DNA of 63,162 bases, filler included, from Reclinomonas americana ATCC 50394 (Eukaryota): assembly GCA_048213135.1 (NCBI GenBank). It is 20 parts of 20 records of this genome, joined end to end, with 100 filler letters (N's around TTAATTAATTAA, not from the genome) between each part and the next. Parts side by side here need not be neighbours in the genome. Positions count along the whole stretch, not along the records: positions 3,121 to 8,326 come from AFZH01023663.1; positions 8,427 to 13,653 come from AFZH01023664.1; positions 13,754 to 16,391 come from AFZH01023665.1; positions 16,492 to 17,698 come from AFZH01023666.1; positions 17,799 to 19,831 come from AFZH01023669.1; positions 19,932 to 21,527 come from AFZH01023670.1; positions 21,628 to 23,286 come from AFZH01023671.1; positions 23,387 to 25,209 come from AFZH01023672.1; 12 more parts are not named here. The stretch is one strand, 5' to 3'. Shown here one piece after another: positions 1-63,162 of the stretch. Numbering within the stretch: the first letter of the stretch is position 1; each line of letters starts with the position of its first letter. Made by a program: the position numbers and the translations under genes. A model generated the notes under the pieces. That model saw nothing but the letters and a program-made list of their open reading frames with translations. It had not been told where the DNA came from and searched no databases.

Positions 1-433
1 GATTTCGTTGCCTGTCGCACTCCACATTGTGAGTTTTGTCTCACTCTGTCCTCTGTCAACTTGGTGCTTCCTTTTCTTGCATTCTCTCTCTTTTGTGTTC
101 ATGTGCGTCGTCGTGTACGACTGGTGCACTTGCCAGGGTGCGCGAGGATGGCATTCACCCGAAGAACATCCGCTTCGTGCCGAGCTGCACTCTTTCTCGT
201 ATCCTACGTCGTCTTGCGAACTGCAACAGAAGAAAAGTTGTTCCTCTTGCACGGTCTCTGTGTGCATCTGTTTGTTTTCTCGGCGCGGAGAAGAAAGAAA
301 GCGAGGAACAATATTCTTCTTCTTCTTCTCCTCCTTCTTCTGTCTTCTTGCCTGTATATCGGTCTCCTCAATCGCCGGTGCTCCTCCACGTGCGCGCAGT
401 CTGGTCAACAACAACAACCACTCCACATTCGCC

Positions 434-2343
434 ATGAGTGATCACAGTCACCACATGCTCCAGCAGCAGCAGCGCATGGCTGGTCCCGGCCGCGACGGTG
501 TACCCATGCTTCCTCCGTTTTCATCGAACATGAGTGGCGCGCCCGCCCCGGCATCGACCACGTCGCTGTTGAGCGCAGCCACTCTGGTGGGCAAGGAGAT
601 GGGCGAGATGGGTCACGGAGGAAGCGATGACCAGCACCACTCGCATCACTCCCACTCTCACCATCACCACCAGCACCAGCAGCAACACATGATGCAGCAG
701 CAGCACATGCGACACGGGCTGCCGCCCATGACCGGCGGAAATAGCGCGTCGGTACGTCAGACAGTCCACTGTGAGTCGTGAAACCATGAGGGGAACGATG
801 CTCACTCCGTGACCCTCGCAGAGCCAGCTATTCATGTCGCCGTTTGTGGGTTCATTTGGATCCTCGTCGGGCGGGATGGAAGCACCGCAGTCGCTGGCGA
901 TGATGCCGCACAGCGCGCCTGGCGAGATGATGGGGATGGCGGCTGGATCGTCGTCCTCATCGGCGCCTTCCTCGGCCTCGTCTTCCCCGTCCGTTCCGCA
1001 GCATTCGCAGTCGCTGCAGGCATCGACTTTCTCGTTCGCGCCGCTTCTGCTGCCGTCGCTGCAGACGCCGCAGGGAGGACCGTCTCGACTCACGCCACCC
1101 CCGCCGCTCCACGGCTCTCTGCAGCTGGCGCTGCCACCGGCACATTCGTGCGGACAGCACTCTGCTGGTGAAAGTGGCCCCGCAGCTGGCAGTGGGCCGA
1201 CAGTCTTCTTCCGCGGCCCCGACATGCACATGCCGGTGACGATGGATGTTGCGTGCCAGCATCTCTCTCGTCCTTGTTTTATATACGGTCTCTCACGCAT
1301 CTCTTGTTCGTTTCCCATCCACCCCACAGCAGCAACCGTGGTTGTATGGTCCAGTGGGCCAGGCAGGTCAGCCGTTCCACATGCAGATGCACCCGGTGTA
1401 CCTCGATCCGTCGCAGATGGACATGTCACACCACCATCACCACGCGCATCAGGGACCGGGCATGATGCGCTCGGCGATGCCACAACAGCACCACCATCAC
1501 CATCAGCAATCCCAGCACCACCAGCTGGTCCCACCGTCTGACTTGGAGACTTTCTCGTCGGCGCTGTCCACCATGCACGGCCAGGTGGCCACATTCGGTG
1601 GGCAGATGGGTGGCGACGACCAGCAGGGAGCTGGCGGCAAGGGCAGCAAGTCGGCGGCTAAGAACGGCGCACGTCGCAATGTCACGTGCGCCTGCTTGCC
1701 GTGCCGACAGGCTCACGTCAGTTGCTCGGAGACTCGACCGTGCCCACGCTGCACGCGCAAAGGGTTTGTGTGCCGCCGACTGCTTCTAGTTTTCATACTT
1801 TGTCGTAGATCTCTTACACGAATTCTGCGCAGCATTGAGTGCGTCGACATTTCGCAGAATGCCAAGAAGCGCGGACCCAAGCCGGGTGCCAAGAGGCGCT
1901 CCAAGAGTTCGTCGGAGAGCACCTCGGGCGACGATGGCAGCGGCAGCGCAATGGCTGGAAGCGAGTTCGAGCCGCCACTTAAGAGACACAACAATGGTGC
2001 CACTGTGTCGGCCATGGATACCTCGGACACCATGGTTTGTGTGTTGAACGTTGACAGTCGCCTGCGTCGTCGTTGCACGACTCTAAGTTTTACCTGATTC
2101 ACAGGAGCATCATCACGAGCAGCAGCAGCACCAGCAGCAGCATCAACAACAGCAATACTCGGGCTTGTCGAGTTTTCTCAGTAGCGGCGGTGGTATCGGA
2201 CAGCACCCTCCGTCGCTGATCTCCGATTCGAAGCTGGCCTCTTCCCACGACTCGCATCAGTCGTCGGGCCACCAGCAGCACTATCACCACCACCATCACC
2301 ACCGTCATGCGGCGGATGGCAGCTGCTGTGCCCAAGATATGAT

Positions 2344-2390
<47 letters not shown>

Positions 2391-3020
2391 TTCACCACAA
2401 TCACCAACAACAACAGCACCATGAGCAGCTGCAGCAGCACCAGCACCACCACCATCTCCACCCTCTCGGCAATCTTCAGCACCACATTCCAGAGGCGCCG
2501 CTGAGCCACATGCCGCGCACTCCGTCGCCGCCGTGGGGCAACAAGCCGTGGGTTGGCGGCGTGCCAGAGCACAGTCAGCAAGAGGCGGCGCCCATGCTGG
2601 CACCACTCATGACCCTGGCCGACATTGCAGCGCCGTCTTCCGCCAAGCGTGTCAACAGCAGCAGCAGCATCCACAGCAGCAGTGCTGCCGGGAGTAACAG
2701 CTCCTCCACTGGCGGCGAGGCCAGTGACATGCACTCGGGTGACGAAGGATTCCATCAGGTGTGTTACACACACCACCCTCATGTCTGTGCTCTTCACTCG
2801 ACTTACATGTTACACAGCTTCGCGGTGGCAGCGGCGGTTTGCTGGATCACCACCACCAGTCGGCACAGCAGCAATCGCAGCAGCAGCAGCAATATGCACC
2901 TGCACAGCCGTACTGGCACGAGCCCACGGCAGTGACTCCGCCGCGGGCCGAGCTGCCGACACCGATTTCGGTGCCGCCAAGTGCCGCCGACCTGTACCCG
3001 AATGACCCGCTGTCGCCAAA
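434..3020 (+). CDS. Zn(II)2Cys6 binuclear-cluster transcription factor, His/Gln-rich, multi-exon, 3' end lost in gap
   Basis: ATG 434. GT-AG introns at 752-821, about 1248-1329 and 1764-1832. Splicing gives CLPCRQAHVSCSETRPCPRCTRKGIEC (Cx2Cx6Cx5Cx2Cx6C) followed by a basic KKRGPK stretch. Poly-Q and poly-H tracts follow. Confidence 0.85.
2345..2389 (+). repeat. (CAG)n tract encoding poly-Gln inside the transcription factor
   Basis: Uninterrupted CAG run, in frame as a Q tract in ORF 2165-2935. Confidence 0.9.
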
Positions 3021-3120
3021 NNNNNNNNNNNNNNNNNNNNNNNNNNNNNNNNNNNNNNNNNNNNTTAATTAATTAANNNNNNNNNNNNNNNNNNNNNNNN
3101 NNNNNNNNNNNNNNNNNNNN

Positions 3121-4323
3121 TGTGTACACGTGACGACCAAACTGTGCGAGTACGTTTCGCATGAGAGCAAGGCAACAAATGACGATTGCAGTGATCAACC
3201 GAGCGCACCACCAAATGCGCCGTCTCCTCGCTCTCCGAGGTTACGTCCCAGTGAAACTTGCGAATGACCACGCCAATCCCCAGCACAGCACCTTCGGTCG
3301 CCTGCCAGGTGGACGTCTCATCGTCGCATATCTATGAACAACCATGAGAAGTCATGGTGGGGACTGCGACGTTTCACGCGCGCACGCACCCTCAGAAACT
3401 CTGTGAAGATGCGTTGCGGTGAGCCGTCCACCAGCAGCTCGATCACAGAGGCCAGCTTGGTCGTGGAGTGCTTGCGAATCAGCGACCACACGTCCGTCAC
3501 GCCGAGAACAATCAGACTCTGTGCCATCAACGCACAGCATGTTGGGATCGGAGCACCTAGCTTTCTTGTGTCATCCATCGCAACTTCTATTAGAGTCGTG
3601 ACAGCATCGTCGACCACTGTGAGTGCATCCGCATTCGCCCTCAGTGAATCGAAAAAGAACCTGTCGCGCCACGATGAGTGTCATCTCTTCCGCACCAAGT
3701 GACGTGCAGAGACTCACCGAAAGCCGTGATCACGCGCAGCGGGATATCGAACATTGTTGACCAGAAAGTCACGCAGACACCTCAACACACGACTGCTGAG
3801 AGCCTGCGACTCGGTCTGTGGCTGCAAGATGGATTCGGAGAGTGCCGAGTGCAGTGTCGACAGGCACGCATCCAACTGCTCCTCTAGTGCCTGCTTCATG
3901 AGTGCCTCCTCTTGCGACACGAGCCACTGGCACCTGCCACACGCACACACAAATCCCAGATGAGCCACCGCACGCTGCCTCACGAGTGCATGAGACCACG
4001 CAACAAATCCTCCTGTCCGTCACCGACTCCTGCAAACGTCTGCGGTCGCTCGTAGCGGCGGACAAAGAGGTACCACAACAATGCATGCGTGGAATCGACA
4101 TCGCGCAAAATCTAATGCCACAGCAGCCATTGTCAGATATCATTCTCCTGCCTCTCTCCTCACACACACACATACGACGCACCTCCAAAACCAGCGAGGG
4201 ACTGTGAGCGAGAGCGCTCAAGAACTCGCCCTCGACAGCACTCGTTCCCGGCAGCTCGGCATTGATCAGCCCATCGCTCTCGCCAGTGGGGGCGAACGAC
4301 TTTACAAATCGAGGCAACGGCAT
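3121..4323 (-). CDS. Hypothetical, probably alpha-helical (HEAT/ARM-like) protein, multi-exon, 3' end lost in gap
   Basis: ATG 4323. Spliced model reads MPLPRFVKSF...LVLE|ILRDVDSTHALLWYLF...EDL|CQWLVSQEEAL...DHGFR|FFFDSLRAN... with frame-consistent GT-AG introns. A later exon reads WQATEGAVLGIGVVIRKF. Confidence 0.55.
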
Positions 4324-4806
4324 GTATCACCGACCACCTCTCGCTCTCCCTTCCGCGCTCCTCCTACGACTACTTCTATACAAACAAAACACACGCGCCA
4401 CACGAGAGGGTGGGCGGATGGGAGCGAGGGACGAGCGTCTGTGTGTGCGTGACAGAGCGTGTGAGTTGACAATGAGGATGACGATCGCCTGTCAGGGACA
4501 GAGGAGCGAGACTCGACGAAAGAGACACAGCGCATGCACGATGACACGGTCACATCGAGCGTGTGTGTTCACGAGTGCGTGTGTTGTCGAAGCTCAAGCA
4601 ATGGCACAAAACACACCCAGCACACACGCACACGCGCACGCGTCCAATCGCGCACGCTCACACACAAACGTTCTCTTTCTCTCACTTGCACACACGCACC
4701 GAGTCTGTCCACCTCGCGCACGCCAACACAAGTGTCGATGGTCGGTCGATCGGGCGCGCGAGGACAATGGGAGCACCGCGTAGACAGTCCGTTTTTGTGC
4801 GTTTCA

Positions 4807-6004
4807 ATGTCGTCCCGACACACGCGTGGGAAAAGTGCGGCGGCCAAGGCCGCAGCGGCGGCAGCGGTAGTAGAAGAGAGCAACCGACCGCCGGCGGTGA
4901 TTGATGTGGAGGAAGACGGCGACGATCTCAACGACCCGGGTGGTTACGTGACAGGCCCGAGTGTGCTGCGTGGTAGTCTGGCGGCCTTTCGCTTTGGCAG
5001 TGGTGGGCGTCGGCGATTGGTGCGTAAGCCAAGCGCATCCACCATGCCGGGGAAGACGCAGACACAGGGGACTGGTGAAGAGGGTGGCGGCGATCAGGAT
5101 GGTGACAAGCCGCCAGCACGTCCCATTGCCAGCCGCAACAGCCACTCGAGGAAGCAGGTCAAGGTGTCGGCGCTGGCCATGGTCGGCACCTGCCCAGCCA
5201 CCGATTGGTGGGTTTCAAGTCAGGCGCGCCAGCGCAGCGCCAGTCCGCCTGTTGGTGGTGTTTTGGCTCGCTCTCGTACCGAGCTGGCTGAGGATCAGCT
5301 CAAGGTATGCTCTCTCGCATACATTGGTGCATTCAGTAGTACCATAAACAACACGCTGCTGACAGTTTTGTGGTCGGCAGCATGGAGTGACACCGCCGTT
5401 CGGACGCGCCGAGCGCATGGCTTTTGAGATTCCCACGCAGCCACCGGCGGCGTACAAGAGCGACTACCAGACCGACCTACTCCCCTGGAGTAAACGAGCG
5501 GCGTCGAGCTCACCGGAAAAGGTGTGTACGGCTGGCACGGACGCCACTCCGTGACGGAATCTCATTTCCTTTCCTACACAGTCGCGAGGGTCGAATTCAC
5601 CGCCGTCGCTTCTGCTGACCGAGGCGCTTCCGCAAGACGAGCGACCGGCACTGCCCAAGAGCTACATCTACAGCCGGTACCGCCATTTGCCGCCCCCAAA
5701 GTTGGCACGCATGGAGGTTTGCGGCAGAGTGTGTGTATGCTGTTTCTAGATCTCTCGTGCAGCTCACTTGTGGATGCAGGCCGCATGTCAAAAGGCGCAA
5801 GGCTCGCTGGTGGAGGAGCTCGGCATTGTGCACCAGTATCGCAAGTTCCGCAGCGTTTCGCCACTGACCGAGGAGCGCAACGTGCGGCAGCCGCCGAGTC
5901 TGCTGACGGCGCTGACGTACAGGCCGCCTGTGCGAGAGCTGTCGCCCCGTGATGGCACTGCGGCGCCCGACAGCAGCAGATCGGTGATTGTCAGGGACGG
6001 ATAA
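4807..6004 (+). CDS. Hypothetical low-complexity protein, about 5 exons
   Basis: Starts MSSRHTRGKSAAAK at ATG 4807. Frame-consistent GT-AG introns lead to the last exon ...SRSVIVRDG* (TAA at 6004). No recognisable domain. Confidence 0.5.
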
Positions 6005-6161
6005 ACATACATTGTCGCGTGTGTTTGTGCTGGCTTGGGAGAGAGGAGACAGGAGGGATTTGTAATTGAGGGAGTCGCGCAGTTGCAGAGACAACAGGAG
6101 GCGAAGAGAGTGAGAGTGAGAGAGCAAGAGAGAAGAGTATTGACACACAAACACGAGTTGA

Positions 6162-8326
6162 TTATCCAGTGGTGGACAGCATTGCGGCTGGTGACCGAGG
6201 CATTGTGAGGGCGGCATTCGGGGTGTATGCACCGGGTGCGGGGAACGTGGCCTTGTCCTTGTTCAAGTCGGGGGACCTCTTCTCCTGCACATTGCAACAA
6301 CGCAATCGTAAGTATCGACACATGACACGCAGTGAGGGAGGGGGAAATAACCAAGACAAACCCTGCCAACCGCGGGGGTAGGTGCCTTGGGTCGCACCGC
6401 CGACATGTCGGGATCGTAGATGGGTCCGGGTGCAGTTGAGGTGACCAACTTGCCACGGTCCGAGTGACCAAACACCGGCCGCGGCGCCGTCTTCTTCACC
6501 GATTCGTCGACCACGTCGTACTTGGGCCCAGGCACCTCGGCGGCACGACGCACTCGCGGGTCCGGTTGCCTTTCGGCGGTACCGAAGCGGTACGCTGGCA
6601 GGCGTGATTTGGTGGGACTGCAGCGACAACAACAAAGGAGAAGCACGCTGAGCAAAGCGGCACAGAGTCGGGAGGTGGCGCGTTTTCTGGTACGAACCTG
6701 GTGTCGGGACTGTACACGGGTCCGGGTGAATCAGGTGTCACCTCCGACATTCTCTGCGACTCTCGTCCAAACGAGAATCGTGGAGCCGACGGCTTGACAA
6801 CATCTGCACGAGAAGAACCCCTCGTGAGACCACAGACTCACTCTCTCTCTCTCTCTCCCTGTGTGCACCACACGCAACTGTCGGCTTCGGGTGCGTATTT
6901 CGGCCCCGGTGTGGTCACTGTGGTTGTCTTGGCCTTGGAGTGCTGTGACACAAGCCGAGTAAGAAAATACGAACAGCAACTCACGCGCATGCGGGGAGTG
7001 CACGCAACTGCAGACTTGCCAAACGAGTACGCCGGCTGTTGCTTCTTGACAACTTCCAGTGGCTTGTCAACATCGTACACGAATCCGGGATGATCCGCCG
7101 TGCCATTGCGTGGCGGTCTGCGTCGGAGGAGTCAGCCTCGGCAACACAGCACCGGATGAGCAGATGGCGGTACGCAACTCGCTCTTTTGCGGTGCGGTGC
7201 CGATTTTCACGCCTGGCGACTTGGGCAGGGTAAGATCGTACGTCGGCTGATACTTGGGGCCTGGCACATCGGCACCCTTGGCCAAGTCGGCCTCGGCAAC
7301 CGACTTGGACTTGGGGAAGGCAGTCGCAGGCGCCGACTTGTACTTGAGCTGTGCGGGATCATGTATCACAGCATGAGAATGTGCGTGCGCACGATTCGCC
7401 ACGAATCGACAACCAGACACTCACATGCTCCGCCGCACTCGTGTCGTAGGCCGGACCGGGTGACTCGCCACCGGCGACGAGGCGCGAGCGTCCACCAGTG
7501 CCGAATTTCCACGTCGGCGACTTGCGAACGCGAGAAATCGTGGTGTAATGCCCCTCGTCGGTGTACGCCCCCGGACCGGGTGTGTACACATTGGTCTCGG
7601 TGGGGCTCGGCGACCGCGTGGCCTTGCCAAAGCTCTTGGCTTGCGGCGTCGGATCGGTGGGCACTCGATCGATTGCGTACTTGGGTCCCGGAGAAATCGA
7701 GCGATGCTGCCCGTCGCCTGCACGAGCAAGGTGAGCAGCGGAGCACCAAACAACACCACGTAGCTGCAACGGAAGCGCAACTGAAACGCGTGGAGCGACC
7801 GAAACCGAACGACGGTGCTGTGCATTCAGCAGCGTGTGGTGAATGAGCGGACGATGACGACAACGACAACAACGACAGCAACACGACGAAACATGACGCC
7901 TTGTGTGGCTGCATTCGATTCTGCGTGTCATACACCGGTCCAGGCGTGAGTCGGCGAGTGCTCTTGGCATCGCTGCTGTGCCGCATGGATGAGCCGAACT
8001 TGGTCGTCGGCGAGCGAGAGCGCGTCGGCTGTGTGTCAGTGAAATGAATGATGAGCATGCCAGTCGTGCAGTGCGCTCACTGAGCTCAGTGCATGTCACG
8101 CAACAGACACGTCGGGATCGTACTGAGGGCCGGGAGTGTCGGGTCCGAGAGGCACCATGTGTGCATCGTGCGGTCGGTGCGGGCGAATGGTGGTGCCCGG
8201 CGGCCGCTTCATGGACTGTGCGCACGCGCGAGAGAGAGGGGGGGGGATATCGAGGAAACCGGAGGCGTGAGTGTGAGTGTTAAGGAGAGAGATAGAGTGC
8301 GTGTGTCGCAACTTCAGAGAGATCAA
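6162..8326 (-). CDS. ODF3-like axonemal protein with SHIPPO (PGPGxY) repeats, many short exons
   Basis: At least ten PGPxY motifs across exons (PGPQYDP, PGPVYD, PGPKYA, PGPGAY, PGPAYD, PGPKYQP, PGPVYSP, PGPKYDV, PGPIYDP), with intervening P-x-[YFW]-x-FG segments. Stop at 6162. Confidence 0.85.
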
Positions 8327-8426
8327 NNNNNNNNNNNNNNNNNNNNNNNNNNNNNNNNNNNNNNNNNNNNTTAATTAATTAANNNNNNNNNNNNNNNNNN
8401 NNNNNNNNNNNNNNNNNNNNNNNNNN

Positions 8427-8846
8427 CTTCTGCGGAAAGAGTGAGCAAAGTGCAAGTGGATCCTCTTCTTTTCTTTTTCTGCTGCATTGCGCATGCACCT
8501 GACATGCTGCGTGGCGGTCGGATGTTGACGCGGCGTGCGGGGTCAGAGATGCGCGCTCTTGCCCTTTGCGAAGTCGTAGTCAAGTCGTATCGGAGATCGC
8601 GACTCACAGGACATTGTGATGCGATACGAGGAGAACACCACTGGTCATCATACGTGTTTCCATACTATCCCTGTTGGTGATGGTGACAGCGTGGCGCGAA
8701 CAGTCGCCTTCTTTGTGCACACATTCGAAATCGACGTCGACGTCGCGACTTGTGCGACCTGGAAAGCATTTTCGCACGAGCTGCTGCACCGGCTTCTGTG
8801 GTGCCCTGCCCGGGTTGCGAAAGAGCCGCCGGTACTCGTTCTCCAT
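8427..8846 (-). CDS. 5' exons of a gene divergent from OFD1, possibly the N-terminus of the ODF3-like gene across the gap
   Basis: ATG 8846 gives MENEYRRLFRNPGRAPQKPVQQL, followed by plausible GT-AG introns. Same strand as, and directly upstream of, the SHIPPO-repeat exons. Confidence 0.4.
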
Positions 8847-8916
8847 AGAGTAGTCGACGTTCCGTTTCTCTTTTGGCGCCAACTTCTTAATTTTGTGGGA
8901 TTGTGTGAGAGAGAGC

Positions 8917-11900
8917 ATGTCGGCGCCACCGCCGTCGTCGTCCTCTGCTGGGTTGCCAGCAGCTGACATGCGGCGACGACTGCGCGAAGGTTTCAAGCGT
9001 GCTGGCATCGAGGACACACTGAAGGTGAGAGACGACACTGCGCGGCGATGATGATCGAGTGCGCGCTCATTGTGGGGTGTTGTACAGGCTCACATACGCA
9101 CCCAGCTCGTGAGACAACTGAAGGAGAATCGAGTGGCTGGTGTGTCTGTGTACGTGTGCTTGCGCGTTGTTGTTGTTGTCTGCTGACGCGATGCACTCGC
9201 AGAGAACCCCATCGAACCGGCCACTGACATTCCCCTTCGCCGACGCGCCATCAACGCTCTTGTGGGTGCGCACATACACATGCTCTCTCCGTTACATAAG
9301 CTTTGTGTGCGTTTCTTACTGAGACCACCACCGCAGCCGACTATCTGCGAGCGTGTGACTACTCGTTTCGTGGACATGCGCGTGATGCAGTGTGGAGGGT
9401 CTCGGCTGATCTTGTCTCTCTGTGTTTTTTTTTTGCGTTGACACATCGCAGGTACTCGGAGTCGGTGTTTGTGCCAGAGGGCGGCTGCGCGCGGCATCCG
9501 CTGAGCTCGTACGACGCGCTGCAGATCCTGCAGATAAGCGATGAGCGCCTGTTGAGAGTTGCGTCTCTGTGTGTGCGTGGTCTCGTCGTGATGTGTGATG
9601 ACTGACGAAGATGCGCAGCACCGGGAGAGTGCCGAGGATTGTGCGCTGGAGCAGATTGTGAGTGTGGTGATCCACACTCGCGGTAACTCGACACGTAGTG
9701 CCAGCGTGCAAACCATGACAGGAGGAGGCTCCTCGTCGACGATTGAGCTGGTGGATGAGCGGCTACGCCGAGTGGATGAAGAGTATTTGGCGGCGGCGGC
9801 ACTGTCGAGTGGGCGGGGGACGCTCGAGGACCGCATGTTGGCGTACCAGCGTGAGTGCGACGAGAGAGCTCGCGCACAGGTGGCGCAAGAACTCGCACGC
9901 ATCCGAGAGCAGGATGTGGCAGCGATGCGAGTGGAGGAAGCCAACAAGTATCGTCATCAGTTGGCGGAGGCGCGCGCCAAGCTGGAGGACGACTACCGTG
10001 TGCGGTTGGAGCGATTGCGCAAGTTGGAGACGGAGGCGGCGGAGAGGTCGACGGAGCGTGATCGTGATGCAGAAGCTCAACTGCACCGCCAGCGCCATCG
10101 AGTGCACGAAGAACTGGAGCGATTGCGAGAACAGAGAGACGATTTGGAGAAGCTGAAAGAGCAGCTGGCTCGTGGCGCTCAGCTCGAGGAAGAGCGTCTG
10201 CGTCGGCGCATGGACGAGGTGCACCGTGTCCTTGCCCGTCCCAACCGCAATTTGTGGCACGCTGCTGACTCTCTCTCTCTCTCTCTCTCTCCACAATCGT
10301 ATTTGTTGTGAGGGCAGGCTGACCAGCGGTGTTCGGAGCTGCAGACACTGAAGGTGACGCTGCGTGAGCAGCTGCACGCGGAGCTGGCCGAGATGCGAGC
10401 GAACATGGAACGCGAGTACCGTTCCAAGATCGAAAAACTGGAGCGCGATCACCAGCTGCTGCAGGAGGAGCGGTTGCGTCTGCTGCAGGATCGACGTGCT
10501 GTCGACACAGTTCGTGAGGACGCAGTCAGAGCACAGCATCTCGAGCAAGACGCACTGGCGGCTCGCACCCGGGCCTCGGAGATCGAGCGAGATCGCGATC
10601 ATGTTGCGTCGCACGCTCCAGTGTTCGGCTTGTTCACTTGCAACTGATGCCAGCCTCCTCTCCCACATTCACAGCTCCTGCAGCAAACCAAGCGACTCGA
10701 AGCCGAGCTGGAAAAGGAGAGACTGCTGCGCGAGGAGTACTCGGGACCAGCTGGTGTCGTCAAGCGGCTGGAGCGGTCTGCGCAGTGTTGTGCCTCCATT
10801 TCACTCTCACTCTTTTGCACTCACTCACACACACACACACTGGCGCCGACGTAGGGAGCTGGAGAATGCTCGCCTCCGAGAGGAAGCCGCCATTTCGTCG
10901 CTAAAGGATCTGGAGTTGCAGAACCGACGACTCAAGGACATTGCGGAGCGTGCCGGCGACGACTTGAAGCACCGATCAGCAGAAGTGGAGGCTCTGGCTG
11001 ACGATCTGCGCAAAATGGCTGCGCACGAAAACACGATTGTCGTACATGCCGAGGCTGCTTTCAAGCGAGAGCGTGTGGAGTGGCAGGATCGCCTCGAGCA
11101 AGAGGTCAGTGTTGGGCAACTGATGTCCGCAATGCGGCTCTCTTACTGTCACCGATGCAGGCGGAGCGTGCTTCACGGCTTGAGCGCTGCTTCGAGGAGG
11201 AGCAGGTGAATTGTCGAACGCTGCGTGGTCAGGTGGAAGACCTGCGGACTCTTTTGGTCAATGCGCAAGAAGGTTTGCTCCTTTTCGGCAATCAGCACAG
11301 ACAAAGCACCTGATTTTCTCTCACGCATCACAGCCCTGGAGGCCGCCATACGGAGCAAACGAGACAACTTTTTCGTTCCAGATGCGGCCTTCCTGACGGC
11401 CAGCATGGGTGGTGCCACGGCGGCTGTCGGACATCGCGGAGGGTTCGTGTGTCCGCAGAGAGAGGCTATCGACCTTCATGCACACAATGCCAACATCTCA
11501 CACCAATTTACTCTACACATCCTGCAGGCACGAGCAACAGCTGCACCAGCCGTTCATGTATGTACCGGAAATGATGATGGCCGGCATGGCACAGCAGCAA
11601 CAGCAGCAGCAACAACTGTTACTGCAGCAACAGCAGCGAATGGTAAGCGCGGGAACATACATCATTGTGGAGTCGAAGTGAAGCACTTACATGGATTTGA
11701 GCAGATGGCGGCAAGTGGCTTCCCTCGGGCAGACTACGTGCGTCAGTCCGTTGACCGCAACAATGTGTATGCTTTTGGCTTGCCCATCCTCACCACAAGT
11801 GTCGCACACAGTACGGAGATTTTAATTTGAATGGTTCTGGCATGCTGGAACTTGGTGATAGCACTGATGGGCGACCGCAGTCGCCACCGTTGCCGCCACT

Positions 11901-13653
11901 ACGGTATGCAACAGAGGCTCCGGTGGGAAGGACCAGAACAGAGCAAGCGGCAGGTGGAAGGGGATCGAGACGCGCAACAGACCGACCGGCCGAGGCAGCA
12001 CCGGGGGGCGCTGGCGCATCGGTGCCCAATACGCCACCGCCGCATGCTCATACACTGCTTGACGGACACAAGCATGTGACTATCGCCGAGCAGCGACTGT
12101 TGAGTTGTTTGGTCGGAGCTTGACTGCAACTGTACCGTAGTGCTGACTTGAGAAAACCATGCACACGACACAGCATGCCGAATCTCAGCCCGATTATTGG
12201 CACAGTGTCGCAGAGTGAGTCCAGTTCCCTCTCCTGTGATTTTTTTATCTCTCTTCACAGTGCTTACTGCGCCGATCTACGCACACAGTGGAGAGCGTAC
12301 GAGTCCACTCGCCGCCGGCGTCGCCGGTGGTCGCCACTGCAGCGGCAGCCTCACCACAGTTGCACCGCCCACCGCCTCTGCAAGCACCGGCTGTACAGAG
12401 CCCGTCGTTGGCATTGCGTCGTGATCCTCCTGCTACTGCGCTGTCGGTTCCTGCTGTGGAGCTGGTCGTCAACACTCCAACCGCACCTGTGCCACCACCA
12501 ACATCGAGCACCACTGCCACGCCGCCAGTGCCGCCGCCCTCCGTACCACCGCCCGTTCCAGTCGATCAAGTAGCACAGATGCAACCAGCAACAGCGCCTG
12601 CCCCCACCCTCGCTCCCGCCCCCGCCCCCGCCCCTGCGCCTGCGCCTGCCACCAACGCCTACCTTCTCTTCCAACAACGTCAACGAGAGGCAGAGGAGAA
12701 GCAAAAACGCGAGCAAGAGGAAAAGGCCGAGAAGGAACGGCAACAGCGGAAGCAGAGAGAGGAGGAGGAGGAGCGACGGCGGCAGGAGGTGGCTCGACGA
12801 GTTGCGTAGTGCGGATGACACGCCGGTTCGATTTTTAATTCGTTGATCTCATTCGCGAAACAGGCTGCTGAGGCAGCCAGGAAGGAGGCGGAAGAGAGGA
12901 GAAAGGCCGAGGAAGAAGAGGAATCCCGCCGGTTGGCGATCGAACAGGAGCGGCAGCGCAAACTGGAGGCGTCTCTCGCCGCTGCGGCCGCCGGTGTCGA
13001 CTCGTCGATTGATGACGATCACAAGTCACCGGTCGTCGCGACCAAGGCGCCGGCACCGCCTGCTACAGCAGTCGTGCACAAGGAGGAAGACTCGATTGAG
13101 GATTCGCCGCCACCGCCGCGCAAGACTGGCTCGATTGCCGACAATCTTTTTGGGCAGTTCGGCATCGGTACAGCTGCGGCAGCCAAGAGCACTCCACCGG
13201 CTGTGACCAAGACCGTAACACCACCACCAACAACAACGGCTACCACAACGCCAAGTGCCCCCGCTACCGCGGTCGAGTCTTCGTCGAGCGAAGACAGTCC
13301 GCCGCCGGCGCGCTCGCGTTGGGCGCAGCAGGGGAGCTCCGGCGGTGGTCCACGAAGTGCAAGTGCTAGCAGTGGCAGTGCTTCAGATGTGCGTGCGTCG
13401 GCACCCACATTGGCCACACCACCAGTGTCGGGAGATAGCGAAAGCGACGGGGATGATGGCGCCGCCGCGGGAGGCACGGCCAAGGGCTTGCCACTGGCAC
13501 GAGCCGCATCGGCGCAGAGTCGAATCGCAGGTGAGAGTAGACGCTGGTTCTCGTGGAAACATTGATGATTCTGAGTTTGTCTGGGGACTATAGGTGGCTC
13601 GGCAGCGTCCATGGATACGCCCGACATGTTCAAGCAGTACATGGAGCGAGCAG
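8917..13653 (+). CDS. OFD1: Oral-facial-digital syndrome 1 centriolar protein homologue (LisH plus coiled coils), 3' end lost in gap
   Basis: The spliced N-terminus MRRRLREGFKRAGIEDTLKAHIRTQLVRQL...AINALVADYLRACDYSYSESVFVPEGG follows the OFD1 TOF/LisH pattern. It continues LEDRMLAYQRECDERARAQVAQELARIRE, long coiled coils, a Pro-rich region and a C-terminal FKQYME motif. Confidence 0.88.
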
Positions 13654-13912
13654 NNNNNNNNNNNNNNNNNNNNNNNNNNNNNNNNNNNNNNNNNNNNTTA
13701 ATTAATTAANNNNNNNNNNNNNNNNNNNNNNNNNNNNNNNNNNNNNNNNNNNNCCGTGGCTGTGGCATCAAACGCACAACACGACAGGATATAAACAAGC
13801 GAGCGTGGGTCGAGAGAGTGGAGACACAACAAGGAGAAGACGCAACGACGGCCAGCGCTCATTGCTGCGATACGATCGTTTGGTCATCGTTTGATTGTTT
13901 AGTGCGAGCAGG

Positions 13913-13951
<39 letters not shown>

Positions 13952-13972
13952 CGCCTGTAAGTGAGTCGCACA

Positions 13973-14560
13973 ATGACCAAAAGCGGCAGCAGGAAGTTGC
14001 GATCCCAACTCTCTCGCGCATGCGCTTTGCTTGCTCACTCACTCGCTGCTCTCCTCTTTATCTTGTGCACACACATGCACACAATGTCCACTTGCACGCC
14101 ACCGCAGTCCACGTTGCGTGGCTTGTGTTTGTTGCATGGAAACATTCGCGTTGATTGAATCATGTGATTGCAGCATTCTGCGGTCATTGTCGGCAGTGCA
14201 TGAGGCAAGGCAGAGTAGCAACCCGCCGGTCAATGCTTCAGAGTTTCTTCGTCTCATTGCCTCCACATCTGCATTCTCCAGCATTCTCATGTATCTGACG
14301 GTGGCAAGCGACGCCACGGCCATCACCATCATCTTCTCCCCAATACTCTCAACTATGGTGCGCGAAGTGTTTGGCTCACCCGACCGCGATGTTGGCTGGC
14401 AAGTGGGCATGCTGGTTGGAACGCCTTCGGTCTTTCAGTTCTTATCGCAGTCTGATCGGGTGCGCGTGAGGCTGCCGTGGCTACGTAGGCGCTCAAAAAA
14501 CTTCGTTGTCCTACGATTGCAGCTGTCCCACCATATTGCCGTGCGTCGTCGGTGTGTGCG
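13973..14560 (+). pseudogene. Truncated, degenerate N-terminal fragment of an MFS (DHA1/ZIFL-like) transporter
   Basis: ITIIFSPILSTMVREVFGSPDRDVGWQVGMLVGTPSVFQFLS resembles MFS TM1-TM2. Motif A appears eroded (SDR...CPTILPCVVG), and no further TM exons occur before the next gene. Confidence 0.45.
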
Positions 14561-14587
14561 AAAAATTGGTCAACAAGTCTCACCATC

Positions 14588-15082
14588 ATGAGCTCCAGAG
14601 ACCGAGAACAACATGCACACACACACAACGCGCAGTACTCAGTATTGACTCCGCGACCATCGCTGGCGGAGGCGGTTTTCTCCGCGCGACGTGTACAACA
14701 CCTCCCCGCTCCCGCCGTGCAAGCGCACCCGCGCGTCTCTCCGGCGATGGCCGCGTCCCCTCGCATACCAACATCATCGGCGCAGGTGTTCCACCGCTCT
14801 CCGCCGCCGCCGGCGGTGGCAGCGCCGGTGGATGAAGATTTGTCTGATAATTTGTCACGCGCTGTGGAGTCCTCCCAGCACAGTGCAGTGTCTGAGCGCG
14901 TGCTTCGTGCGCTTGTGCGCCAACGCTTTCGCCTGCCACCGCTGCCGCAGCCGCCTCGTCCACTGGCGACTCCTCCGCTTCCCGATGACCAGTGTGATGG
15001 CGAGCCAAATCTGAACTTGGCAACTGAGCCGCACGTGGTACGTTGCAATCAGCGCAGTGTTTGTCACAGTGATGCGTCTGTG

Positions 15083-15125
<43 letters not shown>

Positions 15126-17698
15126 ATGTGTGCGTGTGTGAACACGCACATGTATGTGCATGTCACTGAAAGACATGTGCATTTCATGCAGGGGGTACAC
15201 CGTTCCTCGAGCTCAACGAGCTACCTTCGGCATCCACGGGCAATGTCTTTGGTGTGCAAGATTGCACAGGCGCGGCTACTCAGCGGCATTAACACGCCGA
15301 CGAGTACCGACGAGATAACTCCCGTAATCCCGTTCTCGAGCGAGACATCCGATCCACGGAGAGTGTTCCCAGTAGACGAGGATGCACTGGGCGACGCTGG
15401 CGTTGGCGTCAACTGCGCACGCATGTACAACACACAGCGGCCGGCGGCTGCGTCACATTCGCCGTCGTCATCGTCGTCGGCGTCGAGAGGGTCGGTTGTG
15501 TCGGTGCCGATTGTGCCGAGTGCAGACCTGCGATTGCGCAGTTCAAGCGGTGCAGCTGGCCGCGCGGCAGCACAAGTGAGTATGCGCCAGCTGACTGTGC
15601 TGTGGATTGCGGTATCGGTGGCACTACTGACGTCGATGGCGGCGCTTGGCGTTGGCGGATACTTGTACTTGTCGCAAAAGCCGCTGAGCATTCCGAATGA
15701 GGACTTTTTGAGGACATTGGTGTACAATCCGACGAACCAGACGTGGCACTTGAGTGCAGCTGAGTTGACGTCGGAGCAGCAGGCGCGCGACAGAGCCTTG
15801 GTACAGGAGTTACTGGATTCGCGAGTGCCCGACACACTGGCTCGCGTCGACATGGTGACGGACTATGTGGCAGCCACGCGTGCTGTGTTGGATTACAGGA
15901 TGGACTCTTTGCTGCGGAGTGCTAACAACACCATTACGGACTTTGTCGCGTGGACGGTAAATGCACTCGCCACTGCCGATGCGTCGACGACTACAGGTAC
16001 GAATAGACGCATGTGTGGCACGACAAGGATGAACCTAATTGCTGACCATTTTGCGCAGGAATATCGTCAATAACAAACACGTTGCAATCCTTCGGATTAC
16101 TGTCGCCAAGTCGAACGGTGACTGCAGGAGCAGTGACCGCAGTCGGCGTTGTGACCGGCGGGAGTTTGACAACGAGTGGAACGATGGAGGCGGCCATGAT
16201 CAGTACATCCGGAAGGATGACAGCTACCGGGTTGATCAGCGGCGGCAGCGTGACGACAGTAGGCACGCTTGAGAGCAGTTCGGTCAGCACATTTGGTGTG
16301 ATCAGTGGCGGCAGTGTGACGACGGTTGGTTCGCTGCAGAGCGGCTCAGTCAGCACATTCGGTGTGATCAGCGGTGGCAGTGTGACGACGGNNNNNNNNN
16401 NNNNNNNNNNNNNNNNNNNNNNNNNNNNNNNNNNNTTAATTAATTAANNNNNNNNNNNNNNNNNNNNNNNNNNNNNNNNNNNNNNNNNNNNGGTGGGCAC
16501 ACTGCATAGCGGCTCGGTCAGCACATTCGGTGTGATCAGCGGCGGCAGCGTGACGACGGTGGGTTCATTGCAGAGTGGCTCGGTCAGCACGTTCGGTGTG
16601 ATCAGCGGCGGTAGTGTGACGTCGGTGGGTTCCTTGCAAGGCAGCTCGGTCAGCACATTCGGTGTGATCAGCGGCGGTAGTGTGACGACGGTGGGTTCAC
16701 TGCAGAGTGGCTCGGTCAGCACATTCGGTGTGATCAGCGGCGGCAGCGTGACGACGGTGGGTTCACTGCAGAGTAGCTCAGTCAGCACTTTCGGTGTGAT
16801 CAGCGGCGGCAGTGTGACGACGGTGGGTTCACTGCAGAGCGGCTCAGTCAGCACATTCGGTGTGATCAGCGGCGGCAGTGTGACGACGGTGGGCACACTG
16901 CGTAGCGGCTCGGTCAGCACATTCGGTGTGATCAGCGGCGGCAGCGTGACGACGGTGGGTTCACTGCAGAGTAGCTCGGTCAGCGCGTTCGGTGTGATCA
17001 GCGGCGGCAGTGTGACGACAGTGGGCACGCTGGAGAGTGGCTCAGTCAGCACATTCGGCGTGATCAGCGGCGGCAGTGTGACGACGGTGGGCACGCTGGA
17101 GAGTGGCTCAGTCAGCACATTCGGTGTGATCACTGGCGGCAGTGTGACGACGGTTGGTTCGCTGCAGAGCGGCTCAGTCAGCACATTCGGTGTGATCAGC
17201 GGTGGCAGTGTGACGACGGTGGGCACGCTTGAGAGCAGTTCGGTCAGCACATTTGGCGTCATCAGCGGCGGCAGTGTGACGACGGTTGGCACGCTTGAGA
17301 GCGGCTCGGTCAGCACATTCGGTGTGATCAGCGGCGGCAGTGTGACGACAGTGGGCACGCTAGAGAGCAGCTCGGTCAGCACATTCGGTGTGATCAGTGG
17401 CGGCAGTGTGACAACAGTGGGTTCATTGCAGGGAAGCTCGGTCAGCACATTTGGTGTGATCAGCGGCGGCAGTGTGACGACGGTGGGCACGCTGCAGAGC
17501 AGCTCAGTCAGCGCATTCGGTGTGATCAGCGGTGGCAGTGTGACGACAGTGGGTTCATTGCAGAGCGGCTCAGTCAGCACTTTCGGTGTGATCAGCGGCG
17601 GCAGCGTGACGACGGTGGGTTCACTGCAGGGCAGCTCGGTCAGCACATTCGGTGTGATCAGCGGTGGGAGTGTGACGACAGTGGGCACGCTGGAGAGC
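14588..17698 (+). CDS. Type II single-pass membrane protein with a helical stalk and a long 22-aa tandem-repeat ectodomain, 3' end lost in gap
   Basis: ATG 14588. Introns 15038-15191 and 15997-16058 join the frames. TM segment LTVLWIAVSVALLTSMAALGVGGYLYL. Repeats (GSVTTVGSLQS-GSVSTFGVISG)n continue across the 16392 gap. Confidence 0.75.
15085..15124 (+). repeat. (TG)n microsatellite in an intron
   Basis: Direct observation. Confidence 0.9.
16230..17698 (+). repeat. 66-bp coding tandem repeat (two 33-bp half units), about 20 copies visible
   Basis: Near-identical units with mostly synonymous or conservative variation and an open frame throughout. Confidence 0.92.
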
Positions 17699-17798
17699 NN
17701 NNNNNNNNNNNNNNNNNNNNNNNNNNNNNNNNNNNNNNNNNNTTAATTAATTAANNNNNNNNNNNNNNNNNNNNNNNNNNNNNNNNNNNNNNNNNNNN

Positions 17799-17878
17799 TG
17801 TGCGGGGGGAGGGAGGGAGAGAGACAAGAGGAAGGGATGAAGAATACAAGCAACAAACAATCAGCGGCGTTCACACGA

Positions 17879-17909
<31 letters not shown>

Positions 17910-18499
17910 CACACACACAGACACAGAGCGCGCGCGCAAGAGACAGAGACGCACACATTGCCTCCTCATCAGGACGCAACAGACAAACACCGTGGCCACA
18001 AACTCGTAGCGTGCTTCCACGCCTTCTTCACCATCCACATCAACGCACAGATACCGCTCGCCTCCACTGCCATCGCGCGACGCATCAAAGGCGAGCGACG
18101 AGGCGCCGGAGTTGTTGTTGTTGACAAGGACGACGGCGATCGGAGATGAACTCGTGCATGCGCGATCGAGAAAGAGAGTGGCAGTGGAGGCCGTCGACTG
18201 CCACGAGCCACTAATGTCAACAAGCTGAGCGGCGGTGCCGGCCTTGATGGCAATGTTGGAGGGCGAGAAGACTGGATTAGATTTCGCGCGCAAATCGTGA
18301 GTTATAAGTTTGTGCGGTGGTGCATTTAAAAAAACGCGCGCGTGCGTGCACACAACAACGAGGATATGGTGACGCAACTGAGAGGAGGCTCCTCTGCAGA
18401 GGACAGCAGTGGAGAGAGCAAGAGCACTAAGAGTGCGCAAGTGGCAAAAAACACACTTGCGCTCGTCCTTGTTGCAGTGGGCGGCTGTGTGTTTCTCAT
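17799..18499 (-). CDS. 5' end of giant secreted-protein paralogue C (signal peptide plus first beta-rich domain)
   Basis: ATG 18499 gives the signal peptide MRNTQPPTATRTSASVFFATCALLVLLLSPLLSSAEE. Exon 2 (FSPSNIAIKAGTAAQLVDI...GGERYLCVDVDG...ATVFV) is homologous to the exon at 29286-29606. Confidence 0.75.
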
Positions 18500-19770
18500 T
18501 TGTGTGTGCGTGTGTGTGTGTTGATCTTCGCTGTTTGAGGCACTGCGTAAAGGGAGGGCGCATTGTGTGTGTCAGAAACACGACATCAAGACAGGCAGAC
18601 AAATTTAGTAAGTGCCACTCTGCAGTGACACGGAATGTGCACGCGTGTGGGTAATGAGGAGAAGGAGTGTGTCTGCGTATAGTGCATGAAGAGCGCGTGT
18701 GCAGTTTCTTGCCTCGATCTCTCTGTGTGTCGCTCACCACAGACTGCGCGTGTGCGTGTGTGTGCAATCGCGCTTGTCTCACTTGCGTGGGACAGGCAAC
18801 AACAGGAGGCAAAGCCCAACAACAAAAGACAAGTGCTCCTCTCACTGCGCGCGTCTTTTTGCTGTTGTTGTTTTCTGTGGTCAATATAGAAATATGCTTG
18901 TCCCGTTCTTTTCCCAAACTGGGAATCGTGGTATTGCTGCATTCGCCGTCTCTGCGATTCTTTATTGACACAAGCAAGCACGAGGTGTGCAGGCGCGTGT
19001 ACAATTCACGCATGCATGCGGCTGTGGTGTGTTGTGGCAGTAATGTTGTTGCGTTTTTTAATTCGATCAGATGCATGACTCCGGCTTTTGGATACCAAAT
19101 ATGGCAAATAAGGCCGGCGACACACAAAAGATGGCAGTCTCGCTGTCGCTGTGGCAGTGAGATACACACGCAATCTGTGTTGATGAGTGGATCTGTTGCG
19201 TTGTCGTGTGCATGTGCATTTGCGTGGAAAGTGGAGAGAGACGATCGACAAGTGTGGCACGTATCTTTTCCATGTTTATCTTCCACACTCTGACGCCCTC
19301 TCTTGTGGGACGCAGAGCACGCCACCTGTGCTTGGGCGGAGGACTGTGTGCCGCAAAAAATAGGGCTGCGGAGACAACTGTGTTCGGATCCTGTTTCATG
19401 TAAGAAGTGATGCAAGTGCTCCGTTCTCTTTCACTCACGAACTCAAGAAACAAGTGCACCTATGCATAAGTCTCGTTGCTCTTGACATGCAAGGTTTGGA
19501 GCACTGCAGCTGCAATGTTCTTCTCGCGCACATTCCCTTTGCAAGCCGACGACTTCTTCGTTGTTCTTGCAGCTTCATGGACCAGCTGGGCTGCCTTCGC
19601 TTCCCATCGTGACCATCGAAGAGACGACGGCACGCAATTCAGCGGCCCGCAGCGGTGCATATGCGAGCCACTTGCTTTCCTTCTCCCATTGCAAAGCATT
19701 TATACGAGCATTTACTCTGGCCGACCCTTGTGAGATGCACATCCACCAGCCGTGCGTACGCTGACATAAG

Positions 19771-22700
19771 TCAACATGAAAGACGGGAAATCTGACCACC
19801 GTTCACCACCGCCACCAGCTTGGAGCCATCANNNNNNNNNNNNNNNNNNNNNNNNNNNNNNNNNNNNNNNNNNNNTTAATTAATTAANNNNNNNNNNNNN
19901 NNNNNNNNNNNNNNNNNNNNNNNNNNNNNNNACTGCAGTTGCAGCTTGCATTCGTGTAGTCGCCCGTGCAGTCACACGCCCCAGTTGTCGTGTTGCACGT
20001 GCCGTGTCCAGAGCACGTCGTCGCCGCCACACAATTCACATTGCATGATGCGCCGTAGTAGTCGGCAGCGCACGTGCATGTGCCGTTGGCATTGCATGTG
20101 CCATGACCAGAGCACGTCGTGCTGGGACTGCAGTTGCAGCTGGCATTCGTGTAGTCGCCAGTGCACAGACATGTGCCGTCACCCTGGCAACTTCCATGAC
20201 CCGAGCACGTCGCCGACGGACTGCAGTTGCAGCTGGCGTTGGTGTAGTCGCCCGTGCAGACACACGCCCCCGTTGTCGTGTTGCACGTGCCGTGTCCAGA
20301 GCACGTCGTCGCCGCCACACAGTTCACGTTGCACGATGCGCCGTAGAAGTCAGCGTCGCATTGACAAGTGCCATTGGTGTTGCACGTCCCGTGACCGGAG
20401 CACGTGGTAGCCGCCACACAGTTCACGTTGCATGATGCACTGTAATAGTCAGCGTTGCACTGGCACGTGCCGTCACTCTTGCACGTGCCATGTCCAGAGC
20501 ACGTGGTTGCCGCCACACAGTTTACAGTGCACGATACACCATAATAGTCAGTATCACACTGGCAAGTGCCACTGGCGTTGCATGTTCCGTGGCCGAAGCA
20601 CGTTGCAGTAGGACTGCAGTCGCAGCTGGCATTCGTGTAGTCGCCAGTGCACTGACAGGTGCCAGTATTCGGATTGAGCGTGCCGTGGTCCGAGCACACA
20701 GAGCAGCCACCGAGATTGAACGTGTACACCCGACCACTGCTCGTAGCAAGCACTAGCTTGCTACCGTCGCTGGTGGTGGCCACACCAGTCCAGTTGCGAC
20801 TGGAATCACGCGCCGACCATGTGACACCAGAATCATTGGAGATGAAAATATTACCTGCATTCAATACTCCAACCAGCCGGGTTCCATCGCTGCTGGAGGC
20901 CACTGCACTCCACGGGCGATTGGAATCAGTAGCTCTAGCCGTCCACGTAACACCAGAGTCAGTGGACGTGTACAACAGACCACCGTTCGATACAGCCACC
21001 AGCTTGGTACCATCACTGTTGGACGCCACTGCAACCCAGTTTCGGGTTGAGTCGCGCGCTGTCCACGTCGCGCCAGAGTCGACGGAGGTATAGATCTGGC
21101 CGTTGTTCACCACAGCCACAAGCTTGGTGCCGTCAACGTTGGAGGCCAGTCCAATCCAGTTACGAGTGGAATCACGTGCTATCCACGTCACGCCAGAGTC
21201 GACAGACGTGTAGATCTGACCTCCAGAGACAGCAGCCACCAGATTCGTACCGTCACTGCTCGAGGCCACTGCAAGCCAGTTGCGATTGGAGTTGCGCGCC
21301 GTCCACGTCACGCCAGAGTCGATCGAAGTGTAAATCTGACCACCCTGCACTGCAGCCACCAGTTTGGTGCCGCTATCGTCGGAGGCCATAGCTTGCCAGC
21401 TGCGGGCGGAATCGCGAGCAATCCACGTTACACCAGAGTCAGTGGACGTGTAGATCTGCCCATTCTGCAGCACAGCCGCCAGCTTGAGGCCGTCACTGCT
21501 GCTGACCACTGTCCTCCACGTCGCTGGNNNNNNNNNNNNNNNNNNNNNNNNNNNNNNNNNNNNNNNNNNNNTTAATTAATTAANNNNNNNNNNNNNNNNN
21601 NNNNNNNNNNNNNNNNNNNNNNNNNNNGACACGTGCCGTCACCTTGACAACTTCCATGGCTGGAGCACGTCGCCGATGGACTGCAGTTGCAGCTGGCATT
21701 GGTGTAGTCGCCCGTGCAGTCACACGCCCCCGTTGTCGTGTTGCACGTTCCGTGTCCAGAGCACGTCGTCGCCGCCACACAGTTCACATTGCACGATGCG
21801 CCGTAGTAGTCGGCAGCGCACGTACAAGTGCCGTTGGTGTTGCATGTGCCATGACCAGAGCACGTCGCCGATGGACTGCAATTGCAGCTGGCATTCGTGT
21901 AGTCGCCCGTGCACTGACAAGAGCCGTCACTCTTGCACGATCCGTGTCCAGAGCACGTCGCCGACGGACTGCAGTTGCAGCTGGCATTGGTGTAGTCGCC
22001 CGTGCAGTCACATGCCCCCGTTGTTATGTTGCACGTCCCATGTCCAGAGCACGTCGTTGCCGCCACACAGTTCACATTGCATGATGCGCCGTAGTAGTTG
22101 GTATTGCACGAGCAAGTGCCATTGGTGTTGCACGTGCCATGTCCAAAGCACGTCGTAGCTGCCACACAGTTCACATTACACGATGCGCCGTAGTAGTCGG
22201 CAGCGCATGCGCAAGTGCCGTTGGCATTGCATGTGCCATGACCAGAGCACGTCGCGCTGGGACTGCAGTTGCAGCTGGCATTTGTATAGTCGCCAGTGCA
22301 CAGACACGTGCCGTCACTCTTGCACGTACCGTGTCCAGAGCACGTTGTTGCCGCCACACAGTTTACAGTACACGATACGCCATAATAGTCAGTATTGCAC
22401 TGGCAAGTGCCACTGGCGTTGCATGTTCCGTGGCCGAAGCACGTCGCAGTAGGACTGCAGTTGCAGCTGGCATTCGTGTAGTCACCAGTGCACTGACAGG
22501 TGCCAGTATTCGGATTGAGCGTGCCGTGGTCCGAGCACACAGAGCAGCCACCGAGATTCAACGTGTACACCTGACTATTGCTCGTAGCAAGCACCAGCTT
22601 GCTACCGTCACTGGTGGAGGCCACACCGAACCAACGGCGACTGGAATCACGCGCCGACCATGTGACACCAGAGTCGTTGGAGATGTAGATCTGACCTGCA

Positions 22701-25700
22701 TTCAATACTCCAACCAGCCGGGTTCCATCGCTGCTGGAGGCCACTGCACTCCATGGGCGATTCGCATCGGTAGCCCTAGCCGTCCACGTCACACCAGAGT
22801 CAGTAGATGTGTACAACAGACCACCGTTCGATACAGCCACCAGCTTGGTACCATCACTGTCGGACGCCACTGCAATCCAGTTTCGGGTTGAGTCGCGCGC
22901 TGTCCACGTCGCGCCAGAGTCGATGGAAGTATAGATCTGGCCGTTGTTCACCACAGCCACAAGCTTGGTGCCGTCACTGCTGGAGGCCAGTCCAATCCAG
23001 TTACGAGCGGAATCACGAGCTGTCCACGTCACGCCAGAGTCGACAGACGTGTAGATCTGACCTCCAGAGTGAGCAGCCACCAATTTGGTACCGTCACTGC
23101 TCGAGGCCACTGCAAACCAGTCGCGATTGGAGTTGCGCGCCGTCCACGTCACGCCAGAGTCGATCGAAGTGTAAATCTGACCACCCTGCACTGCAGCCAC
23201 CAGCTTGGTGCCGCTATCGTCGGAGGCCATAGCTCGCCAGGTGCGGGTGGAATCGCGAGCAATCCACGTTACACCAGAGTCGGTGGNNNNNNNNNNNNNN
23301 NNNNNNNNNNNNNNNNNNNNNNNNNNNNNNTTAATTAATTAANNNNNNNNNNNNNNNNNNNNNNNNNNNNNNNNNNNNNNNNNNNNTTTGAGTCACGCGC
23401 CGTCCACGTCACGCCAGAGTCAGTGGAGGTGTACAGCTGGCCACTATCAACACTGGCCACCATCAGCGAGCCATTACTATTGGAAGACATTCCTCTCCAG
23501 TTACGACTCGCATCGCGCGCCGTCCACGTGACGCCAGAGTCAGTGGAGGTGTAAAGCTGACCACCACTGACACTGGCCACCACCACGGCGCCATTTCCGC
23601 TGTACGCCACTCCATTCCAGTTGCGACTAGTATCTCGAGCCGTCCACGTCACTCCAGAGTCCGTAGATGTGTACAGCTGGCCACCACTAACACTGGCCAC
23701 CACCAACGTGCCATTACTGTTGGATGCCACTCCGCTCCAGTTGCGACTGGAATCTCGCGCCGTCCACGTTACGCCAGAGTCAGTGGAGGTGTAGATCTGG
23801 CCGTTCTGCACCACAGCCACCAGCTTGGTGCCGTCGTCACTGGAGGCAACCGCCGCCCAGTTGCCAACATACCCGAGCGTGGCAACGGAGGAGCTTGTCA
23901 AGCACGACGTTCCTGTTCAAAAGAGCATGATCAGCACACAGACACAGAGAGAGAACGAATACGACCGCAAAGAAACAACAATACTTACCACTGCATGGAC
24001 TTGTGCAGGTGCATGTTCCGTTTGCACCACAAGTACCATGTCCAGAGCATGTAATGGCGGGGCTGCAGTTGCAGCTGGCGTTGGTGAAATCACCAGTGCA
24101 GTCACACGCACCGGTTGTTGAGTTACAATTGCCATGTCCAGAGCAGGTGGTGGCCGCCACACAGTTCACATTGCATGATGCACCGTAAAAGTTGGTATTG
24201 CACGAGCAAGTACCATTTGTACTGCATGTGCCATGGCCAGAGCACGTCACCGATGGACTACAGTTGCAGCTGGCATTGGTGTAGTCGCCAGTGCACTGGC
24301 ACGTGCCGTCACTCTTGCACGTTCCGTGACCGGAGCACGTCGCCGATGGACTGCAGTTGCAGCTGCCATTGGTGTAGTCGCCCGTGCACAGACACGTGCC
24401 GTCACTCTTGCATGATCCGTGTCCAGAGCACGTCGCCGATGGACTGCAGTTGCAGCTGGCATTGGTGTAGTCACCCGTGCAGTCACATGCCCCCGTTGTC
24501 GTGTTGCACGTGCCGCGTCCAGAGCACGTCGTCGTTGCCACACAGTTCACATTGCATGATGCGCCGTAGTAGTTGGCAGCGCACGTACAAGTGCCATTGG
24601 TGTTGCATATGCCATGACCAGAGCACGTCGTGCTGGGACTGCAGTTGCAGCTGGCATTCGTGTATTCATCAGTGCACAGACACGTGCCGTCACTTTTGCA
24701 CGATCCGTGTCCAGAGCACGTCGCCGACGGACTGCAGTTGCAGCTGGTATTGGTGTAGTCACCCGTGCAGTCACACGCCCCAGTCGTCGTGTTGCACGTG
24801 CCGTGTCCAGAGCACGTCGTTGCCGCCACACAATTCACGTTGCATGATGTGCCGTAGTAGTCGGCAACGCACGTACAAGTGCCATTGGTGTTGCATGTAC
24901 CATGACCAGAGCACGTCGTGCTGGGACTGCAGTTGCAGCTGGCATTCGTGTAGTCGTCAGTGCACTGACAAGTGCCGTCACTCTTGCACGTTCCATGACC
25001 AGAGCACGTGGTGCTGGGACTGCAGTGTGTGCTGCACGAGGAGCCGTAATAGTCAGCGTTGCACTGGCATGTGCCGTCACTCTTGCATGTTCCGTGTCCA
25101 GAGCACGTCGCCGACGGACTGCAGTTGCAGCTAGCATTGGTGTAGTCACCCGTGCAGTCACACGCCCCCGTTGTCGTGTTGCACGTGCCGTGTCCAGAGC
25201 ACGTCGTTGNNNNNNNNNNNNNNNNNNNNNNNNNNNNNNNNNNNNNNNNNNNNTTAATTAATTAANNNNNNNNNNNNNNNNNNNNNNNNNNNNNNNNNNN
25301 NNNNNNNNNGAGCACGTCGTGCTGGGACTGCAGTTGCAGCTGGCATTCGTGTAGTCGTCCGTGCACAGGCACGAGCCGTCACCTTGACAACTTCCATGAG
25401 CCGAGCACGTCGCCGATGGACTGCAGTTGCAGCTGACATTGGTGTAGTCGCCCGTGCAATCACACGACCCTGTTGACGCGTTGCACGTGCCATGCCCGGA
25501 GCATGTCGTCGTTGCCACACAGTTCACATTGCATGATGCGCCGTAGTAGTTGGCACTGCATGTGCAAGTGCCATTGGTGTTGCATGAGCCATGACCAGAG
25601 CACGAGGTGCTGGGACTGCAGTTGCAGCTGGCATTCGTGTAGTCGCCAGTGCAGTCACACGCCCCAGTCGTCACGTTGCACGTGCCGTGTGCAGAGCACG

Positions 25701-37747: not shown

Positions 37748-39038
37748 ATGGCGTTCTCGTTTGAGAACGAGGTGCGTGTGACTGAGCGTGTGTAGTGAGC
37801 GACGACTCTTTTGTCGTGTGACACATGCGACGCAGGATGCGACTGAGCCTGTGCTGTTTGGACACCCCGAACCACCCTCCTCTTCCTCATCCTCCACAGC
37901 GCCCTTTGCACTCACCACACCATCAGCCGGTGCGTTGCTTCCGCACCACGCCACCGAGGAGCAGCGACAGTATTTGGAAGAGTGGAGCGAGTTGCATTCA
38001 CAGCCTCTCTGTCTCTTGCTATGCGCAGTTGCTCACCATCGCCTGTGCACTCAGAGAGCAAGTGCGACTCAGTCGACAGCTGATCCTCGACGATGACATT
38101 GACTGGGATCCACCGGGTGCGTCCGAATGCGGCTCTGCATTCTGCACAAAAGCACTTCCTCACTCCTTGTCGCCTTCCGCAGATCGCCGGCTTCGCTACA
38201 TTGGCGGTGTCGACATTAGCTTCTCCAAGACCGAGGCCAACCATGCGTGTGCTGGACTGGTGGTGCTCGAGTACCCGTCCTTGAAGGTTGCGTCCGAGTT
38301 GTCGCAGCGGTGTCTTCCATTGCCACGTGTCGTCCATGACTGTTGTGCATGCAGGTGGTCGAGGTGATGACGGAGATGGTGACGTTGGACCTGCCGTACA
38401 TCCCGGGCTTCTTGGCGTTCCGCGAGGTGCCGCACCTCGTGCGACTGGTGGAGCGACTGCGTGCGGAGAAGCCAGAGATTTTTCCGCAAGTGATCATGGT
38501 CGACGGGAACGGCATTCTGCATCCGCGTGGCCTCGGCCTGGCGTCGCACCTCGGTGTGCTGACGGGAGTGCCGGCGATCGGGTGCGCCAAGACATTTCTG
38601 TACGTGGATGGTCTCGACGAGCGAGACATCAAATCCAATCCGGAGCTGGAACGACCCGGTGCTTGGGTGCCACTGCGCGGAAAGTCGGGGCGCATCTGGG
38701 GCGCGGTGCGTGTGCCCTCCCTCTCTTCTCCTTTCCTCTCTTCCCTTCTGCGCTTATTAATCGCGTGCACGTGCAGGCGCTGCGAGGTACTGAGGCCGCC
38801 ACGAATCACATCTACGTCAGCCCAGGTCACCGTTTGAGCATTGAGACGGCGGTGGAGGTGCTCGCTTTCGTCGCCATGCCTGCTTTCAACACTTTCCCGC
38901 TCATCATCCCCCTTCTTCCCCCTCGTGCAGTTGACGCGACGCGTGTGCAAACACCGCGTACCGGAGCCTGTTCGACAGGCCGACCTGGAGACACGCAAAG
39001 CGCTGCGTGAAGAAACCGGATCATCACCCAGGCGGTGA
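37748..39038 (+). CDS. ENDOV: Endonuclease V (inosine-specific nuclease), about 7 exons
   Basis: Motifs YIGGVDISF, PYIPGFLAFRE, MVDGNGILHPRGLGLASHLG, IGCAKT, IYVSPGHR and RVPEPVRQAD. Confidence 0.95.
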
Positions 39039-39079
39039 GCACGTTACATAAACATTAGTTGCCCTACATTCTTCTTGTG

Positions 39080-42000
39080 TCACCTCCTGGCCCCGAATCG
39101 TGTCAGCGGTGGCGGTGGTGTGGCTAGTTGCCGCAACAACGTCGCTTGCGCCTCGGTGAGACCGGTGCAGCCCTCGATCATGAGCTCCGGGCATCGCAAG
39201 TCGCCAGTGCCGGTGTGCCACAGCAGCGTCGAGCAGTACGCACCACCGCGATCCAGCGACGACCGCGACGGCGTTCCGCCTGCACCGGCGGGTGCAGGCG
39301 ACGCGGAGGATCGTGGAGTGCTGCTGTCGGGGAACAGATTGAATTGCACTTGTCGCACCGAAAGCACGCGCGGATCGTCCACCGTGTCGTCGTCGCCGGC
39401 GGCGGGAGCACTGGCACCGGCACCAGCGGCCGACAGATCCTCGGCCGAGGACGAAAGCCAGGACAGGTCGCGCGACGACCGGTCCGGCTGTGCACTCCAC
39501 AGACGCAGCACTGCGTCGGCGCCGCCACTCAGGATGCGCTTGGTGTCGGGCGACAGCGCAATTGAGTACACTGGCACCCGCTGATTGATGCGATGGATCA
39601 GCTCGCCCGTCGAGGCAATCCACAGATTGATCATGCCGTCGGTGCCACACGACGCCACGGCCTTGGAGTCCGGTGCCCAGCACACACACGTCACTGGCGA
39701 AGCGTGTGCACGCTCAATCGTGCGCAGACACTCGCCGCGGTCGGCGTTCCAGATGCGCACCGAGCTGTCGAAACCACCCGTCGCAATGCGGCGTGTGCTC
39801 GGCGAAAACGCCACACTCAAAATCGCCGACGAGTGTCCGTGCACGGCACGCACCAACGAGCCAGCCGCCACATTCCACAATCGCAGCACATTGTCACCAC
39901 TCCCTGTGCGCACAAAAATGAGTGAGCGTGACTCGTAGAACATGATTCGCTCGCGCAGAGATTCGACAAACCCGCAGCGGCAAACTGCCCATCCGCACTC
40001 AGCGCCACGGCGCGGAACCGCTCTGGCCACTCGCCGAACCCACGCAACAACTCGCCCGTGTCCACGTCCCACACGCGCACGCTTCCGTCGAACGAGCACG
40101 ACACAATGAGCGCGCCGTCCGAGGAAAAGGCCACCGAGCGTACCCAGTGCGAATGGCCGCGCAGCACACTGAGGCAGATGCCGCGCTCCGTGTCCCACAA
40201 TCGCACCGTCTTGTCTTCGCTGCCCGACGCAATCACCACCCGGTCGGTGGTGATGGCCACGGCGCGGACGGCTGCCGTGTGGCCACCGAGAAGCAGGATG
40301 CACTGCGCCGTTGCCGCATTCCACACACGCACAGTACAGTCCTCCGAACCCGACACAGCGAGCTTGCCGTCGGTCGAGAAGGCCACACAGCGAATCCAAC
40401 CCGAGTGCTGATCGCGTGCCTGCTCACCCTCAGGTCTCTCATCGACATCCCACGCACGGGCCGAGCGATCCACCGAGCCCGTCATCACCAGGAAGGCGCC
40501 GGAGATGTCGGCGACAGTTGGACTGCCACACGCAACGCCACGCACGGCGGCCGTGTGGCCACGCAACACGCGAATGCACTGACCGCGACACTGGCTCAGC
40601 GGACGAATGTCGTATACTCGCGCGGTGTTGTCGCCACTGCCGGAGACCACGAAGCCGCCGTCGCGAGAGAAGCGCGAGGAAAACACGGCGCCCGAGTGAC
40701 CGTCCAAGTCGAACAGCTTCTCCATGGTCACCGCATCGTACACGGCCGTTCGCCTGCAGTCAGCACGCAGGCAGGTGAGGAAACAATGGAAGACTATGCC
40801 ATAAGCTTCATATACACACCTGGAATCGCCGGCGGCCAAGATCTTGGATCCATCGTTGGCGACGTGCACTGTGCGCACGGGGCCACCATGGCCCTCCAAC
40901 ACGTGCACACACGCCGCGCTCGCCAAGTTCCACAGCCGCACCGACTCGTCGGCACTGCCAGTGACAAGAAGGGTGCCGTCGGGGGAGAAATCCACCGCCA
41001 GCACCTCGTCCTGGTGACCGGCCAGCTCGCTCACTCGATGGCCCGTCTCCACATCAAACACGCGCGCCAGATTGTCGCCGCAGGCCGAGGCCACGAGACG
41101 CGCGTTGGGACTCAGGGCGACACCGTGCACACACTCCGGGTGCGCCGCAATTGTCCGCACGCACTCGCCGGCGACGGTTTTCCACACACGAATCGTACGA
41201 TCGCGACTCCCCGACACGGCCACCTCACCGTCGGCACTCACGGCAACCGAGGTCACCACGAGTGTGTGGCCGGTCATGGTGGACGCGAGCGAGGCAGCAG
41301 CCGTGTTCCATCGTCGCAGTGAGCCGTCGTGTCCACCGGTCAGCAACCACGCCCCGTCGGCGGACGACGCCACACATGTGATCATGGTCGAATGCTGTGA
41401 TGCAAAAATGAAGGGGGGAGAGGCGAGATGAGCTCGCTGTGAAGCGGAACAAGGTGACGATAGAATGCACCTGCAAGAACGGCTGCTTGCCGAGTTGCAC
41501 GCCCTTCATTTGACACCGCCGGAACCGCACATTGGCGAGCCAGGCGCCCGTCAGATCCACATTGCACAGATCCGCATCCTCAAAATTGGCCCCATCCAAC
41601 ATGGCCTGCACCGACGCACACGAGAATCAGTCAGCGGGCGACAAGGCACACACGCGGGGGCACAGCGGCACGCAACATTGGACAGGTTGGCGCCAGCGAT
41701 GCGCACACCCCGCATGTCGGACTTGACCAGCGAAACTCGCGCGGCATTGAGCACGGTAATGGCATTGGCGGCCGCCAGAGCCATGTCGGGTTGGTGACGC
41801 GAGGCGTGCACGATGCCGAGAAGGTGCGTCTCGGCCTGCTGTCTCCTTTGCACCATCTTGCCCAGGAAGCGGACAAAATCCGTCTGTGGTGCCACTGAGG
41901 GTCAGCGACAACGGTAAGAAGAGCAAAGTGATGCACACTACCTCGGCGGTAATGAGGCGAGCACATAGTGGGTGACTCCTCAGTGCAGCATCTCCCGCAA

Positions 42001-42101
42001 TGGACCAGTCGTCGAGAGCACCGAGTGCCTCCTCCGCGGCGAAGAACTACAAATCATGCGTGTGAAAACAAGGACGAGAAGCACAGAAAGTGATCTCCAC
42101 A

Positions 42102-42138
<37 letters not shown>

Positions 42139-44642
42139 TCACTCACTCACTCACTCACTCACTCACTCACTCACTCACTCACTCACTCACTCACGCACGC
42201 ACTCACTCACTCACTCACTCACTCACTCACTCACACTCACTCACTCACTCACACACACACACACCTCCGANNNNNNNNNNNNNNNNNNNNNNNNNNNNNN
42301 NNNNNNNNNNNNNNTTAATTAATTAANNNNNNNNNNNNNNNNNNNNNNNNNNNNNNNNNNNNNNNNNNNNGCACGCACTCACTCACTCACTCACTCACTC
42401 ACTCACTCACACTCACTCACTCACTCACACACACACACACCTCCCGTAGCGACTTGTCGACAAATCGATACCGATACCCATCACCTCCAGCTCGCAGTAA
42501 ACCCTTTGCCCCAAATGCGCAGTGAGGCGCGACAGCATGGGAGGCGAGAAAAAATGATCACATGCGACGCAACAGCATGAACAAGAGTGGTCAGTGGGTC
42601 TCCCGACGAAACCGTCAGCTGGTCTACGTCTCTCCTCAGAATAAAGTATTGGTGCATGCTGAGCATGCGCGAGGCCACTGCTCGGTACAGCTCGAGCAGC
42701 AGCGACGAGGTGACGGCGCCATCGGTCGCCGTGTCCATTCTCCGCGACTGCAACCGCGCGCCAACAATGAGCAAGACAGCGATGAAGAGGGAGACGCGCA
42801 CTTGTGTTACGCACCACCGACGTGATTCCGTGCGAGTACCACAACACAAACTCACGGATGACGTCGTTTCGCTCCACCACCTGCCCTGCATCCCGCGTCA
42901 TGCATTCCAAACGCGGCAGAGCTCGCACCAGCAGCGAAAGATAAAGAGGCTGCGAGAAAAGCGAGATGAGCACGATGTAGCGTGGGCAATTGGGGTCGAA
43001 TCGCTCGCTACTCACCACTTGTGCGAGTTCAGTCAGGCCAGGAATGGAGGCAATAGCATCGCGCAGCTGCCGCCAGTCGACCGAGCGGGAGGCGGAGCCA
43101 CTTCGCTTGATGTACCTGCACGAGAGAAGGGCATGAGCTTTCCAACTCGCCACAGGGGACAGGAGACAGTGGCGCAACTCGCGCAAGAACTCGTCGACTT
43201 GCGTCTCCAAGAATGGCTGCAGGTAGCACTCGCTGACGACCACAGGTTCCGGCACACTGGCTCTCCGGCTCCTCTTGCTGTTTGGCGGAGGAACTGGAGC
43301 ATGGAAAAAGGAAGCCAGTGGCCGACCAAGATGCCGTGCATAGTCCAAGCGACAAGTGACAATCAGCTTGAACTTCCAGTCCTGCATCCGCGCTCACCAC
43401 CTGAGCGATCGAACCAACAGCCATCACGTAGGGAGACACGAACCGCAAAATTCGTTGCATGGAACACCGCCGATGGCAAGCTCTGCAGCTCGTCCAGCCC
43501 GTCAATCACCAACACAATGTGATACTTTTTCTGCAGCCTTGTAATCTGCAGACAACATACTCGACTGATGAGCGACAGCCCCGCGCGAACTCCAACTCGC
43601 AAGTCGCACACCTCACTCGAAGTGAATCCCTCGTGCTCCAGGAACTGCTCCATCCACAAGTGCTCCGGTTCCAGCAACACATCGGGGCGCACCAACAGCG
43701 GCACAGCGTCGCCCTTGCCCCACGTTCTCCACAGATGGGTGACGACGTGCCTCGCAAGCACACTCTTCCCGGAGCCAGCATCGCCCAGCACCAGCAGCAC
43801 CTGCAAATGCCTTCAGCGGGGAGGAGGAGGGGGGCAAAGAGACAACACCACAACTGCACCTTGGAAACCATGTTGGTCGGGCTGAGAAACGCCTGCACCA
43901 GGTCCATCTGCACACACACGATCCATCAATGAGTTGTCTCGCAATCAGTGCGCCACTGTGTGATTCCCACGCAACCGCTGGCACCGGTGCCGATGCCACA
44001 TGTGCCGAGGCCGTCGCCATGACACTGACATGACACACATCGACCACCGCCGGACCCGTATGCAACGCCTCTTGCAGGTGTCGCTCCTGCAAGTGCTGCA
44101 GCTTGACATCCAGCGACACTCGCCCTCGCTGAACAGCACAGCATGAGCTCCAACACTGAGAGCACACACATGCACAAAGAAGGACGCAACGTGTGCCGCA
44201 CTCAATACTGTGCCCTCGGAGGCCTCGGAGAGCTCTATGACCGCGCGCGTGTTTTTGCGTGTGAGTGGACATGTCGGTTCACTCGCTGCACCACGCCTCT
44301 CTCTCGTGTGCGCGTGTGTGTGCGTGTGCGCCTCTCTCCATAACACAATGCACTGACAGAGACACGAGCACACACACGAAAGAACCAGACAGAGAAAAGA
44401 AGCGTAACTGCAGACAATGCAACTGTACACACACACACACACAGAGACAAGCAGCCTCCCATCTCTGTCTTGATGCTCTCACACTGCTGCCGCTGCTCAC
44501 CATACGCACTCGGATGACCACCAATGGCATACGCAGAGCCTCCATTGGTCGTTCCACCGATGAGATGATGCCGCGACGCACCCACTCCACCTCCACCACC
44601 GCCCACCACAGTCGCCTTCTCAGACGAACAGCGGCATCCCAT
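39080..44642 (-). CDS. NLR-like STAND protein: NACHT, pentapeptide repeats and WD40 repeats, with N-terminal MGCRCSS
   Basis: Walker A GDAGSGKS; Walker B VLVIDGLDEL; KLIVTCRLDY; AAANAITVL followed by pentapeptide repeats (DMRGVRIAGANLSNAMLDGANFEDADL); about 14 GH...WD repeats; C-terminal IEGCTGLTEAQATLLRQL. The gene spans the 42271 gap inside an (ACTC)n intron. The exact first exon is inferred. Confidence 0.88.
42104..42440 (+). repeat. (CA)n/(ACTC)n microsatellite flanking an assembly gap, intronic
   Basis: Direct observation on both sides of the gap. Confidence 0.9.
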
Positions 44643-44745
44643 TCCACACAAGCACACACCAACACACACACAGACACACGCGCAGACACAGAGACAGTTG
44701 CACACGAAATGAGTCACGATCACAACAATCGTTTTTGCGCGCGCG

Positions 44746-47700
44746 ATGAGTGGTGGCCACAGTGGTGGCAATGGTCGCCACCTGTCTGCGATGCAGCAAG
44801 GCGTGCGTTCACTGCACGACTTTGTGGTGTCGTCGACTCGCGATCGCCAACAAGGCGACGAGGTGCTGATTGCCTCAATCAACCTCAGCCACAATCGTCT
44901 GAGCAGCATCGATCCTCTGGTGCGCGTGTGGCCGCGACTGGCCGACTCGCTCACCTCGCTGGTGCTCTCCTCCAATCAGATCGATAGCATGAGCGGTCTG
45001 CAGGGGCTGACTGCACTGAGGGAGCTCAACTTGTCGGGCAATCGAGTTGCGATAACGAGGAGTGGTTGCATCGCTCGCTCGCTTGCTCATTCGTGTGTGT
45101 AGATTGTGCACATTGAGTGTCTGGAGACGCTGTCGTCGTTGCAGACGCTGGTGCTGTCGTTCAATCGCATTCAGAGTCTGGATGGTGTCGAGCAGGCGCC
45201 GTCGCTCGTGTCGCTCGATCTCAAGCGCAACCTGATTGTCAGTGTCGATGAGCTGCAGCGACTGGAGGCACTCACAGTTGCGCGCGGTCGTGAGAGGGAG
45301 AGAGAGAGAGAGAGAGAGAGAGATGGAAAGGCGAGGGGTGTTGCTCATGTGGTGTCGGTGCAGCGGTTGCGTCGACTGTGGTTGCTCGACAATCGCGTGT
45401 GTCGATCGCCCGAGTATTCGACCACGATCCTCGAGTTTGCCCCGCAGCTGTTGTACCTGGACGATGTGAAACTGGTGGCCGAGGCCACCTCTGGTGTGTT
45501 GTTTCCATTCACTTTTTGCGTGCGTCGCAAGCTACGTCTCTCACGATGCGATGCAGAGTCGGGTGCGTCTGGCGTGTTTCCGACCTTGCGTAGCCTCTCG
45601 GAACTCGTGCAGTCGCACGACAGGGCTGATCATGAAGACGGTGGTCGACCACCGGCCGAGCCTCCACCACCGCCACCCGCGACGGCGGCAGCACCACAGC
45701 CACCGCCACCTCCTCCGCCGTTGCACAGGTCTGAATTACGCGCGTGTTTATGTACTTCCGGGTCGTCCTCTCATCGCGTTTGTATGAGGGTGCAGACCGG
45801 CGTCGGCAGACCTGGACGATGACGACGGCAATGTGGATACGTCACGCATCGACCAGGCGCTGCGCCATTACCAAGTGCGAGTGCCGCCCGGTGGTGGCGG
45901 GGCACGCAAACCAGTTGCGCGTGTGTGGCATCGATGTGTTCGACGGCGAGTCGCTCACTGGCATTGTATTGTAACAGCGCTTGCGTCGGAGCACCTCGCC
46001 CGGCAAGCCAGCGAGTTGTGTCACCGTCGACACATATTTTTTTTGTAATACACCGTCGCCACGTTCTCACGCGAGGATGAACACAGGACCAAGTGGCTGG
46101 GCAGCGGCACGGGCGCAGGCGATTTTGGCCGCGGGTGAACAAGAGGCGCTTGGACTGCGGTGCGTCGGTGTTCTCTAGCTTGTACACTGTCATCATTCAC
46201 TTGCACTCACTTGCCTTGTTGCAGGTTCGAGGAGGATGGTGAGCGGGCAGTATTTACGACCGCCATGAAGAATGTGCACGCTGACCTTGCATCGCAGGCG
46301 GAAGCGCGCCGTCGCGAAAGCCCTCGTCGAGACCTTCCAGTTCTGGTGGAAGTCGACCATCATCTGCAGCGGCGTCGGCGGCCGGTCGGGGTGGCAGCAA
46401 TGGTGGTGGCGAAGGACACCATGCGTGCAAGTCGTGCGGTTGCACCTGCAACGGATCCAGTGACTGGCGAGCCGAAGCGGAGCGGTGAGTAGTGTGCTGT
46501 GCGAACACTCCTTAACTATGGATTTCTCACGTGTGGACACCACAGGCTACGCAAGGCACTGGCCGACGTGCGCAGCGAGATTCACGGAACGGCCGATGAA
46601 AAGGACAGCTTAGGCGTGCGACTTCAGCGGTGTGTTTGGAGGAGTGCATGTCGAGTGGAGTAGTGTGTATGTATCGCTGACGTGCTACCCTCCTCCGTCT
46701 GCAGCACGCAAGGCGAGCTAATGGCCGCCACCGAGGACCTGTCACAACGGGAACACGAGCTCGAGGAGGCCGGTAGGCGACGTCGAGAGGCAGAGCGCCG
46801 AGTGGCCGAGAGTGTGCAGACTATTGCGCGCCTGCGTGCCAAGCTGGATGAGCGCAAGGAGGATATCGCGGCGTTGCACGAGGCTCGCGAGCGCCTGGAG
46901 GTGTGCTATCCTGTAACTCTCTTTAGCGTGACGCCTCAACTGACTTGCTGTTGCAGCGCGTCAATCACAAATTGCAGAACGAGGTGGAGCGAGCACAGCA
47001 AGAGACGCGCAGTGCCGAGGCCGAGCTGCGGGACACAAGAGTTGCGCTACTGCTGGTTGACATCTTGGTATGTGTCCGTCGTCTCACACGCCCGTCAGAG
47101 TGACATGGAGCGGCTGGAGGCGCAATTGGAAAAGTACCGAGAGGACTTGGCGCATGCGACAGCCAACGGGTCGGTCAAGGCCAGCGAATGGCAGGCGCGC
47201 TCTATGCAACTGGAGGCTGAGATGGAGGCGCACCGCAAGCTGGAAGTGCAACTGCGCGAGGAGGTGCGACTGCTGCGCGAATCCGCGCGCCATCAGGAAG
47301 AGGAAAACAGGCGTGTGCGGGAAGAACTTTCACAGTTGTGTATGACGAATCGAGGGAGGGAGAGGGAAGGAGAGGAGAACTCACGTATCGGTGGCAAAAC
47401 AGGTTACACGGTGCCGAGATGCAAAATTATCTCGCGCGAGAGAACGAAGCCGTGTTTCGTGCCCGTCGTGCGGCCGAGGAGGAGCTCGCCGAGCGCGATC
47501 GCACCACGCAGGCGGCAGTGGCAGCGCTGCAGGACGATTTTGCTCACCGACTGAAGAGTGTGTCACTACCAGCAGTGTTGCGATGATGAGTGTCGTTCTC
47601 TTACACGTGTCTCTTGTGCAGAACAACAACGCCAGATCAAGGATCTGCAGCAGGCACTGGAAGAATCCATTCGCAACGAGGCTGAACTGAAAACGGTTCG

Positions 47701-49283
47701 TGATGCGTCGTCGCCTTCGCTCGAGTCTCTCTGTTTCGGTAACACTGGGTGGTGGTGGTGTGCGCAGGTGGCGCGTGACAGCATGACGAAAGAGTTGCGA
47801 ACGGCGGCTGTGGCGAATGAACTGCGCGAGCTGGTGCGCGAGCAGAAAGACAAGCTGGGCGAGCTGGTCGTCGCCAAGACCGAGCTCATGCGCAAGCACC
47901 AGGTTGGTCATATCAGGGTGTGGGGTCAATGTCACCCAGCTGCTCATCGTTCAATCGTGTGCCACGCAGGAGGAGATGGCCATGCTCGAGGCCGAGTTGC
48001 GACGTGTCGCCGAGGAAGCACAGGTGCGTGCGCATGTCGCCTTGTCGGTGCTCCTCTTTGAGTCTCACCGCGACGCGCGAGCAGCACGGTCGCACGAATG
48101 AGGGTGAACTGCGTGCCGCCCGCGCCGAACTGCAAGCGCAGCGCACGCTGGCCATGCAGCTGGAGCGGCACATTGAAACGTTGGACGAGAGGTGGAAGGA
48201 AAAGGTGCATACCTCTTTTCGTTTTCTGTTTCCCCTTTTCTGCTGCTCACGTTGTCGGTGCGCAGCTGCACGACATGCAATCGGCGCGTCGCGAGGCCGA
48301 GGCGCGTGCCGACTCACTTCAGGACCGGCTGGCGGTGGCCGAGACCACGGTGGCCGACCGGGAGAGGCTCATAGTCCAGCGCACGCGGGAGTTGGAGGCG
48401 CTGGAGCGGTCGTTGGCTGACAAGGTTGGGAGGGGGGTAGGAAGGGGGAAAGGGGAAAGAAGAGAGAAAGGGGGAGAGGGGGAGGAAGGAGACACCTGTG
48501 CTCCTGTGCGATGCACGCACTGACGTCTGCTATCGAACAGGGCGCGGCGTTGGAGTCACTGCAGTCCGAGTTGCGCGGACGCCTGCAGGCGGTGCAGGAT
48601 GAGCTGGATCAGGAGGTGGAGACGCGGACGAAACTGCGCGAGGAGCTGACACGCAAGGAGGAGCATGAACTGCAATTAGGTGCGCCCGTTTCTGCACGCC
48701 CTTTGCTGTTATCAGTGTGTGCACTCACACAAGTATTGCTGATGCCAACAGAGGAGGAGCTGGAGACGGTGTCTCGCGAACGGCGCGACCTGCAGCGCAA
48801 GTACGATCGGCTGCATGAGGCCTTGGAGGACAAGGGGCGCACACTGAGCCTGCTGGAGCAGGAGGTAAAAGGCCTCCAGCGCGTGTATGAAGAGCGCGAG
48901 CGAGAGGCGCGCGAAAACTTCAAGAGCCAGCTGGCGGAGCAGGAGGCCGCCGTGATGCGTGCTCAGTTGCAACTGCGTGCGGCCGAGGACGAATGTCGTG
49001 CAGCGCGGACGCTGAGTGCGGATCTGGAGCGTCGCGGTGCCGAGCTCGCCGAGTTGCGTGTGCAGGAGAAGGAGAAGGAAGGGAGTGTGCGCTGATGTTT
49101 GTGTTGGGCAGGAACTTGCGGGAGGCTCGCGACGTTGTGGCGCAACAACGCGATGAAATTGTCGTGTTGCTGCGACACAATGACGAGCTGAAGGCGCAGA
49201 TGGAGCAGCGCATGCGGAAGCTGCAGAGTGCACTGAGTGAGCTGCAACTGCCGCTCGTGCCCGGTCCCAGTGGCAGCACGTGA
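44746..49283 (+). CDS. LRRCC1: Leucine-rich-repeat and coiled-coil centriolar protein, LRRCC1/VFL1-like
   Basis: N-terminal SDS22-type LRRs (LTSLVLSSNQIDSMSGLQGLTALRELNLSGNR) with an LRR cap (YSTTILEFAPQLLYLD), then a long multi-exon coiled coil ending MEQRMRKLQSAL...*. Confidence 0.72.
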
Positions 49284-49332
49284 CAGGACGGACGGCCACA
49301 GTTTTTTCTTATTGACTGAACGAGCAGAGACC

Positions 49333-49840
49333 ATGTGAGTTCGTTTCCTTCTGTCTATCTCTTCGTGTGGTGCATCTCACACGCTTGAGCTGCTGTTCAT
49401 GTGCCATCACCACCGCCGTCACCACACAGGGACGCCTTCGTTGCGTCTTCTTTTCGTCGCGTGTCCAACTCTTTGATTCTCACTCTTTTTCCTGCCTTCC
49501 CACAGATCCTTTGTTTCGTCTCCATGCTGTGCCACTGAGAGCAATGCGCGCATATACACTCACCTCTTCATCTCCTTCCCTCTCCTCTCGCGGCGAATGG
49601 GCAGTCATCGAGCCGGTATGTCTGCGCGGCACCACAATGTCTGATTTCAGGTGCTGAGTTGTGTGCGTTTTTTCCTTTTAGGTTAGCGGCGGCATGACGT
49701 CGGCACCGGACTGCCACCACGATCACCATGATCACCACCACGATCACCATCACCACCACCACCACCACCACCACCACGGCCATCACCACCACGGCCACCA
49801 TGGCCACCATGGCCATCACGGCCACCACGGCCACTGCTAA
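49333..49840 (+). CDS. Putative small His-rich peptide (62 aa by a micro-exon model; minimal ORF 49694-49840 is 48 aa)
   Basis: The last exon encodes CHHDHHDHHHD(H)11GHHHHGHHGHHGHHGHHGHC* using mixed CAC/CAT codons. Four upstream GT-AG introns give a frame-consistent start. Confidence 0.5.
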
Positions 49841-50471
49841 GCAGTGGCCATGCGGTGCGTGAAGACACGAGGGGGAGCACAGATGAGGCGGGGAAATCAA
49901 TGAATGCCATGTGCTTCTCGTCGCGCGAGAACTCTTCTCACACTCGGTGGTCGCGATCGTCGCCGACCACGCGCGCGCTCGTTCGTGACGCACAATCAGT
50001 CGCCTTTCGCGCTGTTTCTATAATGTCTGCAAACCTTCGGCTGATTCTTTTTATGGTCATTCCACCTCTCACACAAAACAGTGGCCCTGTTGCATGCCCT
50101 GTAGCATGGCGCTGGGTGCGCTGTATGTGCGCCCTCAATGACAACGCTGGCGTCATGATTGACGGCCATTCATGATCAAATCCTCGAGTTCCCGATCGCG
50201 ACTGTCGGGCAGCAGGCTCTCGCAAGAGTGTTGTACGCGGGTGCAACTCGGTGTGTTGGCGCACAACGAGAATGGCGCCGGATTGGATCGCGTCTGCTGC
50301 TGCGAGAAGCAGACAGACTCGGTCACAATGAAATGATCGCCGGCGTTGCTGCCATCCACCACCATGGCTTGTTGACTTCACACACGGAGAAGGCCACAGG
50401 GAGTGATGCTGGCACGCAGCTGCAGAATGGAGCAGAATGATGCAAGGTGACCCGAAATCTCAGCAACAGCA

Positions 50472-50766
50472 ACAACAACAATTCATTCACCAACAAACAA
50501 GCAACAGCTGTCTTGATGGCCATGTACGTCCACCCCATCTAAAACATCAATACAAACACCAGTCTTGAAAGAACTGGAGGCAAGAATCAACGCAACGACG
50601 GTGAGTGGTCACGAGGACGCTGCGCGCGCTGCGGCTGAAGTCCTTCACCCCACAAGAAAACTGCTGCTGGTAGCTAATATAGTGTTAACACTTGTGTTGA
50701 TGTTTTGGATATGGTTGGCCTTGGTCCTCCAGACAGCTGTTGCTTGCTTGCTTGAATTGTTGTTGT
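50472..50766. repeat. Imperfect inverted repeat, arms about 50472-50555 and 50692-50766
   Basis: The left arm ACAACAACAATTCA...CAAGCAACAGCTGTCT...AAAACATCAATACAA matches the reverse complement of the right arm. Confidence 0.7.
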
Positions 50767-51521
50767 CTCCCGATCGCAACGCGCTGAGTTCGAGAGAGGA
50801 TCTCGAGAGTGGAATGTAGATGGCGCTGCGGTTGGAAAGATGCAGACGCAGCGGCGACTCCTCGTCCACAGCTACTCGGTGATGGAAAGAATGAGAACCT
50901 TGGGAGAGAGAAGAAGCAACAAACTGTGCGCAGGACCTGCCTGATATCAGTAGTAGATGGTGATCATCATGCAGCTGCTGCTGTTTGGATTAGTAAATTT
51001 GTTGTTGTTGTACGTTCGCGATCGTCCTTGTCCTCGTTCAAAACTCGTCCGTTCGCTTGCAGCTGAGAGAGAAGAAAAGATCATGTTGCGTGCATATCTG
51101 CATCTCTTCTCCTTCTTGGGTGCGGTACTCACTCGAATGCATCATGCATGCTTCCTGCGCGCAGGGATTTCGTCACTGTTGCGTCGGAGCTCCAAACTCT
51201 TGTTTGCATGCATGCTCCACTCACTCACTGTGAAACGCATGCACAGATTACTCGTTGCGTCTTGTTGTGCTGAGTGTGCAGAGAGTGTCCCTCGACAACA
51301 ACAACAGCAGAAGCGCTACGATAGCAAGCGCACTCGTGTACTTACCTCCTCGGTTTTTTCTTGCGGTGTTCTTGGGCAGACAATGACCCGGTGAGTGCCG
51401 ACTCTCCACTCAGTGCCTACCNNNNNNNNNNNNNNNNNNNNNNNNNNNNNNNNNNNNNNNNNNNNTTAATTAATTAANNNNNNNNNNNNNNNNNNNNNNN
51501 NNNNNNNNNNNNNNNNNNNNN

Positions 51522-53704
51522 GGCATTTGCAGCGACGATATGGCCACTCGATCGCGTACCGAGCCATCCGCCAACACAATCATGTCGTGTATCCGCGACG
51601 TGACAGGAATCATGTTGGTCTCGTCGCCTCGCCGCACATCGTACGTGCGAATGGTGCGGTCAAACGACGCAGTGACCTGTGTGCACATGCACAGTAAATG
51701 AGGACGCGCATCGCAGTCCCTCCGCCTCGCTCACTCACAATGCTGGCCGAGCCCATCAAAAAGCCGACGGAAACCACCTTTTCTCGATGTCCCATTAACG
51801 TGTGCAACAACTTGTTTCTCCTCGTCGACCACAGCAGCGTGCCACTGCGCAGATCACGGACAGAGCAATGAGGCCCGCGCAGCAGACCAAAAGATTGCGC
51901 ACGATTGCACGCAACTTGCTGTGCGAGGTGGCCGCCACCATGTCGCCCTCTGGTGACACACAACACCGCAAGAGGCCACTGGTGCTCTCCTCGAATCTCG
52001 TTGCCACACAACCTGTGGCACACAGTCAGCGATGGAGGAGGTGCCATTCGGATTCCGCTACGATGCATTTCCTCACGTTCCCTGCTGCTGGAGATGCACA
52101 ACTTTCTGTCCTCGGAGGCTGCGGGAGAGTGAGCGACACGCGACTCAAATCTAAAACCCGATCCCCCACACGCACACCTGACACAATGCTCTCGCCCAGC
52201 GAGTCAAACGTCACGCACATGATACCATCCTCGTGCACCAACTGCAGATGCGCAATGAGAAATGTCGCGAATCCTCAGTGTTGAGCGACGAAAAAAACAC
52301 GCACCAAGTCACCCAGATGATATCTCGGTAACCTCGGCGACTCCTCGGCGGCGGTCCTCGGCTGCTGCAGTGGCGACAAATCCGGGCGCCACTCGGTGCC
52401 GCTGCTGCGACGCAACGACATGCGAGAGAGACTGAAGGTTGCCGGAGTGGACGAAAATGTTGCAGCTGGCTGCAGGGAAGGCGAGCTCACGGCAGAGCTG
52501 CTCTTTGGCGGCAACGATGAAGACTGCCGTGCGGCACTGCCAGCCACCTGCATCGGCACGCCACCTCCGTCGCCACCATCAGCATCCTCGTCCTCACTGA
52601 ACACATCACCTCCGTCGTTGCTCTCGCCATCCGCCTCGCCATCAAAGTCGTCGCTGAATGTCGAGAGGGTGTTCAGCGCTGTCGCGGTGCCAGCGGCGGC
52701 GGCCGACGCGGCGACCAGCGAGGCTGCCGATCTTGCAGTGGCGGCGGTGGTGGTGGTGGTGGTCGTCGTCGTTGCAGTCACAGTGGTGGTGGTGGTGGAG
52801 GAGCTCGAGTCCGTGGCCGACGCTGTGGCACACAACTGTGAGCACTGGGGCCTGCGCGTAATGCACGCACCACCGCACGAAACTGTGCGACTGCGCTCGC
52901 TTCCTTCGCGGCTGTGCGCTGTTGAACGACAGACAGTAAATAATCGTCAGCCCCCCACGATCAGTAGCCACTCGACAAACGCAACGCCTTTCCGTGTTTG
53001 AGCTCCTCCACTTGCTGGTGCAAGGCATTGTTCTCGCGCTGCAGTCGCTGAATGATCTGCTCCAGGTTCCGCACTGTTGACAGCGACGCAGAAGTGAACA
53101 GAAGAAAGAAGGCCCTCGCGAGAGAGAGAGAGATCTACTCACCTTCTTCCCGAGCCGAGGCCACCTCCCGCATCATCGTCTGCCGTTCGTTGGCGTGCTG
53201 GTCGATGGTGGCGTTCAATCGAAGCACATACACCTTGCCGAGATCAATCTCAGCGTAGGCCTCTTGCAGTCTGCTCCCGCATGACAAGTATGTAACAGGA
53301 AGAAAAATCTCTCGGCAAGGCGACAGATGCATACCGTTTCTCCAAGTTGATGACAATCTCCTCATGTTCCTGCGCGGGCGTGAGTGTGTGCGCCTGACAA
53401 CTGTAATGCACAGGCACACGCACCTTTACGAAATGCGATGACACGTATCTTTGGCGCTGTACTCGCGGAGGATGAGGAAGAGACGGAAGAAGAGGAGATG
53501 TCTTCGGCACGCAACTCCATACGAGCGATCGGTGAAGAGGCCGTACAGAAGGCGACGCACACGCTCGACTTGTGCGTTGCGCTGAGGTGCACAAGAGAGA
53601 GTGAGGAAAGAAGGAAGAAGAGGGGTAGAATGAGAGAGGAATACCTGCACAAGTCGCTGCAGCACATTTGCGCGCCATTGGGGTTGGCCGCCACTCGCCT
53701 CCAT
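51522..53704 (-). CDS. ATG16: ATG16L1/TipD-like autophagy protein (ATG5-binding helix, coiled coil, WD40), 3' end lost in gap
   Basis: The N-terminal QWRANVLQRLVQRN resembles the ATG5-interacting helix. Coiled-coil exons follow. The WD40 LLHTLMGHREKVVSVGFLMGSASIVTASFDRTIRTYDVRRG follows the ATG16L1 pattern. Confidence 0.72.
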
Positions 53705-53921
53705 TGAAGGCGCGTCGGTGTGTGTGTCTCGATCTCCTGCGCCGTGAATCACACGCCGAGCAACTTGTCACAAACCCGGCATCTGAAAAAATGGCATCTC
53801 TCAATTGTGGCCCTATTTAAAATCCCATGCTCCGCGTGTAGGTTGTCGAGTGGCCTAGCGGGCGCAAATGTTTTTGTGGTTGCGCGGCTTTTCTCGTCGA
53901 TTGACTCAAGCTTCATTGTTT

Positions 53922-54004
53922 GCTTCAGTAACGCTGAAATCGCTCAATGGCAGGGCATTGGACTTCTAATCCAAAGGTTGCGGGTTCAAGTCCCGCCTGA
54001 AGCT
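53922..54004 (+). tRNA. tRNA-Arg (anticodon TCT) with an 11-nt insert (53930-53940) between the acceptor stem and D arm
   Basis: Acceptor GCTTCAG/CTGAAGC; D stem GCTC/GGGC; anticodon arm TTGGA-CTTCTAA-TCCAA; T arm GCGGG-TTCAAGT-CCCGC; followed by T runs. Confidence 0.85.
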
Positions 54005-54008
54005 TATC

Positions 54009-54035
54009 TTTTTATTTTTTTATTTTTTTATTTTT
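54009..54035 (+). terminator. RNA polymerase III oligo-T terminator of the tRNA gene
   Basis: Several runs of five or more T begin 5 nt after the tRNA 3' end. Confidence 0.7.
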
Positions 54036-54326
54036 CCTCACACAACAGAGGACTGTTGTGTTCACAAAGAGGAACACCTGTGGCACAGGCAAGGGAAGGG
54101 AGAAGATCAAAAAAAAAGAAGAATCGCAGACGCACCCCAGTACAACAACAACATCATCATCCGAACAGCAACACAATTGCATGACGATCACCCTTGAGAG
54201 AGCACCGCTGACACATCTGCTCCTCCACATCGATCCACAAGAACACGAGTCTCGTGATGTGCGGCGAAACAGCGTTCCGAAGAAAAAGAAAGACATACTG
54301 CATCCACACCTTTCCCTTTTACTGCC

Positions 54327-54478
54327 TCACGGCTTGCACGTCTTCGCACGATGCCGGAGTGCCTTCCGCAGTACTTTCACCTCCATATCCGGATCCGGGG
54401 CACAGGCGCGCAGGAGAGACTCGGGGATCTTCTTCAGCTTCTGCTTGTCCACAAAGTCGTGGAGGAAGAGAGCCAGGC
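54327..54478 (-). CDS. Terminal exon of an unidentified eukaryotic gene
   Basis: Acceptor TTTGCAG, then LALFLHDFVDKQKLKKIPESLLRACAPDPDMEVKVLRKALRHRAKTCKP*. Confidence 0.4.
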
Positions 54479-54664
54479 CTGCAAATTGCACCGTTCAGTA
54501 TCACACCTGGCGTGACGAGCGCACAGGCAAGCGTCGACGTAACCAGCACGCAGATGCATCAGCCNNNNNNNNNNNNNNNNNNNNNNNNNNNNNNNNNNNN
54601 NNNNNNNNTTAATTAATTAANNNNNNNNNNNNNNNNNNNNNNNNNNNNNNNNNNNNNNNNNNNN

Positions 54665-54888
54665 CTGAGGCGATCCGAAGCGAATGCAGCCTGCCGCTCA
54701 CCAGCTGGGGCCTCGGCGCGGAGGACTGGCTCGGCAGCTACGGCATAAGCCGCCAGGGCGCCGTTCTGGTCCGCCCGGACGGCTTCGTGGCATGGCGGAC
54801 GCCGGAGCCAGCCGACGACCGGAAGGCCATGCTGCTCAGCGCCCTCGACCGGATCGGCCTGCGCGCCGAGGCTGGCGGAGAGGTCTGA
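54665..54888 (+). CDS. C-terminus of a bacterial FAD-dependent (aromatic-ring hydroxylase-type) monooxygenase
   Basis: Signature YGISRQGAVLVRPDGFVAWR. TGA 54886-54888 overlaps the next ATG. Confidence 0.85.
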
Positions 54889-55250
54889 TGAAACCTTCCG
54901 CGACGCTGACCAAGATTCTGGCCGTCGAGATCCTGCTCTTTGCCGGCGCCACGCTGGTCCATGCCGGCATCCTGATCGGCGGCCATGAGCACGGCTCGGC
55001 CAGGACGGCGGAAGGCGTGATCGCAGCCGTGCTGGTGCTCGGCCTGATCATCTGCCTGCTGCGCCCGGCGGCGATGCGGACGATCGCCCTCGCCGTGCAG
55101 GGTTTCGCGCTGCTCGGCACGCTGGTCGGCGTCTTTACGATCACTGGCGGCGTCGGGCCGCAGACGCTGGCGGACAAGGCCTTCCACGGCGCCCTGCTGA
55201 TGGTGCTCTTCGCCGGGCTGGTAGCCGCCTGGCGCGCACCGCGCGGCTAG
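54888..55250 (+). CDS. Bacterial hypothetical membrane protein, about 4 TM, 120 aa
   Basis: TGATG translational coupling; hydrophobic ORF MKPSATLTKILAVEILLFAG... Confidence 0.75.
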   Translation: MKPSATLTKILAVEILLFAGATLVHAGILIGGHEHGSARTAEGVIAAVLVLGLIICLLRPAAMRTIALAVQGFALLGTLVGVFTITGGVGPQTLADKAFHGALLMVLFAGLVAAWRAPRG

Positions 55251-56030
55251 AATTTCGGCGACCGGCGCTCGAAGAAGGCGGCGATGCCCTCGCGGAAATC
55301 CGCCGTGCCGGCGTTCGCGACGAAGTTCTGCTTCTCCAGGTCGAGCTGCGCATCGAAGGAGCCATGAGTCGCGGCCTGGACCAGTGCCTTGCTCGCCGCT
55401 TGCGCGCCGACGCTGCCGCGGGCGAGCTTTTCCGCCATGGCTCGCGCCGTCTCCATCAGCTCATCCTTCGGCACGAGGCGGTTGACCAGGCCGAGCTGGA
55501 GCGCGGTCTGCGCATTCATCGCCTCGTTGAGCAGCACGAATTCCAGCGCCCGGCGCGGGCCGAGCAACTGCGTCAGCGTCCAGGTGGTGCCGCCATCGGG
55601 GCTGGTGCCGAGCTTGGTATAGGCCGAGAGGAAGCTCGCATCCTCTGCCGCCACCACAAGGTCGCAGGCGAGCGCCAGCCCGACGCCGCCGCCGGCGACC
55701 GGCCCCTGTACCGCCGCGATCACCAGCTGCGGCATCGCCTTGATCAGGCGCATCAGCGTGTGGAAGCGGTCGATCAGCTTCGTCGCGGTCTGCGGCGCGC
55801 CGGGCAGGTCGCTCTGGAAGCGGGCGAGATCGCCCCCCGCCATGAAGGAGCGCCCTGCCCCGGCCAGGATGACCGCGCGGATCGTCTGGTCGGCTGCGAG
55901 CCCCGAGAACGCCGCGACCAGCGCATCCGCCATCGCCTCGTCGAGGACGTTGAGCACCTTGGGGCGGTTCATGGTCACAATAAGGATCGGCCCATGCCGC
56001 TCCGTGATCACCACCTCGCCTGCCGCATCG
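55247..56030 (-). CDS. Enoyl-CoA hydratase/isomerase (crotonase, PaaG-like); start in or near the gap
   Basis: Motifs FMAGGDL, AAVQGPVAGGGVGLALACD, LGTSPDGG and DFREGIAAFFERRSPKF. Confidence 0.92.
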
Positions 56031-56130
56031 NNNNNNNNNNNNNNNNNNNNNNNNNNNNNNNNNNNNNNNNNNNNTTAATTAATTAANNNNNNNNNNNNNN
56101 NNNNNNNNNNNNNNNNNNNNNNNNNNNNNN

Positions 56131-57216
56131 CTCGGCCTTGAAGCACATCGCATCGGTCTCGCCGGCACGCATCACCACCAACCGGCACCGGCCGAGTTCC
56201 GGATGGCGCGCGGCAACGGCTGCAACCTGCTCCGGTCGGACGAACATGCCCTTGACCTTGGCCGACTGGTCGGCCCGGCCGAGCCAGCCGCGGATGCGCT
56301 GGTTGGTGCGCCCGCAAGGCGACAAGCCCGGCAACGTCGCGCTGAGATCGCCGACGGCGAAGCGGATCAATGGCTTCTTCGGATCGAGGATGGTGACGGC
56401 GATCTCGCCGATCTCGCCCTCCGCCACGGGCTGGCCGGTGCCGGGCCGCAGGATCTCGACGATGATGTCCTCGTTGAGGACGAGGCCTTCGCGGGCCGGC
56501 GTCTCATAGGCGATGACGCCGCATTCGGCGGTGGCGTAGCACTGATAGGCGTCGATGCCGCGCTCGCGGAATTCGGCCTGCAGCGAGGGCGGGAAAGCGG
56601 CACCGGAAACCATCGCCCGCTTCAGCGAGGAGAGATCGCGCCCGCGCGCCGCGCCGAGATCGAGCAGGATCTTCAGGAAGTCCGGCACGCCGGCATAGAG
56701 CGTCGGGCGATAGGCCTCGATCAGGTCGAGCTGGGCGTCGCTATTGCCGGGCCCTGCCGGGATCACGGCGCAGCCGAGCACGCGCGCCCCGGCATCGAAA
56801 CACCATGCGCCGGGCGTCAGGTGATAGGAGAAGGTGTTGAGCACGATGTCACGCCAGCCGGCGCCGGTCGCGGCGAGCGCGCGGGCGACCCGCCAGGGAT
56901 CATCGTCATGGCTCTCGGGCTCGAAGATCGGCCCCGGCGACATCATCAAGCGGCGATAGTCGCTCGGACGGCCCGGTAGCAAACCGCCAAAGGGCGGCTT
57001 GCCGCGCTGGGTCGCCGGCAAATCCGACTTGCGCAGCACCGGCAGGCGGGCCAGCGGCGCCCGGTCGGTGACGGCCTGCGGATCGATGCCGCGCAGATGC
57101 TTGCGCCAGGCGGGCAGCCGCTGCGCCGCCGCCAACACCTGCGGCAGCCGCCGGAACAGATCGGCCTCGCGGCGCGCGGGCGTGCGGGTCTCCCGGCGGT
57201 CGTAGTGCTTCCCCAT
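56131..57216 (-). CDS. Phenylacetate-CoA ligase (PaaK/F390) family protein, C-terminus in gap
   Basis: Motifs LPVLRKSDL, MSPGPIFEP, FSYHLTPGA, YQCYATAECG, IRFAVGDLS and GRADQSAKVKGMFV. Confidence 0.9.
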
Positions 57217-57223
57217 GACGGCC

Positions 57224-57547
57224 TCAGGCGAGCCAGCGCTTGCGGCGCCGGTAGTGCTTGACCGCGTGGTAGTCGACCTTCTGATGGCCGCCGAGATAGG
57301 CGTCGGCGACGTCGGGATTTGCGCTCAGCACGGCAGCCTCCCCGCTCATCAGGATACGGCCGTTCTCGATCAGGTAGCCGTAATGGGCGATCTCCAGCGC
57401 CGCCGTCGCGTTCTGCTCGACCAGCAGCACGGCGACGCCGTCGCGCTCATTGACGTTGCGGACGATGTCGAAGATCTCGTCGACGAGGAAGGGCGCAAGG
57501 CCGAGGCTCGGCTCGTCCAGCATCAGCAGGCGCGGTTCTGTCATCAA

Positions 57548-57583
<36 letters not shown>

Positions 57584-58015
57584 GGAGAGATAGCCGGCCT
57601 CGGCCTTGGCCCGCTGGGCGAGGCGCGGGAAGGTCTCGAACATCCGGTCGATCAGCGCCGTGACATGGCCGCGCTCGCGATGCATGGTCGCGGCCGCGAT
57701 CAGGTTCTCCTTCGGCGTCAGATGGCCGAAGACGCGCCGTCCCTCCAGCACATGGACGATGCCGAGGCGCACGCGATCGGGCGGATCGACCGCCAGGATC
57801 GAGTGGCCGTCGAAGCTGATCTCGCCACGGGTGACGGCGCCACGCTCGGGCTTGAGCAGGCCCGAGATCGATTTCAGCACGGTGCTCTTGCCGGCGCCGT
57901 TGGCGCCGAGCACGGCGACGAGCCCCTTATCGGGCACCTCGATCGAGACGCCGCGCACGGCGAGGAAGACCTGATCGTAGACGATCTCGATATTGTTCAG
58001 CGCCAGCAGCGTCAT
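57224..58015 (-). CDS. Branched-chain amino acid-type ABC transporter ATPase (LivF-like)
   Basis: Motifs GANGAGKS, LSGGEQQM, LDEPSLGLAP and VEQN. Confidence 0.95.
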
Positions 58016-58067
58016 CGGCCCGATCCGAAAAGGGGCGGTGCGGAACACCCGCGCCGCCCGCGCAGGG

Positions 58068-59410
58068 TCATTTCCCGGACTTCTTGAACTCGTCCGAGTT
58101 CTTGCGGATTTCCTCCCAGACCACGTCCTGGTTGGCGGAGAACCAGTCGGTGATCGGCACGAACCTGGCGCCGTCCCAGCGCGCGATCCGGCCCATGCCG
58201 CCGCCCTGGTGGTCNNNNNNNNNNNNNNNNNNNNNNNNNNNNNNNNNNNNNNNNNNNNTTAATTAATTAANNNNNNNNNNNNNNNNNNNNNNNNNNNNNN
58301 NNNNNNNNNNNNNNGCGGCAGCAGGCCGTCGGCGGTGAAGTTGGTGATCGAGCGCAAGCCTTCGTTGAGCCAGGGGCCGGTGACCGGGCCGTTCGGCGCC
58401 TTCTCGGCCGCCCTGCGCACGCCCTCGACCATCAGCGTCGCCATCTGGACGCCGTAGTTGTAGTAGGCGGTGCCGACCTTGTTCTCGGGGCCGGCGCCTT
58501 TGCCCTTGCCGACGACGTCGGCGAGGATGTCCTTGATCACCTTGGGCTCGCGGCCGCCGACGCAGGGCTCGACCTTCATCACGCCCTTGGCCGCCTCGCG
58601 CCCGACCACATCCATGTCGGATTCGGAGAGCCAGACGCTGCCGGAGACGCGGTCCATCGGCAGGCCGTTGCGGATCGCCTCGGTCAGCGCCACGGTCTGG
58701 CCGACGCCGGCACCCCAGAAGATCACGAAATCGGGCCGCGCACGGCGCACCTGCGGCCAGATCGCCGACTGGTCGTTGCCCGGCGGCGTATAGGGGAAGG
58801 CGGCGAGCTCGTAGCCTTCCTTCTTGGCGAGGACGTTGAGGATCGGCAGCGGCTCCTTGCCGAAGGGCGTGTCGATGTGGACGAAGACGATCTTCTTGCC
58901 CTTGAGGCTGCCCTTCTCGGTCTTCTTGAACTGCTCGATGATCAGGCCCGCCTGGGTCCAGTAATTGATCGAGAGCGGCAGCACATAGGGGAAGGCGCTG
59001 CCGTCGGCGGCGTCGCTGCGGCCGGAATAGGCGGTGATCATGTTGATCTTGTCCTCGAGCGCGCGCGGTACCAGAGCCCGCGCCACCGGCGTCGAGAGCG
59101 GGTCGATCAGCACCGCGCCCTCGCGCTTGCCACGCTCATAGGCCTCGATCGCGCGCGGCAGGTCGTTGGCGTGGTCGGTGATATCAGCGACGATCTTGTA
59201 GCCGCCGACGCCGCCGCGCTCGTTGACCAGGGTGAAGTAGTCGCGCTGGCCCTGGTTATATTCCGAGGTGACGAAGGTGTAGATGCGGGTGAAGTCCTGC
59301 GGCAGCGTGAAGCGGACGATCTTCTCCTGGGCAAAGACCTGCACCGGAAGGGCGAGCGGCACGGCCAGCGCGGCCGAGCCGGCGATGAACGAACGGCGAT
59401 CGAGCGACAT
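58068..59410 (-). CDS. ABC transporter substrate-binding protein (LivJ/K superfamily) with Tat-like signal, split by a gap
   Basis: Starts MSLDRRSFIAGSAAL (twin arginine); VNERGGVGG motif. The C-terminal part DHQGGGMGRI...KSGK* lies beyond the gap. Confidence 0.9.
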
Positions 59411-59447
59411 CCTGTTTCCTCCAGCCCTGTCGTTGATTGAGGCACCG

Positions 59448-60521
59448 TCACCGCTGGGCATGGCGGAACGGCCAGACGAGCAAGTAATTGCGGAAATTGG
59501 CGTAGATCTTGGCGAGGCCGAGCGGCTCGTAGAGCAGGAAGCCGATCACCAGCGCGCCATAAGCCATCAATGGCAGATGGGCGCGCAGGTCGATCGGCAA
59601 GGACCAGCCGAATGTGCCGGCGGTGAAGCCAAGCAAATTGTTGAGCAGGATCGGCGCGAACAGGATGAGCGCCGTGCCGAAGAACGGGCCGAGCACGCTG
59701 CCGAGACCGCCGACGATGATCATCGCCAGGATCTGGATCGAGAGCTCGATATGGAACTGGTCGGGCGAGATCGCCCTGAGATAGGTCACCGCCAGCAGCG
59801 AGCCGACGACGCCGCCGATGAAGGACGAGACCCAGAACGCCAGCAGCTTGTAGCGGAAGGTCGAGATGCCGAGGATCTGCGCGGCGTAGTCCTTCTCGCG
59901 CAAAGCCGCCAGGGCGCGGCCGAAGCTGGTGCGGCGGACGTTCAGCATGAACAGTGTGATGACGAAGCAGACGCCGAAGGCGAGGTAATAGGTCGGCAGG
60001 TCGCCTTGCAGCGGGATGCCCAAGAAGCGGACCGGTGGCACCTGCAAGGTCGCGAGCGAGCCGCCGCTGATCACCGAAGAGTGCGAGATGACGAAGTCGA
60101 CGACATACTGCATGGCGAGCGTCGCCATCGCCAGATAAATGCCCTTCATGCGCAGGGCCGCGCCGCCGAACATGGTGCCGATGGTGGCGCTGAGCAGGCC
60201 GCCGGCGATCATGGCGATCTCGAGCGGCACGCCGAGGCGCACCAGATGGACCGAGCCATAGGCGCCGATGCCCATCACCGCGCCATAGCCGAGATGGATC
60301 TGGCCGGACCAGCCCATCAGCAAGTTGAGGCCGAGCGCCGCTGAGGTCCAGATCAGCCAGGGCAGCAGGTAGCCGGAGACATAGAGCCGGTCGAACAGGA
60401 AGGGCGCCGCCAGCAGGATGGCGATGACCGCGATGATCAGGCCGCGGTCGAAGCCGAGCGGGAACAGCTGGCGCTCGTCCTGATAGCGCGTGTGGCGGAT
60501 GCCGGCGCGACGATAGAACAC
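59448..60521 (-). CDS. ABC transporter permease (LivM-like)
   Basis: Motifs GLNLLMGWSGQIHLG, GIYLAMATLA, GRALAALRE and MIIVGGLGS. Confidence 0.93.
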   Translation of the reverse strand: MFYRRAGIRHTRYQDERQLFPLGFDRGLIIAVIAILLAAPFLFDRLYVSGYLLPWLIWTSAALGLNLLMGWSGQIHLGYGAVMGIGAYGSVHLVRLGVPLEIAMIAGGLLSATIGTMFGGAALRMKGIYLAMATLAMQYVVDFVISHSSVISGGSLATLQVPPVRFLGIPLQGDLPTYYLAFGVCFVITLFMLNVRRTSFGRALAALREKDYAAQILGISTFRYKLLAFWVSSFIGGVVGSLLAVTYLRAISPDQFHIELSIQILAMIIVGGLGSVLGPFFGTALILFAPILLNNLLGFTAGTFGWSLPIDLRAHLPLMAYGALVIGFLLYEPLGLAKIYANFRNYLLVWPFRHAQR

Positions 60522-60525
60522 GGCG

Positions 60526-61523
60526 TCAGACCCTCTCGATATGGTGACGGCCGAACAGGCCGTGCGGCTTGAGCAGGAGCGTCACCAGGATGATCACGGC
60601 CGCGACCACGTCGCGCGAGCCGCCGCCGACCAGCGGGTCGAGCACGCCGGTGGCGAGGCTCTCGGCGACGCCAACGATGACGCCGGCGATCAACACGCCC
60701 GGAATGGAGTCGAGCCCGCCGAGGATGGCGATGGCGAGCGCCTTGATCAGCAGCAGCGAGAGCGACCAGTCGATGCCCTGGGTGCTGCCCCAGAGCACGC
60801 CGGCGGCGGTGGCGGAAACGGCGGCGAGCCCCCAGGCGACGGCGATCGCGCGCTCGACCCTGATGCCGACCGACCAGGAGGCGGTCTGGTCGTCGGCGAC
60901 GGCGCGCATCACCACGCCGTAGCGCGAGTTGAAGAAGAACGAGTGAGNNNNNNNNNNNNNNNNNNNNNNNNNNNNNNNNNNNNNNNNNNNNTTAATTAAT
61001 TAANNNNNNNNNNNNNNNNNNNNNNNNNNNNNNNNNNNNNNNNNNNNAACAGTGAGAGCAGGATCAGCAGCAGCGAGATCGAGCCGCCGATCATCGTGGA
61101 GCGATTGAGCAGGAGATCGCCGACGAAGAGCGGCTGCTGCGGCAGGCCGATATCGAGGCGCTTGACCGCCGCACCGAAGATGCCGGGGAGAAGGCCGCGC
61201 AGCATGATCTCAACGCCGAGCGTCAGCATGATCGTCATGATCACCGGCTGGCCGATCATCCGGCGCAGCGCGATGCGTTCCATCAGCAGGCCGAAGCCGA
61301 ACATGCCAACGAGTGCAACGGGAATCGCCAGCCACATCGGCAGGCCGACCAAAGTGGCGAGCGCCCAGGTGACGTAGCCGCCGGTCATGGCGATGGCGCC
61401 CTGGGCGAGATTGGCGGTGCCGGAGGTCTTGTAGATCAGCACGATGCCGAGCGAGACCAGCGCATACATCAGGCCGACGAAGACGCCGTTGGCCGAGAGT
61501 TCCGCGAGCAGGATCCAGTCCAT
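60526..61523 (-). CDS. ABC transporter permease (LivH-like), split by a gap
   Basis: Motifs YALVSLGIVLIYKTSG.NLAQG, MRAVADD, ILGGLDSIPG and KPHGLFG. Confidence 0.93.
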
Positions 61524-63162
61524 CAGGCGACGACCTCACTGATCTTGAGCGTCCGCCGGATCACGCCGCGCTCCCCGTTCTCATAGGCGATGGTGGCGTC
61601 GAACACGGTCTCGGTCGCCCCGCTGTAGAGCGCCTCGATCAGCGAGGCGTAGGTGGTCTCGATGGTGTTGCGGCGCAGCTTGCGGGTGCGGGTGATCTCG
61701 CCGTCGTCGGCGTCGAAATCCTTGTGCAGGTTCGAGAAGCGCCTGATGCGCAGGCCGTCCGGCTGCGTGCCGTTGACGTGCCTGACCACCTGGCCGATCA
61801 GCGCCTGCACCTCGGGCCGCTGCGAGAGCTCGGCATAGGAGGTGTAGGAGATGCCGCGCTCCTCGGCCCAGTGGCCGACCGCGTCGAAATCGATGCAGAC
61901 GATGGCGGTGAGCTGGTCGCGCCCGGCGCCGATCACCGCGACATTACGGATATAGGGGCTGAATTTCAGCCGGTTCTCGATGAAGTTCGGGATGTAGCGC
62001 TCGCCCGAGGCGGTGCGCACGACCTCGCTGACGCGGCCGAGCACGACGAGCTGGCCGTCCTCGTCGATGCGCCCGGCATCGCCGGTGTGCAGCCAGCCAT
62101 CGACCAGCGCCTTGGCGCTGCTTTCGGGATCGTCATAGTAGCCGTCAACCACCGAGGTGGAGCGCACCAGGATCTCGCCGCTGTCGTCGATCCTGATCTG
62201 GCTACCTTCCATCGGCTTGCCGACCGTGTGCAGCTTGACCTGCCCCTCGGTCTGCGCCGCCGTCAGCGCGCAGGTCTCGGTCTGGCCGTAGAACTGCTTC
62301 AGCTTGATGCCGAGCGCCCGGAAGAACAGGAAGGTGTCCTCGCCGAGCGCTTCGCCGCCCGTGAAGGCGCGCTCGGCGCGTCCCAATCCCAGATGATCGC
62401 GCAGCGGCGCATAGACCAGCACGTTGCCGACGGCATCAAGCAGCTTTTCCGTCAGCGTCAGTGAGCCCCCGGCGAGGCGCTTGCGCTCGTAGGCGACGGC
62501 GCGCTCCATCGTCGTCTCGAACAGCCAGCGCTTGAACGGCGTCGAGTTCTTCATGCCGACCTGGACGCGGGTCAGCATCTGGTCCCAGGCGCGCGGCGCG
62601 GCGAGATAGAAGGTCGGCGAGACCTCGCGCAGGTCGCGCATCACCGTCTCCTGGCGCTCGGGGATGTTGATCGTCGCCGCCATCATCATGCCGGCGCCCA
62701 GCGTGAAGACGAAGTCGCCGACCCAGGCGGTGGGCAGATAGGCGTAGAGTTCCTCGTGCTGGCGGAAATAGCCGCTCGCCCTCGCGTTGAGCAGGCCGCC
62801 GGTGACGTTGCGATGGCGCAGCGGGATACCCTTGGGCAGGCCCGTCGTGCCGGATGAGTGCAGCAGCACGGAGATGTCGTCGGCCTGCGGCTCGTCGACG
62901 AAGCGCCTGAGGAGATTGGGCTCGCGCGCCAGCCGCTCGCGGCCCTTGGCGACCAGTGCATCGAGCGACATCAGACCGGGCAGGTCGTAGGTATCGAGCC
63001 CACGCTCGTCATCGTAGAGGATGGTGGCGACGCGGCCGGTCGCGTCGCGCAGCTGCAGCAGCTTGTCGACCTGCTCCTGATCCTCGGCGATGCCGACGGG
63101 CGGCGCGCCATGGCGGGTCGCGACGATCAGCTCCTCGAGCGGAACGTCCGGAAAGACCGGCG
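61523..63162 (-). CDS. Long-chain acyl-CoA synthetase (AMP-binding); 5' end beyond the window
   Basis: Motifs SSGTTGLPKG, YGQTE, WLHTGDAG, IENRLKFSPYI and EITRTRKLRR. Confidence 0.93.
   Translation of the reverse strand, partial: PVFPDVPLEELIVATRHGAPPVGIAEDQEQVDKLLQLRDATGRVATILYDDERGLDTYDLPGLMSLDALVAKGRERLAREPNLLRRFVDEPQADDISVLLHSSGTTGLPKGIPLRHRNVTGGLLNARASGYFRQHEELYAYLPTAWVGDFVFTLGAGMMMAATINIPERQETVMRDLREVSPTFYLAAPRAWDQMLTRVQVGMKNSTPFKRWLFETTMERAVAYERKRLAGGSLTLTEKLLDAVGNVLVYAPLRDHLGLGRAERAFTGGEALGEDTFLFFRALGIKLKQFYGQTETCALTAAQTEGQVKLHTVGKPMEGSQIRIDDSGEILVRSTSVVDGYYDDPESSAKALVDGWLHTGDAGRIDEDGQLVVLGRVSEVVRTASGERYIPNFIENRLKFSPYIRNVAVIGAGRDQLTAIVCIDFDAVGHWAEERGISYTSYAELSQRPEVQALIGQVVRHVNGTQPDGLRIRRFSNLHKDFDADDGEITRTRKLRRNTIETTYASLIEALYSGATETVFDATIAYENGERGVIRRTLKISEVVA

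Follow-up and report, generated by a model that had tools for sequence, protein, structure and literature searches.

Roca and Krainer reportedly described, in 2009, a few dozen human 5' splice sites that are read in a shifted register. At these sites, as Tan et al. 2016 (PMC4856993) present the work of Roca and Krainer 2009, the base pairs with U1 are moved by one position and cleavage takes place at GU; in a shifted-register test oligonucleotide, ACAGUCAAGUAUA, an A precedes the GU (PMC4856993). For the bulge +2/+3 register (Roca et al. 2012), Table 3 of Tan et al. 2016 (PMC4856993) gives 68 predicted human sites, 54 after curation. Use of both the shifted and the bulged register is established at rare sites in human genes (PMC4856993; review PMC9311317). 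Among protists, Roy and Bowser (10.1101/2022.06.08.495308) describe two Archamoebae with donors departing from GURAGU, Entamoeba with GUUUGU and a U1 end of ACAAAC, and Mastigamoeba with GUGCGC and a U1 end of ACGUAC. In their account, one atypical consensus serves nearly all introns of such an organism, in the normal register.

We analyzed a window of 63,162 nucleotides from the assembly of Reclinomonas americana ATCC 50394 (GCA_048213135.1), and found donors beginning GTTGC in genes that also use other donors. The window consists of 20 joined contigs, the last four of which look bacterial; the donor class belongs to an intron-dense, probably flagellate eukaryote. As in the Archamoebae described by Roy and Bowser, GURAGU is not the donor consensus here, T occurring at +3 or C at +4, and the main class is GTGCGY-like. 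In contrast to those organisms, this genome has two donor classes in the same genes, displaced from one another by one base. A single atypical donor of the Entamoeba type does not describe these introns, with GTTGCG at 18/85 to 24/88 and G at +5 at 40/91 to 51/94 across our intron sets. A literature search found no description of such a donor class in print.

The intron sets come from our own unvalidated gene finder, applied to approximately 45 kb, with GT..AG ends imposed by the model. One version, the donor-agnostic model, had no knowledge of donors beyond GT; the other was donor-aware. The first-pass annotation of this DNA had reported more than 20 introns beginning GTTGCG, mostly GTTGCGT, and had called them a major class. 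A site-by-site check of its 24 coordinates found GTTGCG on the expected strand at 24/24 and GTTGCGT at 18/24, with A as the last exon base at 15 sites, T at 5, C at 3 and G at 1. The window contains 37 copies of the heptamer GTTGCGT, whereas 14.48 ± 3.94 were expected from 100 dinucleotide shuffles (0/100 reached 37), and the bare hexamer GTTGCG was weakly enriched (84 vs 68.1 ± 8.6; equaled or exceeded in 5/100 shuffles). GTTGCG was the donor of 18/85 introns in the donor-agnostic model, where approximately 1.0 was expected given that 67 of the 5574 GT sites are GTTGCG, an 18-fold enrichment among agnostically chosen donors (binomial P = 1.5e-17). Its share of predicted introns was 20-27%. 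Because GTTGCG is the commonest single donor hexamer among them, the term "major class" is fair, although the class is not a majority. In the donor-agnostic set together with the Endonuclease V introns (see below), the GTTGC donors were uniform, 15/20 being exactly GTTGCGT and 19/20 GTTGCG, and the main donor class was degenerate by comparison.

The donor-agnostic model recovered 14/24 of the listed sites exactly. Both models called introns (last exon triplet in parentheses) starting GTTGCGT at 6943..7008 (gca), 7118..7178 (cga), 27578..27641 (tga) and 51845..51915 (caa) on the minus strand and at 9558..9618 (aga), 10603..10674 (cat) and 12801..12863 (cga) on the plus strand. They also agreed on GTTGCGC at 45277..45363 (aca) and 47041..47098 (aga), plus strand, and at 43116..43178 (cga), minus strand, in a NACHT gene. 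Donors absent from the earlier list were GTTGCGT at 43908..43975 (gcg, minus) and 49053..49111 (cga, plus) and GTTGCGC at 45914..45977 (cca, plus), all in both models; GTTGCGT at 1248..1329 (gat, plus), from the donor-agnostic model; and a GTTGCAT at 37991. The listed intron at 29220..29285 (GTTGCGT, tct, minus) was called by the donor-agnostic model and supplanted in the donor-aware one. Four listed minus-strand sites appeared only under the donor-aware model: 3934..4004 (GTTGCGT, ttt), 7718..7781 (GTTGCGC, tca), 52919..52985 (GTTGCGT, ggc) and 53457..53515 (GTTGCGT, gga). For the first three of these the donor-agnostic model used, respectively, a GT lying 21 nt downstream in phase, one 6 nt upstream and one 9 nt downstream. 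The donor-aware model alone added minus-strand introns at 3519..3584 (GTTGCGA, gaa), 8029..8104 (GTTGCGT, tct) and 42504..42573 (GTTGCGT, gct, with a weak AAG acceptor).

Five listed sites lie outside every coding model. They are a candidate GTTGCGT donor at 17974..17980 (tct, minus), known from its motif, whose intron leaves the contig end; a GTTGCGT intron at 18272..18378 (tca, minus) that follows a signal-peptide exon and joins in frame by eye, on a contig with no model gene; a candidate GTTGCGC donor at 28871..28876 (caa, minus), a motif with no coding model around it; a candidate GTTGCGT donor at 44184..44190 (cac, minus), a motif that is probably 5' untranslated and for which later models use a different donor; and a candidate GTTGCGT intron at 49440..49505 (ttc, plus), beyond the called coding region, with a TCTCAC branch-like motif and CAG.

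Several junctions are fixed by protein register, and the three that had been proposed from the sequence all held. The Endonuclease V gene (37748..39037, plus strand, 7 exons) has four ordinary-looking donors (GTGCGT three times and GTGCTC) and two GTTGC donors, GTTGCAT at 37991..38054 (cga) and GTTGCGT at 38287..38354 (aag), the latter a listed site fixed by homology beyond the 14 agnostic recoveries. The spliced product of 294 aa aligned end to end with homologues, and there were no gaps across either junction (WSE/EQ and YPSLK/VVEV, the slash marking the splice) relative to 12 homologues hand-picked from 120 listed. In the leucine-rich repeats, the 22-residue period is kept across the GTTGCGA intron at 45046..45102 (cga, plus; SGNR/IVHI), and in the pentapeptide repeats the 5-residue period is kept across the GTTGCGT intron at 41606..41676 (aat, minus; ANLSN/AMLD); the donor-agnostic model called both. 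In the SHIPPO-repeat gene, the Y-to-FG spacing is exactly 16 across the junction of 8029..8104, and 17 rather than 16 across that of the GTTGCGT intron at 6804..6878 (aca, minus), which is in both models.

The bases on the exon side distinguish the two classes. A shifted-register site should have its exon-side consensus displaced together with the intron side, and we found A at -1 in 14/20 GTTGC donors compared to 0/40 donors with G at +5. G at -1 was found in 2/20 and 32/40, respectively (Fisher P = 2e-9), in agreement with the first-pass observation that GTTGCG donors avoid a preceding G and the others follow one. A makes up just 19% of exon bases (P = 1e-6 for A at -1 of GTTGC donors) and 12% of third codon positions, and 7/11 phase-0 GTTGC introns follow an A. 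The base at -2 of the GTTGC donors was mixed (G 9, C 6, A 5; n = 20). Scored against the main-class exon profile, the GTTGC exon ends had a log likelihood of -74.3 when shifted by one base and -126.0 in the same register, with -85.0 for exon background. Where +3 was T, donors of the form GTTNG followed G in 7/9 cases, whereas GTTNHG followed G in 3/25 and A in 16/25 (P = 6.5e-4). The consensus of the second class appears to be A/GTTGCGT, or more broadly A/GTT-N-H-G-Y, which amounts to a one-base displacement of the main consensus AG/GT-G-(C/T)-G-(T/C). The description of the motif as GTGCGT with an extra T is better replaced by AG/GTGCGT in which the first intron G has become T and the cut falls one base upstream.

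Apart from the donor, the GTTGC introns look ordinary. All those called by either gene model are GT..AG and join reading frames, and the median length is 65 nt, compared to 67 nt for other introns. Both classes end in the acceptor [GA]CAG and carry CTCAT, CTCAC and CTGAC as branch-like motifs, a likeness that is partly built in, since the gene model gave a bonus for branch and acceptor. A CTNAY branch-like motif, which that bonus favors, was present in 19/20 GTTGC introns (CTCAT, CTCAC, CTGAT, CTGAC, CTTAC and one CTAAT), with its A lying 12-34 nt before the end of the intron. U12-type introns have the donor consensus RTATCCTT and the branch consensus TCCTTAAC. Like the GTTGC donors, they are a second class with a sharp donor consensus, found in the same genes as the main one, but their donor and branch consensus is absent here: the donors are GTTGCG[TCA], with no RTATCCTT and no TCCTTAAC branch, and branch and acceptor are those of the main class. 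As far as these features can indicate, the GTTGC introns are genuine U2-type GT-AG introns. Together, our analyses of the predicted introns show them to be real and abundant, with an exon-side consensus that shifts along with the intron side.

We think it most likely, with a probability of roughly 0.55, that these are a second donor class of U2-type GT-AG introns with which U1 pairs one base off the cut. The usual last exon base, G, would become the first base of the intron, T would stand where the intron's first G normally is, and the TGCGT core would lie one base deeper in the intron, with U1 pairing one base out of register with the cut. In human U1 numbering, A(-1) would pair with U10 and G(+1) with C9, U(+2) would be mismatched with C8, and U(+3) to U(+7) would pair with A7 to A3. 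The catalytic spliceosome would fix the position of the cut, on the GU, at a later step. Since the consensus equals a displaced AG/GTGCGT, a shifted U1 register is favored and a bulged T disfavored; of the mechanisms offered in the first-pass annotation, a +1-shifted register, a bulged register or variant snRNAs, the shifted geometry is strengthened by the A at -1 and the exon-profile fit, and the bulged T loses ground for the U1 step.

We infer that U1 is the reader of the GTTGC donors; a search for snRNA genes within the window found none. With a Mastigamoeba-type U1 end (ACGUAC), which is borrowed and may not be that of the host, CGA/GUUGCGUG was predicted to pair most stably in exactly the shifted register (-6.4 kcal/mol). 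The textbook U1 5' end, which also may not be that of the host, gave a negligible shifted duplex (-1.8 kcal/mol), and the shifted model would therefore need a non-standard U1. The pyrimidine at +4 in 29/40 main-class donors fits a G at the corresponding U1 position. The mixture of bases at -2 of the GTTGC donors counts against shifted pairing, since pairing with G11 of a human-type U1 would call for C, and U6 pairing with these donors would still need a bulge or shift. CAG/GUUGCGUG with a bulged U gave a predicted duplex of -10.7 kcal/mol, compared to -6.4 kcal/mol for the shifted duplex with A(-1). Because G(-1) is avoided despite this stronger predicted bulged duplex, U1 affinity alone would be an insufficient explanation.

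That stronger duplex favors a bulged arrangement, in which U1 and U6 would keep their normal register at -2 to +2, the T at +2 or +3 would be bulged, and GCGT would stand in for +3 to +6. The few human bulge +2/+3 sites are a precedent and, as described, resemble the GTTGC class in having an extra U after GU and the remaining consensus one base further in. They retain the normal exon end with G at -1, however, and we rejected the GTTGC donors as members of that register, given G(-1) at 2/20. The bulged arrangement predicts the usual G(-1) and A(-2), and the same-register exon profile that it implies gave the worst fit of all. Although it may yet apply to U6 at its later step, it is disfavored for the U1 step and we regard it as quite unlikely. 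The same avoidance of G(-1), when on one U1 a bulged duplex with G(-1) would be more stable, speaks for a dedicated variant U1, perhaps accompanied by a variant U6 to match. The 5' end of this U1 would be fully complementary to A/GUUGCGU, in effect that of the main U1 with an A substituted opposite U(+2); two U1 species would then serve two donor classes. The uniformity of the GTTGC class beside the degenerate main class points the same way, as its GCG core, far more uniform than that of the main class, would be explained equally well by a dedicated reader. Roy and Bowser (10.1101/2022.06.08.495308) provide precedent for the co-evolution of donors and U1 in Entamoeba and Mastigamoeba, and report standard and modified U1 candidates in Physarum; in the sources returned by our literature search, no organism divides its major-type introns between two U1 species. 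A dedicated U1 is a possible explanation, though a clearly less probable one than a single shifted U1. Both it and that shift predict an A at -1, and our data therefore do not discriminate between them. It is likewise doubtful that the major spliceosome has two parallel systems for reading 5' splice sites, an ordinary U1 for AG/GTNNGY and a second U1, perhaps with a U6, for A/GUUGCGU at no fewer than a quarter of introns.

It is very unlikely that the class is an artefact of mis-set boundaries, with nearby ordinary donors really being used, or of a motif that is just a frequent word. An in-phase GTNNG alternative lies within 30 nt of 9/26 GTTGC donors and the donor-agnostic model swapped four listed sites for a neighboring GT, but the other 17/26 have no such alternative, junctions are set by homology or repeat period, and the enrichment arose among agnostically chosen donors. 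Introner elements are mobile introns of Micromonas, Aureococcus and dinoflagellates, and GTTGCGT could in principle be the conserved end of a mobile family that spread and then decayed. Like introners, the GTTGC introns are many, short and share a terminal motif, and their seven sharply conserved terminal bases, following a fixed base, could reflect the end motif of an element together with a preference for certain insertion sites. Unlike introners, they form no sequence family and have no common interior: an interior 8-mer was shared in 8/190 GTTGC intron pairs, no more than the 57/780 pairs of other introns, and we rejected an introner-like family on this count. Lengths and 3' signals are those of other introns, and no flanking direct repeats were noticed by eye in the printed site contexts. 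An introner origin also seems highly improbable.

Compared to the human shifted-register sites, the GTTGC donors would have the same one-base shift in pairing with cleavage at GU, and they have the A before GU that is present in the shifted-register test oligonucleotide. The human register rests on suppressor U1 experiments, whereas the shifted register proposed here draws on sequence statistics; the human sites are rare exceptions, whereas the GTTGC class has its own sharp consensus. Because GTTGCGT resembles the usual start signal moved by one base, the splicing machinery of this organism may routinely read two registers. If so, the displaced register would be a routine, selected mark on approximately a quarter of the genome's introns, and the organism would be a natural case of 5' splice-site recognition by U1 uncoupled, at scale, from the choice of the bond that is cleaved. 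It would add a third kind of donor and snRNA evolution to the co-evolution cases of the Archamoebae. If instead two U1 species are at work, they would divide their labor in a way so far known only between the minor and major spliceosomes. In organisms of this kind, a large fraction of genes would be modeled wrongly by gene finders trained on GTRNGT-type donors, and the GTTGCGT signature could reveal eukaryotic contigs hidden in mixed assemblies.

The first-pass annotation had described a class of introns that begin with the non-consensus donor GTTGCG, mostly GTTGCGT. The motif was found on the stated strand at all 24 positions it listed, and as GTTGCGT at 18 of them. GTTGCGT occurs 37 times in the window, compared with 14.48 ± 3.94 in dinucleotide shuffles, and 37 copies were reached in 0 of 100 shuffles. 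GTTGCG alone is barely enriched (84 copies, with 68.1 expected; reached in 5 of 100 shuffles). The listed sites are followed, 55-90 bases downstream, by a CTNAY motif and then CAG.

The window is made up of 20 contigs separated by spacers, each consisting of TTAATTAATTAA with 44 N on either side (e.g., 3021-3120 and 8327-8426), so the neighbourhood of features in the genome cannot be assumed. Sixteen contigs (1-54564) are eukaryote-like, with a GC content of 0.53-0.62 and short introns. They encode Endonuclease V, a pepsin-type protease, NACHT, LRR, pentapeptide, WD40 and SHIPPO-repeat proteins, and a multi-copy EGF/BNR family. The final four contigs (54665-63162; GC 0.67-0.70) have long ORFs without interruption for an enoyl-CoA hydratase, two AMP-binding (acyl-CoA) ligases and a branched-chain amino-acid ABC transporter (ABC ATPase, periplasmic binding protein and two Liv-type permeases), and they contain four copies of GTTGCG and none of GTTGCGT. 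These four contigs look bacterial, so the assembly looks like a mixture of a eukaryote and a bacterium.

We built a Viterbi gene finder with three-periodic second-order coding statistics, trained on the window. In its agnostic form, introns were 45-115 bases long, required GT and AG, and received a bonus for CTNAY and YAG, and there was no donor model beyond GT. Initial trainings were dominated by the EGF-repeat family and gave no calls in the intron-rich contigs, and low penalties gave over-prediction on both strands. Ten of the 16 eukaryote-like contigs were analysed with the model, and the other six, in which all coding sequence is of the EGF/BNR family, were excluded for their overwhelming effect on training. 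It predicted 15 genes with 85 introns, 18 of which had a GTTGCG donor; the runner-up hexamer, GTGTGT, was found in 6. GTTGCG accounts for 67 of the 5574 GT sites scanned, giving an expectation of 1.0 among 85 donors (binomial P 1.5e-17). Fourteen of the 18 were on the first-pass list and four (1248, 43975, 45914 and 49053) were new. The gene that holds the intron at 1248, which begins GTTGCGT, lies at 434-3020 (+); it has a weak match to a fungal-type Zn2Cys6 cluster (E 3e-4) and long His/Gln-rich tracts.

A second, donor-aware pass, intentionally circular in that it was given a donor model with two classes, predicted 88 introns, 24 of them with GTTGCG. It added the listed sites at 4004, 7781, 52985 and 53515 and unlisted ones at 3584, 8104 and 42573. 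The listed sites at 17980, 18378, 28876, 44190 and 49440 lie beyond any coding model. At 18378 an in-frame join to a signal-peptide exon was found by eye, the intron at 17980 runs past the contig end, and the other three look like candidate introns of untranslated parts. Of the 91 donors of the agnostic set, 26 are classed as 'other'; they were predicted by the model built here, and many are probably model errors. On the basis of ~45 kb of sequence and gene models made in this analysis, the GTTGCG donor class is confirmed and extended beyond the sites first listed.

Several of these junctions are fixed by homology or by repeat register (a bar marks the junction). The Endonuclease V gene (37748-39037, +) was read as seven exons encoding 294 residues, and the product, spliced by coordinate, was aligned with 12 full-length homologues chosen from 120 matches listed. 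The alignment is free of gaps over the GTTGCGT junction EYPSLK|VVEVM, in the register first proposed, and YPSLK-VV is found in several homologues. It is also gap-free over a GTTGCAT junction that was absent from the first-pass list, EEWSE|EQVRL (WEKEQLEL in comparison). Of the other four introns of this gene, three start with GTGCGT and one with GTGCTC; a single gene thus contains donors of both kinds. The two repeat registers proposed earlier also held: the 22-residue LRR period is preserved over SGNR|IVHI, and the five-residue period over ANLSN|AMLDG. In the SHIPPO gene (PGPxY...FG repeats; 6162-8212, -), five uninterrupted repeats are followed by [FIV]G, and the spacing between the Y of PGPxY and this [FIV]G is 16 in four of them and 18 in the other. 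Over GTTGCGT junctions it is 16 at 8104 and 17 at 6878, and over others it is 16 at GTTTCGT (7892) and 16 at an ordinary GTTCGT. Different repeats of this gene have an intron in the same place (…PDVS|PT and …PDTS|PT) but do not use the same donor class: the donor at 8104 is GTTGCGT, and that at 6697 is GTTCGTA.

We compared 20 GTTGC introns (18 from the agnostic set and two from Endonuclease V) with 40 introns of the main class, which have G at +5 and the donor consensus AG|GTGCGT. Median lengths were 65 and 67, respectively. The acceptor ([GA]CAG), the branch-like motifs and their distance were the same in both, a similarity in part built in by the acceptor bonus of the model. An interior 8-mer was in common in 8 of 190 pairs of GTTGC introns and 57 of 780 pairs of +5G introns. 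Given the like lengths, acceptors and branch motifs and the few common 8-mers, the GTTGC introns are, as judged from sequence, ordinary U2-type introns in which only the donor is odd. The branch-like motifs and acceptor, being as in +5G introns, led us to reject a U12-type identity, and the low proportion of pairs with a common 8-mer led us to reject a recent mobile intron family. The presence of both classes in the Endonuclease V gene rejects two organisms, one for each donor class. An intron running from TT to N, cut one base downstream, was rejected as its last base would vary (the first exon base is A in 6, C in 6, G in 6 and T in 2).

The two classes differ on the exon side. The first-pass annotation had noted that GTTGCG donors avoid G as the last exon base (-1) and that others usually have it. 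This was borne out: among 20 GTTGC donors, -1 was A 14 times, T 4 times and G twice, whereas among 40 +5G donors it was G 32 times, T 6 times, C twice and never A (Fisher P 2e-9 for A and 2e-7 for G). A makes up 19% of exon bases (P 1e-6 for the excess at -1). It makes up 12% of third codon positions, yet precedes 7 of 11 phase-0 GTTGC introns; any bias of the coding model would, if anything, be against A there. The exon profile of the main class fits the GTTGC exon ends poorly in the same register (log likelihood -126.0) and better when moved by one base (-74.3), with exon background at -85.0. As a control, we compared donors that all have T at +3. In the agnostic set, G was at -1 in 7 of 9 GTTNG donors versus 3 of 25 GTTNHG donors (P 6.5e-4), and A in 16 of the 25; in the donor-aware set the counts for G were 11 of 11 and 3 of 32. 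The GTTNHG class, which includes GTTGCG and also GTTGTG, GTTGAG and GTTTCG, makes up 25 of 91 agnostic and 32 of 94 donor-aware introns. Together, the -1 counts, the profile fit and the +3T control link the position of the core G to the exon end. In these predicted introns, a core G at +5 goes with an exon ending in G and a core G at +6 with an exon ending in A, and in the latter the first G of the intron appears to stand in for the final G of the exon. AG|GTGCGT and A|GTTGCGT are thus one letter apart.

Main-class donors in 1-54564 read GT-G-(T/C)-G-(T/C), with A rare at +3 and +4 (5 of 40 each). This pattern points to a U1 whose pairing sequence departs from the textbook ACUUAC; such a departure is reported for Mastigamoeba balamuthi (ACGUAC) in bioRxiv 10.1101/2022.06.08.495308. 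The G of such a U1 would also be compatible with a pyrimidine at +4, which 29 of the 40 donors have. Textbook U1 would hardly be able to bind the GTTGCGT consensus (predicted duplex -1.8 kcal/mol, no pseudouridine parameters). If the U1 of this organism is assumed to be Mastigamoeba-like, the best predicted duplex is one base shifted, at -6.4 kcal/mol, compared with -13.0 for GTGCGT and -9.7 for GTGTGT (again no pseudouridine parameters). In human numbering (5' end AUACΨΨACCUG, A1 to G11, as given in PMC4856993), A(-1) would face U10 and G(+1) would face C9; U(+2) would be mismatched with C8, and the stretch from U(+3) to U(+7) would face A7 to A3. The cut would remain at GU, and pairing with U6 at these donors would require either a bulge or a U6 variant. 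Shifted pairing and bulges at +2/+3 are established at rare human sites, according to passages of PMC4856993 and of the review PMC9311317.

The first-pass annotation had proposed a shifted register, a bulge or variant snRNAs. The exon profile favours the shift (-74.3 against -126.0). Energy alone would favour the normal register with one T bulged out, as the predicted bulged duplex for CAG|GUUGCGU is stronger (-10.7 kcal/mol), yet such pairing predicts the normal G at -1, which is avoided (2 of 20), and the bulge is therefore not supported. The shift has difficulties of its own: the -2 base of GTTGC donors is mostly G, and C would be expected opposite G11. Moreover, their GCG core is far more uniform than that of the main class. 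The avoidance of G(-1), the G at -2 and the uniform core would be explained at least as well by a variant U1 that is dedicated to these donors and has complementarity to A|GUUGCGU. We consider shifted-register pairing the most likely mechanism, with its U1 steps inferred from the donors. An Rfam search at the gathering threshold detected only tRNA in the window, and one at E up to 5 detected no snRNA in 1-54564. The looser search gave spurious microRNA look-alikes because of (GA)n, (CT)n and (GT)n microsatellites within introns (e.g., 6804-6878, 45277-45363, 17800-17980 and 28780-28875). Rfam placed a tRNA gene at 53933-54004 (+; 53.3 bits), which ARAGORN did not call in 53800-54150.

In a very intron-dense gene (44746-49283, +), to which the donor-aware model gives 20 exons over 4.5 kb, the product has LRRs of 22 residues at its N terminus as well as a long coiled coil, and presumably resembles centrosomal LRR/coiled-coil proteins; this gene and the SHIPPO gene together suggest that the organism is a flagellate. 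Two adjoining predicted genes at 39080-44171 (-), one with a NACHT P-loop (GDAGSGKS) and the other with pentapeptide repeats followed by ~14 WD40 repeats, may be a single STAND-type gene split by the model. The multi-copy family in 16492-35498 (ten contigs) encodes large secreted proteins with BNR/Sortilin-like repeats and then teneurin-type EGF repeats. Searching genome contigs with a BNR/EGF protein yielded 7 loci in MAG records that carry bacterial labels. Sequences from the records labelled Verrucomicrobia and Bifidobacterium share 55-59% identity with the BNR part, and at the one locus inspected there are giant ORFs of 1330 and 2309 aa with no interruption. The copies in the window nevertheless carry GTTGCGT introns (27641, 29285 and 18378), and, given these matches, gene transfer between bacteria and this eukaryote is a possibility. 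Comparison of two EGF-family contigs (paralogues) at the DNA level gave no similarity useful for setting intron limits.

We detected no close relative of this organism in the protein matches, metagenomes and genome contigs searched. Among the 120 Endonuclease V matches listed, the best identity was 65%, and the best named matches (Arcella, Capsaspora, dictyostelids, Balamuthia and Selaginella) were 53-61% identical. The only Atlas result was 'eukaryotic aspartyl protease'. A metagenome search with an Endonuclease V exon found 34 loci, the best at 69% and 62% identity; each had at most 4 copies of GTTGCGT, and the densest were single copies on contigs of ~1-2.5 kb. The same search with an exon of an uncharacterised gene lacking a Pfam match found no relative.

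Literature searches by motif string and by topic found, among the top matches, no genome described as having a large class of one-base-displaced donors; the top motif-string matches were primers and unrelated sequences. The passages found of the Acanthamoeba genome paper contain no statement on donor consensus. Passages of bioRxiv 10.1101/2022.06.08.495308 describe atypical donors with a co-evolved U1 in Entamoeba (GUUUGU) and Mastigamoeba (GUGCGC), and +4C donors with a standard U1 in Thecamonas and Mamiellales. As described there, each of these has one consensus in the normal register, whereas here a donor displaced by one base forms a large class. The GTTGCG donor class is of real interest for the study of splice-site recognition.

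What the first reader, a model, noticed from the sequence alone, without database searches (positions are those of the whole stretch)
53922..54004. tRNA-Arg(UCU) with a candidate non-canonical intron at position 8/9 forming a bulge-helix-loop
Seen in sequence: a naive fold starting at 53933 (GCTGAAA) leaves three acceptor-stem mismatches, but GCTTCAG (53922-53928) pairs perfectly with CTGAAGC. Removing AACGCTGAAAT (53930-53940) gives a standard 72-nt cloverleaf. The precursor can form a 4-bp helix of T3T4C5A6 with insert TGAA. G7-T8|A and A-T|C9 then sit where splicing-endonuclease cuts fall (after the second unpaired base), closed by C2:G10 and G1:C11. The insert's last T also rebuilds an A-box-like TCGCTCAATGG. 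Established: eukaryotic tRNA introns are almost always at 37/38; ectopic BHB-type introns are known from archaea and Cyanidioschyzon-type algae. Inference: a structure-guided intron at the acceptor/D-arm junction in a heterotrophic protist, which implies a relaxed-specificity tRNA endonuclease.
Basis: partly seen in the sequence, partly recalled or inferred. Interest (0 to 1): 0.8.

Follow-up and report, generated by a model that had tools for sequence, protein, structure and literature searches.

The report
Interrupted arginine tRNA gene, possibly spliced
An otherwise flawless arginine tRNA gene has 11 extra bases wedged between its first stem strand and the rest, folded like a tRNA splice signal; it is either a tRNA intron in a place never seen in eukaryotes or a freshly broken gene copy, and only RNA data can decide.

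Summary
Rfam's tRNA model hits 53933-54004 at 53.3 bits with three non-standard acceptor pairs, and ARAGORN calls nothing. GCTTCAG+T at 53922-53929 is a perfect partner of CTGAAGC at 53997-54003. Taking out 53930-53940 leaves a 72-nt Arg(UCU) cloverleaf. This is not chance: 89 of 200,000 random 40-mers hold that 8-mer. The insert fits the relaxed bulge-helix-loop geometry in one register only, 8/9. There H has 4 of 4 Watson-Crick pairs, a 3-nt bulge A,T|C follows, and h has 2 bp. Only 0.48% of random 11-mers do as well. A second leader segment (53908-53915) pairs 8 of 8 with the 3' end.

Against an intron: no RNA or genome data could be obtained. All 49 related genes are uninterrupted and carry a purine at position 9, while the product would carry C9. 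The gene lies on a 3-kb unplaced contig. Literature knows such introns only in a few algae and nucleomorphs.

My odds are: real ectopic intron 0.42, recently disrupted unspliced copy 0.33, artefact or other for the rest.

The parts
53908..53915 (+). Leader segment 'A copy' (AAGCTTCA). It is complementary 8 of 8 to TGAAGCTT at 53998-54005, which is the 3' acceptor strand, the discriminator and the first trailer base.
   Evidence: Inverted repeat I11. 28 of 20,000 leader shuffles reach 8 nt. 0 of 42 distinct related loci reach 8; their range is 2-7. In the 106-nt MFE it pairs with the 3' end.
53922..53928 (+). True 5' acceptor strand GCTTCAG (tRNA positions 1-7).
   Evidence: Perfect complement of 53997-54003. 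All ARAGORN calls on deletion variants of 7-14 nt within 53926-53941 start here.
53929..53929 (+). T at tRNA position 8.
   Evidence: T8 is found in 47 of 47 parsed relatives.
53930..53940 (+). 11-nt insert AACGCTGAAAT, the candidate intron between positions 8 and 9. Its TGAA (53935-53938) pairs with T3-A6, and its last two bases A,T plus C9 form the 3-nt bulge.
   Evidence: No template of 8 nt or more exists in the 3-kb contig. It is not a tandem repeat.
53941..54003 (+). tRNA body, positions 9-72: D arm 53942-53956, anticodon arm 53958-53974, variable loop 53975-53979, T arm 53980-53996, 3' acceptor strand 53997-54003.
   Evidence: Rfam alignment and the pair list.
53965..53967 (+). Anticodon TCT (Arg, reads AGA).
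   Evidence: alignment. ARAGORN reports tRNA-Arg(tct) on the deletion variants.
54004..54004 (+). Discriminator T (position 73). No CCA is encoded.
54009..54035 (+). T run (five T from 54009), lying within an 8-nt T-rich repeat array that spans 54004-54035. It looks like an RNA polymerase III terminator.
   Evidence: The terminator role is inferred from established knowledge of Pol III.
53933..54004 (+). Extent of the naive tRNA call, which starts inside the insert.
   Evidence: 53.3 bits, with 3 non-standard acceptor pairs.

Best explanation
This is a nuclear, polymerase-III-type tRNA-Arg(UCU) gene. Its 5' acceptor strand plus U8 (53922-53929) is separated from the rest of the tRNA (53941-54004) by an 11-nt intervening sequence (53930-53940). 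I judge it most likely, though only at about 4 in 10, that this sequence is removed from the precursor by the tRNA splicing endonuclease and an RNA ligase.

Proposed steps:
1. The precursor starts upstream of 53908.
2. The leader segment 53908-53915 pairs with the 3' acceptor strand. This frees the 5' strand to fold back on the insert.
3. That fold is a relaxed bulge-helix-loop: closing pairs G1:C11 and C2:G10, the 4-bp helix T3-A6 with TGAA, the 3-nt bulge A,U|C9 holding the 3' cut, and the 5' cut after U8 in the loop.
4. Cutting and ligation join 53929 to 53941.
5. The 5' strand then takes the 3' strand from the leader, and RNase P and tRNase Z finish the ends.

Shown here: the displaced strand, the geometry, the register, the leader complementarity and the intact body.
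Inferred: transcription, cleavage, ligation, the order of events and any role of the leader.
For: - The body is flawless and scores 53.3 bits even with the wrong 5' strand. All 21 stem pairs of the restored cloverleaf are standard. A T run follows 5 nt after the discriminator.
- The upstream 8-mer GCTTCAGT is far beyond chance: 89 of 200,000 random 40-mers and 174 of 200,000 shuffles hold it.
- BHL geometry is met only in register 8/9 (H 4/4 Watson-Crick, h 2 bp). Registers 7/8 and 9/10 give H 0-1 of 4. Random 11-mers at the same site reach H 4/4 Watson-Crick in 952 of 200,000 cases, and with G-U allowed in 4,424 of 200,000.
- The MFE of the 24-mer shows h, the 3-nt bulge AUC and the helix.
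- The insert is not a tandem duplication and has no template of 8 nt or more in its contig. The usual mutational origins of an insertion are therefore not seen. A decaying pseudogene would not keep 61 nt intact.
- Leader 53908-53915 pairs 8 of 8 with the 3' end: 28 of 20,000 shuffles reach this and 0 of 42 related loci do. In the 106-nt MFE it holds the 3' strand while the BHL hairpin forms (z = -3.05; 1 of 200 shuffles folds as well).
- From passages read and section 5: introns of 11-69 bp with hBH/BHL motifs at non-37/38 sites are spliced in C. merolae; eukaryotic endonuclease can cut BHB substrates; and TSEN of many non-animal, non-fungal eukaryotes is suggested to read local structure.
Against: - There is no RNA evidence and no genome, so copy number, other interrupted tRNAs and the TSEN subunits are all unknown.
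- 49 of 49 tRNA-Arg(UCU) genes sharing the anticodon arm in metagenome contigs have an uninterrupted 5' half. These are not close relatives.
- The product would carry C9. The relatives have G or A at position 9 in 49 of 49 (47 by script, 2 by eye). The Rfam consensus there is A. The neighbouring deletion 53931-53941 gives A9 but no BHL.
- The BHL conformer (-12.7 kcal/mol) is much weaker than the cloverleaf with the insert looped out (-25.4).
- The local hairpin is not significantly stable: z = -1.61, and 15 of 200 shuffles fold as well.
- G7:C and U8:G can bury the 5' site.
- No eukaryotic intron at the acceptor/D junction is reported in the papers read. The 42 C. merolae introns lie at 37/38 and in the D stem, D loop, variable arm, T stem and T loop. 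Known eukaryotic cases are algal or nucleomorph.
- The locus lies on a 3,043-bp unplaced contig in an assembly that also holds bacterial contigs.
Confidence: 0.42

Rival explanations
1. A recently disrupted, unspliced gene copy or allele. An 11-nt insertion of unknown origin hit one of several Arg(UCU) genes between positions 8 and 10. The gene is still transcribed but gives no usable tRNA, and intact paralogues supply tRNA-Arg(UCU). On this reading the BHL fit and the leader complementarity are coincidences.
For: - A review (passages read) states that short insertions in eukaryotic tRNA genes mostly occur in one of many synonymous copies and are presumed pseudogenes.
- The ancestral sequence is more natural with A9, which the 53931-53941 deletion gives. 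Relatives carry a purine at 9 in 49 of 49.
- The locus sits on a 3-kb unplaced contig, the kind that often holds divergent alleles (the link to alleles is inference).
- The hairpin is not significantly stable.
- The acceptor stem outcompetes the BHL fold.
- No second example exists in the window or among the 49 relatives.
Against: - Several independent coincidences are needed. The H helix falls in the exact register (0.48% of random inserts with Watson-Crick pairs only, 2.2% with G-U). The leader has an 8-nt complement to the 3' end (0.14% of shuffles).
- The insert is neither a tandem duplicate nor templated from the contig, and those are the common origins of insertions.
- The rest of the gene shows no damage, so the event would have to be very recent.
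Confidence: 0.33
2. An assembly or sequencing artefact, or a contig from another organism in the sample. In that case the 11 nt are not in the real genome of the organism the assembly is named for.
For: The window is 20 contigs of 1.2-9 kb joined by 100-nt spacers. The last four contigs (GC 0.67-0.70) carry bacterial-type transporter and CoA-ligase genes. The assembly's unplaced bin is therefore heterogeneous.
Against: An 11-nt non-repetitive insertion is not a typical read or assembly error. It would not be expected to mimic splice geometry. The contig's GC (0.563) is like that of the other eukaryote-like contigs.
Confidence: 0.07
3. The gene is used as the naive call reads it. The 5' end is at 53933, and the acceptor stem has tandem G4-A69/A5-G68 and A7-C66 mismatches, either tolerated or repaired by 5' editing. 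53922-53932 is then only leader.
For: The Rfam model prefers this alignment. Tandem G-A pairs can stack in RNA helices (recalled knowledge). Template-dependent 5' repair of tRNAs exists in some protist mitochondria (recalled knowledge).
Against: - It leaves the perfect upstream 8-mer unexplained.
- The naive cloverleaf evaluates at -16.9 kcal/mol against -25.4 for the upstream strand.
- ARAGORN rejects it.
- Known 5' editing acts on positions 1-3, not on 4, 5 and 7 (recalled).
Confidence: 0.05

Closest known systems
[quoted passage not shown] 2013, PMC3728597; passages, section 5)
   Same: Nuclear tRNA genes with short introns (11-69 bp) outside 37/38. The exon-intron junctions form hBH/BHL motifs: a 4-bp helix, one 3-nt bulge and a loop. 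Removal restores a normal cloverleaf. Here the insert is 11 nt and fits hBH.
   Different: The 42 C. merolae introns lie at 37/38 and in the D stem, D loop, variable arm, T stem and T loop; none lies between acceptor and D stem. Splicing is shown there by northern blot and RT-PCR, and nothing is shown here. There most tRNA genes are affected, and here only one gene could be seen. The organism here is unidentified.
Non-canonical introns of cryptophyte and chlorarachniophyte nucleomorph tRNA genes (Kawach 2005, Maruyama 2010; seen only as cited in PMC4090602, and PMC3728597)
   Same: Very short inserts (3-24 nt) in the D and T arms of eukaryotic tRNA genes. RT-PCR showed that they are removed.
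   Different: Most of them cannot form a BHB. Nucleomorph genomes are tiny and, as I recall, AT-rich. This contig has GC 0.56.
Archaeal non-canonical tRNA introns, including position 3/4 in Thermoproteales (as reviewed in PMC4090602; tRNAscan-SE 2.0, PMC8450103)
   Same: The intron position is set by a transplantable BHB. Introns can lie in or next to the acceptor stem, so the exon strand must pair with the intron before splicing.
   Different: The archaeal enzymes are symmetric and usually see a strict hBHBh' motif. Here the sequence is eukaryote-like in tRNA type and terminator, and only the relaxed form is present.
Eukaryotic tRNA gene copies with short insertions, presumed pseudogenes (PMC4090602)
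   Same: A short insertion in a single observed copy of a tRNA gene, in a eukaryote not known to splice outside 37/38.
   Different: Those insertions are described in the D or T arms. Here the insert lies between positions 8 and 9, fits splice geometry, and the rest of the gene is undamaged.

Membership tests
tRNA (Rfam RF00005), isoacceptor Arg(UCU) | Covariance-model score above the gathering threshold; anticodon TCT in a 7-nt loop | tested here: met
   53.3 bits against a threshold of 29. ARAGORN calls tRNA-Arg(tct) once 7-14 nt are removed.
tRNA (Rfam RF00005), isoacceptor Arg(UCU) | Seven-pair acceptor stem contiguous with position 8 | tested here: not met
   As encoded, the contiguous strand 53933-53939 gives 4 of 7 pairs. 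The perfect strand lies 11 nt upstream.
BHB/BHL-type tRNA intron (splicing-endonuclease substrate) | Removal restores a canonical cloverleaf | tested here: met
   Removing 53930-53940 gives 7/4/5/5-bp stems, all standard pairs.
BHB/BHL-type tRNA intron (splicing-endonuclease substrate) | A 4-bp helix H, with a 3-nt bulge on its 3' side that holds the 3' cut after its second base, closed by helix h | tested here: met
   H 4/4 Watson-Crick, bulge A,T|C9, h 2 bp, in register 8/9 only. The 24-mer MFE shows it. The cut rule is taken from established BHB descriptions (partly recalled; motif definition).
BHB/BHL-type tRNA intron (splicing-endonuclease substrate) | The 5' cut lies in a 3-nt bulge or loop two bases after H | tested here: inconclusive
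   It fits if G7 and U8 are unpaired (a 7-nt loop). But G7:C and U8:G can extend the helix to 6 bp, which puts the site at the helix end.
BHB/BHL-type tRNA intron (splicing-endonuclease substrate) | The spliced RNA exists | not testable with these tools
   No run was listed, and read laying could therefore not be used.
BHB/BHL-type tRNA intron (splicing-endonuclease substrate) | Recurrence: other tRNA genes of the genome, or orthologues, carry such introns | tested here: inconclusive
   No other tRNA-like hit in the window at E up to 5. 0 of 49 distant relatives are interrupted. The genome is not held.
tRNA pseudogene / disrupted copy | Further lesions in the body (broken stems, lost invariant bases) | tested here: not met
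   All stems are intact, and the Rfam alignment runs at posterior probability '*' throughout.
tRNA pseudogene / disrupted copy | Intact paralogues supply the same isoacceptor | not testable with these tools
   No whole genome. The strict 39-mer scans of the viral, metagenome and prokaryote collections found 0.
Slippage / tandem-duplication insertion | The insert repeats adjacent sequence | tested here: not met
   TRF finds no array over 53900-53960 at score 30 or more. The longest matches of the insert in the contig are 7 nt, at distant sites. The upstream 122 nt have no significant similarity to the tRNA (983 of 2,000 shuffles score as well).

The most novel reading that the evidence does not exclude
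The 11 nt are a genuine intron at 8/9. That would be the first tRNA intron at the acceptor/D-arm junction in any eukaryote, and the first ectopic one outside algae and nucleomorphs, if the host is indeed non-photosynthetic. On this reading a leader segment (53908-53915) lends itself as a temporary partner of the 3' acceptor strand, so that the 5' strand is free to form the bulge-helix-loop for a structure-reading endonuclease. More such introns would then lie hidden in this genome's 'missing' or low-scoring tRNA genes.
Probability: 0.15. Interest if true: 0.85.

Novelty: new variant of a known kind. Interest (0 to 1): 0.58.

Why it matters
A 2023 review of the eukaryotic tRNA splicing endonuclease raises an open question (PMC10485636, passages). 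Can eukaryotes outside animals, fungi and amoebozoans, whose enzyme may read local structure, splice introns away from position 37/38? It also notes that eukaryotic tRNA finders never look for such introns. This locus is a concrete candidate that one RT-PCR could test.

If it is spliced:
- ectopic tRNA introns are not confined to red algae and their derivatives;
- the intron-permitted zone extends to the acceptor/D junction;
- 'missing' or low-scoring tRNA genes in protist genomes need re-reading.

If it is not spliced, it is an unusually clean example of a tRNA gene killed by a single short insertion.

Tried and rejected
- Whole genome: none is held.
- Sequencing runs for 53500-54400: none was listed, and no RNA holder was listed.
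- Earlier notes of this scan, by place, sequence and words: nothing.
- Exact 39-mer of the tRNA's 3' half: 0 matches in viral, metagenome and prokaryote-genome collections.
- A looser pattern gave 49 metagenome loci, all uninterrupted and none close.
- Identifying the organism: three homologue searches and one Atlas search gave bacterial-like or unnamed hits, or none. Pfam scans of 208 ORFs in three calls showed EGF/BNR, WD40, NACHT, LRR and aspartyl-protease pieces but no lineage marker. 'Heterotrophic protist' therefore stays unverified.
- Upstream decayed tRNA copy: Rfam found 0 matches in 53760-53935, and there is no significant local similarity.
- Tandem-duplication origin of the insert: the 11-nt register comparison gives only 6 of 11 by eye, and TRF finds nothing.
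- ARAGORN deletion scan: 183 of 1,350 variants are called. The scan is tolerant (deletions of 7-14 nt all pass), so it does not single out 11 nt.
- Gene model for the neighbouring minus-strand gene: an exhaustive search timed out. My hand model of 5 exons has four GT...AG gaps of 54-69 nt but loses frame. Intron content of the contig is therefore not established.
- Marck and Grosjean 2003 could not be opened.
- Literature searches found no paper in the held library that describes a tRNA intron at 8/9, or an ectopic one in a non-photosynthetic eukaryote nucleus. This covers only that library.

Full report
WHAT IS THERE

The Rfam tRNA model matches 53933-54004 on the + strand at 53.3 bits (gathering score 29). 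It is the only family hit in the window at gathering level and the only tRNA-like hit at E up to 5. Its alignment marks three non-standard pairs in the acceptor stem, at positions 4, 5 and 7. ARAGORN reports no tRNA in the window.

Eleven bases upstream of the model's start, GCTTCAG (53922-53928) is the exact complement of the 3' acceptor strand CTGAAGC (53997-54003). It is followed by T (53929), as position 8 should be. Leaving out 53930-53940 gives a 71-nt tRNA plus discriminator T (54004). Its stems have 7, 4, 5 and 5 pairs, all standard, with one U-G in the D stem. The anticodon is TCT at 53965-53967. No CCA is encoded. A run of five T begins at 54009, inside an 8-nt T-rich array, as expected for a polymerase III gene (established knowledge).

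IS IT MORE THAN CHANCE?

GCTTCAG occurs five times on the + strand of the 63,162-nt window (six matches on both strands against 11.7 expected). The 8-mer GCTTCAGT is found in 89 of 200,000 random 40-mers of contig composition, and in 174 of 200,000 shuffles of the actual 40 nt upstream. The displaced strand is therefore the ancestral 5' end of this gene, and 11 nt have come to lie between it and the body.

CONTEXT

The window is not one piece of chromosome. It is 20 contigs of 1.2-9 kb joined by 100-nt spacers of the form N44, TTAATTAATTAA, N44. The tRNA lies on a 3,043-nt contig (51522-54564, GC 0.563).

The last four contigs (54665-63162, GC 0.67-0.70) carry enoyl-CoA hydratase, AMP-binding ligases and a branched-chain amino-acid ABC transporter (periplasmic binding protein, two permease pieces, ATPase). 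This is a bacterial-type gene set, so the bin is heterogeneous.

The other contigs encode EGF/teneurin-EGF plus BNR/sortilin proteins, WD40, NACHT, LRR and aspartyl-protease pieces. I could not name the organism. 'Heterotrophic protist' is unverified. No whole genome is held.

SPLICE GEOMETRY

In the bulge-helix-bulge motif, each cut lies after the second base of a 3-nt bulge that follows a strand of the 4-bp helix H. Eukaryotic nuclear pre-tRNAs usually show the relaxed hBH or BHL form, with one bulge and a loop (motif definition read in PMC3728597 section 5; the cut rule is partly recalled).

Coding this rule, I tested the three 11-nt deletions that keep the acceptor strand:
- Register 8/9 gives H 4 of 4 Watson-Crick pairs (T3T4C5A6 with TGAA at 53935-53938), the bulge A,T|C9 and a 2-bp closing helix (C2:G10, G1:C11).
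- Registers 7/8 and 9/10 give 0-1 of 4.
- Of 200,000 random 11-mers placed at the same site, 952 (0.48%) reach H 4/4 with Watson-Crick pairs only, and 4,424 (2.2%) do with G-U allowed.

The minimum-energy fold of 53922-53945 shows exactly h, the 3-nt bulge AUC and the helix. The helix can run on through G7:C and U8:G to 6 bp with loop AAC, which places the 5' site at a helix end.

ENERGETICS AND A SECOND UPSTREAM ELEMENT

The local hairpin is not unusually stable: -5.0 kcal/mol, z = -1.61, and 15 of 200 shuffles fold as well.

In the 83-nt precursor:
- the cloverleaf with the insert looped out evaluates at -25.4 kcal/mol;
- the BHL conformer evaluates at -12.7;
- the naive cloverleaf evaluates at -16.9.

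Left alone, the 5' strand would pair with the 3' strand rather than with the insert.

However, the leader holds AAGCTTCA (53908-53915), complementary 8 of 8 to TGAAGCTT (53998-54005). Only 28 of 20,000 leader shuffles reach 8 nt. Among 42 distinct related loci with 40 nt of leader, the longest such complement is 2-7 nt. In the fold of 53905-54010, this leader segment holds the 3' strand while the 5' strand forms the BHL hairpin (-34.8 kcal/mol, z = -3.05; 1 of 200 shuffles folds as well). This suggests, but does not show, a helper role. The segment is not part of a longer decayed tRNA copy.

ORIGIN OF THE INSERT

It is not a tandem repeat. Its longest matches elsewhere in the contig are 7 nt at distant sites, about what chance gives. 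The only local relation is the 5-6-nt inverted repeat with the adjacent exon.

EVIDENCE AGAINST A FUNCTIONAL INTRON

- There is no RNA evidence and no second case.
- A loose pattern on the anticodon and T arms found 49 metagenome loci. All 49 have an uninterrupted 5' half.
- In those loci position 9 is G or A in 49 of 49 (45 G and 2 A by script; L004 G and L048 A by eye). The Rfam consensus at position 9 is A. The 8/9 product would have C9. The deletion 53931-53941 would give A9 but has no BHL.
- Published eukaryotic cases are confined to some unicellular algae and nucleomorphs (PMC13578239; PMC4090602).
- The 42 C. merolae introns do not include the acceptor/D junction.
- Animal and fungal TSEN is held to be restricted to 37/38 (PMC10485636).
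- Short insertions in eukaryotic tRNA genes are usually taken for pseudogenes (PMC4090602).
- The contig is small and unplaced.

WEIGHING

A broken copy must be very recent, because the body is intact. It must also have gained a non-templated 11-mer that happens to fit the splice register (0.5-2%) and lie next to a leader with a rare complement to the 3' end (0.14%). An intron explains these features naturally, but it pays for C9, for the lack of precedent and for resting on one locus.

My odds:
- spliced ectopic intron: 0.42
- disrupted unspliced copy: 0.33
- artefact or foreign contig: 0.07
- naive reading with a mismatched or edited stem: 0.05
- unassigned: the remainder

COMPARISON AND NOVELTY

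If real, it works like the hBH/BHL introns of C. merolae and the non-canonical introns of archaea. It would be a new variant by position (8/9) and, probably, by lineage. Membership in that class is met for geometry and restoration. It is open for the 5' site, and untestable here for splicing and recurrence.

Searches of the held library found no report of such an intron at 8/9 or in a non-photosynthetic eukaryote nucleus.

PAPERS

I read passages only of PMC4090602, PMC10485636, PMC13578239, PMC8450103 and PMC12530127. For PMC3728597 I read passages plus section 5. Kawach 2005, Maruyama 2010, Fabbri 1998, Cognat 2022 and Marck and Grosjean 2003 are known to me only as cited there.

Noticed in passing
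whole window; spacers at e.g. 3021-3120, 51422-51521, 54565-54664: The window is a chain of 20 contigs (1,207-9,051 nt) joined by 19 identical 100-nt spacers, each N44 + TTAATTAATTAA + N44. It looks like an 'unplaced contigs' pseudomolecule. Neighbourhood across spacers therefore means nothing.
   Followed up: yes
window 54665-63162 (four contigs): GC is 0.67-0.70, against 0.53-0.62 elsewhere. The gene set is bacterial in type, on the minus strand: enoyl-CoA hydratase, two AMP-binding ligases, an ABC ATPase, a periplasmic binding protein and branched-chain amino-acid permease pieces. This is probably a bacterial contaminant or associate in the assembly.
   Followed up: partly
window 19932-35498 (seven contigs): Repeated members of one protein family, with BNR/Sortilin-Vps10 repeats followed by EGF_2/teneurin-type EGF domains. 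The N-terminal half has 37-70% identity to bacterial and metagenome proteins. The family probably breaks the assembly into small contigs.
   Followed up: partly
window 16492-17698: A 1,207-nt contig that is open with no stop over its whole length on both strands (402 aa each) and has no Pfam match.
   Followed up: no
L041 and L045 (metagenome loci), just upstream of the tRNA: A stretch of about 21 nt holding leader plus the first 11 nt of the tRNA-Arg(UCU) gene appears to be duplicated in tandem in front of an intact gene. This was read by eye from the listing. It would show that 5'-end duplications of tRNA genes occur in nature and leave the downstream copy intact.
   Followed up: no
window 35856-37443 and 43366-43812, 39817-41626: A split aspartyl-protease match across two frames (35856-36833 and 36823-37443). 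Also a NACHT piece, a 9-repeat WD40 ORF and a pentapeptide-repeat piece on neighbouring stretches. The genes seem interrupted by introns or frame shifts.
   Followed up: no
window 52961-53704, minus strand: Next to the tRNA is an apparent coiled-coil gene with four GT...AG gaps of 54-69 nt. My 5-exon hand model lost frame after exon 2, so the structure is unresolved.
   Followed up: partly
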